DNA of 64,000 nucleotides from the NCBI GenBank assembly GCA_024137785.1, contig JAHRHZ010000085.1, positions 3,031,533-3,095,532 on the forward strand. Reading direction: 5' to 3'. How positions within the stretch are numbered: position 1 is the stretch's first letter; the number at the start of each line of letters is the position of its first letter. The DNA comes from Ginglymostoma cirratum. Lineage: Eukaryota. A program made the translations under genes and the position numbers. Positions 1 through 64,000 of the stretch are shown here, one piece after another. Below the pieces are notes generated by a model. It saw nothing but the letters and a program-made list of their open reading frames with translations, had not been told where the DNA came from and did no database searches.

Positions 1-370
1 TGCTCATGTTGCTTTTTCCCACATTCCTTCGTACAAGTGCTGTGTGGCACGGGTTATCTGGCAACTGAATCTGACATAGTTTATAGTTGCTAACATATGC
101 AGTACAAACAGAATAACAGCCATTCTGCTACAACTAACTATGCCTGGTTTGCTCCTGCTATTCCCTCCTCTTTTTCATTGAACCAGTTTGGATCACTGTG
201 GTCATGCTTACCAATTCTGTAGTGGATAGATGCTTCTGCAACTGGCGGACTGGTGAGGATAATTCCAAATGAATTGCTTTCCCCACATATTGACAGTCCA
301 ATGTGCCTCATCAAAGCCCAGTCCTGAGCTGTTCAGTCTTCAGTGTTTATCTCATTCAGTATTTTACAAA
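1..370 (-). mobile_element. CR1/L2-group LINE fragment, same family as 24050-27640
   Basis: 141-195 is a diverged reverse-complement match to ~24905-24968. Confidence 0.6.
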
Positions 371-1149
371 TGCCACAGAAAAGGATGTAATGTATCTGTT
401 CGATTTCAATGAGAGTCTGAGTTGCGGGCTAGATTCAGATGGCCTTTATTTGTAATTTACAGCTCAGTTACAGCATACAGCAAAAAGGAACAGGAAAAAA
501 AAACAGCACAAAGGCATCTTAACTGATACAATTTCAACTTCGAATGCACATGCACTGCCCCCACCCCCCTTTAATTACAATTGGTCAGCTGTGCCAAGTT
601 GTCCATCTATAATTGGCTCTCGGCTTGCGAATCACTGAGATGGACAGGCTTGTTGTACATCCCTGGTCATGATGTTCTCACAGACTTTCTTATCTTCCTG
701 CTCCGTGTCAGTTGCTAATTAATTAGTTCAGGAAGTTTTAAATTTCTATTTACAGGGAATACAAAAGATGCAATGCGGAGGAGAGCATTTTTACTGAATG
801 AAAGTAGTTTGAATCTTTTGGTGATTTTTTTCGCATATTACAGATTTATTAAATAATTAAAGAGAAACAACCAATTCTGCAACTTTGATTGGTTCATTGC
901 TATGTGCAGGGCTGCTATTGTTATCAAATGTTACATGCTGTCATCTATATTCTTGCAAGAATGATGGCACATTCAGCAACCTTAGCCTATTTTGTGACTC
1001 AGTTATGGACAGCCCAAACAATCTCCCACTTTGATTCCCCCTGAAGCGAATCACTGAGCACACAAGTGTACAGTTACATACACAAGACAGGCTTTTTATG
1101 CAAGAATGATTGCCGCACGGGTTGCTAATCTTCCAGGAGCTGAACCTGC

Positions 1150-2400
1150 GGGGCCACGGCAAAAACCACCTGTTGGCAAGAACATTTGATTCATAAAAAC
1201 AAACAACACAAAATGAGAATTACTGCAACAAACAACATTGTACCCGACAACAGGGAGGCCCTCAAGGATCCCAACCAGCGTGTTGCCCAACTCCAGAGTG
1301 GAGGATGGAGGTTGTTTTAGTTTGCCAATATATTTTTGTATATGTGTTGATAAATCAGTGATTACTTTGAAAGTTATCTGGGATATAATTCAGCCCCAAT
1401 TTGGACACAAGTGTTTGCTTTTCAGACAGTATCCAACCATGAGCCATTCTGTTCTGCAACTCTGTTTTACAGATGGCTACCATTTCAGTGCTTATTTTTA
1501 TCCAAGGCCCCTGCAGTATCATTGGGCATCTGTTCTCGGATATCTCCCACGATGAAATATTCCCTCACCAGATTTGTCGTCTCGTACCAGGGGATCAAGA
1601 TGCCAACGTGTCCCTCTGACTCTTTAATGATCCATTTAAATCTATGCCAGTGGGGTATCTCAGGTCGGGAGAATAAGTGATGGACAAAGGGGACGACAAA
1701 AGACTCAAGTAACGCAATCCTGTCCATGATGAATGCAACACTTGCAGTATCTCGTCTCCTGCCCTCACGGCTGTGTCTTATGTAAACATAACCCTCCTGT
1801 TTGCTCTCCCCATTCCAGAGGGTAAGGTTCAAGAAAGGAGGTCGTTGTGAGGTGCTGTAATGAGGCTGATTCCACCTTTGAAAGGCGGCTGGGTTGTAAC
1901 CTGCTGACTCCCACTGATCTCGGGGGTCACCCAACCCACCCCAGTTCCTGCTGAGGACTGCCATGCCAGTCGTGCTGGACCCTCCGAGGGGGCGTTCTGG
2001 CAAATTAGCCTAACAAATAGTCTGTCTGTTTTGGCTAAGTCCTGCAAGCAGATTACAACTCTCGGTGTTCCTGACCCTTCCCTTGGGCACGACTTCGAGT
2101 TTCTCCCAATAAACTTTAGCTGTGGAAGATGCTCCTTGTGTTTCAATGAAGGCGTGCTTCAATGTGGCCTGTGACTTTGTCCCATAGCCACAATAACTGG
2201 GAACTACCATCCTTTGATACCGAGTGGAACCTTTTCAGGTTCAAATAAGGAACAAAAGGGGACAGCAAATGAACCAGGGTTAGAGGTTGCTGTGAATACA
2301 GGGTACTCATGTAGTCCAGTCCCTTTGCCTGTGCATGCTTCTTGTATCCTGCTGACTGCACGAAACTGATGGATGGAATGATTAAATTAATCACTTGACA
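1150..2400 (-). mobile_element. env: Endogenous retrovirus env remnant, gamma-type TM subunit
   Basis: Across frameshifts: HRFKW (degenerate furin site, 1643-1632), GILIPWY fusion-peptide-like segment, EQMPNDTAGAL heptad, LQNRMAHGWILSEK (immunosuppressive domain, ~1459-1420), YIPDN, then LWSWATRWLG and hydrophobic MLFVAVILILCCLFL. Confidence 0.8.
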
Positions 2401-2594
2401 ATCAATACCACTTCAGGCACCAAAGAGTATATTGTTTTATACACGTGAGGTAAGAGTGTCTGGGTCGTTCAAGGACTTCTCCACTGATTAAAGGAAAACA
2501 TGCAGCTTGGATATAGTCAGTGAGCTTACTTCAGCTTTCATCTAACTCCTCATCCAATTACATGGGGGGAATAACATCATATGAACGTGTGATC

Positions 2595-3040
2595 AATGCA
2601 TGGTTCGTCTCTTCCATACTGGGTGTCCAAAGATCAGGAGCGTGGGGCTGAAGTGCAGCCATAAACACAAAAGGAGGTCTTTAAGATAACTGAAAAGCGA
2701 GTGCAAACACCCAGACCCAGTATCCACATGGTCCACGGGCCCCACAGCGCCACAAAACAGACAGTTGGACTGGGAATCCGTGAACCACCGCAATCTGCAG
2801 TTACATGGGACTATTGCGTGCAACAACCTCCCCCCGAGATTCCAGAGGGAAAGGGGGAGGACTCCCACGTAGAGAGCCCTCCACTGGGGTTCCCCGCCGC
2901 CCATTGGTAAATGGGCACGGCAAGGTGTGCCGGGGCAGTGGGTGATGGAGAAGAAGTGGATGATGTACAGCAGCAGTCTGTACAGGGCACGTCCTGTTTT
3001 TGTTGGTCAGCCAGGTCTCCCTGTTTGGCCCAGGTTAACA
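2595..3040 (-). mobile_element. Tx1/L1-clade LINE ORF2 C-terminal (zf-RVT) fragment
   Basis: WRALY...RLLHAIVPCN...CLFCG...VDH...CLHSLFSYLKDLL...FSPTLLIFGHP. Confidence 0.75.
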
Positions 3041-3624
3041 ACCTCAGTCAAGGATCTCATAGTCAATAAGATTCACCTGGTTATAATCACTACAAAGACA
3101 ATCGATGAATTCTCCCGGCCACCTCAACTCTGACTTTCCTCCCGATAGGCATAGACCATGTTCCCACCTGAATATAGTCCCTGTTCTTTCTTCCTGATGC
3201 ATTTCCAGTTCTTTAGAGAAATTACAACAGAACAATACTTCAGGTATTCAATCCCCGGGAATTTATTTGATTCATGCTTCGCTTTTGTTTCTTGTATTTT
3301 CAGTTGAATTATTTGCTGTGGAATGTTGTACATTCCCACCCCGTTATTTTTGGGACCATCAAGGGATCTTTCCTCTTTCTGCTATTTCTCATAATGATGT
3401 TGCTTGTAAGGGTCAACATTTTGAAAAATGGCATCTGTTCCCGCATATACATTTTAGGATATACCGTGTAAGGTCATAATCACATCTTTCAACCACTGCA
3501 CTACCCCTACAATCTCAGGTCGATATCCATTATTGGATGAGCTGACATGACATTTCTTCTGTAACCATTTTTAGTCTCCATCACAGATACTTTTTCATCA
3601 TCATGGAATGTATTTATTTCCTGA

Positions 3625-4025
3625 GATGATGTTACTGGTGTTGGAGGGCTTGAGCTACAGGGACAGGTTGAATAAACTGGGGCTATTTTCCCTGCAGTGT
3701 CAGAGGCTGAGGAGTGACAGGATAGGGGAGTCCAAAACTGTAGGGAATAATTTTAAGGTGAGAGGGGAAACATTTAATATTGACGTAAGGAGAAACGTTT
3801 TCATACAGACTGTGATGCATCTATGGACTGAGGTGTCAGACGAAGTGTAGAGGCTGGTGCAATTACAATATTTGAAAGGCATTTGGATGGGCACATGAAT
3901 AGGAAGGGCTGAGAGGAATATGGGTCAAATACTTACAAATGGGACTGGATTAATCTTGGATATCTGGTCAGCAGGAATGAATTGGACCGAATGGTCTGTT
4001 TCCGTGGTGTATAACTCTATGACTT
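3625..4025 (+). mobile_element. CR1 LINE 3' end
   Basis: LEGLSYRDRLNKLGLFSL...RLR...F...V..LW, followed by a 3' tail ending ctctatgact. Confidence 0.8.
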
Positions 4026-5716
4026 TATAACAGGTTAAATACAATGAACTGAAAAATCTGCCTCAGATTGAACTTTAAAGGAAAGAAAAAAAATCTAAAC
4101 AATGTCATACGGCTAATGCTATTCCATGTTCAAAGCATAACATTGTGGATTTATTTCACGTCTTTAATATCACAGGGATGGAATCAATGTAAATATTGAC
4201 TCAATCTTTCGAACAACCCCATGCTTTAGTTGCATTTGAAAATCGAATTAATTTCAAATATCCAGTGTCTTACCATTTTCCAAAGTTGTTAATTTATTTG
4301 AATACTCGTCATATTAAAAGCCCACTGCCGCTGTGTGTACACTTATAAGGAGCATAGATACAGCAGTTTGGGATAAACATTTCCCAACATTAGAGGCATC
4401 AATAAGAAGGGGTACAATTTTAAGATGGGGAGCAGATGGTTTAGAGGGATTTGAGGAATTCTATTTCACCTAGAGGGCTGTGGGTATCTTAAATTAACTG
4501 ACTAAAAAGCAATAGGGATGGGAAACCTCAAAACATTTCAGAAAAATTTAGGTGAGACTTGAATCCATGTAGTATACAAACTGCAGGCCAAGAGCTGGGA
4601 AATGGAATTAGAATAAAATGTTGCTTGATGACCACCACAATGGCTGAAGGACAGAATTTCCTTGCAGTTAAAAAAAAACTGCAACTCTGATTCTCACATC
4701 AGCATGTTTATTGTTTATTGTTGAGGTTTGGGACTATTATGCCCACATCTACTGGGAGATTACCACATCACGGTTCATGCTACCGTTCAAGGGCAGTTTC
4801 AAAAAACAACATCACACACAAATAAACGCTCCAAACTCCACCAGCTCTGGGCCAGCGATGCAAGTACCAGATTTTTCATACGATGTGTCAGTTATCTCAT
4901 AATGTGATCAAAATTGTAATGATGAGAAATGAAATTGAGCCGGATGTATATCAACAAAAATGTTGACTTGTGACTTGGTCAATTTTGTTTGAAAGTATTT
5001 CATTTTTGTAAACTAGTAATTTAATCTTAAGAATGCTGAATCATAAAGGGAGGCATGTTCATCAGTCCCATGAATTTAAACCTCGGCAGTCTGTGCTGGT
5101 GTATCTCACTTTTAGTAAAAGGGCAGTGCAGTTGAAGTGTTAAATGAGGAGGGCATTTCACAGTATCTTTGTGTATTACTTGAAAGTTCCAAAAGTCAAC
5201 TGTTACGGAGCAAAACAAGAAATAAATTGCATATCCGTTGAATTTTGGTGAAGCTGTATTTTTTGCTGAGGATATGAAGTATGATGGTGCAAATGTAAAA
5301 TATTGTGAGGTCATTCAGATCAAAATCATTAGCGGACACTTCGCAAATTTATACAATGCTTCCAATTCTCTGCTCAAAGGCATAGATATATGCATGCATA
5401 GTGCAAGAGTGAAAGTAAAACAAGTTGTTCTTCCCCAAGAATATGTGGGGAAATTGTGACAGGAGATAGCTTTCATTCTGGAGGCTATGCACTGATAATG
5501 AGATAAATGGATACTGTTTTAAGGAGAAACAACGTGCATGGCAAGGCGTTGTTTGCAGCTGAGAGAAAAGTCTAATTGAACTGAACTGATGCATATGAAA
5601 CAATGTTGCCTTTTGGATACATTGAGTATGGACAATCTGGCACCATTTGTTGTGGGATCAGGACAGCTCAGCACAATAAGAGCCTTATGATTGACCTGTC
5701 TGCAGTTTCACACAGA

Positions 5717-5940
5717 AACAAAAACAGAGGTTTCTGGAAAATCTCAGCAGATCTGGCAGCATCTGCGAAGAGAAATCAAAGATAACGTTTTGTTTCTGGT
5801 GATCCTTCCTCAGGACAGTTACTGGACCCGAAGCATTATCTCTGATTTCTCTTCACAGATGCTGCCAGTCCTGCTGAGGTTTTCCAGCAACTTCTGTTTT
5901 TGTTTCTGATTGACAGCATCAGCAGTTCTTTCAGTTTTTA
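5717..5940. mobile_element. Palindromic Penelope-terminus-derived short element with TSD
   Basis: Arms aaaacagaggtttctggaaaatctcagcag... and ...ctgctgaggttttccagcaacttctgtttt are inverted repeats. Flanked by tgcagtttcacacaga / tgcagtttgacacaga (5701-5716, 5941-5956). Confidence 0.7.
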
Positions 5941-6364
5941 TGCAGTTTGACACAGATGCTGTGGAGATGCGAAACAAAGTGAGTAGACCTCCTCAAGCTG
6001 TCTGCATAAGTCTCTCTCTCACGGGTTCTTTGGGTCAGGACAGTGGAATGTCTGTGGTGATTTGGGGTGTTCAATTGCTCGGCCAGAATTAGAACAAATG
6101 TTGATTTCTCCAATTGTTCCTGGTTGAACAAGAAATAAGTAATTGGTGATTCTTTTCACCAAGAAGACAGACAGACTGATGTAACATCAACATCCACAAC
6201 AAGGAGGTAAATTGGGAATTTTCTGAGCATTTGGACAAATAAATTGATTCCTGCAGTTGTGCAAATTAAATGCTTCTGACACAGGCCACAGACTGGAATA
6301 CAGGTACCGCATAGATTTCCAGTATAATTGAGAGTAAAAGTTTTGAGAAGACTGATAGCTCACA

Positions 6365-7345
6365 TTGTGGATGAGGTTGTTGATTTGGTCACCGAGCTGG
6401 AAGGTTGGTTTGCAGACGTTTCATCACCATACTTGGTAACACCACTGCGCTTCCGGTGAAGCATTGATGTGACAGCACTGTTTATTTCCATAGATATCCC
6501 CTTAGTTAAGGAAACAATAGCCTCGTTACTGGATGACCCAGTGATGCCGACCCCCTACAACACCAACACCATCAGCAAGGACAGCACCCTCAAACTACTA
6601 GATTTATGCCTCACGATCTACTTTGCCTTCAATGGCCAGGTATACAAACAAATCAACAGAATACCCATGAGATCACCCATATCGGGACTCACAGCTGAAG
6701 CAGGAATGCAAAGACGATAACGGATAGCTCTTCCCATTGTCCATCCAAAACTATGGGTCCTCTCTGTGGATGACATACTTGTCTTTAGCAAACGCACAAA
6801 ACTGGAGGAAACCCATCAACTCATTAACACCATCCTCACTGGCATAAATTCACTGGGGAAGAGGAAAACACCAACCGCATCCCATTCCTGGACGTAATGG
6901 TCGAACGAAGGGCCATCGGTGAGCTCCAGAACAGTGAATACAGAAAGGCTACCTTTACGGTCCAAATACGTAACTACAACAGAAACCACCACAACACCCA
7001 GAAACAAAGCTGCACCAAAATTCTGTTGAAAAGAGCCACAACACACTGCAGCACCCAGAACTGTGTAAAGCCGAAGAAGAACACCTCCACAGCGTCCGTA
7101 GAGAACAACAGCGACCCAAAAAGCACATTCTGCTGGTACTTTCACAACAGGCAACAACAGGAAGACACAGCATGCCCGGATACACTAGTCACCCTGCCAC
7201 ACATCAGGAACGTATCAAAGATGACCACCAGACTACTCCAACCACCAGGAATCGCGGTAACACACAAACCCACAGCTACTCGACGACAACTACTAACAAT
7301 AACAAAGGATCCCATACCCACAGCGAACAGGACAAACGTTATAAC
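6365..7345 (+). mobile_element. Penelope-like element RT fragment
   Basis: DVTALFISI...YFAFNGQVYKQINRIPMRSPIS...WVLSVDD...PFLDVMVER...YRKAT...LLKRATTHCS, frameshifted. Confidence 0.85.
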
Positions 7346-8752
7346 TGAACATTTCTGTGAGAAAAGGATCACAACAGATTGAAACTATCACTGACTTACA
7401 GCCATATATATGTTCCAAGCCCCTCGTAATACCATAGAGTCAATGGATTCCCGAGACAGAAAATTCTCGATGCAGTTTCCTCATGATGAGAGCATGTCTC
7501 GACAGACCTAAGGTAGAACTTTGGAAAAGCAGGTTGCTGAAGCACCAGAATAATGAGATAAACAAATTATTCAATAACCAGTTTGTATGTCACGCCATTT
7601 TAACGAAACAATGTCACCAATTACAAGAATTAGAAATATACTTAAACACAACAAAATAACGAACCCAACATGAAGATCAACTCTTCCCAATTTTAAATTT
7701 GTTTTTACTATCAGTTATTTGATAAGACCAATAATGTTCCTTGCACCAATCTTTTGTCTTCCTAGCTTTCAATAAACTGCGAATGCCTTCACTGCACTCA
7801 CTGGTGGAAAGGGGTTACATAGTCAACAGTCAATGAGAACAATTTGTATAGATTGTCTGAATGGAATACTGTCAAAGACATGATGCTGTTATGTAGAAGC
7901 TTTAAAAAGTAATAAGGAAAGGGATTTCGGTAGGTTAATCTGACATTGCTGCTCAGTTCTTTAGGGTATAGGAGTGAGAGGTTTATAACTGTGCTCCACT
8001 TTCCTGCATGTATTCCAGGATGTAGCAGTAGTTCACCTCCGTGTCCTTCAAATTACAGTGGTCTGCTTCTTCACAACATTTCATTTTAAGTAGTTAGCAA
8101 CACTGAAAACCAAAAAGCACTTGGCTCTGCCTGCCAAACAAGGAGCCAACAAATCAAATCGTACTATCGAGGATTTAGTGTAAAGCGTTGCAGATGTCAG
8201 CACTTCAAGTGCACATTCAAGCAAAAACAACTTGTGAAAGGGCCAACGGTGTCTGTCTCTGATATCTGTTCAGGAAACGGGTTCCAGATGGTTACCACAC
8301 TCTGGGATAAACTGTTTTATCATCTCCCAATTAAGCTTTTCTATGAATGTTTTTAAATCTATAACCCTGCATCACTGAACTCAATATGAAGGTCACTGAC
8401 CGTTTCCCCATCTACTATGCCTCGGCCCATCTCAGTTTTATGCATCCCAACTAAATTCTCCCTCTGACTCGTCTTATTTCAATGGCAAAATCGTCAACCC
8501 ATTCAATCAAACTAACCTCCAAAATACCGTCTGTACCTTCTTTAAAGTCATCATTTTTGTGGCAGTTTCCAGATACAAAACCAACAGATCTTATTTGAAA
8601 AGGAATGCATTTTTTTCACTCAGAATTTAGTCATGTGCTCATTGACGCGCACATACGTATGTGATTAAATTGGAACAGAGACAAGCGTTCAAAAAGCATT
8701 TGTCTGTCCTGTTTTCAGTCACAACTGATGATCCCAGATTTTACCCGCTGAT

Positions 8753-8807
8753 ATGTCTGTGCATCATTCATTATGGGCTGTCTGTCTGCCGTGAATCTCG
8801 TGTGCAA
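8753..8807 (+). pseudogene. Copy A leader exon with in-frame stop (MSVHHSLWAVCLP*ISCA)
   Basis: 55 nt from ATG to a phase-1 donor (A|gtacac). Same length and nearly the same distance to the V exon (304 vs 303 nt) as the copy B leader MFVSGSLWNCCLLYISYP. Confidence 0.75.
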
Positions 8808-9111
8808 GTACACATTTATTTTGCTAAGCATTCACTCTTCATAGGCAAGACACAATGTGAACTTCCAGCTAGATTTGATAAATTAATGGTTACCTTTTTT
8901 TCAAGTCAGTTATTCCCAGAACTCAGTTGCCACTGGGTATGTCAGAGAAAAAAAAACATTCAATGAGTACAATAGTTTAAAAATGGGAGAATTAGTTGAA
9001 AAGTAAAATGTGGTAAATTGCTGTTGCATCAATAGCCTGGAATAATGATGTAATTTGTGTGGTGCAGACCGTCCTTCTTGTTTAATCTCAGTGTGTTTCC
9101 TTGGTTGACAG

Positions 9112-9420
9112 TTGCTGTTAGCATTTCGGCCAAAGTAAATTCGGACCTAACACGGAAAACCGTGCAGAGAGGTTCATCAGTTCTCATGCAATGTCCTTTC
9201 TCCTTCGAGTTCGACTATTCAAATGTTGTTGCTCACTGTTGGAGAGAAGGTAATGATACCTTTCTGCAGGAGGACAGCAAAAAGCTCTTCCGTGTAATTA
9301 GAGGAGAAGCCAACCTTAAAATTCTAAATGTGACTGTCCGCGACGCTGGAACATATCACTGTGCAGTCAAATATCAGCATCGAACAGTTGTGAAAGCTGC
9401 TGTGCAACTTACTGTATATG
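9112..9420 (+). CDS. Copy A Ig V-set domain exon
   Basis: acag| acceptor and G|gtaagt donor, phase 1-1, open 309 nt. Reads ...VLMQCPF...HCWREG...LKILNVTVRDAGTYHCAV...VQLTVY, with B-strand Cys, C-strand Trp and DxGxYxC. Confidence 0.9.
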
Positions 9421-9619
9421 GTAAGTGTCACCTCAGATAAACACGGAGCCCTAGCTGCTTAAAAACAATCAATAACAGTAAACAAATCAATTTATCAGAT
9501 ATAGACATTTCGTGTAAAATATTTGCAGTTTTTCTGAAAATGAAAAGTGTTCAAGAATGTGGAGACCTTGACGAATCAGTAACACCTCAAAGTTTGAGAT
9601 CTACAGTATATTAGAAATG

Positions 9620-10440
9620 AATCACTCGTGGGATTTGGGCATCACTGGCTGGCCAGCATTTATTGCCTCTGCCTGGTGACCCTTGCCAAGGTGGCAGTGA
9701 GCTGCCTTCTTGATCCACTGCAGTCCATGTGCTGTAAATAGAGTCACAATGCCATTCGGGAGAAATGACAGGTTTTTGACTCAGGGACCGTGAAGGAACA
9801 GTGATATATTTCCATGTCAGGATGGTGAGTGCCGTGGGAGAAACTTGCACTGAGTGGTGTTCCCATATACTTGCTGCTCTTGCCCTTTTAGTTGTTAGTG
9901 ATTGTAGGTTTGGATAGTGTTCTCTCGGGTATTTTGGTTAATTTCTGCAATGCATCTTAAAGTTACACAATATCGCTGCTAAGTGCCTGTGATGGAGTGG
10001 TCGAATGTGTTGCCAATTAAGTGGGCAGCTTTTTACTGGATGATGTCAAACTTCTTGAATGCTTTTGGACCTGCAGGCGTGCAGGCAAATGGGGAGCATT
10101 CCAACACACTCCTTACTTGTGCCTTGTCGATGGTGAACAGGCTTTGGGGAGTCAGCAGTCGAGTTATTCGCTGCAGTATTCCCAGACTCTGACCTACGGT
10201 TCTATTTATATGGCTCGCCCAGTTCTGTTTCTTATCAATGGTAACCCCTCAAATGTCGGTAGTGGGGAATTCACTGATGGTGATGCCACTGAATAGTAAG
10301 GGGCGGATATTTAGATTATTTCTTATCGGAGATGGTGTTTGCCTGGCATCTGTGTGCCCTGCACGTTCCTGTCGACTTTTCAGCCCAAACCCGGATGTTG
10401 TCCAGTTCTTGCTGCACTTGGTCAGAGGATGCTTCAGTTT
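9620..10440 (-). mobile_element. LINE 3' fragment in the copy A V-C1 intron
   Basis: Co-linear with 32790-33325 and with the reverse complement of ~27100-27640. Confidence 0.65.
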
Positions 10441-10927
10441 TATGCATTTGGCTTTTGGAGGGAAATTGACTGCAATACTTTGAAGTTTTTATTTTGTCGT
10501 TGAATATGGAGTGACAGAATGAATATCCCTGAAATTATGTGTGATATTTTGAAGTGTTTAATGCATCACGAGAAAAACCGAACTCTCAGTCCCATCACTT
10601 GGATAGATTTTGTTAAATTCCTCGGATCCAGGTCCAATTCCTCATCCTGTTGGCAAAAGAAAGGTGCAGTATGACAATTCAATCATGTTTCTATTATTAA
10701 GTAGAAACAAATTCTTGAAACTCTTTTTTCGAAAATGTAGGTGGTATATTGAATGGACTTGAGGGGATTTTTTTCAATGTGGTAACGTAGTATCTGTTTC
10801 ATGAACTGTTCATAGCAACAATTAATGTGACTCTCGTGCTGAAATAAATTGTTTTGTTCACTTAAAAAGTACATTTTTGCAGGAGATGTAAAGTCGTTTT
10901 ATCTCTTCTCTGTTATTTACCATTCAG

Positions 10928-11239
10928 CTCCACCAGCTCCTCTGAAAATTGTCTCTGTGCCATCTGAAGAACTGTTTTGTGCTTCTCTCCGACTCCAGTG
11001 CAGGACGTCTGACTTTTACCCAAAAGCCTTTCACCTTACTTGGCACAAAAATGGTGCTATCATATTGACAGGAATTAGGAATAAACAACAGGCAAAAACT
11101 GAGAATCTTTATGAAGTCATCAGCACCTTGGAGTTGCGAGAGGCAGTTGAGAGCGGGACAGTTTACACCTGTCAAGTATATCACGTTTCAAGCTCATTTC
11201 CAGCAAATGCCAGTTATACTGTTACTGTTGCGAATAAAA
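10928..11239 (+). CDS. Copy A Ig C1-set domain exon
   Basis: ttcag| acceptor and A|gtaaca donor, phase 1-1, open 312 nt. LQCRTSDFYPKAFHLTWHKNG...YEVISTL...YTCQVYHVS carries the C1 motifs CxxxxFYP, W and YxCxVxH. Confidence 0.9.
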
Positions 11240-11554
11240 GTAACATTTCATAACATGTGGTACATTGAATGAACACGTATCAACAGGTTATGGTAAATAT
11301 GTAGAAAGTGGTTATGACAGTTTGCAAGTGATTATATGAAAAGACAATTATTTGCATGTGATTGTGTCAAAGTTGAAATTAGGCCCTATTGTATGGATTA
11401 AGTTTTCTTTCTTCCTGCTGTTTGGAGCTGATACGCAGTTATCACAAATGACTTTACCACAACTGGATTACAGTCTTCAACATAGGTCATCCAATTATTT
11501 TGTTCATACACTGACGACTGTCAAAGGGCTGTGTGGTCAATGTTCATTCTTAGA

Positions 11555-12808
11555 AAGGTCAGGCCGCATTGGAGTATTGCATGCAGTTCTGGTCATTCCA
11601 CTATAGGAAAGATATTATTAACTAGAAAAAGTGCAAAAACGATTTCCTACGATGCTACATGGGCTGCAATGTTTGAGGTGTAAGGAGAGATTTGATAGGC
11701 TGGGACTTTTTTTCAGTGGAGCACAGGGGCTCAGGGTAACCTGAGAGGGGTCTGTAAGCTCATGAGAAGCAGAGATAAGTAGACAGCCAACAGCTTTCCC
11801 CCATTGATTGATGTCCATGTGCATAGATCCCTGAAAGTTGCCACCCAGGTTGACAGGGTTGTTAGGAAGGCGTACGGTGTGTTAGGTTTTATTGGTAGAG
11901 GGATTGAATTTCGGAGCCGTGCGGTCATGTTGCAGCTGGACAAAACTCTGGAGTGGCCGCACTTGGAGTATGCATGCAGTTCTGGTTGCCGCATTCTAGG
12001 AAGGATGTGGAAGAATTGGAAAGGGAGCAGAGGAGATTTACCAGGATGTTGCCTGGTATGGAGGGAATGTCTTATGAGGAAAGGCTGAGGGACTTGAGGC
12101 TGTTTTTGTTAGAGGGAAGAAGGTTAAGAGGTGACTTAATAGAGACATACAAGATGATCAGAGGATTAGATAGGGTGGAAGTGATAGCCTTTTTCGTCGG
12201 ATGGTGATGGCGAGCACGAGGGGACATAGCTTTAAATTGAGGGGTGATAGATATAGGATAGATGTCAGAGGTAGGTTCTTTACTCAGAGAGTACTAAAGG
12301 CTTGGAATGTCCTGCCTGCAACAGTAGTAGACTCGCCAACTTTAAGCGCATTCAAATGGTCATTGCATAAACATATGGATGATAATGGAACAGTGTAGGT
12401 TAGATGGGCTTCAATTTGGTTTCACAGGTCGGTGCAACATCGAGGGCCGAAGGGCCTGTACTGCACTGTAATGTTGTCTGTTCTCTGTTCTATGCTCTAT
12501 GGTAGAGGTGTCTAAATTTAGAGAGCATAGGATTAAGATGAGAGAGAAGACATGCAAAAGAGTCCAGAGGAGCAATTGATTCAACACAGCAATGAGGATG
12601 GTCTCTTGAATGAGCTGTCAGATTTAATGATGGAGGCGAGTACAATTTTGCCATTTAAGAAACATTTGGACAGGTACATGGATGGAATGGGTACAGAGGG
12701 ATATGGACTAAATGCAGGCGTGTGGGACTCGTTTAATTGTGAAAACTGGGCAGCATGGACAAGTTGGGACGACGGACCTGTTTTCATGTTGAAATCTCTA
12801 TGACTGTA
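11555..12808 (+). mobile_element. Two nested CR1 3' fragments (younger 11806-12495 inside an older one)
   Basis: The older element (LEYCMQFWS...IIKLEKVQKRF) breaks near 11805 and resumes near 12497. The insert encodes VDRVVRKAYGVLGFIGRGIEF...LERxQRRFTRMLPG and has its own ttct/ctat tail. Confidence 0.8.
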
Positions 12809-13385
12809 TGAAATAGCTCCACTCAGGATCGTTGTATGAAATAGCTCCAGACAGTCCAGCCGATTTTCGCCATTCATCAGAATGACACATACTCGATTTG
12901 ATGCTAAACATTGATTCAGTGCTGAATTGTCTGTCGCTGCACAGAGATTAAAATCATTTAAACTAAAGTTTACCTCCACAAGTAACTCAAGCAAATCTGA
13001 AAACAGGTTTCATTATGTATTTTTTCTGACTTTGATCAGTATGCAATCCAGTTAAACTCCCACCAAATAATTTTATATTTTGTGTCTTAGCTTTTCGAAC
13101 TGAACACTGATTGCAATTAGCTCTATTTTCACTAATTTTAAATTTGTCATTAATTGAGTTACTTTTATCGTTTACCTATTTCTCTAATTTCCAGACATTT
13201 TGTTTCTGATTGTGTACAGATCAGTTGAACAAAGATACAGCAAAATTGAAATGCTGAGGCTTTATGTACTACGTTTATCATATGTGTAAGGCAGTGCAAT
13301 TGAGAATGGTGCACCTGACATTTTAACCTGAGTATCTTCTGCTTATATTGCAACTCCTCTGTTTGAATGTACATTAACATAACAG

Positions 13386-13499
13386 AATTTGCCTCTAAAA
13401 TCAGTGTCACTATGGCCGCTGGTTGTGCTGCTGGTGGTCTTGCAATTCTAATATTGGCCTTGATGATCGCAAAGGGTCTTCTGTTCTTTATCATCAAAA
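13386..13499 (+). CDS. Copy A transmembrane exon (KFASKISVTMAAGCAAGGLAILILALMIAKGLLFFIIK)
   Basis: aacag| acceptor and A|gtatga donor, 114 nt, phase 1-1, hydrophobic. Same length as the copy B TM exon. Confidence 0.85.
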
Positions 13500-13545
13500 G
13501 TATGAACAGGAATGAAATCTCACACTGAAATTAACATTATTGGGA

Positions 13546-13579
13546 TCTGAACTCTGAACTCTGAACTGAACTCTGAACT
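13546..13579 (+). repeat. (CTCTGAA)n short tandem repeat
   Basis: tctgaactctgaactctgaactgaactctgaact. Confidence 0.8.
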
Positions 13580-13932
13580 AATTTAAGCAACTATTTTAAG
13601 AGAAATCTCTTTCAAATAGATACCTTCCCTCACATTAAATTATCAAATAAGAACATTTGAACTTTTCAGTTTGCAAAGTTGTATCGGTGTCGATCAAAAT
13701 TGTGATGGTGAAATTCATTGCTGATAGAAGTTTCCATAGCTTCAACCTTCAAAATATAACTTCAAAGTAATTGTGTGTCACATTTAGAGCTATATTGCAA
13801 AACTATTGTCCTACTGTACCCTGTTTGTAATTGCAAAATACTAGTTGACTTGCTTTTGGTTTCTTCGGTTTGATGAGAAATACAAGTATCAACTGTTTTT
13901 TTTTGCCAAAGTCTGTCATTTTTATTTCACAG

Positions 13933-13980
13933 GATGGGGAAAGAATAAAATCAATAAATCCAACTCAACATGAAGATGTG
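13933..13980 (+). pseudogene. Copy A juxtamembrane linker exon, frame-shifted with donor lost
   Basis: The homologous frame reads DGERIKSINPTQHEDV (copy B: GSKEKVRNPTQHKEE). The available acceptor cacag| gives RWGKNKINKSNST* after the phase-1 TM exon. The donor position reads ctgagg instead of gtaagg. Confidence 0.65.
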
Positions 13981-14498
13981 CTGAGGCAAATTTCCGATAT
14001 TCTATCTATTTTGATTTTGAAGTGTCGTTGAACAATTCAAACTAGGAGCCGAAATGCATATTCCCAACATGTCAAGATAAGTCTTGACGATTTCATCAGC
14101 TCTCAGAAGCACAATTTCAGCTGAATAAAACCAAAATAAAGGAAAAAGAAAGTTGTAGTAAGTTTCACAAACAGGTGCAACTATTTTAAACAGTCAAAGA
14201 TGTGTTTAAATATGTAAGCTACGTCAGTTAACTTACGCTGCTACTTTCAAATGTCAATCACAGGTTCGAAGCTGACAAAAAGTTTTGATTTTTCTTTTCT
14301 TTGGTTATTAACAAGTGACAGTGTGCTGAATAATTTTTCCATAATGATTACAGACATTATCATCACTGTTGATTACGTTGGGCTGATGACTATTTTGAAA
14401 GGTAGATTTCGAGTTGCAAGGAGAGGTTTGTGTTCTCTCCTTCCTTTTTATGCTGTTCAAACTTAAGAACAGAATATATTGTGCAGACAGCTTGCACA

Positions 14499-14658
14499 AG
14501 TTGGAGGAACACAGCAGGCCGGCAGCATTAGAGGAGCAGGAAAGTTGATGTTTCAGGTCAACTTTCCTGCTCCTCCGATGCTGGATGGCCTGCTAGGTTC
14601 TTCCCGCTCCGCACCGTGTTGTCTCTGATTCCAGCATCTGCAGTTCTTGCTTTCTCTG
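14499..14658. mobile_element. Hairpin Penelope-terminus-derived short element with 10-bp TSD
   Basis: gaggagcaggaaagttga / tcaactttcctgctcctc inverted arms. agcttgcaca at 14489-14498 and 14659-14668. Confidence 0.75.
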
Positions 14659-15358
14659 AGCTTGCACATGTTGGCTTCCTGAGACAACTTTTACTGTAGG
14701 ATGCATCTCTGCTAGTGCAACATGCAACAGATCTCCGCTCCCTTGAAACAGAAATAGATGAGCTATTGTCAGGGAAATTTCTCTCGTTTTTAATTTTCAA
14801 AAAGTGGATATCAGTTCCATGTGAGAGGAAGCTCCCTCTCTGTGGCATCTGAAAAGGAGCAGGTAGGACTTATTCATGAATAACTGAGAACAGTTTGTTA
14901 AAACCTGAAAAAAACTAAATCATTTTTGCTGCCTTCAGAGCGTGCATTTGAAGTGCACATGTGGGTATTGACTGCGATTGAATACAGTGCAGACCAGCAG
15001 ATTCAATCCCTTTAAATGCATTTTTAAAACAGTTCAAATCTTTAAATCAATTCAACAGTATTCTTGTCTCAGTTTCAGTCATGGATCTGAATTTGCTTTC
15101 GAAAAAGAATTTTCCCCAAACTCCCTCTCTGACTACAATGTAACTAAATTGTTCGGACTGCCAAAGTCAAGAAAGCTGGTTCACTGCTGGGCCATTAATA
15201 GTAAGCAGTTATTGGCACCAAATGCTGGTCCTGTCACCAAGGCTCTCATGCCATTTAAAATAGTTTGTGGTGCAAAAAAGATTCACTTTTGTCCTGGAGG
15301 TGCAAAAAAAGTTGCATTTCTTTCTTGGGTGTCTTGAGAAAATCAGGACAAAGACTTT

Positions 15359-15482
15359 CTGAAGAAGGGTCCCAACCCGAAACGTCAGCTTTCCTGCTCC
15401 TCTGATGCTGCCTGGCCTGCTGTGTTCCTCCAGCCCCACACTGTGTTATCTGAAACTCCAGCATCAGCAGTTCCTACTATCT
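15359..15482 (+). mobile_element. Penelope-terminus-derived short element with hammerhead motif
   Basis: CTGAAGA-A-GGGT-CCCA-ACCC-GAAACGTC at 15359-15386. Flanked by caaagacttt / caaagtcttt. Confidence 0.7.
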
Positions 15483-16592
15483 CAAAGTCTTTACTGCATG
15501 CCTATATGTCTTTCTGCGAAGTATTGCAGCTGCACTGTTGTACACAACAGGATAAAGTCCTCTGATGTCCCGATGCAACACTTAGCCTGTGTTTTATTGT
15601 TTCATGAATAGTGGATCACATCAAAAGAGAAGGCAAAATTACCTATGATTGAGAAAACCTCACAGAAGACTAAAGAGTAGATGTTATACCAATGAAATAT
15701 TGTGGTTTACTTTTCAGACAAAAGCACACGGTATTTGTCACATTTTGTTCATTGTTACTAACCTGAACTTGTTCCTCCCGAAATAGTTGACATGTTTTCC
15801 AACTTAAAACATCAGTAATTTGCTTTAAAAATACTGCCAGGCATCAATTATCCCCTGAAAATTCTTTGAAAATGCGCCGCACCTTGGTCTTCACTTCAGA
15901 CTTCAATGGCAGTATTTAGACGACCTATTGAAATAATTACCTTCCTTTGTTCATAAGGGAACAGGGTGATTCCAGAAGTCATTTTCCAATAGCAGTGATA
16001 AGTCCAGTTGTTTCTTATCTCTAAATGACTGACGAATATACCTAATTTAACGTGAGGGAATATTAAGTCAAAACCCACATCATACAGGTTTAAATGAATG
16101 AAAGGTGTTACTAATTTGTTTCAAGTAATTGCAATTATAATTTTACTTTGAAACAGTGTGACCTGTGACTTTCTATCGTTATTAAACAAACACAGACATA
16201 TTTATTTTTGCTTCATTTCACAAACTGTCCTGCGTTCTCAATTGGTAGCAGAATGGAAGAAAACAGAATGTCAACTTTCAGAATTTGTAAACCTAATTAA
16301 ATTGAACTTGTGTGAACAACCTTTTCTTCTGCACAATTGCAGCATTTGCCTTGTTACTTTAAATTAAAATTACAATAATATCAATAATATTGAAACAATG
16401 TTTGCTTGTTTTGATTAAGTGTGATATTCCTGGCAAGAAACAGTTCAAAGTGAGAAACTGTGAAGTGTTATGTTTGTAATGAAGTGCTGGTACATTCACT
16501 AAACCAAACTAATTCTCCACGTTAAGAACATACATTAGTCGCTTGACTCTAAAACAAAATAAACTAATAAATGCGAAATCTTGACTTTCTAG

Positions 16593-16703
16593 AGAAAACA
16601 AGAGATGCCTGAGGCTAAACTGACATACGCTGCTCTTAATCTAGTTGGTTCTGAGGATGGCATAATGCCTAAAAATCGGAACGAAATCACAGGACATGCA
16701 GAG
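16593..16703 (+). CDS. Copy A cytoplasmic exon 1 with ITIM LTYAAL
   Basis: ttctag| acceptor and GAG|gtacac donor, 111 nt, phase 0-0. Reads RKQEMPEAKLTYAALNLVGSEDGIMPKNRNEITGHAE. Confidence 0.85.
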
Positions 16704-16846
16704 GTACACTGCAGATAATATGTGTAAAATGTCAATTCATTCATCATAATGAGTTGATTTGGAGATGATGTTGACAATTGCTTTGTGTAATTTTCATCTA
16801 GAATGGTTTAAATGAATGGTAATTCAGTCTCAATTTTATTTTTAAG

Positions 16847-16975
16847 ACAAAACAGAGTATGACAGATAGCAGGCTGACTTCCCTTGCTCTGAAATTCAGT
16901 GATTCCTGTAAATCATCGAAACCCAGACACCAAGAAAAAAGTCCAGTGTATGCAGCAGTGAAAAGCAGCTGCTAA
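16847..16975 (+). CDS. Copy A terminal cytoplasmic exon with ITIM-like PVYAAV
   Basis: tttaag| acceptor. Reads TKQSMTDSRLTSLALKFSDSCKSSKPRHQEKSPVYAAVKSSC*, 43 codons, identical in length to copy B. Confidence 0.85.
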   Translation, partial: TKQSMTDSRLTSLALKFSDSCKSSKPRHQEKSPVYAAVKSSC

Positions 16976-17799
16976 ATTGGGCAAATGAAAATATGCTAAA
17001 AAGATAGAAGCAGAGATTGCATCACAGAGATGTTTATGTTTCTTATCAATTTTAAACTGTTGTTTTCCTCATGTAAGTCTGTCGTAATTGAGCAAAACTG
17101 GAGGTTAATTTCTTCGCTTCAAGTAATGTCACCTGGATCCATTTCATTTCACCTTGAAAATGCAACCGTTACAACTAACAATCTTAATTCAGTTATTTCC
17201 AACCGGTGAGGTTCTCCGTATTCTCTTTAAACCTGCACAAAGTTCGACCTATGCATCATTAAAATTATTATGAAGTATTTTTCTGTTGTGGTTGTATATC
17301 ATCATATATTTATATTTCCACTTGAATTGGTAACATGATGTTTTCATTCCTTTTCTGCAGTCACTGCATTTTGACCTCGAAATGATGGGCTTTACTGTGA
17401 CAAATGTTCACAAGATTTCTGTTAGTTAATTGTCTTTAACTTGTTTATGTTTCACTGTCTTTTCTGGCATGAATTGATAGTTCATTCTGCTTCCATTGTG
17501 GCAGTAGTTTTAATGCTGTTTGTCCTCTTGCTGTTATTATGACAATGGTCGTATTGATTCTTAAATATCCAGAAGGCTGAAGAGATCCAATTGCCAATCT
17601 GCCTAATATTTTGATGGTTCATTTTGGTCAGTTAATTTGCTTAAATTAATAATTGGCAGTTTCTTCTTCAAATTTTAATTCAATGTAGAGTGGCACTGTG
17701 CCCAGAGAGAGCAGACCATTCTTGATCCCCCATTGTTTAGCATTGCACTCTCGTTGTAATATGATATAGTAGGATGAGATGGAATGACTCATGAATGGA

Positions 17800-18112
17800 A
17801 TCTTAGAATCACTACAGTGTGGAAAAGGGCCTTCGATCCCAACAAGACCACACTGACCCTCAGAGCATCATGCACAGACGCTTCTCCCTAATCGAAAGAT
17901 CCCTGAAACGTATGGGCAATGTAGCATGGCCAATCTACCGAGCGTGCACATCTTTCGACTGTGGGAGGAAACCGGAGCACCCAGAGGAAAATCGCGCAGA
18001 CATAGGGAGAATGCGCAAACACCACACAGACAGTCACCTGAGGGTGGAATTGAACGCGGTCCTCCAGCGCCGTGAGTCGGCAGTGCAACCCCACCGAGCC
18101 CCTGTGCCACCC
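17800..18112 (-). mobile_element. V-SINE/HE1-type tRNA-derived SINE
   Basis: The minus strand has a tRNA-like head (ggtggcacaggggctcggtgg...gttcaattcc), the V-domain core gggtgctccggtttcctcccacagtc and a gattcta tail. Confidence 0.8.
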
Positions 18113-19169
18113 CAAATTGAAGCAGCCTTTTGTCTCTGGGCGGTTCTGGAACTCTAATCTGCTGGTTAACAGCCAAACGCCATAATCCAGTGCGCCACAG
18201 AGACAGGCGAATGGTTCTAAGCGATGAAAATGTAAGGTTATTCTTTATTGAAGTGACAATGAAATTAGACAAAGAAATCAAGTTCCATTTGAACTAATCA
18301 TATTGATATATGCCTAAAAAGTTATTTCAATATTTTTTGTTTATTGTTTGCTCAAAAATAGCTAAAAAAAAGCTTCCAAATAAAGTACAATGCTTCACCG
18401 ATTCTCTTTTGAAAACTCATCCAGACTCATTTGATTCGGAAAATATGGCAAACTAATCTAACAAAATTATTTCATTGTGAATTTTCTACTGACATGAATG
18501 CCTTCTGTGACCGACAAGTACACAATCATTAAAATGAATGATTAATCTGAAGACTTTTAAAAGACTGCTCGGAAAGCTTTGCAAATGACAATGATACTTC
18601 AACTTTTAAGAAGGAATAAGATGCTTTCAAGCTGATATTGAAGTCAATTGTGATCCTGGGCACATTAAATAATTCCATTCCGTTTATCATGGCAATAGTG
18701 CCGCGCAACTTCATGGAGGGTATTCTCAATGTGATGGCAAGACTATGTCTCCACAAGGACTGTGTGTTTGTCACTTTTACTGAGTTTGCTATGGACGGAT
18801 ACATATACAGCTGGCAGGTTGGAAGGATTTGATCAAGTATGGTTTCGCCTCTTTTTGGTTCCATCAATAGTTCCTTGTGAAGAGCTTTGCCAAATAGATG
18901 CATCCAAGAGTTGACAGAAGAGAGTTGACAAAAGAAGTGTGGGCTAAAGGCGTTGTATCGGTCAGAGTTAATCCAGCGTTAAATGTTCAGTCAAAATCAA
19001 GATTGAATAAACACATTAGGAATTATGGGAAGGTGACAAGTTCCGAAGGGAATATATTGTTATGAACTTGCACTTTCTTGAAAAGTGAAGTGGCTAAAGA
19101 AATTTAGTAAATTACTTTTATACCTTTGGAAGACTGAGATACCGAATTGTAAAACAACTAGTTAACAAG

Positions 19170-19868
19170 ATCAAAAACAAAGTTGCTGAAAAAGCTCAGC
19201 AGATCTGGCAGCATCTGTGAAGGAGAAAACAGAGTTAACGTTTCGGGTCTGGTGAATCTTCCTCAGGGTCTGCGGCTCCTGATGTGGCCTCCTCTACGTT
19301 GGTGAGACAAAGCGCAGGCTCGGAGACCGCTTTATAGAGCACCTCCGTTCCGTTCGCAACAAATGACAACACCCTCCAGTTGCAAACCATTTCAACTACG
19401 CCTCCCACTCCCTGGGCGACATGTACATCCTCGGCCTCCTCTAGTGTCACAATGATACCACCTGGAAACTGCAGGAGCATCACCTTATGTTCCGCCTTGG
19501 TAGCCTGCAACCCAATGGTCTCAATGAGGACTTTACCAGTTTAAAATCTCCCCAACCGCAGCCTCATCCCATGACCAACCCTCCCTCTCATCCCTGCTTC
19601 CTTGACCTGACACAAACTTTCCGTCTTCTCTCCCACCTATCCGCTCCTCCCACCTCACTGCCAAATTCCCAGCACTACCTCCCTGCACTCATCTATCACC
19701 ATTCAATCTAGATTCATCAGCCCCACCCCTCCCCTGTCCATTTCTTTCAGAGCTCTCTTCCCCCATCCCCCATTTCTGAAAAAAGGTCCTGACACAAAAC
19801 GTCAACGGTCCTGCTCCTCTAATGCTGCCTGGCCCTCTATGTCCCACCAGTTCCACACTGTGTTATCC
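19170..19868 (+). mobile_element. Penelope-like element 3' fragment (GIY-YIG end) with inverted terminal piece
   Basis: CGLLYVGETKRRLGDRFIEHLRSVR...FRLGSLQPNGLNEDF. Terminal repeat is shared with 25983-26727. Confidence 0.85.
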
Positions 19869-19869
19869 C

Positions 19870-22800
19870 TAAATTCAAAGCAATCCTGAATCTCAAACTC
19901 CAGGCAATGAAAACACAAATATTGCACAAGACAACATTTAACCACCAACAAACAAATGTACATTGAAGCCAGACCACAAAGTGTTAACAGAAGATGATAA
20001 ACTGAACCAATTGTATCAAAAAGCGTACATAGAAGAAGAATTTGAGTGTATTCCCAAATGTTACTATCTTAAAAATGATGTTTTACTGAACAAATAGAGA
20101 CCATCACATAACTGGGCAGATGAGAAATGAGCAGAACTTCATGAGGTTGTATTATCACTGGGTTATAGAATGGAGTTGTTGCAGGTAGCGCATGAATTAC
20201 TAGTTGGAGGTCATTTAGGGGTAAGGAAAGCTCAAGCCAAAATTAAAAGCCATTTTTACTGACCTGGATGTTGTTGAGTTTTGCCAAGCATGTTATACAT
20301 GTCAGGTAATTGGAGAACCTCAGGCACTAATAAAGCCAGCACATTTAATATCCATTCATGTATTCGCGGAAACTTTCACAGGGGTCTTAATTGATGGAGT
20401 AGGATCCCTACCTAAAACAAAAAGTAGGAATGAGATTTTGTCATTCAACAATGGATGTGTGCGCAGATTCCCACAGGCCATTCCATTATGCAATATCACA
20501 GCTGAAAGGATTATTGAAGTGTGACCCACAGAGATATAATCAGATCAAGGGTCAAATTTGACATCAATATTATTCAGGGAAATTATGGATAGCTGAGGAA
20601 TAACATATTTCAAATCCACTGCGAACCATTCTGAATCACAGGGAGCATTAGAAAGCTGGGCAAAAAAAAAAGAAAATTACAGGTCATGTTAAGGGCTCAT
20701 CGTCAAGACTATTCAAACGATAGAGATAAAGAATTTTTTTTGGATTTTTTGCAAAGAGGGATGTACCAAATGAATTGACCAAATTCAGTCCATTGGAATT
20801 AGTTTTTGGGCATGAGGTGAGAGGATCACTGAAATTTACTCAGGAGAAATTGGTGAGTTAAAATTCAGAGATCACATATTTGGACTGTGTGTCAAAATTT
20901 AGGGAATAATTAAATAGAGCGGGGGAGTTGGCCAGACAACATTTAAAAGTAGCACAGCACATGATGAAGCAGAAAGTAGACAAAAAAAAAATCAGAGTTT
21001 TGCAACTTTGCTGACAGAGATGAAGAGTTAGTGTTACTTCCAGTGACAGGTGAACCTTTAAAGGGAAGGTTTAGCAGACTTTATCAAATCGAAGGGAGAT
21101 TGAGTGAAGTGAATTATTCGATAAGGATTTCAGATAGAAAGAAATCTCACAGAGTATGTCATGTGACTATACTAAAAAGGTATTTTGGTAAGGATTGTAA
21201 GCAAAAGGAGAATGTTTTACTGGTTACAACACAAAATGAAGAACCAAGTTCAGAGGATTCTGAATTGGACATTCCTCTAATCAAATTGGATAATGAGGAA
21301 GTTCTCGGAAACTGGGATAATTTACTGTGTTACTTTCCAGAGGGAAATCAAAATGACCTGAAAGAATTAATACTATTGCATGGGGAGATATGTGGGAATA
21401 AGATGAGAAGTACTAATTTGATTACGCATGATGTAGATATAAGAAATGCTGTTCCAATTAAGCCACATTCTCATAGACATATCCCTCTAAAGTTGTCACA
21501 GGTTCAAAAAGAGAAATGAACACACGCTCCAAGACAACATAATCAAAGTGAGTTGCAGTGACTGGAGCTCACCCATAGTAATGGTGCCAAAAGCAGATCG
21601 TACCCAATGACTCAGTGTAGGCTATTGCAAAGTCAATGCAGTGACAAAGTCTGATTCATATCCGATTCCAAGTTTGGAAGACGGTATTGAGAAGGTGGGC
21701 CAAGCAACTTATATTTCCAAGTTGGACTTACTCAGAGGATACTGGCAGGTACCTTTATCCAAAACAGTGAAGACAATTTCAGCTTTCATCCCACCAAATG
21801 TGCTATACCAATTTAAAGTCATGCCATTTGCTATTAAAAATGCACCAACTACATGTCAAAGACCAACCAGTAAAGTAATTTCTGGATTCCGCAGTTGTGT
21901 AGGAAACATCAACGACCTGGTGATACTTAGTCACACGTGGAAGGAATATTTGCAGCGTTTGTCAGAATTCTTCGATCAACTTTGGGAGGCAGGTTTGTTG
22001 ATAAATCCGGCTAAGGGTGAATTTGCCAAAGCCGTTCCTGGGATGTTGTCGGACGTGGACAGATGGCCCCACAGAATGTGAAAATAAAGGTTATTGAGGA
22101 GATTCCCATAACATCGTCGAAGAGAGCAGGACTACAATTCCAGGGATTGAACGGGTTTTATTAGAAATTCAAATTTTAGCAGTATGGTTGCTTCACTGGC
22201 TGACTTATTGGGAAAGTGCAGAAAATTTCAGGGATGGCAGACTGTCATAAGGCGTTGATAGCCTGAAAGCTGTGATGACCACTGCCCCACTGTTAGCCAC
22301 TATTCAAGGTGGCTGTCGATGTGAATGATGTGGGTGTCAGCGCTGTACTCCTCCAAGAAGATAATGAGAAGATAGAAGAACTGATCAGGTATTTCTCCAG
22401 GAAACTGAATATTCATCAACAGATATATTCCATGATTGAGAAGGAGACCTTGAGCTTGGTGTTGGCGTTACGGTATTTCAACGTTCCTATTTTCAGTAAT
22501 GTGTCTGAGACAATTGTCTACACTGATCAGAACCCATTAAAGTTTTTGGAGCAATTTAAGGACAAGAATTCCAGACTGTTTAGGTGGAGCTTATTATTTC
22601 AGCCATTCAATTTGAAAATGACACACATGGCTGGAGGAGAAATCGTAATTGCTGACACGTTGTCACATCTTGGATGAAGAAAGGCGGAGGCATTTGGTGG
22701 CAGGAGTGAACGGACTGAAATAAAATGTGGCAGTGAATGTTTGCTTGCTGAGATTCAATGTATTGCACGTATATTGTAGTGTACTAATAGAGTAAGACCA

Positions 22801-23220
22801 AGGAATTTGAATTGAAGCCAGCGTTGTACTTTGATTATTCAGAATTGTTAAGGGTGAGGTGTGACAATGCTGTCACTTTAAAAAGGTTATTTTGTTCTAG
22901 GTTTTTTTGGAAAAGAGTTTGCAAATATAGAGGTGAAAAGAATCTAAAGAGCAACAGTTTAACAATGAGACGAAACAATTCTCCCAGTTCAGTTTTTTTC
23001 TCGTTTTTTTTTTTGCTGGCCGTAGCAGTCACAAGATGTTCTGAGTACCAGAAGTGTTCAGGCTTCAGTCAATGATTCTTCTGACTTTCTCTGAAATCTC
23101 TCTCTCGATGTTGTTCTGGACTGTCAGTAAGAACCTGGGTTTGAACTTACCTTTTTGCCGAGGGTGTGTTTGTGGGACGTGACTATGTTGGAACAGTTAA
23201 TTAGTTAAGTTGCTATTTCA
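19870..23220 (+). mobile_element. Gypsy LTR retrotransposon, Gmr1-like order (integrase-RT-RNase H), decayed, with partial 3' LTR
   Basis: Integrase HHCC and core (HELLVGGHLGVRK, DQGSN, HSESQGALE) at ~20150-21200. RT (DSYPIP...KLDLLRGYWQVPL...MPFAIKNAP) at 21500-22200. RNase H (AVDVNDVGVSAVLLQ...EKETL...YTDQNPL...ADTLS) at 22309-22677. Purine tract then TG at ~22860. Confidence 0.9.
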
Positions 23221-23754
23221 GGTCAGTTCAGTTTTTACGCCTGGGCCCCTGGCGCTGTGAGGAACAGTGCTAATCTCTGAACCACCATGTCTTCTCCTCC
23301 TCTCTCGTACAGTCTCTACTCCAATGGAGATCAAGTTCTTGTTTAATAATTCATCTTCCGCTGCTTTTTAGTTTCAGTTGGCAATGTTGGTAAATAATTT
23401 GAAATTCTGCATCATTTCATGATCTTCCTTGGACTTCCATCTGCAATATATTGATGATCTTTCTCAGTTTAGCATTAACCAAGTTTTCAGTTATCTACTG
23501 TTATATATTCCATTTCCACAAAACTCTCAGCAGCATTCAAAATCATCTTCAAAGTTCACAAAATTGATTTCCTGTGGTAAGGTTTACAGGTCAGAACAAC
23601 CACATCCCAGTTTCTTATAAAAGGCACTGTTCACTTTAAAATACAAGGAATTTAATCCCATTTTTGCCATCACTTATTATGATCCCAGTGATGATATTCG
23701 TGAACCTATCTGGCCACAGGCTGAAACTGGCTTGATTGATCACATCAATGACAG

Positions 23755-24050
23755 GAGAGATGATGGCCTTGTGGTGTTATCTGGACGAGTAATCTGAAGA
23801 TCCAGATAATATTCTGTGCACCTCAGTTTGAATCCTGCAATGGTAGATGATAGAATTTGAATTCAATGTAAATCTGTTGTTCCTCATGTGGTTCGTACAA
23901 AACAATTGTCAATTTCCAGGAAAGTTCCTTCTGATGTTTTTTAGGGCACGAAGCTGCTGTGTTCATGTTACCTGAGGCCCACAAAAACGTGTTTGAATCT
24001 GTCGTGACCTCAGAACCACTCAATTGTAACAATCATGAAAAGATCACAAA
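23755..24050 (+). mobile_element. SINE-like repeat, second copy at ~35955-36335
   Basis: The two copies share a head (tagtgg/tgtgg...gtaat...acccagat...aatcc) and a downstream gacc/gtgact core. Confidence 0.45.
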
Positions 24051-27000
24051 TAGAAATAAAACCAGAGAGATCACCTGGAATCGATCTCGGTACTGGGAAT
24101 GACAACAGCAAAAACTGCTCTGTTAGTCCTGTAAACTCCTCCTTGCAAAATGTTGGCGATTGGCGAAAAATATTAAGGAGACTGTGTCATTAATGAGTCA
24201 AGCAACAGCCTGACACAGTTATACTCAGGGAATCATAGCTTACAGACAATGCCCCAGATACCACCATCACAATCTCACAGGCAAGACAGGTACAACCGAG
24301 GTGGAAGCACAGTGGTGTACAGTGGCAGGGAGTCCTTAACATTGACTCCAGATACCATGATGTGTCAATGCATCAGCTCAAACCTGGGCAAGGAAATCTC
24401 CCTCGGCCATTGAAACAGTGTTTTCCATTATGGCCAGACTCGTGACGAGCACTTGGGTGCAGAATGTACTCTGGGTCGGGGATTTCAATATCCACCACAA
24501 AGAGCAGTCACAGCAGCATGACGGATCGATCTGTTCGATACCGAAAGGACATTGCTGTGAGACTGGATCTACTGCAGGTTATGACAAAACCAACAAGAGG
24601 AAAAAACATTATTGATCTCATCCTTCCCAATCTGTCCATCACAGGTTCATCTGCTCATGACATTCTCATTCGAATGATCACTGCACTGTCCTTGTGGAGA
24701 CAAAGTCCTGCCTTCACATTGAGAATCGCCTTCATTGTGTTGTGTGTTACTATCACCGTGTGATAGGGACATCGAAACAGATCCAACCCTCAACACTGGG
24801 TGTCCACAAGACACAGTGGGACATCAGCAGCAGCAGAATTGTACTTCAACACAATCTATAGACTCATGGCCTGGTACAGCTTCACTTAACCACTGCTATC
24901 AAGCCAGGGATCAACCCTGGTTCAATGGAGAGTGCAGGAGGGCATGCTGGGAGCAGCACCAGGCATAGATAAAAATGAGGTATCAAGTTGGTGAGGCTAC
25001 CCAACAGGACTACTTGTGTGCCAAACATGATAAGCAACAAATGATAGACAGAGCTAAGCAATCTCACAACCATTGGATCAGATCTATGCTCTTCAGTCCT
25101 GCCTCATCCAGTCATTATAGTGTTTCTTTATTTCTTATTGATTCATTCATTCACAGGATGAGGGGGTTGTTGGTTCAGCCAGCATTTATTCTTCATCACT
25201 AATTGCCCAGAGGGCAGTTGAGAGTCAACCACATTGCTGCTGGTCTGAGGTCAGATGGAAGCCAGACAATATGAGGACGGCAGTTTCCTTCCCAAGAGAG
25301 CATGAGTAAACTGAAGGGGTTTTCTAACCATCAGCAATGGATTCGCGATCTTCGTCAGATTTTTAATTCCAGATATTTCGGAAAGTTAATTTGCAACGGC
25401 AGGATTCGAACTCCTGTCCACAAAACAGTACCTGGGCGTCTGGATTACCAGTCCAGCGCTAATACCACAAGGCCATGGCCTCTGCAGAGACAAACAGCAA
25501 CAATTAGACAACTCACTCACAGGAGGAGGAGGCCTCACAGGTATCTTCATCATCAATGATGAAAGAGCCTGGTGCATCAGTGTAAATTATAAGGCTGAAG
25601 GATATGCTGCAGCATTCATCGGAAGTGCCTCATGGGTGATCCTTCTCGGCCTCCTGTAGAGGTCCCCACCATCGCAGATGCCAGGCTGAACCGACATGTG
25701 ATATCAGGAAACAAGGATATTGGCCCTATTAACATTCCAACAGTATTAAGAATGACAGGGGTTTCAAAAATTGACACACCCCAAGCCAAGCTGTTCCAGA
25801 ATAGCTAAAATACCTAACAACATGGAAAATTGTCCAGGTAATTTCATGCACCAAAAGCAGGACAAATCCAACCCGATCAATTATTGTGCCATGCATCCAG
25901 TCAATTAGCAGTGAAGTGATGGAAGGTATCGACAACAGTATTCTCAAGTTACACCTGCTGAGCAATGACCTGCTCAGTGATAAAAGGTACTGCAGATGCT
26001 GGAGAATCCGAGATAACAAGCATGGGGCTGGATGAACACAACAGGTCAAGCAGCATCATAGGAACAGGAAAACTTGACGTTTCGGGCCTCGACCCTTCAT
26101 CAGAAATGGGGGAGGGGAAGAGGGTTCTGAAATAAATAGGGAGAGAGGGGGAGGCGGATAGAGGATGGATAGAGGAGAGGATCGGTGCAGAGGAGGCAGA
26201 CAAGTCGAAGAGGCGGGGATGGAGCCAGTAAAGGTGAGTGTAGGTAGGTGGGTAGGGAGGAGATAGGTCAGTTCGGGGAGGACGGACAGGTCAAGGGGGC
26301 GGGATGATGTTAGTAGATAGGAGATGGGGGTGTGGCTTGGGGTGAGAGGGAAAACAGGTTAGGGAGGTGGAGATGAGCTGCGCTGGTTTTGGGATGCGGT
26401 TGGGGGAGGGGAGATTTTGAAGCTTGTGAAATCCACATTGATGCCATTGGGCTGCAGGGTTCCCAGGCTGAATATGATTTGCTGTTCCTGCAGCCTTCGG
26501 GTGGCATCACTGTGGCATTGAAGGAGGCCCAGGATGGACATGTCATCTGAGGAATGGGAGGGGGAGTAGAAATGGTTCACGACTGGGAGTTGCAGTTGTT
26601 TGTTGCGAACTGAACGCAGGTGTTCTGCAAAGCGGTCCCCAAGCCTCCGCGTGGTTTCCCCGATGTAGAGGAAGCCACAATGGGTACAGCGGATGCAGTA
26701 TACCACATTGGCAGATGTGCAGGTGAACTGCTCAGTGATACTCAGTTTGCCGAGGGGCACTCAGCTCTTCACCTTTTGGCAGCCTTGGTTCAAACATGGA
26801 CAAATGAGCTGAATTGCAGAGCTGAGGTCAGAGTGACAGCAATTGACATCAAGGCTACATTTGTCCGAGAGTTGCATCAAGGTCCCATAGCAAACATGGA
26901 ATTAATGGGAATTTGGAGATCCAAATCTCCATTGCTTGGAGACACACATGGCACAAAGCAAGTTATTTGTGATGGTCGAACTTCAGTCACTCCCCATCCA

Positions 27001-27640
27001 GGTATTTCTGCAGGAGATCCTCAGGGTAGTGTCCGAGGACCAATCTTCTACACTTGTTTCACCAATTATCTTTCCTCCCTCTAAAAATGAGAACTAAGGA
27101 CATTCATTCATGAACTCATAATATTTAGGACCATTCATTTCTCAGATACTGAAACAGTCTACATGTGAATTCAGCAAGATCTCTACAGTATCCACTTTGA
27201 GTGGATAAATAGGAAGATACATTTGCACCAAACAAATGTCAGGCAATGGTCATCTCCAAAATGAAACAATCAAAATATTGTCCCACGATATTCAATGTCA
27301 TTTCCATCACTGAATCCTTCACTAGCAACACCCCTGGGATTTAGCATTGCCCAGAAACTGAACCGGACGAGCCTTTTAAATACAATAGGAATCTGCAGTG
27401 AGAAATTCATCACTTGACTCTACAAAGACCATTCACCATCTACAAGGTATAAGTCAACAGTGTGATGGAATGCCCCCCCACTTGCCTGGATGAGTGCAGA
27501 ACCACATCCTTCCCCAGAACAAAGCAACCCACTTGTTTGGTAACCCACAAATATATAATCCCTCCAGTACTGATGTTCAGTATCGTCAGTGTGTTTCATT
27601 CACAAGATGCACTGTAGAAATACAGTAAAATTCCTTAGAT
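24050..27640 (+). mobile_element. CR1/L2-group LINE (APE endonuclease + RT), decayed and interrupted
   Basis: VLWVGDFNIHH, PTRGKNIIDLIL, DQPWFNGECR, VRVTAIDIKATF, ISAGDPQGSVRGPIF. Interrupted by a SINE-like insert (~25125-25470) and a PLE (25983-26727). Confidence 0.85.
25983..26727 (-). mobile_element. 5'-truncated Penelope-like element (GIY-YIG endonuclease end) with 13-bp TSD
   Basis: FTCTSANVVYCIRCTHCGFLYIGETTRRLGDRFAEH. ctgctcagtgata at 25970-25982 and 26728-26740. Confidence 0.92.
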
Positions 27641-27649
27641 TTCAAAAAT

Positions 27650-28940
27650 AAAAACCAAAAGAACTGCGGATGCTGTAAATCGGGAACAAAAACAAAGTTG
27701 CTGGTAAAGCTCAGCAGGTCTGGCAGCATCTGTGGAAAATAAAACAAAGTTAAAGTTTCGGGTCCAGTGACCCTTCCTCAGAACTTATGTTGGCTGGGAA
27801 AACGTCAGTTTATATTCAGAAAATAGGGAGGTGGGTGGGGTAGGGAGTAAATGATAGGATAGAGCCCAAAGAGAGAGAAAGACAGTTTGACAGACAAAGG
27901 AGTTGCTAACGATCAGACTGGGAGGGTGAATAGATGTTAATGAGGACTGTTAGTGACTAACAACAGCGGGTGTGTAGTGGCAGACAATGTGGTAACAAGG
28001 CCTGGTATGCGGGGTCGGGGGCTGGGACATGGGAGAGTTTAGGCCCCAAAAATTATTGAACTCAATATTGAGTCCGGAGTGCTGTCGGTTCCACGAGCGG
28101 AAAATGAGGTGTTGTTCCTGCAGTTTGATCTCGGCTTCACTGGAACACTGCAGCAAGCCGGAGACAGAGATGTTGACCAGGGAACAAGGTGGTGCATTGA
28201 AGTGGCAGGCAACAGGTCATTCAGGGTCTTTTTTACGATCAGAACTTAGATGTTCTGCGAAGCGGTCGCTGAGTCGATACTTCGCTTCCCCAATGTAATG
28301 TAGACCACATTGCGAGCAGCGCATGCAGCAGACTCGATTCTTGGAAATGCAGGTGAAGTGCTGCTTCCACCTGGAAGTTATGTTTTGGCCCTTGGATACT
28401 GTGGAGGGAGGAGGTAAAATCGCAGGTGTTGCACCTTCGCAGGTGACAGGGGAAGGTGCTGTAGGGCTGTGGGGAGGAGTTGAGGGTGAAGGAAGTATGG
28501 ACCAGGGTGTCCTGGAGGGAAGAGTCCCTGCAGAAGGCAGACAAGTGAAGCCGGTGGGGGGGAGTGGAATATGGGTCTGGTGGTGGCATCTTGCTGGAGG
28601 TGACGGAAATGGAGTCTGATGAACTTCTGGATCTGGATGCTGGTGGGATGGTAGGTGAGGATAAGGGGAACCCTATCGCTGTTGCGGGAGGGAAGAGAAG
28701 GGGTGAGGACAGAAGTGCAGGAGATGGGTCAGACCCGATTGAGGGCCCTGTCGACAATGGTGCTGGGGAATCCTTGGTTGAGGAAAAACGTGGACATTTC
28801 GGAGGCTCCCTTATCAAATTTGGCCTCATCTGAACACATGCAATGGAGTTTTCGGAGGCTCCCTTGTCAAAGTTGGCCTGATCTGAACATCTGCGATGGA
28901 GTTTTCGGAGGCTCCCTTGTCGAAGTTGGCCTCATCTGAG
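27650..28940 (-). mobile_element. Penelope-like element, subfamily 2, 3' part
   Basis: AFCRDSSLQDTLVH...FPCHLRRCNTC, then GIY-YIG remnants. Strong reverse-complement similarity to 44517-45570. Confidence 0.9.
28798..28940. repeat. 53-bp tandem repeat, ~2.7 copies
   Basis: ttcggaggctccctt units start at 28798, 28851 and 28904. Confidence 0.9.
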
Positions 28941-28949
28941 CATATCCAG

Positions 28950-31900
28950 GAGTGGGATGAGGCTAGTAGGTAGGCGATGGGGCTGGGGCTTGAGGTGCGA
29001 CTAGGGGATAAGTGGGAGGAATGACAGGTCAGGGAGATAGGGACAAGCAAGGCTGGTTTTGGGATGCGGTGGGGGAGGGGAGATTTTGAAGCTTGTGAAG
29101 GCCACATTGATACCATTGGGCTGCAGGGTTCCCATCGAAATATGAGGTGCTGTTCCTGCAACCTTCGTGTGACCCTGCAGGAGGCCCAGGATGGACATGT
29201 TGTCTAAGGAATGGGAGGGGGAATTGAAATTGTTCGCGACTGGGAGGTGCAGTTGTTTGTTGCGAACCGAGCTTAGGTGTACTGCAAAGCAGTTCTCAAA
29301 CTTCCGCTTGGTTTCCCCGATGTCGAGGAGGCCATAACGGGTACAGCGGATGCAGTATACCACATTAGCAGATGTGCAGGTGAACATCTGCTTGATGTGG
29401 ACGGTCTTCTTGGGGCCTGGGATGGGTGTGAGGTGCAGGGGTAGGTGTTGCACTTCCTGCGGTTGCAGGGAAAAATTCCAAGTGTGGTGGGGCTGGGGGG
29501 AGTGTGGAGCGGACAAGGGAGTCACGGAGAGAGTGTTCCCTCCGGAAAGCAGATAAGGGTGGGGAAGGAAAAATTTGGTGGTGGGCTCAGATTGCAGATG
29601 GTGGAAGTGTCGGAGGATGATGTGTTGGATCCGGAGGTTGGCGGGCTGGTACATGAGGACGAGGGGGATTCTGTTTTGGTTGTTATTGCGGGTGGAGGGT
29701 GCAGGGAATGAGTTGCCAGAAAGGGGGAGGCACAGTCGAGGGTGTTCTCGACCACTGCCGGAGGTGGGGGGAAGTTGTGGTCCTTGGAAAACGAGGACAT
29801 CTGAGACGTTCGAGAGTGGAATGCCTCATCCTGGGAGCAGATGCGGCAGAGGCGAAGGAATTGGGAATGGGGATGGCATTTTTGCAAGAAGGTGGGTAGG
29901 AGGAGGTGTACTCTAGGTAGCTGTGGGAGTCGGGAGGCTTGAAATGAATATCGGTTTCTAGGTGGTTGCCAGAGATGGAAACAGAGAGGTCCAGAAAGTA
30001 GAGAGAGGTATCAGAGATGGTCCAGGTGAACATAAAGTTGGGGTGGAAGGTGTTAGTGAAGTGGAAGAACTGTTCGAGCTCCTTGTGGGAGCACAAGGCG
30101 GCGCCGATACAGTCATCGATGTAACGGAGGAAGAGGTGGTGTTTAGGCCCAGTGTCGATACGGAAGAGGGATTGTTCCAAGTCACCTACAAAGAGGCAGG
30201 AATAGTTTGGGCCCATGCGGGTACACATGGCCACCCCCTTTGTCTGCAGGAAGTGGGAGGAATTGAAAGAGAAGTTGTTCAGGGTGAGGACAAGTTCAGC
30301 TAAGCAGATGAGGGTGTCAGTGGTGGGGGACTGGTCGGGCCTGTGGAACAGGAACAGCCATTAGGCCATCTGCATGGGGAATGCAGGTGTATAGGGACTG
30401 GACATCCACGGTAGAGAAGATGTTTGGGGACCAGGGAATCGGAAGTTTTGGGGGAGGTGGAGGGTGTGGGTTGTGTCACGAGCATAAGTGGGGAGTAGCC
30501 ACACCAAGGTGGAAAAAATGGAGTCAAGATAAGGAGAGATAAGTTCGGAACAGTCGGAGACAATGGGTCGACCAGGGCAGTCAGGTTTGTGGATTTGGGG
30601 GAGGACATAGAAATAAGCAGTGCGGGATTGGAGAACAATGAGGTTGGAGGCTATGGGTGGGAGGTCACCTGAGGTGACGAGGTTGTGGATGGTGGGAGAT
30701 GATGGTTTGGTGGTCGCGTGTGGGATCATGATCAAGGGGGTGGGAGGAGGAGGTATTGGAAAGCTGGCGTCTGACCGCAGCGATGTAGAGGTCTGTGTGC
30801 CATACTACAACTCCGCCTCCCTTGTCTGCAGGTTTTATGGTGAGGTTGGGATTGGAATGGAGGGAGCGGAGGGCTGTTCGTTCTGCGGGGGAGAGGTTGG
30901 AGTGTTGCAGAGGGGTGGAGAGCTTGAGGCAATTGATGTCACGACAGCAGTTGGAGATGAAGAGGTCGAGGGAGGGTAGGAGGCCTTGGGGTGGTGTCCA
31001 GGAGGAGGGGGTGTGTTGGAGGCGGGGGAAGGGGTCAGTAGAGGCAGGGTGAGACTCACAGTGGAAGAAGTAAGCGTGCAGGTGGAGGCAGTGGAAAAAA
31101 TGTTCAACGTCCAAGCGTGAGCGGTTGTCATTGATGTGTGGGTGGACGGGGACAAATGTGAGCCCTTTACTGAGGACTGACCATTCGTCCTCAGTAAGGA
31201 GGAGGTCTGGGGGGATGATGAAGACTCGGCAGGGCTGGATGCTCCTGTCTCCTCTGGAGCTGCTGGCTGTGGAGGCGGTGGGCGGAGCGACGTCGGCAGT
31301 AGGCGGAGCGATGGCGGCTTCGGTGGTGGGCTGTGTGAGGTAGGTGGTCGGAGGAGCAGAGTCGGTCAGCAAGACCTGGATGTTGGCTGCGGCGGTTGCA
31401 GCAGTGTCAGCAGGTGTGTCGTTGATGTCAGTGGTGTTGGCCTCGGAAACGGAGGCGGCGGCGTTGATGGCGTTCGCTGTACCGGAAGTTGCGTACGTGG
31501 CGGCGGCGGATGTGACGTCATCCGTGGTGCCTCCGACGGTGGGCACATGGCCAATGGCGGTGGGCACATTGTGGGTAGGTCCTGGTGATGGTTGGGGATT
31601 TGGGGGTTGGAGGAGGCCTGTATTGGGTGGCAGGCACCAGTAAGTTTACTGTACTTACGGTTTTTCGTGTCCAATAAAGCCGAGTGGAATTGTGAGTTCA
31701 GGCTGTGGATCCTGCGAAGAATAAAAAACAGGAGAGGCCCTTTGCAGGTCTGGGAGAGGGAGGGTCTTAGCTGGAGTAGGCTTCATTGCAGTACCAGGAG
31801 ATGCCGGCAAATTTCTGTGAGTGTATGTTTCAGGAGTCACAGGGAGAAACATTTTTGAAGGATCTCAATGTTCTGAATCTCGCGGTTGTCGCAGTTGGGG

Positions 31901-32150
31901 CCAAATTGGGAAGGCCTAAATGTGGATTGTAGTCCATTGGGGATGATCCGGTTCTGTAGGCATGTGCTAAGAAAGGTAATGTGGCTGTCGTACCTGGTTT
32001 GCTTCTGGACGTGGTCGAGCAGTTTTGGAGCTGAAGAGATTATGAGAGAGTTGCAGTGGGAGAGAGATCCACTGAGGTCTTCCAGGAGGGAGGAGGGTTA
32101 CTTCATCAAGGCAGGCATCCTCAGAAGAGGCTTCGCAGTGGGGTTGCAGG
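28950..32150 (-). mobile_element. Near full-length Penelope-like element (RT + GIY-YIG), frameshifted
   Basis: VLSKGLTFVP, TIKPADKGGGVVV, FYVLPQIHKPDCPGRPIVS, AMCTRMGPNY, LRYIDDC, FLDLSV, VVYCIRC...DIGETKR. Confidence 0.95.
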
Positions 32151-32789
32151 GATAGGGTGAGGGGGTGAGTCTGGATGGGATGCTGTTCAGAGGCTCTCTG
32201 TGGACTCAATGGGCCATATGGCCTGCTCCCACGCTGTAGAGATTCTATGATACGTCTATTCTCTGTGAAGAGAAAATAGAATGGTCCATCTGTTTACATG
32301 TATCGTATTTTAAACAGTTTAGAAACGCACATTATAAATATCATCTCATCATTTTACGATGCTGCAACACAAGAAAGATCTTTCTTCCTTCAAACGTCTA
32401 TTGTTTTGATTTAACTGTTTATTTCATTTCCTGATCATGACAGAGTGATAGCCTCTCTCGTGATTATTCAGAGAAATATACTTAGATAACCTCATCTTCA
32501 AGTATCATGTTCAAGATTCGAACCAAAGCTTTAGGGTCTGGAATGTTGAACTTGAATCCCTTAAACTAAGGTCTGAACTAACACTTTTTTTGGAACATTA
32601 TAATGCTACTTGTTTTTAGTCTTCATGGGCTTACATTATCCAGGGTTTTCAACTTAGTTTGCCCTTTTAGGCTCATAGCTTCATAGACTCATCGAGATGA
32701 AAAGCACAAAGACAGACCCTTCAGCTCATCACATCTGCACTGGTCAAAAACAACCACCTAACTATTCTAATAACATTTTTGTCTATTCA

Positions 32790-33325
32790 CTCATGGGATG
32801 TGGGCATTGCTGGCTGGCCAGCATTTATTGCTCTTCCATCATTGTCCTTAATATTGAGTTGGTGAGCTGCCTTCTTAAACTACTGCAGTCCCTGTGCTGT
32901 AGGTTGACCCACAATGCCCTCAATGAGGGAAATCAAGGATTTTGATCCAACGACGGTGAAGGAATAGTGATATGTTTCCCAGTCAGGATGGTGAGTGGCT
33001 TGGAGGGGAACTTGCAGGTGGTGGTGTCCCCATATATCTGCTGCCATTGTCCTTCAAGCTGGAAGTGGTCTTGGGTTTGGAAGGTACTGCCTGAGGATAT
33101 TTTGTGAATTTCTGCATTGTGTCTTGTCTGTAGTACATACTGCTGCAACTGACTGCCTGTGGTAGAGAGAATGAATGCTTGTGCATGTGGCGCCAATCAA
33201 GTGGACTGCTTTGTCTTGGATAGTTTAAAGTTTTTTGGGTGTTTCTGGAGCTGCACCTATCCATACAACTGGAGAGACTTCCATCAAACTCCTGACTTGT
33301 GCCTTGTCCATGGTGGATAGACTTG
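32790..33325 (-). mobile_element. LINE 3' fragment, same family as 9620-10440
   Basis: Co-linear similarity (gggcattgctggctggccagcatttattgc...gtcaggatggtgagtg...). Confidence 0.65.
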
Positions 33326-33664
33326 GTGTCAAGTGCTGTCACTCTCATTTCACCTTTGGGATGCAGTTCTCCTGCCCATTTTTGAAACAAGGCGATAATC
33401 ATTTTCCAGCTCATGATCAATTTTTGATTGGTTGTTCCCATTACGTGGTCTTCTCTTCACAGACATCGTGTTATTGCATCTTCGCTAACAAAGGTATATC
33501 CTACATTAGACAGTGAAATCAAAACCACGTGCAGTTTTGCCACTGAGATCTCATCAAAACCACCTTTAGTAAAGCGTACAATACTGCCTTTCTATTTATA
33601 CATTCACTTCCAGAAACTGTGTTAAAAAATATGATTTTTCAAATGTCCTATTACACATTCCTGC

Positions 33665-33900
33665 AATGAGGAGAAATTTCTTCACACAGGAAGTTGTGAG
33701 CTTGTGGAATTCTCTGCCACAGAAAGTGGTTGAGGCTAAAGCATTTAATGTATTCAAGAAGGAGTTAGATATAGTTCTTTGTGCAAAAGGAGCCAAAGGG
33801 TACCAGGAGAAAGCTGGAACAGGGCACCAGCTTGGATGGTCTCAGTGAATGATGGAGCAGCCTCGAAAGGCTGAATGGTTTACTCGTGTTCCTATGTTCA
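33665..33900 (+). mobile_element. CR1 LINE 3' end
   Basis: MRRNFFTQEVVSLWNSLPQKVVEA...FKKELD. Confidence 0.8.
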
Positions 33901-36900
33901 CTTACATATCAATATTACAGCTGACTGTCTGTATCCATTTGAGCATACATGTTCTGAGATCATAACATGTATTTATTTATAAGTGAAATACCTCACAAGA
34001 AAATAATGATAGATGAGATTGGTGCAATATACTTTGTATTGTGGCCCAGAATAAAAAATGTTTCACGAAATTCTTGCTGAGATGTTACCTTTAAAGTAAC
34101 ACTTCATGTGGAAGCTACATTAATCATACCATCACTTTTGAAAAGAATTATTTTATGTTTTAAGACTTATTTAGATATATACCTAAATGGTTGCTTCTCA
34201 AGTAAATCCAGTCGTTTCTCTCATTTCACTTCTATCATTACTGCATTATATTCTTCTTACACAGAGACATCAAGAGATTTTTTTCAAAGTAAAAGCAACA
34301 GGTTCCTTGGGCCTGGACATCTTAACACAGAGCACAGGTAAAACAATTCTGATGTTTTAAAAGTAAAACAATGGGTTATCAGAAACTGAATTGGTGAAAT
34401 TATATCTGCAAAGATAAATAACTAAATAGTCAGGAAAGTTCTACGAGTTCGTTAAGAGTACAGAGTCCAGTATACTGAAGTAGTTGATATTATTGAGATT
34501 GGAAGCAGATATGACAATGGACACCCTCATCAATACCAAACTGTGAAATGTGATAACTGGTGTAGATTAAGGGCGCGCAAGATTAGCAAGTTGCTACAGT
34601 AGTTGTGATGATCCCAGCTGACGTTGTTTTCTAACCAGATAAATCAGAAACCAGTTAGGAGTCTGGTTGATAGATCATAGTTTTATTTGTTTGTTTTAAA
34701 CAGTGATATCTTATGAAAACAAAAGCGCACTGTACTGCAGGTGTTGCTTTATCAACAATTCAAATGCATTACAAATGAGCAAAGATAAAATAAAATAAAC
34801 AAAACTATAAACTTCCATACAAATTCAAAGTCTATAAGCACACAGTAAAATGTATTATCCATTAATCACAAAACACCCCTCTATAAATTGATAACAAAAT
34901 TAGCTTTTAAGTAGTATCCAAAACATAATGCCAGTGAAGGTCTCAACACATCTTTCAAATAATATTATGATGGTAGGTTGAAGCTAATTGACACAACAAA
35001 TTTTAGACTGGAACAATGATTGCCTCTTCCTGGACTTAAAACAAACCTGAGCTTCCCTGAACGAATGCAAGTCGGATTTTTTGGTTGTCCCAACAGTTTT
35101 GTTTCTGGACTAACAAGAACTTTACACTTCAAGGTAATCTCATTCACTTCATCTATCAGTCCCTGCTTATGACCATTTCGCAATACGTCCATCCTTTTCC
35201 AAGAACTTCACAGGACTTCACTGCTCAAGACTCTCTCTCAGTAATGTTACATTTCCCTGAGTTAAGCAAACCAACTTCCACTACTCTCTAACAAACATTG
35301 GATACTCCATTATTAACCTTCCTAGTTTGCAAGAAATCTTTGACAAGCAAAAGTCCACGAGTCACAGAATTCAAACCCCTCAGAGCCGTGCTTTGTAAAT
35401 TGTTTTAGAAAAGCAATTGCCTGGTAACAAAATAATTACAAGTTAATTATTAACATCAGATACAGCGGTTGTAGGGCAGGTGGTGGGAAGCTAGTTCATA
35501 ACACAAAACCAGTAACTCAAGCTCACACTAAATATTATACATGTAAATCTAACAGGAAAAGCGTAGCACTGAATAAAGAATAACTTGAGTGGAAACAAAT
35601 ACCAGGTCAATTTATCCAAATAACACAAAGCTTGATATTAGCTTTGTTTACAGTGAAACGATCAACAGATCATCTTCAAATTATGTCTGATGATAGTATG
35701 AAACCGGCATAACTGCTGGACTCCAGAAATACAAAATGAAAATGAAGATTATAAACATTAAATGTTCTTGACTTGTCAAGGTCCATAGTTCTGAAATGCT
35801 TCAAGAAGTTTTGCAGGAATGTACTTTGTTGAAAAGGTGGGTTCTCAAGATTGAAACATTGGTATAAACATTGGATGGGTAGGGCACTTCTATTTGCTAC
35901 CTGCACTTCAAAAGTCATGTTTGAGCAGAAACTATTGCCAATTAATGAAATCAAGGAGGCTTTAGCATAGTGGTCATGTCAATGGCGTGGTAATTCAGTG
36001 ACCCAGATGAATTTTCCGAGAACATAGATTAAAATTCCTCCATTGCAGAAGGGAAAACCTGATTGCAATTTGAGAACTTGGAATTGAGAGTTAGTCGAAT
36101 TGTGACCAAGTATCACTCATGACTTTTGTGGAAAAAAATGGGATTATTAACACCCATCACAAAAGGAAATGTGCTATCTTGACCAGCTCTGACCTGAATG
36201 TGATTCAAGACCCAAAGTCATGTGGTTGACTCTTCACGGCTCTCAGAACTGTCCTCGCAAACCACTCAGTTAAAGTGCAATTAGGAACGGACAATTAATG
36301 CTGGCCCAGCCAATGACACCTGCATCCAATGAACAAATTAAAACAAAGTATTATCGCCAGTTATCACTTGGGCCTATTTAGCTTCACAGAAGATAAACAA
36401 AAGACATCAATACTTTGATAGAACATGGTTAAAGTGGAATGACACAGAACTAATAAAATCAGAACTATTGCTTGAATTATCATGGACTGAACAACCAATT
36501 TAAATAAAAAATGCAATAAAACATAAACAAATTAAAAAGAATAAAGCAATGAAAAACTGACATATATTTGGCACAGATAGAACCATCCTGCACTGAAAAA
36601 GATAAATAAAAATCAAAATATCAGTATTTTCATCATGTTACTAACAGTGAAATGGTAAAAAAAAAGTGGGTAAGAGTTTTCAGAAAGCTCCTAGAAAACA
36701 ACGATTCTTATTACCCATAACATAGTGGTGAGTTCAAGGGAATGATGAGTTTAACAGTTCGAATGAAGCCAGTTGCTATCTCAAACGGTACAGCAAGGTT
36801 GTGTGCAAAACAGAGTTGATTCACGAAACATTAAAGGAAGAAAAACGTCAACGACTATTTTTTTGAAACCAATTAAAGACCACTAAAAACACTGCACTGG

Positions 36901-36966
36901 ACAGAAAAGGATAGAAAACACCCATGATACCAATATCACTTGATTTTTGTCTGAGTATCATTAAAT

Positions 36967-37095
36967 TCAGCTGCTGGCTTTCACCGCTGCATACAATGGA
37001 GTTGCAGCTGTGTGTTCTGGCTTCATTGTTAACCTGGGACCATTCAAATTCAGAGCAGCAGAAGTCATCTGGCATTTGTTCATGCTCTGTTTGGT
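36967..37095 (-). pseudogene. Copy B terminal exon with PLYAAV
   Basis: ttacag| acceptor. Reads TKQSMNKCQMTSAALNLNGPRLTMKPEHTAATPLYAAVKASS*. Confidence 0.85.
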
Positions 37096-37234
37096 CTGTA
37101 AAACAACAGTGAAAGTCGTTCATTATTGTTTCAAATTTCACTAAAAGTTAAGAATTCTTCAGTGTTAGCTCAAAACCAAATGATTGTGATTAAGAAAATG
37201 GTTACTTTATTCATACATATGAACAGAGAGGTAC

Positions 37235-37345
37235 CTCTGCATACACTGTTCTTTCATCCTGTGGCTGAGGATTTTTAGCATCCTTTGAATGGACCAGTTC
37301 AAGATCAGCATACGTTAATCTGTCTTCAGCTCTTCCTTGTTTTCT
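37235..37345 (-). pseudogene. Copy B cytoplasmic exon 1 with ITIM LTYADL and second motif TVYAE
   Basis: ctcag| acceptor and GAG|gtacct donor, 111 nt. Reads RKQGRAEDRLTYADLELVHSKDAKNPQPQDERTVYAE. Confidence 0.85.
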
Positions 37346-39159
37346 CTGAGGTTTAACATTCATTAATTTCTATTTTCTGGAGCCAAGAATCAGTTTTCCA
37401 TTGTCATCAATGGAAATTACTCTGTCTCTGTGAGTTAGCTATCTCTTTGTTACATTCTTAATAGCTTAAAACTTCTCTATTCAATCCCCTTCTCTCCACT
37501 TGACATAAATGAAAGCTTCCTTATTTGCTGATATGACCCTGCTTGCAAACAATGAAACTTCATGTTTGAGTGTGTTAAAACTTGGAAGATGAACCCTGTT
37601 AAATTCAGTTTCCTGAGGAAAAAATACAATTGGATTAATTCAATACTATCAATTTCAACATTCATATGGAATCCATTCAGCATTACATCCTGTAAAAGTT
37701 GAAGATGTTGTTTACCTTCTGAATGGAATTGGTCTGAATTTCCTTTACAAAGCTAATAAACTTACTACAATGCATGTATCTTCATTTGGAAATAAGAGTA
37801 AAAATTCAAAATTTGTGTAATAACTAAACTTTTGATTGGTGCATTAGTTGTTTTAAAACTGGAATTTCCTCATATTTTTTGCTTTATGCTTAAACCAATG
37901 AGTTAATTATACTCATACAAGCAATCGTTTATTAGTGAGTTGAATAGAGATGAAATAATGAGAATTCCATCGTTATTTCAATAGCACCATTTGAATAATG
38001 ACAAAAGGGACAGTGAAGGTTTATTTTAGTGAAGACGAACTTGCACAGATTGCACAATTGCACAGAATCTTTAAGGTACTTAAGATGCCATACAACATTT
38101 CCCAGCAAATTGTTCATTTCTATCTGAAGATTTTTGTTCAGATAGAAACATGAGGCAGCAGATTAATGGTGAGTGTGGTCATATAGAGAGCAATGAGACA
38201 ATTTAACGGAGAAACAATGGTGTTCCTTTCAATCAAAGAACAAAATAAAAGAAGTCAATTTTGATTTCTATTTCTGCTCTCAGACCTTTTATGCAATGGG
38301 CTTTATCAGTGGGAATTTTTCATTCTCTTTTGATCTGCACCTCTGCACCTGAGTCAGTGAAACACAGGATTTCACAACCTGACAAGACCAGGGGAAATGA
38401 AGGTAAGCATTAGCAAAGCTTAGAATCATGTTGACGATGACAAATTCAAGGGCAGTCCACTCAATGCATGTATTACGTGCAACAAGTAAATGATTAAAAA
38501 CAAATAAATAGAGAATAATGGTTATGGTGTAATTGACATTACAAACACATCACTGCAGGATAATCGGGAGAAGTGATTTTTCAATAACATTCATTGACAT
38601 TTAGGATGGACAAAGGAAAAGAAGATATGTTAGTATTATGCGAGTAGTAACGGGTGGGATCAGTGAATAAGGATCTCAGATTGGAATAACATGAGGAATC
38701 TTCTGCGGTGGAGCTAAGGAACAGCAAGCAGCAGGAAACATTGGCAGTTGCTTCCAAGCCACAAACAGTAGTAGTAAGGTGAAACAAAGATAAATAAAAC
38801 GATTTGTGACGTGTGGTACATAGATTTTGCAACAATCATGACTGGATTCAATCTAGATAAAGGCTCAACAAACTAATGAGCACAGAAGCTGTGAAGGATG
38901 AGTTTTTAAGTGTGTTTGGAAGAGTTTTCTGGAGCAGTATGTTGAGAGACAGATTAGAGAAATGTGAACATCTCATAACATGTCACGAAAAGTAATTATT
39001 TAACAACATTGCTGTAAGAGAATCTTGAAATATGAGTGACCATACAATGATGGAATTATTGATGAAAAGTATCACAGTTGCATTTGTAATGCATTAAATC
39101 ATATCTTTCGATGTTTTCTTTTTATGTTACTGGCTCAGTCGTACTTTTGTCAAGGATGA

Positions 39160-40915
39160 AAAACAGAAGGCTGGATGAACACAGGAAGCCAGACAGCATC
39201 TGGAAGAAAGGAGAAATCAATGTTTCGGGTATTACACTTCTGCAGGACTGATGTGGTGGGAGGGGGAGCTGCAGAAAAAAAAATGGATGGGAGATGGGAG
39301 GGAAGCTGAATGGTGGTGATAGATGGATTTTGGTAGGAAGTGTGACTTGATTGGTCGATGGGAGAGATGAATCTGCTTGGTGGCTGGAAGGGAGGGTCAG
39401 AAGGTGGAATGAAACAGAGGAGGTGGGTCTGGAAGGGGAGGTGGCAGATGCTTGGGAAGATTATTTGAAATTGGAGAACTCAGTGTTGAGTCCTCCAGGC
39501 TGTAGGGTGCCCAGGCAGAAGATAAGGTGTTGATGTCCTGAGTTGCTGCGACACTGGAGGAGGCCAAGAATGGGCATGTCTGAGGGGGTTGGGGTGTCGG
39601 TGAGTAGAAATGGACAGCGACCAGGAGATTAGGCTCGCCATTACAGGCCAGGTGAAGATGCTCGGCGAAAAGATTACCTTGTCTATGTTTAGTCACACCG
39701 ATGTATAGAACACCACATCAGGTGCACCAGATGCAATAGACCAGGTTGGAGGAGATGCAGGTATCGCTCTGGCTCACCTGGAAGAACTGTTTACAGCCCA
39801 GGATAGAGGTGAGAGAGGTGGTGTGTGGGTAGGCATTGTGTTTTTTATTGTTACAGGACAAGGTAATCGACAGGTTGGAGTGGTTGGTTGGGAGTGTGGC
39901 ACGAAATAAGGAGTGGCAAAGGGAATGGTCCTTGCGGAAGGCAGAGAGGGGTCGGGAGTGGAAGATGTTCTGGGTGGTTAGGGCTATTTGCAGTTGGTAG
40001 AAGTGTTTGAGGATGATACGTTGAATGCAGAGGCTGGTGGGGTGGGGAGTGAGGACAAGGGGTCCCTCTCTTTATTATGTTTGGTGTAGGGAAGTGGTTA
40101 AGAGCTGTTGAGTGGAGAATGGAAGAGGCGTAGTGGAGGGCTATCTTGATGTCAGAGAGGGGAAAAGAGCTTTGATTGAAAAAGGCGGACAACTGGGATG
40201 CTTGGGAGTAGACCTTGTGAGACCAGATGTGGCAAACATGAAGGAATTATGAAAACGGGATGGTGTTTTTGCAGGATACGGCATGGGAGGATGTGTAGTA
40301 CAGGTAGCAATGAGAGTCTGTGGGGGGAGCGTAAATGTCAGTCCATAAACTGTTGCCAGAAATGGAAACGGAGAGGTCAAGAATGGGAAGGGAGGTGTCT
40401 GAGATACACCAAGGGAACTTGAGCGTGGGGTGGAAGTTGTTAGTGAAGTCAATGAATTGCTCCAGTTCAGCCTGGGTGGAGGATGCAGCCCCAATGCTGA
40501 CGTCGATTTAACAGCAGAAGATTTGGGAAAAGGGACCGGTGTACATACTGAAGAGGGACTATTCGCAAAATAGGCAGACATCGTTGTAGCCCACGCGAGT
40601 GCGCATGGCAACCCCCTGATTTGGAGGAAGTGGGAAGAATTGAAGGAAAATTTAGTGAGGGTGAGGACTAATTCAGTTAGACGGAGGAGGGTGTTGCTGG
40701 AGGGGAACTGAAGGGGTTTGTTGGAGAGGAAAAGACTGAAGGCCTGTCGGACGCAGTTGTAGGGAATAGATGTGTACAGGGAGTGCACATCCATGACAAA
40801 GATGAAGCATGAAGGGCCAGGGAACTGGAAGTTTCCAAAGAGCATGGTTAGTGTCCCAGATGTAGGTGGAGAAGGCCTGGGCCAAAGGGCAGAAAAAGGA
40901 GTCGAGGTAGGTCAA
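39160..40915 (-). mobile_element. Penelope-like element in the copy B linker-tail intron
   Basis: FVMDVHSLYTSIP...LTELVLTLTKFSFNSSHFLQIRG, with GIY-YIG remnants (FAEHL) and a terminal repeat. Confidence 0.9.
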
Positions 40916-41027
40916 GACAGTAAAACGTTTTGACTTCATACAGGAAGATTGAAGCATATTATTTTGATTGCAACGTCTGATTCATTCAGATGAATTTCAA
41001 AGCAAAGTTGATGACAAAAAGCCTTAC

Positions 41028-41071
41028 CTCCTCTTTGTGTTGAGTAGGATTTCTTACTTTTTCCTTTGAAC
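41028..41071 (-). pseudogene. Copy B linker exon (GSKEKVRNPTQHKEE), intact
   Basis: caccag| acceptor and GAG|gtaagg donor, 44 nt, phase 1-0, which joins the TM exon to the tail in frame. Confidence 0.8.
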
Positions 41072-41508
41072 CTGGTGACAATAAATTCAGCACCAATTGT
41101 CAAGCGAGATGTGATGTTTGAATTCTTCTGTAAGCCAAAAAAAAACCGTGTAATTCAAATAGCCACACAGTAAAACAGGTAAATTGGATTCAGAATGTAA
41201 CTCAAAACATTGAACACAAATGAAAATATTTAGTTATGCCTTGAAGCTGTGGAAATATTACTTCGTCAGTGAAATTTACCGGACTGCCTTCAGATCTGTA
41301 AAGATTGGATTTTGTGTTACAAAGCTATGAACGTGAACACGTCATGCTCCTGTTGAAGTGAAACAACTGCCCGCAAGTAGTTTCACATCATATATTTATT
41401 TAACTGGACTAATCAGATTTCATTATCCAATTATGTGAAATTCAGGTTGTTTAATCAATACTTGAATGGAAGTTATTTCATTTAGTATATATATATTCCC
41501 ATTCGTAC

Positions 41509-41622
41509 CTTTAGTTATTATTAGGAGAAGACACTTCACAATCGTCGCTGTGCATAATAGAATTGCAAGTGCTCCAATAACAGATCCAGCAACAACAGCA
41601 ACAATGCTTTTTAAGGCAAAAT
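41509..41622 (-). pseudogene. Copy B TM exon (xFALKSIVAVVAGSVIGALAILLCTATIVKCLLLIITK), intact
   Basis: aatag| acceptor and G|gtacga donor, 114 nt, phase 1-1. Confidence 0.85.
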
Positions 41623-42199
41623 CTATTAGATGGACATAAAACTAAAATTAGAAATTGTATTGGAAAGCAGAGACATATAAATTTAAGTATGACATGCTTC
41701 ACTTCCCATGAAGCCACCTTGTTAATATTCTAATACTGTTCATGAAATCTCACATATCAATTTCTCCAGTCAGTTTTCCTGTATGCAATCGGATATAACG
41801 AGGGAAAATCAGAGGAATTTGGGGAAATAACAACAATGATGAAGAAATTTGAATCGTCATCTTATAATTAATCGAAATGAAGACAGTTTATGCATCCAAC
41901 ACCAGCAATATTCCATTGTAAAGAGTACAGATCAGAGAGCAGTTATCGTCGGAGAACATTCTTCAAGATTGACTTTGGAGCATAAATTCATTGACACCAT
42001 TTTAAACAACATTTTTCTCCACGTGCAACCAATCTGACGGTTGAGGGGAGACAATTACAAGTTACAACGTACTTGGCTGACAATGCAGATCTCTAAGCTC
42101 TTGGCTCTTGGATTTTTATGCCACCAGTGCAGAAGGTGACACTTGAATTCATTAAAAATCTGTTATGGTGTTCATGTTAAAAACATTGGCCTCCTTGCT

Positions 42200-42692
42200 C
42201 CAGGAAAAGTGTTGTTAAACTTGAAAGGGTTCAGCGAAGATTTACAAAGATGTTGCCAGGGTTGCAGGGTTTAAGCGAAAGGGAGAAAGGCTGAGTCGGC
42301 TGGTCCTTTTTTTGTCTGAAGAGTCGGAGGTTGAGGGGTGAATTTATGGAGGCTTTAATAGTCACAGAGCCATGGATAGGGTGAATAGTTAATGCCTTTT
42401 TTCCCCAGGATAGGGGAATCAAAACTAGAGGGCATCGGTTTAAGGTGAGAGAGGAAAGATTTAAAAGGGACCCAAGGTGCAACATTTTCATGCAGAAGGT
42501 TGTGCATGTTTGGAATGAGCTGCCAGAGAAGTGGTAGAGGCTGGTACAATTGCAACATTCAAAAGGCATCTGGAAAGGTGTATAAATAGAAAGTGTTTGG
42601 AGGGATATGTACCAAATGTTAGCAAATGTGACTAGATTAATTTAGGATATCTGGTGTAATGACACTGGTGTAATGACCAGCTCTATGACTCT
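42200..42692 (+). mobile_element. CR1 LINE 3' end
   Basis: VKLERVQRRFTKMLPGL... ending ctctatgactcta. Similar to 3625-4025. Confidence 0.8.
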
Positions 42693-44149
42693 AAGACCAG
42701 ATCGTCGACTTAATGTCCTTTTGAAAGTCATTCTGCCATCATTAATTGGCCTTCAAGTGACTCACTTCACATTGGATGGTCTGAAATGCTGTCTAGGCAA
42801 TTACTTATCGACAATAAAGGTTCCCCAGTAAATAACACAATCACTGAATTCAAAAAGAATGACCAACTATGTTTAACAATATGATGACGAGGGAAATTCA
42901 CCGTGCTCTGCATTGCTTTCTCAATGTATGTGAAGAAATTCAATCGACTTCAAAAGAAATAGCGACACAAGGGACTGCTCAATGAATAGCAAGACACCAG
43001 GAAGCTCAGAAAAATAGGAAGATCTTGGACCTTTCGTTCACAGATCACTGAAGGTGGCAGGACAGATCAATAGGACGGTTAAGAAACATACAGAGCATAT
43101 GATTTTATGTGGAATGGTATTGATTATAAGAGGAGAGAGGTTACACTGGAGTTTTACAGGACTTGAGTTAGCTCATAGTGGGAGTACTGTGTCCAGTTCT
43201 CGTCGCCACAGGAGAGCAAGGTGTGGCGTTGGGCTGAAAGATATCTCCGAAATAGACGGTTAGAGTTGTTCGTTAGGTTAATTGGACATGACAATGTGCA
43301 GTTGAGGACAAATGGAAAAGTACAAGGTTACTGCAAAACAACCTCTTTTGGCTTGGAGCGACACATAATATTGTGCAGTTAAAAAGGAACCGCCTTGAAA
43401 GTGTCCTCAGCCTGTTTTTGTCCAGCGGGCTGCGTGGGAAAGAGCTGAAAATAAGAAAAAGAGTGAAGCAGCGTGTAACATTAGATTCAGAGCAGTCGTA
43501 ATATCTAGGGACTTTGCCCCACTCATTGGACTTTCACTGTTGGGAATGAGACAGGTGTCGTGTTACCGGAGACAGAGCTCCAAGTACCGCCATCGCCACA
43601 GTTCCCGGGGAGCGGAAAGGCAGTGTGAAACTCACATGTTGAATATATGTCTCAGTAGGTTAACGTCACCAGTAAGCTCTAATATGTAAATATGTGTAGT
43701 GTAAACGAACAGTTGTAATTCAGATATGTAAAGTATTATAACCCAATAAATTATATATATTGAAATACATTAGAAATCATTTTGACCAGAATTTAAAGAA
43801 GCAGTTACATTGGCTCTTGAAGCATTCTGTGTCCCGGGATGGTCCTGTAATATAGATAGTAGGAACTGCAGATGCTGGAGAATCTGACATAACAAGGTGG
43901 AGAGCTAGATGAACACAGCAGGCCAAGCAGCATCAGAGGAGCAGAACGGTGATGTTTCGGGCCTCGACCCTTCCAAACCAAGGGCATCAAGCACATGGGG
44001 TGGATACTACTGAGTAGCCTCCCGTCTGCTGCCCCGGGAGGTGCGAGATTTAAAGGAGGTGACCGGGTCATTGACCGCTGGGCTGGCGAGGGTGGTTCGG
44101 ACCACTCAGGAAAGAACAGATAAAGCCGAGTAGAAGCAGACAAGTACAG

Positions 44150-45605
44150 TCTGCAACAAAAACAAAAAGTAATGGAAATCACAGCAGGTCTGGCAGCATC
44201 CGTGGAAAGAGAGCAAGCTAACGTTTCGGGTCAAGACGACCATTCATCAGAGCGAGTGAAGCCTGGATGGGACAGCAGTTATACAATGGTGGGTGTGTGC
44301 GGGGGTTGGTGGGGGGGAAGTGCTCGGGGAGAAAGGGTGTTGACAGAGCAGATTAAGTGATCGGAACGTGAGAAGGGCAGAACATTGGTGTGTCTAACTG
44401 CCCGGCTGGTAAGAACAGACAGCCAAACTGTAAAACCTGCAACAAAAACAAAGTTGCTGGAAAAGCTCAGCAGGTCTGGCAACATCTGTGAAGGAGGAAA
44501 CAGAGTTAACGTTTCGGCCCATTGTCGACAGTCCCCTAAATCGGGTCCGACCCATCTCCCGCACATCTGCCCTCGCCCCTACTCTTCCCTCCCGCAACAG
44601 CGATAGGGTTCCCCTTATCCTCACCTATCATCCCACCAGCATCCAGATCCAGATCATCAGACTCCATTTCCACCACCTCCAGCAAGATGCTACCACCAGA
44701 CCCATATTCCACTCCCCCGCTGGCTTCACTTGTCTGCCTTCCACAGGGATCCTTCCCTCCAGGACACCCTGGTCCATACTTCCTTCACTCCCAACTCCTC
44801 CCCACAGCCCTACGGCACCTTCTGCTGTAACCTGCGAAGGTGCAACACCTGTGATTTTACCTCCTCCCTCCACAGTATCCAAGGGCCCAAACATACCTTC
44901 CAGGTGGAGCAACACTTCATCTGTATTTCCAAGAATCGAGTCGACTGCATGCGCTGCTCACAATGTGGTCTCCACTTACTTTGGGGAAACGCAGTATCGA
45001 CTTGGCGACCACTTCGCAGAACGTCGAAGTTCTGATCGCAAAAACGACCCTGAACTATCTATTGCCTGCCACTTCAATGCACCACCTTGTTCCCTGGTCA
45101 ACATCTCTGTCTCCGGCTTGCTACAGTGTTTCAGTGAAGCCCAGTGCAAGCTGGACGAACAACACATCATTTTCCACTTGGGGACACTACAGACCTCAGG
45201 ACTCAATATTGAGTTCAATAATTTTAGGGCCTAAACTCTCCAATGTCCCAGACCCCCACCCTACTCAGCAGGCCTTGTTACCACATAGCCTGCAATTACA
45301 CACCCGCTGTTGTTAGTCACTAACAGCCCCCATTAACAATTATTCTCACAGCCTGATCGTTAGCAACTCCTTTGTCTGTCCAACTGTCATTTTCTCTGTT
45401 TGGGCTCCATCCTACCGTTTACTCCCTACCCCACCCACGTCCCTATTTTCTGCCTATAAACTGAAGTTTCCCAGCCACCATCAGTTCTGAGGAAGGGCCA
45501 CCGGACCGGAAATGTTAACTCTGTTTTTTCCTCCACAGATGTCGCTAGATTTTGCAGCAACTTTGTTTTTGTTAACTTTTCGTGTCCAGTGAGCCTTCGT
45601 CAGAA
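44150..45605 (+). mobile_element. Penelope-like element (subfamily 2) with inverted 5' terminal pieces, nested in the ERV
   Basis: DRVPLILTYHP...YFGETQYRLGDHFAE...FHLGTLQTSGLNIEFNNFRA. 44438-44516 is an inverted copy of the 3' terminus. Confidence 0.9.
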
Positions 45606-46232
45606 CTGTCCTTTGGAACCGGGGTTGAAAACTCATTGACCCCTCCCATGGTGTGAGACCCCAATTCTGATTTAGATGTTCCTTCTCAAAAAAAAAACGA
45701 GGATATGTCAGACTTCCTTCTGTACCCGACATGGGAGGGACTGGAGCAGATATGGAGAGTGAGTAATCCCCTAGACTGGGAAGGCAGCTGGGCCACTGAG
45801 ATGTGATTAATAGGGGGAATCGACTCAGGGGTCCAGAGGCAATACACCTCTTACAGAATTCATTGGAGAAATGGAAATAAAGAGCGCAGGAATCTGCGAA
45901 ATGTAATGGCTATGAATAGATTTGAGTGAGCAGAACCACCGGCACTGGTGTGATTTTCAAAGGGGAATAGGCCACCACGGATGGTGTCTGTGTTAATATG
46001 CAGCGTTAACAAAAATATTGTCGGGATGGATGTTGTTCGGGAGTAGAAATATGGACCCCAATTGGAAAGTCTTGTTTTGGTGAATGAACGATGAATGCAG
46101 TAGTTGGGAAAGATAATTGGGACTCCAATACATCCCATTCTTTCACGAATTGTTAACGGTAAGCAGTGTTGAGGGCACAAAGAGATCACAGACACTATTA
46201 AAGGGTCAGTGACAGCAAGGGTTGTATGACCT

Positions 46233-46334
46233 AACGAGATAACAAGCATGGGGCTGGATGAACACAGCAGGTCAAGCAGCATCATAGGAGCAGGAAAACT
46301 CGACGTTTCGGGCCTAAACCCTTCATCAGAAAAT
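46233..46334 (-). mobile_element. ~100-bp hammerhead-motif element with 13-bp TSD
   Basis: Minus strand CTGATGAAGGGTTTAGGCCCGAAACGTC. ggttgtatgacct at 46220-46232 and 46335-46347. Confidence 0.85.
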
Positions 46335-49199
46335 GGTTGTATGACCTGCTGTCTTCCCGTATAACTGCCTTGTGTGGTCAGTACAGAAACCAGGTGGGAA
46401 CTGGAGAATGGCGGTAGATGACTGACAGTTAAGCCAACATACCCCAACATTTGCATTGGCTTTCCCAGAGATTGTAACATTACCGGAACAACTGTCATTG
46501 GGAACTGATGAATGGTTTGCCGGAATCTCCCTCCCAAATACTTTCATTTCCTTGATGGGAATTCACAGAATCAATTTGCTTTCACACAGGAGGGCAGAGA
46601 GCACACAGTTTGTAGGTTGTGCGAGGCTACTTGCACATTTCAATTCTCTGCCATGGTTTAATAGCCAGGATCTGGAGATGTTCCCTCTCTCCAATGATAT
46701 GACAGCACTTTCTACTGATGATATATTGCTACATGGCCCTTCAGGGGAAGCAATAGCCGAAGACATAGCTACTTTGACTCAGGAACTACGGAATAAAGGC
46801 TGGGAAATTAATTCTAAAGAAATCCAGGTACCAAGCCGGTGTGTTATTTTGCTGAGAATAAAATGGGCCGGGGAGAGGGTATGATTCCTGACAAAGTGAG
46901 AAATAAAATCAGTGAGTTGCAAGCCCAGACCGCCAAAGAAATGGCCCAATGATTTATCGCGATGTGAGGTTATTGAAGAAGGCATGTCCCTCACTTAATC
47001 TAATTACACCTCACCTCTGAACTGGTTTCTTACTCTAACTTTGAGGCACAGCTCCTGAGAGAGACGTTGCCTGGCAGTGGCTGATATGCTGGGTGATTCA
47101 CCGCTGTGTCAAAATGCGAAAGAGATAAAGGGTCACAAACTGTCTTCGGGATTATTATGGTGAACCATGAATTCAGCTCCATTAAATTCTATACAGTTTC
47201 TCCATCCTCAGTACTTTTATGACAACTGCACCCCAAACCGAATATTGTTTTAACTGTGACAGTGGACACAACTAATGGAAATAAATAACCGTCCCATGCC
47301 GCTCGGTAGACACATGATAAACTTTACAGAGGCGAGGCAGGTGAAATGAACTCGTCACTATTCGAGGTAAAGCAGAGGCGGGAAAAGTTGTGCGAACTTC
47401 CATGGGTATTGACACTATATAAGATAGAATTGCTAAAGCTGGGCAAGTAACTAAGAAGACTATTAAACTACTTGTTGTGTGGCCAAACCATTAACACATT
47501 GAGATTTGGCAAATATGTTTTTGACTGATGAAGTGTGGAAGTTTGCTGATAGCAACATTTTGGAAATGTATTACACCCAGATAAATCTTAGTGCTGAAGC
47601 TAACTGAATAATCTGCTCGAGCTGTATATTTTAGCACAATGATTTCAAAGCAACCAATGCATTGCGATCCGGACACCTGTTGTATTGGAGACAAATATTT
47701 CACCTCACCATGACCAACTTAACATTTATGCCTGATTTGTTAAGTGGTCATTACGCTGTCACAGTACGCCATGCTATCTTTAAGAAAAAAAAACAGAACA
47801 TAGAAGCAAATATGGTATCAGTCTATCACCCGACCTAATCTGTCTTGGATATGCCACGGACACCTGTGTATCATGAGAAATGGCTAGACAACAACAATTA
47901 AACCCATCGGGAACAATAGCCAGAAGGCCTGGTGTGCCCCTTATCTTTCCCTACCTTTGAGACATGATACAATCATCTAAGAAATTGGCCTGAACCACAA
48001 GTTTGTTTCCAGCACTCATATTGTCTACCTCAATGATAAGAGAGAGGAACAATCTGCCAATCTAGTTCGGGACAAAACACATGTTATCGATGAGGAAATG
48101 AGATATAAACACCATATAATCAAAGAATGAGAGGCGATAACTGTGTATCGAGTAGGGTATCTCCGCATGTGATATTTAAGAAATTGCATGCTCTCCTTGC
48201 CAATCATCAACAGATTATTTCTCACTTGGCAACAGTACACCAGGGCTACTGACATCAAGAAACTGCCATGACTAACAGCCAGGACCTATTGGTTCGCAAA
48301 GTAGGCAATTTACGAACACTTATCATGCATCATTAGTGGGTCATATTTAACAGGTGGACACCAAAAGCTTCAGCAGTGCGCTCACTGTTACGGTATCCAA
48401 TTGTTGATATTATTTTTAATTGCTCGTTTCTTGTTTTTATGGACCTGTGTAATGGCCTGAAAACTACATTGTGTGTATATCCAAATTGTAGCTACTGAGC
48501 AGCATGTACATGCATGTATAATGTTTTGATAATCTAGTTTGAAGACATCAATGGATGTTGTGCAGTGTGAGCTTAAAAATGACGTCACCAAATCAAACCA
48601 TTCAGTGTTAATCATTCAGGGTTAATTGGGCATGAATATCAGCAATTGAAGACAAGTGGAAAACGACAGGTTTCGAGTAAAATCTGCCTTCTTTGGCTGG
48701 GAGGTAACTGATTGACCTTGGCTGGGTGGGAAACAGAACAACGCACAATCAAAATGGAGCCATCCAGAAGATTTTTTTTCCAGCTTGTTTTCTGTTCAGT
48801 GGAAAACCAGGAAAAGTACTGTAAGTACTATGAAATGGTGCTGTACAATGAACAGTTGATTCATAACATTATTAACACTGGGGAATGCCCAGTCATTGGA
48901 CTTTCACCGTTGGGCTGGAGTCCCTGCGACGAGCACCTTGGAATCTGAGATCGAGTTCCAATTGCTGTCATAGCCAAAGTCCCCGCCGAGTCCGAAAGGC
49001 AGTATGAGAATCATATGTTTAACATATATCTCAGTAGTTTAACCTAACCATTTCACTTTAATATATATCCACAATTTAAAAGGTCAACTATAAATTCATA
49101 TAAATACGAAGTATGAACCAAATAAATTAGCTATACAATGAGTGCACATGTCTTCTTGTAATCATTTCAATCAGACCTTAAAGTAATCTGTTAGATTCT

Positions 49200-49700
49200 T
49201 TCGGTCCAACAATACGGAAAGATTTGATTGCGCTGGGGAGGGTAGAGAAGAGATTCACCAGGATGCTGTCTGGTTTGGAACATGTTAGCTGTGATGTTTC
49301 TGGAGGAGCACGGACTGTTTTCTTTGGAGAAGAAAAGGTTGTGGGGAGCCCTGATTGAGGTGTATACGATTATGAAGGCATGGACAGGGTGGATTAAAAG
49401 CAACTGTTCTCTTTCGTTTAAGTGTGAATAAGAGAGTGCATAATTTGTGCAGGGAAAGGCAAGAGGCTTTGAGCGAAATTGAAGATTGATTTTTCACCAA
49501 GAAGGTGTTGAGTAAAAGGAATGCACTGCCTGGGAGGGGAGTGCAGGTTGGAAAGCTTTAAAAAATGTACATGGACGAGCACGTCAAATGTCATTCCATT
49601 CAAGTCTATGAGCAAAGTGCTGGAAAGTGTGATTAGTGTAAAGAGGTGGGATGCACCCAATGGACCAAAGGGCTTTTTCCGTGCTGTGTAACCTGATGAT
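49200..49700 (+). mobile_element. CR1 3' end, continuation of ~43020-43220
   Basis: DLIALGRVEKRFTRML... resumes directly after the 3' LTR. Confidence 0.75.
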
Positions 49701-50182
49701 ATCCCTCTCGCAGACAGTAAGGACTGCAGATGCTGGAAGCTGCAATCAATAAATGTGGAGCTGGAAAAACACAGCAGGTCAGACAGCACGCGAGAAGCAG
49801 GAAAGTCATCGTTTCCGGCCAAAACCTTTCGAGCGTTTGCCGCTCCACATTTGTTGATATTCCTCCCTATTCACGTTGCCCCTTGATAACATTTCCAGTT
49901 TTTGAATTTAACACTGAACTTATCTTCTGAAATGAATTGCAACATTGTGTATTTAATCTAAATTATTGGACCTCTCCATGACGAATATCCATTATTGGTT
50001 GTCTGCAATGTGACAATATACTGCTCATGTTCGGAATAATCTGAAGAAAATAAACTTTTAACCAGATAATGCCAAATTTATGGATTGACACAATTAAAGG
50101 CAGTTGACTGTAGTACTCACTTTCTACTTTGTAAACATTTTAAAACAGTATCTGAAAGATTAATGTACACCGTGTCATACAA

Positions 50183-50494
50183 TCTTCCCTTCTTTTGTGA
50201 CAGTGTAGCTGGCATTAACTGGAAATGTGATCGAAACGTGATGTACTTGACACATGTAGACTGTGTCACTTTCGGGTATATTTGGCACGTCCAAGGAGCT
50301 GACCACTTCATAAAGTCCGTCACCTCTCGCCTGTTTTACATTTCTAAATCCAGTGGTGATTTGTGTACCGTTTCTGTGCCATGTCAGGTTATCGTCTTCT
50401 GGATAAAAGCCAGATGTCCTGCATTGCAGCTTGAAAGAAGCAGATGAAGTGTCTTCAGAACGTATTTATACAAGTTTTAGAGAAGCTGGAGAAG
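50183..50494 (-). pseudogene. Copy B C1 exon, disrupted
   Basis: ASPASLKLV*IRSEDTSSASFKLQCRTSGFYPEDDNLTWHRNG...YEVVSSL...YMCQVHHVS...NASYTV. The homologous donor position is TT, with the GT 2 nt further on. Confidence 0.85.
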
Positions 50495-51170
50495 CTTCAT
50501 AGTAAATAATAACATTTAAATAAACGTGGACAAAACACTTCTCCTCCAAAACCTAAATTGTTTATTGAACTAACCAACTCCTACTTATCGGTATGGCAGC
50601 TGCATTGATCGTCATTATTTACACTGGTCGGGGTTGCTGTGACTATTATCATGTAGCGACCTTCTAATGCAATTGATACATCACCTTTATGTTCCAAAAA
50701 ATTGGATATTACGTTGTGTCCATATTAATTAACAGAAATATGTTTGAGTTTTCATATTGTACCCTCCTTGCAATCAGCGGTTGGCAACTGGATCACAGAA
50801 AATGAGGGGAACAGGAATTTGGCTTTTCAAAATTGAAAATAAAATGACATTTAAAGTGCTTAATATTGCTGATAACGTCCAGGAAATTCACTCTGTTACT
50901 CCATGCTGAAATCTTAAAAAGTGCTTCACTTGGAAGTCTTACATTAGCTTTCAATGCAACACAAATTCCAGTACCATTTGCTGATAGAGTGCAATTGCTG
51001 AACTATGTCGTGTCGCTGATGATCCTTTGTTTTTGTTTCCATATTATTGAACATGTTGTTCCAACGAAGTGAATGATTTACATTCACTTATATTTAAGAA
51101 AATGTAATTACTAACTCACGTTCACTGTCCATTGGAACTAAGGCCTAACGTTTACTGTGGTAACACGAAC

Positions 51171-51466
51171 CGTAGACATCAGGTTGCGATGCGTGTTTGT
51201 CATCAACCGTTCTGTGCTGATTTTTGGCTACACAGTAATATATTCCAGCATCCAGGACAGTCACATTGAGGAGATGAAGGTAGGCTCTACGTTTCATGAC
51301 TTTGAAGAGATTTTTGCTGTCTTCCTTCAGAAGCATCTTATTACCTACCCGCCACCAGAAAGGTTGATTTCGAAGGAGAAATCGCATCGCAGGATCGCTG
51401 TTGTATTGATCAGGGCCTTTGTTTACATAATATTCAGAGCAGCATTGTCCAAAGTGCACACAGCAA
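51171..51466 (-). pseudogene. Copy B V exon, disrupted
   Basis: VAVCTLDNAALNIM*TKALINTTAILRCDFSFEINL, then a frameshift, then WWRVGNKMLLKEDSK...LHLLNVTVLDAGIYYC...DVY. Length 296 nt is not a multiple of 3. Confidence 0.85.
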
Positions 51467-51769
51467 CTGTTAACAAAAGAAATATACCCTGATTAAATAG
51501 GGAAGATGGACTGCACCATGAAATAACATAATTAATCCAATGCACTCATACAGGAACAAGTTAGAATGTCTTGCTTTTTAAATCCTGCTCCACTATCTGA
51601 ATTTCTGCCCTAACTGTACTGTTTTCACTTATCAAGAGGATTCGTAGGACAAGCAAAACTGATGTGAAAGACATGCGTTAAAAGTCTCCGATTATCCGTC
51701 AAATGTCAGTTCAATTGTTCTTCTGTCTTGATAAAGAACATTTCAAACACTGCCAGAAGAAACCTGTAC

Positions 51770-51824
51770 CTGGATATGAAATATACAATAAACAACAGTT
51801 CCACAATGATCCACTCACAAACAT
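51770..51824 (-). pseudogene. Copy B leader exon (MFVSGSLWNCCLLYISYP), intact
   Basis: ATG to G|gtacag, 55 nt, phase 1, 303 nt upstream of the V acceptor. Confidence 0.75.
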
Positions 51825-52002
51825 AGCGACAAAGAAAATCTGGCAGATCATACATCGAATATAAAAAGAGAACTGATGAAAGTTTGTTGGATCATCAGTT
51901 ATGCATCGATTTTAATCACTTGCGTCTACATGAAGTCCATTAACACGTGACTAATTCCTTGCCGGGTGCGGACCATGCATCTGTTTTCATATCAGATCTT
52001 GT

Positions 52003-52030
52003 TGTGGTAACAGTGAGCGGAAATGATAAC
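52003..52030 (-). promoter_or_regulatory. Candidate RUNX/ETS/GATA motif cluster upstream of copy B
   Basis: TGTGGT (52003-52008), GCGGAAAT (52017-52024) and GATAA lie about 180-200 nt upstream of the ATG. The homologous segment is recognisable upstream of copy A (~8560-8610). Motif match only. Confidence 0.3.
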
Positions 52031-52281
52031 ACGTACAGACAACAGCAGTTATAGCAAAATCTCACCCGAGATGGTGAAACTACTGTCGGAGTCCGTCTCC
52101 ACTCACATGACCCACCAGACTTGGGTGCAATATCGGCCACCCCAATACAAAACTCCATCCTTGAATTTTTTTACCTGCGTCCACGTAACGATAATATCCT
52201 TTCGTTGAGAACATTTTTCTCCGAATTTCAATTCAGCCGCAGGATACAACTCAGGCCCTTTCAAAGAAAGCACATGTTTCC

Positions 52282-52555
52282 GTGGCACGGTGGCTCAGTG
52301 TTTGGCACTGCTGCCTCCCAGTGCCAGGGATCCGTGTTCGAGATGGTGACTGTCTGTGTGGGTTTTTACCGTTTCCTCCCGCAGCCCAAAGGTGTGCAGG
52401 TTCGGTGGGTTGGTCATTGTCTGCAGTGTCCAGGGATATGCAGGTAAAGGTGTGTTAGCCGTGGGAATGCGGGGTGGAGATGTGGCGGGGTAACGGCAAT
52501 GGGGTGCGATGCTCTTCAGAGGGTTGATGCACTACACTATAGGGATTCTATGATT
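52282..52555 (+). mobile_element. V-SINE/HE1-type SINE
   Basis: gtggcacggtggctcagtg head, tgactgtctgtgtg...tttcctccc core, gggattctatgattc tail. Confidence 0.75.
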
Positions 52556-52734
52556 CAAAGCCATTTGTAATTTAACTGGGGTTTGAAAGATACCAGGACT
52601 TCGTAAGAAACTGATGTAAATCATTCATTCAACTGAATGAGTATTTGCCCTGGCTCTTCGACCAATGACTTAATTGTGTAAAAACGCAATATTCTTATTT
52701 CTTGCGGTGGACGTACCGGTGATGGATTCAGGTG

Positions 52735-52872
52735 GACAAAGTCAGAAGTCGCAAGACATCATGTTATAGTCCAACAGGTGTATTCACCTGACGAAGCAGC
52801 AGCGATATGAAAGCTTGTGATTTCAAATAAACCTGGTGGACTATGACCTGGTGTCATCTGACTTCTGACATT
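52735..52872 (+). mobile_element. Short inverted-repeat element with degenerate hammerhead motif (third family)
   Basis: gtcagaagtc...tatagtccaacaggt / acctggtggactatgacc...gacttctgac inverted arms around CTGACGA...GAAAGCTT. Confidence 0.6.
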
Positions 52873-54426
52873 TCTTGCAGGTTGCCATTTGTTTCATTAA
52901 ATGAAGTTGCTGGCACGCTGCTTGTTGAGTGATGTGGATTTGCATAATTTTGTTTATGTTTCGAGCAGCCCTGGGACAAAGTTTCCACTTTCCCTGGCGG
53001 AGACTCCCACTGAGATTTACAAAAACGCTGCACTGAACATTTAGCTCAGACGTCCATCGAATCCAAGGCATGACCATGGTGATGGAACGCATGTTAAGTT
53101 GTAGATCAGTCATTGCTTCAGTCTGATCCAGCTCTTTAGTTACGAAGCGCTTTTAGACGGAAATTGAGATGAGTTCAATTCACATGTCCAGGGCAAATAC
53201 ATAATAGTGAATAACATTTTGTTTATTCACTGCTTTGGGGAATCTCAGACAGTGTTTCTTTGTTGAAGCTTTAAGATAGTAAATGTCTTGTCTGTCACTT
53301 TCACTGCTTTATCCTAATGCCGTCCTTCTCAGTTCTGTGGGAGCTGTAGCCATTCAGGCAAGTAGCGAGATTTCAGTAAACTCCTGAATTCTACTGTTTC
53401 CAGAGAAGTGATGTACTTCCAAGCAACGATACGGATCAGCAAAGAGCGATCCCCGCCCTGTTTCTGAAACTCTCCTGTATTCCCTCCCCAACTGCTCACT
53501 CGATTTATCTGCGCCATGTTACCGACAGCGGATTAAGAAAGCAGCCCGAGACGGCTTTCTCGGGGACATTGAGGTGTTTCCCATAAGTACTGGCCCAGCC
53601 AACAACGTCCTCATTCCGTTAAGGCATTACAATAAAAGTTGTGTTGTCAGCTTCATTTCAAGAGCCAACCCGATTTTGATGTCTGGAAAGAACATAAAAA
53701 CCCTAATAGAGCATTAAAAAAGAAATAATAAGATTCACGGGCTATTCATGCGTTGGTTTGCTTATAACATTGTTAAATAAAATTTCCACTTTTCTGCTTA
53801 TGCATGAGAGTAGAAGCTGTGAAGTTAATTGGGTGGAATGAGCTCGTGCTATATTTTGGGATAGGAATCAGACAAAGAGCTGCGGATACCGGGGATCTGA
53901 AACAAAGACAGACATTGCGAGAGAAACTTAATAGTTTTGAGCTCAGACTCTGGTGGTCGGATCAGATACTTCTTGTTTGGAGAGCAAAGATCGCCAGCTC
54001 TCGTGATGTTTATCATTACGCAACATAAATAACAGAATGCTAAAACCTATCAAACCAGACAGTGTAAAATAAAAGTGTTTAGAATTATTTTAAAAGAAGT
54101 ATGAAACCTGCAGTCGAGGGAAGTTGCATTTCGTGACCTGAGCTGAACCCGAGAACGTTTCCACTTGCGTGTCCGCTCGGCTAAGTGGGACGTATTGCAC
54201 AATGAACAGAAATGTCACTGGCTCATAGGCTGCTCTCTGAGTCAGGAGAACGAACATGTCCATTCAGTGCTTTTGCTAATGCGCTGAGCATAAAAAGAGA
54301 AAGAAACAACTGCGTTTGTGCTTCGAAGTGACTTCACTTTATGTGAGAATATGACGCGTATGTGTTTAATTAGCAGAGGCCCTTTCAATCGCCATTTCAA
54401 AGCAGCAGCTATCTTCAAAATATCAT

Positions 54427-54563
54427 AGATAGTAGGAACTGCCGATGCTGGAGTCTGATATAACAGAGTATGGATCTGGAGGAACACGGCAGGCCAGGCG
54501 GAATCAGAGCAGCAGGGTCCCGACTCGAACGTCAGCTTTCCTGCCCCTCTGATGCTGCCTGGC
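54427..54563. mobile_element. Hairpin Penelope-terminus-derived element with TSD
   Basis: cttcaaaatatcat (54413-54426) / cttcaaaatattat (54564-54577), with inverted arms. Confidence 0.7.
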
Positions 54564-54989
54564 CTTCAAAATATTATCCTGTGTTTCTCACTGCAGGCTC
54601 TCATGTTGAATAATAATGGGAGTATCCAGCGCAAGGCTTACTGAATAAATCGACCTCAAAATTCTCGGAATTATAGCATGTTAGGAATATGTATCAACTT
54701 TGTTTATTCTTTTACGGATAACCTATCGTCGACCATTAATAAATCATATTTTTCGACAAGACATCAGGTCAGAATCGCTATCGTGCATAAAGAGCCCATT
54801 CGGCCCATCGCCGGTACACTGGCATTGAGATCAATATCCCACCCAATGGCCAGACTGAATATTCACTAAATATACGATTTACTTCAATTATTTAATAAGC
54901 CCTGGTGTTGTCCAAACACTGAATAAATTGTTCCTGTCTTTAAATCATATAATCCTTCCAGGCCGGTGGGAGGCCCTTTCGCCCATCGA

Positions 54990-55230
54990 GTCTACACAGA
55001 TGCTGCAAAGAGCGTCCCACCCAATCCCTGTAGCCCACATTTACCATGGCTCACCCACCTCTCCTACAGACACCAGGCCAATCCACCTCACCTGCACATC
55101 TTTGGGCTGTGGCAGGAAACTCACACAGACATGGGGAGAATGTGTAAACTCCACACAGACAGTCGCCCAAAGCTGGAATCGAACCCCAGTCGCAGGCGTT
55201 ATGAGGCTAATGACTGTACCACCATGCCAC
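54990..55230 (-). mobile_element. V-SINE/HE1-type SINE
   Basis: Minus strand gcgactgtctgtgtggagtttacacattctccccatgtctgtgtgagtttcctgccacagcccaaagatgtgcagg. Confidence 0.75.
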
Positions 55231-55775
55231 ATAATTGGAACCTCGTGATGACATCGATAAATAAACTGATAGAATTATTTGAGACAACAAGGTGTAGAGC
55301 TGAATGACCACAGCAGGCCAAGCAGCATCAGAGGAGCAGGAAATCTGACTTTTCCGATTGAGGTTGGAAATGAAGTAGTCCAACAACGTAGAGTTAGAAT
55401 CCTAAAGCTAAACAAAGGAAAACACAGAATTGTGAAGGATGATTTGATTACCATTGGTGTGTCACTTCATTAAAAGACATGACAGTGGCTGAGAATTGGT
55501 GAATATGTAAGGAATTAATGCAGGCTGCGCAACACCACATCTATATCTGGTGCAACATATGTATCAGGAAGGTTGCAGCAACAATGGTGGGCAATATAAA
55601 TGTTCATTAACGCACAAGTGAGACTTGAACCCAGGCTTCCTGGATCAAACGTACTGCATTACTGTCATTGGCCAGAACCATGCTCAGACCAGTGCTCCAG
55701 TTGCTAGCATAACTAGGTAAATAGAGAAGGTTTTAAACTGAATAGTGGGGGCAAAGGATCACATGTGGAAAGATG

Positions 55776-55873
55776 AGAGATAACAAGCATGGGGCTGGAT
55801 GAACATAGCAGGTCAAGCAGCATCATAGGAGCAGGAAAACTTGACGTTTCGGGCCTAAACCCTTCATCAGAAA
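55776..55873 (-). mobile_element. ~100-bp hammerhead-motif element with 13-bp TSD
   Basis: Nearly identical to 46233-46334. atgtggaaagatg at 55763-55775 and 55874-55886. Confidence 0.85.
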
Positions 55874-56044
55874 ATGTGGAAAGATGTTGTCTATCAGAAG
55901 CAAATGCAAGTGAAGAAGGGAAAATAAGAATAAGGGGAATGAGGGACAGAGAAAGGCACAACGGGCAGCAAGAGACACTGAAAAGGAATATATTACCAAT
56001 CATGATAATGTACTCCAAAATTAACAAAAAAGAAAAAACCTAAA

Positions 56045-56365
56045 GCACTGTGCAAGCAATTTGGCCCATTGAGTCCACAGCAATCCCTGAAGAGCATCCC
56101 ACACCAGACCCACACCCCGAACTTTATCCCTGTAACCCTGTATATCCCATGGCTAATACACCTGTCCTGAACATTCCCAGACAACATGGACAAGTTTGCA
56201 CGGCCAATGCACGTAACCTGCCCATCTTTGGACAGTCGGAGGAAACCGGCACACCCGGAGGAAACACGCGCAGACACAGGTGGAATGTGCAAAATCCACC
56301 CAAACAGTCTCCTGAGGTTGGAATCAAAACCGGGTCCTGGTACTGTGTTAATCACTGAGCCACTG
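56045..56365 (-). mobile_element. V-SINE/HE1-type SINE
   Basis: Minus strand gtgtctgcgcgtgtttcctccgggtgtgccggtttcctcc...gtccaaagat. Confidence 0.8.
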
Positions 56366-56939
56366 TCTCACATCCCACGACCACAGCAAAACTGAAGGAT
56401 CAATGATAACTTTCCAAATCAGATGGAGGGCAATATACAGGTGTTTGTGTTCCCATGTATCTGCTCTCCTGTTATTTTGGACAACAGTGGGTATGGATTT
56501 CGAAGGTGGTCTTCAAAGATTCATGGATTTGTCAGCGCAAACTTGGACATTGTTCAGGTTTTACCACATTTGCACCTGGACTCTTCCAGTAACTGAGGCC
56601 ATGTCAATGCTGCTGATCATTGTGCAATTATCAGTGAATGTCTCTAACACTGGTGTAATAGTTGAAGGAAGGTCTTTGATGAAGGACGTGAAGATGTTTG
56701 GGCCAAGGAATCTAACCCAAGGGCCACCATCAGAGATATCCTAGATATGAGGTGACTGAAATCCAACAATCCGACCCATCTTCCTGCATGCTAATTATGA
56801 CTCTAACCAGTGGAGATTTCCATCAATTCCCATTCACTCCAGTTTTGTATGGGATCCTTGATGCTAAACCCAATCAAATGCAGCCTTGATATCAAGACCT
56901 GTCACTCTTCCCTCATCTTCTGTTGATTTCTTTTTCCAT

Positions 56940-57500
56940 CGAGTCGTGGAGCATGGAAACAAACCGTTCGGTCCAACATTTCCATTCCGATCAAGTTTTC
57001 CAAACCAAACTAGTCCCATTTGCCTGCACTCGGCCCATATTACATAAAACCATTCCTATTCATGTATCTGTCCAAATCTCCATTAAATTGTGTAACTCAA
57101 CCTGCATTTATCCCTTGGTCTGGCATTTGATTCCATAATGAACCACACGCTGTGTGAAAAATGATGCCTCTCAGGTTCCTTTAAAACCTTTCTGCTCTCA
57201 CCTTAAAATCTGATTCCAAGTTTTGAATTCCCCTGATCGAGGGAAACGTCCCTTGCTCCTCACCTCAACGAGACGTGATTTCATAATCATCTGTAACATC
57301 ACCCCTCAGCCTCCTATGCTCCAGTGAAAAAAGGTCCCAGCCTGTCCAGTCTCTCCTCATAACTCAACTGCTCCAGTCCCAATAACATCCTTTTAAATCT
57401 GTTCTGCACATTCTCCAATTTAATAATATTCCTCCTGAATTGTGCACAGTAATCCAAAAGTGGCCTCACCAAAGTCCTGTACAAAATGATCCAAGTCATT
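56940..57500 (-). mobile_element. CR1 LINE 3' end
   Basis: LYRTLVRPLLDYCAQF...IKLENVQNRFKRMLLGLEQLSYEERLDRLG. Confidence 0.85.
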
Positions 57501-58005
57501 CATGAAGTCAATAGCTGAGTGGAAATTGAACTGAGTATAATTGAGTTCGTTATGGAAGGACCAGTATTAGCACTGTGGATGTCAGCCAACTTTTTACATA
57601 TGAAGAAGACGATCTTGATAGGGCAGTAATGGGTTGGGTTGGATTTACCCTGTGTCCTTTCCTCAGAGGAAATAAAAATCCTCATCTCTGTCCAAAAATG
57701 CAACCACTAATTTTAAAACAGCATCCTCGGCATCTGGACTCACCCTCCCTCTATGGAAAATAAAATGGTGCATACATAGTACATACGGAGGACGCAAATT
57801 AGATGAAGTAATACATAGAAAGATAATACACAGAATATAGAGTGTAGAAAGGTAATTTATAAAATAGATGGAGTGTCCTAGGAAAACATAATGGCAGAAG
57901 TTAATCATGAATGTAATAATCGAAAAAGCACAATATCTTAGGGTAGAAAACCACTGTGGCTAACAAGTGAAGCAGAAGATGAGCAGCCTTGAAGAGATAA
58001 CAAAC

Positions 58006-58113
58006 GCTAACATAATTGGTCATACTGATAACTTTGGAAAAACATGATAACTGAGAAAAGCTAACATAATTGGTCATACTGATAACTTTAGAAAAACATG
58101 ATAATTGAGAAAA
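58006..58113. repeat. 54-bp tandem duplication
   Basis: gctaacataattggtcatactgataacttt.gaaaaacatgataa.tgagaaaa starts at 58006 and 58060. Confidence 0.9.
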
Positions 58114-60389
58114 GGTATAAAGAAGAATAGGCCCTGAGGGGCGTGGGCGATCTGAAAACTGCATTCTGATTGTCACAGCTTTTACTTGCAAATAAAAGTT
58201 TACGTTATTGAATACTTCTCTACGTCTCCTGGTGATTCTCCACGACACCTCATGGCAGGTATAAAACACAGAGAACGCTGGAGAGAGAAAGAGAGAGAAT
58301 GTTTGAATCTGGTATGACTTCTTCAATCATATCAGACTTGAAATGTTAACACTGTTTTTCTATTCACAAACCTGCTGAGTTTCTCTTGAAATTTCTGTTT
58401 TCATTTGTTGCAATTTTCGATATTGTCTGGTAGAATCTAGTAACGCTGCTGTGCTTGAACAGCTTGTCAAGGGACCCCGACATATCTGGAGTATATGTCT
58501 TCAGTACTATTGCTGGACTGTTGTCAGGGCCAATAACTTTTGCATCATTTAGTCATATCATGTAGAGTGAAATGAATTCGCTGACAACTAGCATTAGTGA
58601 TGCTTTAGACATTTTGAAGAGGTCAGTAAGCCCATCCACTCAGCACTTCTGGCTGAAGTTTGTTGGAAATGATTCAGCGTCATCTTTTGCAAAAAAATGT
58701 GTTGGATTCCACATCAAAAAGAGTGAGAATATTTGTGGAGCCGCCTACTCCAGTAAGTTGTTTCATCGTTTAACACCTCTCATAACTGGATGTGGCAGTA
58801 TGTAAAATTACATCCCTGGCCTGGTCGCTGTGAAATTGACTAACCAATTCTATCACTTGCTGCATTTACCATTTGACATGCATGATGTCCTAGCTGCCAC
58901 AGACCAAACGGTATGTAGTTTGGGAATCTGGGTGATGACTTTTGGAGAATTTCACAACAAGTAGTTGAAAGACATCACAATGATGGCTGCAAGTTTCACT
59001 TTGTAATGTCAGAGGAATATTGCTTTACATCGCCGTCTGTGCCTCACCTGAGTTTCTCTAAAATAGACATAACTATGGTTATCCAATCACGTTAAAGAAT
59101 CAATTAGCTCATAACCAAGTTTGTTTCATTTTTCTCATCTTCACTGCTACTTTGGCTGATTCTCCAAATTGTTTAAAAATACTTCTCTTTTCTTTTGTAC
59201 AACCATGCAAGAATTGAAGTTTCTGAATCAATCTAATTGCTCACAATGGATCTGTTACCAACAGTGCTGTAAGTAAAATAGAAGACCACTTTAAAGTCCA
59301 TATTGGATCCAGTCTAAAATGTTGATGTCCAAGTCTCTCTTCGATACATTGAATCCTGACTCACACTTTGTCTCTTTGTGTTGCATTTGAAGAGATATGA
59401 CTACCCCCAGGATAACAAGGTGCAGAGCTGGATGAACACAGCAATCCAAGCAGCATCAGAGGAGTAGGTAAGCTAACGTTTCAGGTCTGGACCTTTCTTC
59501 AGAAAAAATGAACCCACTCTCTATGACTTCATCTATATCTCTTATCTTCTGACAGTCATCCATCTCTATTGAAACCCCTGACTATTCCCTTTATGGAAAC
59601 TTAAACAATGAAGCAATTTACTTACACTTATCCAATTTACTGTCAATGATGGGAACAGTTTCCTCCATCTGCTCCATCCAGAACTCTCATTATGTTGAAC
59701 ATTGTAACAGATTCCCTCTTGACACACTTCTCTACATGCAGACCAATTCCAAGCTCACCAATCTATCCTCATAACTGAAGTTCATCAGCCCTGCAACATT
59801 TCTTGTAACTCTTGTTTACAATCTCTCCGTTGCATTCACATCTTCCTCTAATGTATTTTCCAAAATGACTACCATTGTCTGGCTGAAGTCTAATGCATGT
59901 TTTCTGTATGTTCATGTATTTATGTGCTGAGTATGTTCAGCATCAGCTCCTTGCTCTTGCACGCTATTCCTCCATTCGTAAATACCAGAATACTCTCTAC
60001 AAGCGGCTTTGGATGAAAATATATTGTCACAAATTTTTAGCGTCTGATCTTCTCCTGCGAGACTGTCATAGAATGTTGGCTCGAAATCATTGGTGGATTA
60101 AGAATGCCACATTGGCCTCAAATGTGTGGATGATGGGCAACAATTTTTTGAACATACTTTGACAATAATATTTTGCAAGCAGATTGTCAGCCATTAATTG
60201 AAACCAATAAAACAGTCATCAAAAGGATGGATTCATGAAACATTGTTGAAAGAAAATAACTCTTTGAACAAATTTTTAAGCGAAATGAAGGCTTATGAGT
60301 GGACAGTCGCTGAATAAAATGTATAAGCAAAGATATGTATAATACACACATTGCTTGGATCTTTTAAGCACATTCTTGTTTTCGTAATT

Positions 60390-63300
60390 TAGCATCTGAT
60401 TTGCAGCCGTTTATAATGAAATTGTTCCTTTGTGTTTGGTTGTTGACAATAGCTGGGACCCATTCAAATTTGAGCAAAGTAATCGCTTTTTATTGTCTGT
60501 TGTGCTGTGCTTTCGCTGTGAACACAGTGTGTAAAATAATTTCATATTTCCTCAAATAACATTGAAGACAAAGTGTTAAACAAAATTCCAGTCTCATCTC
60601 AAAACTACCTTTTTCGAATGAACCCAATAAATGTGCCTACACAAATCTTGAGAAAAGCAATACATTTTTGTACAGAGTCTTTTCTTCTGTTTCAGAAATC
60701 CATTGTCCTTTGAATCTACCAGATCAAGGACAAGATATATCAGTTTGTCTTCATCTATATATCATCTTTTATGCTGTTCATGTTTATCATCCGTTAAGTT
60801 TATTTTCTGAAGTCAAGAATGAAGCATCCATATTGTAATCAACATTTGCTATGTTTGGCTTTGCTAACAAAAAGTACAGCCTTAATCGTCTCAAGTGTCT
60901 GTTCCAATCTGCTTCTCGCCAGTGGACAAAGAGTTTAATTTTGTTTCATCTCAGAATAAACTTCATTTTTAATATGATGAAAATCAGCAGAAGAGCTGTG
61001 TCCGCATCCAGTTCCCTGGAAAACAAAATGCTTTTTTTCTCCCCATCATTTTGAAATTTAAATGTTTCAGATGAGAAAAATCTTCGACAAAATCACACTC
61101 TGTCATGATCTGATGAAGAACAATTTATATCGAAATTAAAATGGAATTTGTTTAAATTTACATTGAAAATATTTTTGAATAACCTTTTACTACATTCAGA
61201 AAGAAAAGTGAAAAATGCCAACTGTGTGAATTGACTTTTCTCTCCATGGATACTGCCTGACCCGCTGTGATCACCAGCACTTTTTGTTTTCAGTGACTTT
61301 TCTTCCTCTTTACCAATGTATACACAGTGCAGCAACTGCATTAACACGAGAGTTCCCCCATATGCAGAGTTCACTGTTTTCACATATGATCATTAGAGCT
61401 TTAAAAAGGGTTTAAACACCTATTAAGACGTAAAACACACATGAAATAAGTTGAGTCCCTGCAAGGAAAAGGTGTTTACGTCAATAGCCCATCCAGAGAC
61501 AATGTCTGAGAAATTTGAAAGTTGAGGTGAAGGTCCAGTGTATTTCCACAGAATGCTCGAGAGACACGTGAAATTGCAAAGCATTCTCTGCAGTTGTCAA
61601 CTTCTATTTGGTAGTTTCTTCATCAAGTTTGGAACGTGTCCCAGTAATACAACGGGGAACATGGCCATGTAGATTGCAACGAAAGAAATTACCATTATCC
61701 GTGTTAGCTCTTTATTGTCTCCAGAACAAATCAAGAAAATTAACTGCTGTTTCAATGCTCTCTGATTTTGATAATGCTGCTCAATAATATGAAATGCTTG
61801 AATCTGTAACTGGAGAGCTGCATGTGAAACAATGAAACTTTTCAGACAGATAGGATTTCTGTTTTTATATCCTTTAATTACCAACATTCAGATCTCTAAA
61901 CGAGTAAATTTGTGCAGTTGTATGGAACTGCCCTGTTGAGAATTTAATTCAAACAATTTTAATGAAAAATAAATCTGGTGAATAAAGAATAACAGCAGCA
62001 ACCGAGACCAAAACTCTAAACAAAAGAAAACAGAAAGAACTGCAGAAGCTGGAAATCAGAAACAGAAACAGAAATTGCTGGAAAATCCCAGCCAGTCCGT
62101 CAGCACTTGTGGAGACAAAACAGCGTTAACATAGCAGATCCAGTGACCATTCTTCAGAACCAAAACTCTGTTGAGCTCTTTTTAAGAATCTAATTGCGCC
62201 AAAGATGTGTATTAAGGAAAACAATCCCACTGTTCCCACCCGGAGCTCATTGTAGTCCCAAACTAAAGTGTGTGATTGTTATGTTTGTTTTGAAGTAGCT
62301 GTCACCATCTTTCTGTTTTATCAACATGTTCTCAGCTGATCACAAATACGTCCAGCTTTGCCCTTTCCATGAAGTTTAAGCGATCTACTGTTCTTGACTT
62401 TCTCAGCGTCATTCATGTTCCGAGGAGTAATAAACGCACACCACAGCTGCAAATTGATTTTTTTTCAAGCTTCTCACAACTACAGCTTATTGTGCTGACG
62501 GAGAGAAGATCCTTCATGGACAAATTGATGAAGCAATCCAGCTTGTGAAAGAGACAGCGTGCACACCATAAGTAATGATTTGCTGGAGTGTGTCTCTATG
62601 AGTTAATAATAGAGCAAAGGGCATGGAATACACTCATGCAAATGGTGCATGAAGGAGGCTGTCATTATTGAGTTTACTTTCAGCTACAGGTCTATCATTC
62701 AGAAGGAGTGTACCTTCTTGATAACGTTCCTGAAAAAATCTGTTCTCCCCCCTAGCATGGTATAGCTTGGTATTCACAAAGGAACCAGCAAAGCGGCCTT
62801 GCAAATTGCAACTGACAGTTAACAGTTTGAAACATCTGAACATCATGGGTTAAAAGTGAAAATATGTCTATTTTATGAGACTTTATACAAGTGTTTCAAA
62901 TATCTCAATTTTTAGTGAAACGTATCATACAGCTAGATTGCAAAACAAAGCTGATGCAGCAAACAAAATAGTCTTACCTTCCATTCTTGTTGGATTTTTT
63001 ATTTATTTTCTGCGTGCGTGGTGAGATACAAAATTTGTATGAGTTGACAAGAGAGTGTTGATGTTTGCATCTCTGCGCAAGCCAATGAAACTGAATGTTT
63101 TTTTTGGGTGTAAGTTTTAAATTTGGCAAATATTTTTCAATATATCTCAATATCATGGAGATGAATACATTTATGAAATGAGATTTTATGAGTTGAAACT
63201 GCGGAAACACCTTTTTTAACTGAAGTTCACGCGTGCAGGTGTAACTCTGTAACGGTCCGATTCAAGTCTAATATTTGATTTGAAGCAAATCATGTGTTTT

Positions 63301-63961
63301 GACGTATTTTCACCTCCAATGGTTATTCTAATTGTCCAGTGCAGAATTTGGGATCCCTATTCTGTGAAACTTCATGGCAAATTTTCCTCAGTACCTGCCT
63401 GTTAAATATTTCATTTAACATGGATATTACCATCCATATCGTTGAATATAATGAATAGAAACGCTTCCCGATCACAGTGGTGAGCATTATAATTGCAAAC
63501 GCAACACGGACATATCCAATGATCATAACCGCGTTGATTTTCGATGCAAATGTTGTAAGGTTGATGTAAAAACAAAAGTAGAAACTGGAGCATAAAGCAG
63601 ACATAAACAGACCTGAATATCACATTCACAAACCATTGTTTTTTTTAATATTACGTCTTGGTCATAAGGTTGTACATTCTTTTGCAACAGTGTAACTGAC
63701 ATTTGCTGGAAATGAGCTCGAAACATGATCTCCTTGACAAATGTCAACAGTGCAGCACTCGCCTGGGCCTGACACATCGAAGGAGGTGAAAAACTCACAA
63801 CATCCGTTGCTGTTTACTTGTTCATTTCGAAATCCAACCAAGATTTTTGTATCATTTTTGTGCCAAGGAACACTGAAGTTATTTTGGTCATTGGCAGAAG
63901 TCCTGCAGAGATAAAGGTTTTTCTGACAATACTAGCACAATTTTCAAGTGATCTGGTGAAG
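60390..63961 (-). pseudogene. Copy C: heavily decayed paralog (C1, TM, linker and tail remnants; V and leader would lie beyond the window)
   Basis: C1 63961-63670 (ASPDHLKIV.../CRTSA...WHKND...ICQGDHVSSSFPANVSYTV, frameshifted). TM 63552-63440 (TFASKINAVMIIGYVRVAFAIIMLTTVIGKR; acceptor AA, donor AT, 113 nt). Linker 63017-62978. Tail 1 from 60773 (HKR*YIDEDKLIYLVLDLVDSKD). Tail 2 from 60515, with TAA 60413-60411 at the Tyr of LYAAV. Confidence 0.8.
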
Positions 63962-64000
63962 CTGCTTTGTAAATAATATAATTCAGATAAATCTAAACAT

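What the first reader, a model, noticed from the sequence alone, without database searches (positions are those of the whole stretch)
8753..63961. Tandem cluster of non-rearranging V-C1 receptors with a SIRP-alpha-like tyrosine-motif tail in a probable shark
Seen in the sequence: three paralogs share one exon plan (55-nt leader, V, 312-nt C1, 114-nt TM, short linker, 111-nt and 129-nt tail exons) with conserved phases and conserved short introns (L-V 304/303; TM-linker 433/437/422; tail 143/139). Most exons are absent from the ORF track. Established knowledge: germline V joined to C1 is confined to a few families (SIRP, tapasin, B7-H6-like, antigen receptors), and LTYADL is an ITIM found in human SIRP-alpha. 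Inference: this is part of an expanded, fast-turnover inhibitory receptor family with a one-V-one-C1 ectodomain, relevant to the ancestry of antigen-receptor-like V-C1 molecules. I cannot tell whether it is already described.
Basis: partly seen in the sequence, partly recalled or inferred. Interest (0 to 1): 0.8.

Follow-up and report, generated by a model that had tools for sequence, protein, structure and literature searches.

The report
Dead shark SIRP-like V-C1 receptor genes
This stretch of shark DNA holds three broken copies of a cartilaginous-fish immune receptor gene family that resembles mammalian SIRP; the family looks real, large and unnamed, but the copies here appear non-functional.

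Summary
The exon plan is real. Copy 1 (+, 8753-16975) and copy 2 (-, 51824-36967) each have a 55-nt leader, a V-like exon, a C1 exon, a 114-nt TM exon, a 44/45-nt linker and 111- and 129-nt tyrosine-motif tail exons. Copy 3 (-, from ~63990) is a decayed partial copy.

All three look dead. Copy 1 has a leader stop, has lost the Trp that every aligned relative keeps, and has a linker frameshift that cuts off the tail. Copy 2 has stops in V and C1, a V frameshift and a GG at the C1 donor. Copy 3 is eroded throughout.

They belong to a discrete family of sharks, rays and chimaera (about 80-90 sequences retrieved). Intact gene models exist in zebra shark. The family has long ITIM/ITSM-tailed members and short-tailed members with an Arg in the TM. 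NCBI labels them inconsistently as SIRP-alpha-like, SIRP-beta-like, B7-H6-like, tapasin-like or Ig-lambda-like. I found no held paper describing the family.

SIRP-alpha is the best non-chondrichthyan sequence match and is collinear through the TM and four-tyrosine tail. But there is one C1 rather than two, the C1 clade lies outside SIRP, and B7-H6 is the closest solved ectodomain.

Earlier notes of this scan report the same family, with intact transcribed members, elsewhere on this chromosome. I did not check those notes.

The parts
8753..8807 (+). Copy 1 leader exon (55 nt, phase 1) with in-frame TGA at 8792-8794
   Evidence: It is homologous to the open leader of copy 2 and to the leaders of zebra-shark P0156 and whale-shark P0001.
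9112..9420 (+). Copy 1 V/I-set exon, open, but the family-invariant Trp is Cys (TGT 9237-9239)
   Evidence: Pfam V-set 7e-10, I-set 5e-7. 76% identical to zebra-shark P0152/P0156. The Trp column is invariant in A1 and at least 90% W in A2.
10928..11239 (+). Copy 1 C1-set exon (312 nt), open
   Evidence: Pfam C1-set 1.4e-12. 91% identical to whale-shark P0001.
13386..13499 (+). Copy 1 transmembrane exon (114 nt), open
13933..13977 (+). Copy 1 linker exon (45 nt). It is +1 relative to the 44/47-nt linkers of relatives, so reading from the TM phase hits TGA at 13971-13973.
   Evidence: The same truncated C-terminus (KINKSNST) is in whale-shark P0001.
16593..16703 (+). Copy 1 tail exon A (LTYAAL kept; second Tyr replaced, TGHAE)
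16847..16975 (+). Copy 1 tail exon B (first Tyr lost, LTSLAL; PVYAAV kept; stop)
51770..51824 (-). Copy 2 leader exon (55 nt), open
51171..51466 (-). Copy 2 V exon (296 nt): TAA at 51425-51423 and a frameshifting deletion near 51360
50189..50494 (-). Copy 2 C1 exon: TAA at 50468-50466; donor at the orthologous position reads GG
   Evidence: 82% identical to zebra-shark P0153.
41509..41622 (-). Copy 2 TM exon (114 nt), open
41028..41071 (-). Copy 2 linker exon (44 nt), open, phase 1 to 0
37235..37345 (-). Copy 2 tail exon A (LTYADL ITIM, TVYAE(V) ITSM-like)
36967..37095 (-). Copy 2 tail exon B (PLYAAV; stop)
63677..63990 (-). Copy 3 decayed C1 remnant (frameshift, FYP motif lost, many substitutions)
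63431..63550 (-). Copy 3 TM-like remnant (acceptor AG lost)
60389..60785 (-). Copy 3 tail-exon remnants (LIYLVL; stops)

Best explanation
The window holds three relics of one receptor gene type. Copy 1 is on the + strand. Copies 2 and 3 are on the - strand, in tandem with each other and convergent with copy 1.

The gene type belongs to a multigene family of cartilaginous fishes: signal peptide, one short V-type domain with a J-like last strand, one C1-set domain, a transmembrane helix, and a cytoplasmic tail built from repeated 37-codon exons. Each repeat carries an ITIM (LTYAxL) and an ITSM-like motif (TVYAE).

Inferred, not shown: in intact family members the phosphorylated tyrosine pairs (23-24 residues apart) would recruit SHP-1/SHP-2-type phosphatases and dampen activation. 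Short-tailed relatives with an Arg in the membrane helix would pair with ITAM adaptors. That would make the family a paired inhibitory/activating system like SIRP-alpha/SIRP-beta. The ligand is unknown.

In this window none of the three copies can make that protein:
- Copy 1: leader stop, lost structural Trp, linker frameshift that removes the tail.
- Copy 2: two stops, a frameshift and a damaged splice donor in the ectodomain exons.
- Copy 3: eroded throughout.

This looks like the death side of birth-and-death evolution in a large receptor cluster.
For: - Exon maps and lesions.
- Domain identity.
- Discrete family: single-C1 scores of 52 bits or more for 78 proteins against 38 or less for everything else. 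The C1 clade has 99% SH-aLRT support and the subclade holding the window copies 97%.
- Intact zebra-shark counterparts P0152 and P0153 have four-tyrosine tails joined to V-C1 in the gene models. Heterodontus P0013/P0151 and Callorhinchus P0176 are also intact.
- Taxa span sharks, rays and chimaera.
- Of 90 retrieved family proteins, 69 have a TM. About 28 have long ITIM/ITSM tails and about 14 have short tails with a TM Arg.
- The Trp lost in copy 1 is invariant in 21 of 21 relatives.
- Copy 1's truncated C-terminus is shared with whale-shark P0001.
- The P0013 model gives two confident Ig domains and a TM helix.
Against: - Expression could not be tested. The only runs offered were two tiny contig sets that covered repeats only.
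- Copy 1 keeps open V, C1 and TM exons with intact splice sites. A tail-less product from an unseen alternative leader is not excluded.
- Phosphatase recruitment and adaptor pairing are inferred from motifs alone.
- The stops could in principle be assembly errors or alleles. Three or more independent lesions per copy, one of them shared with another species' model, argue against that.
Confidence: 0.85

Rival explanations
1. Copy 1 is not dead. It is a conserved tail-less (SIRP-gamma-like or decoy) member whose frameshifted linker gives a short 13-residue cytoplasmic end.
For: The V, C1 and TM exons are open with GT-AG sites. The same C-terminal end (KINKSNST, stop) is in the whale-shark model P0001, so the truncation predates the split from that lineage or is retained. 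An alternative ATG at 8773 with an acceptor at 9092 would give an open signal-like peptide (my reading).
Against: There is an in-frame TGA in the leader that is homologous to those of copy 2, P0156 and P0001. The Trp invariant in all 21 aligned relatives is Cys. The tail exons downstream have lost two of four tyrosines, as expected of unconstrained sequence. The whale-shark model itself skips half of V.
Confidence: 0.1
2. The family is the cartilaginous-fish B7-H6/B7-type ligand family rather than a SIRP-type receptor family.
For: B7-H6 is the best solved match to the two-domain model (Z 15.6, rmsd 2.5 A over 181 residues, 27% identity), followed by ICOS-L and PD-L1. NCBI names several members NCR3LG1-like.
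Against: The Z lead over Fab light chains is only about 1.5 and partly reflects the predicted interdomain angle. SIRP-alpha, but not B7-H6, is in the top 60 of the profile search of solved chains. SIRP-alpha is the best non-chondrichthyan hit of the profile search, collinear through TM and tail. The family consensus has a J-like GNGTGxxLxV strand, repeated ITIM/ITSM tails and Arg-TM partners, which are features of paired receptors.
Confidence: 0.15
3. The lesions are assembly or sequencing errors and the genes are intact.
For: No independent reads of these exons could be laid.
Against: There are at least three lesions in each of copies 1 and 2, of different kinds (nonsense, indel, missense at an invariant site, splice donor). 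Copy 3 is diffusely decayed. One lesion is shared with another species' protein model.
Confidence: 0.03

Closest known systems
SIRP family (SIRP-alpha/beta/gamma; PTPNS1/SHPS-1)
   Same: Non-rearranging N-terminal V with a J-like strand, followed by C1-set. TM, then a tail with tyrosine pairs (xTYAxL ... xxYAxV) 23-24 residues apart and ending just after the last motif. Inhibitory long-tailed and short-tailed basic-TM members in one family. Rodent SIRP-alpha is the best non-chondrichthyan hit (127 bits), aligned collinearly from C1 through TM and tail. SIRP-alpha and SIRP-gamma rank high among solved chains.
   Different: One C1 domain instead of two. Domain 1 is a short 7-strand V. The family C1 clade excludes all SIRP-labelled C1 domains, and its sister group is unresolved. 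V and C1 profiles score SIRP no better than Ig domains. The tail is built of 2 to 6 repeated exons. Synteny and CD47 binding are untested.
B7-H6 (NCR3LG1) and other B7/butyrophilin ectodomains
   Same: V plus C(1-like) two-domain ectodomain. Best structural superposition of the whole ectodomain model.
   Different: B7-H6 did not appear among the top profile or word-search hits. The tail architecture, J-like strand and paired Arg-TM members are not B7 features (established knowledge, not tested here).
UrIg / UrIg2 (non-rearranging shark VJ-C1 genes; PMC12227049)
   Same: Germline VJ joined to C1 in cartilaginous fish. UrIg2 is a high-scoring solved chain.
   Different: UrIg2 has nine C1 domains and forms Fc-like homodimers. 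Here there is a single C1 and an ITIM tail. Multi-C1 shark proteins fall on the Ig side of the C1 tree.
Ig light chains / TCR chains
   Same: V-C1 layout. Lambda and mu constant domains are among the best C1 matches.
   Different: No split V/J and no recombination step. Signalling tail present.

Membership tests
SIRP family | N-terminal V-set domain with J-like G strand, encoded unrearranged in one exon | tested here: inconclusive
   V-set passes Pfam's cut-off and the family consensus has GNGTGxxLxV. But the domain is short (Cys-Cys 56 residues, 7 strands) with I-set best matches. The GxG is degenerate in the window copies and their zebra-shark counterparts.
SIRP family | [quoted passage not shown] | tested here: not met
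   There is one C1 exon between V and TM in copies 1 and 2. Nearly all family proteins have a single C1.
SIRP family | Cytoplasmic tail with paired tyrosine (ITIM) motifs | tested here: met
   Copy 2 has LTYADL, TVYAE and PLYAAV. Intact relatives have 4 or more tyrosines. The tail is collinear with the rodent SIRP-alpha tail: z 7.3, and no shuffle of 2000 reached the observed score. Phosphatase binding is not testable here.
SIRP family | Paired activating members: short tail, basic residue in TM | tested here: met
   About 14 retrieved members have short tails and a TM Arg, e.g. P0014, P0155, P0157, P0039. None is in this window.
SIRP family | Domains nest within SIRP in phylogeny | tested here: not met
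   The family C1 clade (99% SH-aLRT) excludes all SIRP-labelled C1 domains and its sister is unresolved. No V tree with curated outgroups was possible.
SIRP family | Conserved synteny with the SIRP cluster; CD47 as ligand | not testable with these tools
There is no binding assay.
B7-H6 / B7 family | IgV-IgC ectodomain superposable on B7 structures | tested here: met
   3pv7_A Z 15.6, rmsd 2.5 A, 181 residues, 27% identity; ICOS-L 15.5; PD-L1 14.5. The lead over light chains is about 1.5 Z.
B7-H6 / B7 family | Sequence-level membership (closest named relatives are B7) | tested here: inconclusive
   CD276 is the only B7 in the top 60 solved chains (3e-19), below SIRP-alpha at 5e-24. No B7-H6 appears in the profile word search, which is limited by its word index.
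UrIg / UrIg2 | VJ followed by three or more C1 domains | tested here: not met
   Single C1. UrIg2 architecture is from PMC12227049.
Rearranging antigen receptors | V and J split, joined by recombination | tested here: not met
   The V exon is continuous through the FR4-like strand to a GT donor at 9421.
Chondrichthyan SIRP-like V-C1 family (unnamed) | Leader, short V with the YWW(K/R) motif, C1 with PxPLKIV...FYP...YTCQVxH, TM, and 37-codon tyrosine-pair tail exons | tested here: met
   Copy 1 groups with whale-shark P0001 and zebra-shark P0152/P0156, copy 2 with zebra-shark P0153.

The most novel reading that the evidence does not exclude
The family is the cartilaginous-fish branch of the SIRP lineage, keeping an ancestral one-V-one-C1 form. 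That would move the origin of SIRP-type paired receptors to the base of jawed vertebrates and give a living non-rearranging VJ-C1 membrane receptor close to the presumed precursor of antigen receptors. A 2022 review states that the origins of SIRPs are unknown and lists them only in mammals, birds and lizards (PMC9652883).
Probability: 0.3. Interest if true: 0.6.

Novelty: new variant of a known kind. Interest (0 to 1): 0.35.

Why it matters
Non-rearranging V-C1 genes are few and are used to reason about how antibodies and T-cell receptors arose. SIRP-type checkpoint receptors have no established history before amniotes. A large SIRP-like paired receptor family in sharks, rays and chimaera would make both questions testable.

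This window itself adds only dead copies. They show that the cluster evolves by gene death. They also give datable lesions, one of which is shared with whale shark.

Tried and rejected
- **Expression.** The one run search listed two very small contig sets. Laid on 10990-16989, they covered only dispersed repeats (11.4-12.8, 14.4-14.8 and 15.2-15.6 kb) and no exon. This gives no evidence either way.
- **Protein atlas.** Closed.
- **UrIg/UrIg2 identity.** Rejected on architecture and on the tree.
- **Activating-type TM exon hidden in the long introns.** None found.
- **Discrimination of SIRP from Ig.** Separate V and C1 profiles could not tell them apart: 41-53 bits against 46-48 bits for C1, and 18 bits or less for every V.
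- **Rfam scan of the window.** Nothing found.
- **Literature.** Searches on UrIg, SIRP plus cartilaginous fish, VJ-C1, B7H6/NKp30 in shark and PRARP found no description of this family. Flajnik 2012 (B7H6), Ohta and Flajnik 2015, Flajnik 2023 (UrIg) and Dornburg and Yoder 2022 are not held, so prior description there cannot be excluded.
Full report
**Observation**

A tblastn of the two obvious ORFs against the window found V-like sequence at two places and C1-like sequence at three. Reading the DNA gave complete exon sets for two copies. A script confirmed lengths, splice dinucleotides and intron sizes.

| Exon | Copy 1 (+) | Copy 2 (-) |
|---|---|---|
| Leader | 8753-8807 | 51824-51770 |
| V | 9112-9420 | 51466-51171 |
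| C1 | 10928-11239 | 50494-50189 |
| TM | 13386-13499 | 41622-41509 |
| Linker | 13933-13977 | 41071-41028 |
| Tail A | 16593-16703 | 37345-37235 |
| Tail B | 16847-16975 | 37095-36967 |

Copy 3 (-) is a partial, eroded copy. It has a C1 remnant at about 63990-63677, a TM-like stretch at about 63550-63431, a linker-like stretch at 63009-62979 and tail remnants at about 60785-60389. Its V would lie beyond the window end.

Between copies only the exons align, at about 70% nucleotide identity. Pfam gives V-set 7e-10 and C1-set 1.4e-12, both above the curated cut-offs.

**State of the three copies**

Compared with intact relatives:

- **Copy 1.**
  - There is a TGA at codon 14 of the leader (8792-8794). 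Copy 2, zebra-shark P0156 and whale-shark P0001 have sense codons there.
  - A Cys (TGT, 9237-9239) replaces the Trp that is invariant in all 21 aligned relatives.
  - The linker is one base longer than the frame allows, so reading from the TM exon stops at 13971-13973.
  - The tail exons downstream have lost two of four tyrosines.
  - The whale-shark model P0001 ends with the same short peptide. The truncation is therefore shared with that lineage.
- **Copy 2.**
  - TAA in V (51425-51423).
  - A frameshifting deletion near 51360.
  - TAA in C1 (50468-50466).
  - GG where the C1 donor should be.
  - Its TM, linker and tail exons are still open and keep LTYADL, TVYAE and PLYAAV.
- **Copy 3.** Decayed throughout.

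I conclude that the window holds three pseudogenes. The residual possibility that copy 1 makes a tail-less product is listed as a rival.

**What family it is**

A full HMMER scan of 1.84 billion representatives with the copy 1 C1 exon returned many 250-450-residue proteins that have one C1 at about residues 120-225. Per-domain rescoring shows a clean gap. 78 proteins score 52 bits or more, and everything else scores 38 or less.

Names and taxa:

- **Sharks:** Heterodontus, Stegostoma, Rhincodon, Hemiscyllium, Chiloscyllium, Scyliorhinus, Carcharodon, Cetorhinus, Mustelus, Heptranchias.
- **Rays:** Pristis, Hemitrygon, Hypanus, Mobula, Narcine, Amblyraja.
- **Chimaera:** Callorhinchus.
- **NCBI labels:** SIRP-alpha-like (the commonest), SIRP-beta-1-like, SIRP-gamma-like, NCR3LG1-like, tapasin-related-like, Ig lambda-like, TCR beta-like, MHC II beta-like, or uncharacterized.

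Full-length members share the following layout:

- a leader;
- a short V with a YWW(K/R) motif and, in most, a J-like GNGTGxxLxV strand;
- a C1 with PxPLKIV, FYP and YTCQVxH;
- a TM;
- a tail of repeated LTYAxL ... TVYA(E/Q) modules.

Zebra-shark P0152 and P0153 are intact counterparts of copies 1 and 2, with four-tyrosine tails. Of 90 retrieved family proteins, 69 have a TM. About 28 have long ITIM/ITSM tails and about 14 have short tails with an Arg in the TM helix. This is the pattern of paired inhibitory and activating receptors. No activating-type TM exon is present in this window.

**Tree**

A C1 tree of 76 domains used IQ-TREE quick search on 103 columns.

- All family domains and the three window copies form one clade (99% SH-aLRT).
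- The window copies sit in a 15-row subclade (97%).
- Copy 1 sits next to whale-shark P0001, then zebra-shark P0152/P0156.
- Copy 2 sits next to zebra-shark P0153, and copy 3 beside that pair.
- The duplications therefore predate the split of these sharks. What is lineage-specific here is gene loss.
- SIRP-labelled C1 domains, Ig heavy-chain domains and multi-C1 shark proteins all fall outside the family. Their order relative to it is unresolved.

**Comparison with known families**

Evidence for SIRP likeness:

- Rodent SIRP-alpha is the best non-chondrichthyan hit of both word searches: E 1.5e-11 with a single query and 127 bits with the profile.
- The profile aligns it in two collinear stretches. 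The first runs leader-V-C1. The second runs C1-stalk-TM-tail with the tyrosine motifs in register (also BLASTP).
- Tail-only local alignments against SIRP-alpha give z 7.3 (Callorhinchus P0176) and z 7.2 (P0080). No shuffle of 2000 for P0176, and one for P0080, reached the observed score.
- Such motif pairs could also arise by convergence on tandem-SH2 binding.

Evidence against membership:

- There is one C1, not two.
- The C1 clade lies outside SIRP.
- V and C1 profiles score SIRP no better than Ig domains.

Structure:

- An AlphaFold model of Heterodontus P0013 has two confident Ig domains and a TM helix.
- Its best solved superposition is B7-H6 (Z 15.6, 2.5 A over 181 residues, 27% identity), then ICOS-L and PD-L1. 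Fab light chains follow about 1.5 Z lower.
- A model of the copy 1 V exon has seven strands. It matches I-set domains, IgNAR V, NKp44 and B7 V domains equally well, at Z 12-12.7. This agrees with the short Cys-Cys spacing and the I-set sequence hits.

UrIg2 scores high among solved chains but has nine C1 domains.

I file the thing under an unnamed chondrichthyan family that works like, and may be related to, SIRP. I do not file it as a SIRP family member.

**Literature**

In the held library I found no description of this family. A 2022 review says SIRPs are known from mammals, birds and lizards and that their origins remain unknown (PMC9652883). The UrIg2 and shark MHC papers discuss non-rearranging VJ-C1 genes but not this family. 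Several relevant subscription papers are not held.

**Earlier notes of this scan**

These are unchecked AI notes. They report the same family at several other places on this chromosome piece:

- intact, transcribed members about 242 kb and about 800 kb before this window;
- a cluster about 78 kb before, with one live and three dead copies;
- another cluster about 366 kb beyond.

They agree with my reading and suggest that the window is part of a cluster of more than 1 Mb. I could not test them.

**Limits**

- Expression and synteny could not be tested.

Noticed in passing
window 21031-22677 (+): Ty3/gypsy-type retroelement remnant: ORFs with reverse transcriptase (RVT_1, 2e-15) and RT RNase H (4e-23) domains.
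   Followed up: partly
window 27685-28760 vs 45573-44519; 26301-26728 vs 28954-29385; 29498-30448 vs 39890-40834: Large repeat family with long ORFs on both strands in a GC-rich (0.55), strongly G-skewed block at 28-32 kb. One pair is an 87% identical inverted copy over 1.08 kb. The ORFs I scanned have no Pfam hit.
   Followed up: partly
window 15356-15482, 26009-26106, 46236-46335, 55777-55876, 59411-59506 and others: Dispersed repeat of about 100 bp (80-98% identity) that piles up thousands-fold in the two small runs laid. Another first-reader note (s1-879938) calls these hammerhead-ribozyme units, but an Rfam gathering scan found no family in the window.
   Followed up: partly
window 2911-2976 and 4725-4933 (+): The odd N-terminal 107 residues of the zebra-shark gene model P0152 match these stretches upstream of copy 1 at 57-77% identity. 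Either the upstream region is syntenic between the species or both hold the same repeat. These look like spurious 5' exons of the model.
   Followed up: no
proteins P0014, P0155, P0157, P0178, P0039, P0071, P0113, P0137 (other sharks): Short-tailed family members share a conserved TM pattern: YR(S/T)xxGxL near the outer side and (D/N/E)H at the inner end. This suggests a specific adaptor interface.
   Followed up: partly
window 11390-12790: The 2146-nt C1-TM intron of copy 1 holds an inserted repeat that accounts for most of its size. Copy 3 has only about 130 nt between the C1 and TM remnants.
   Followed up: no
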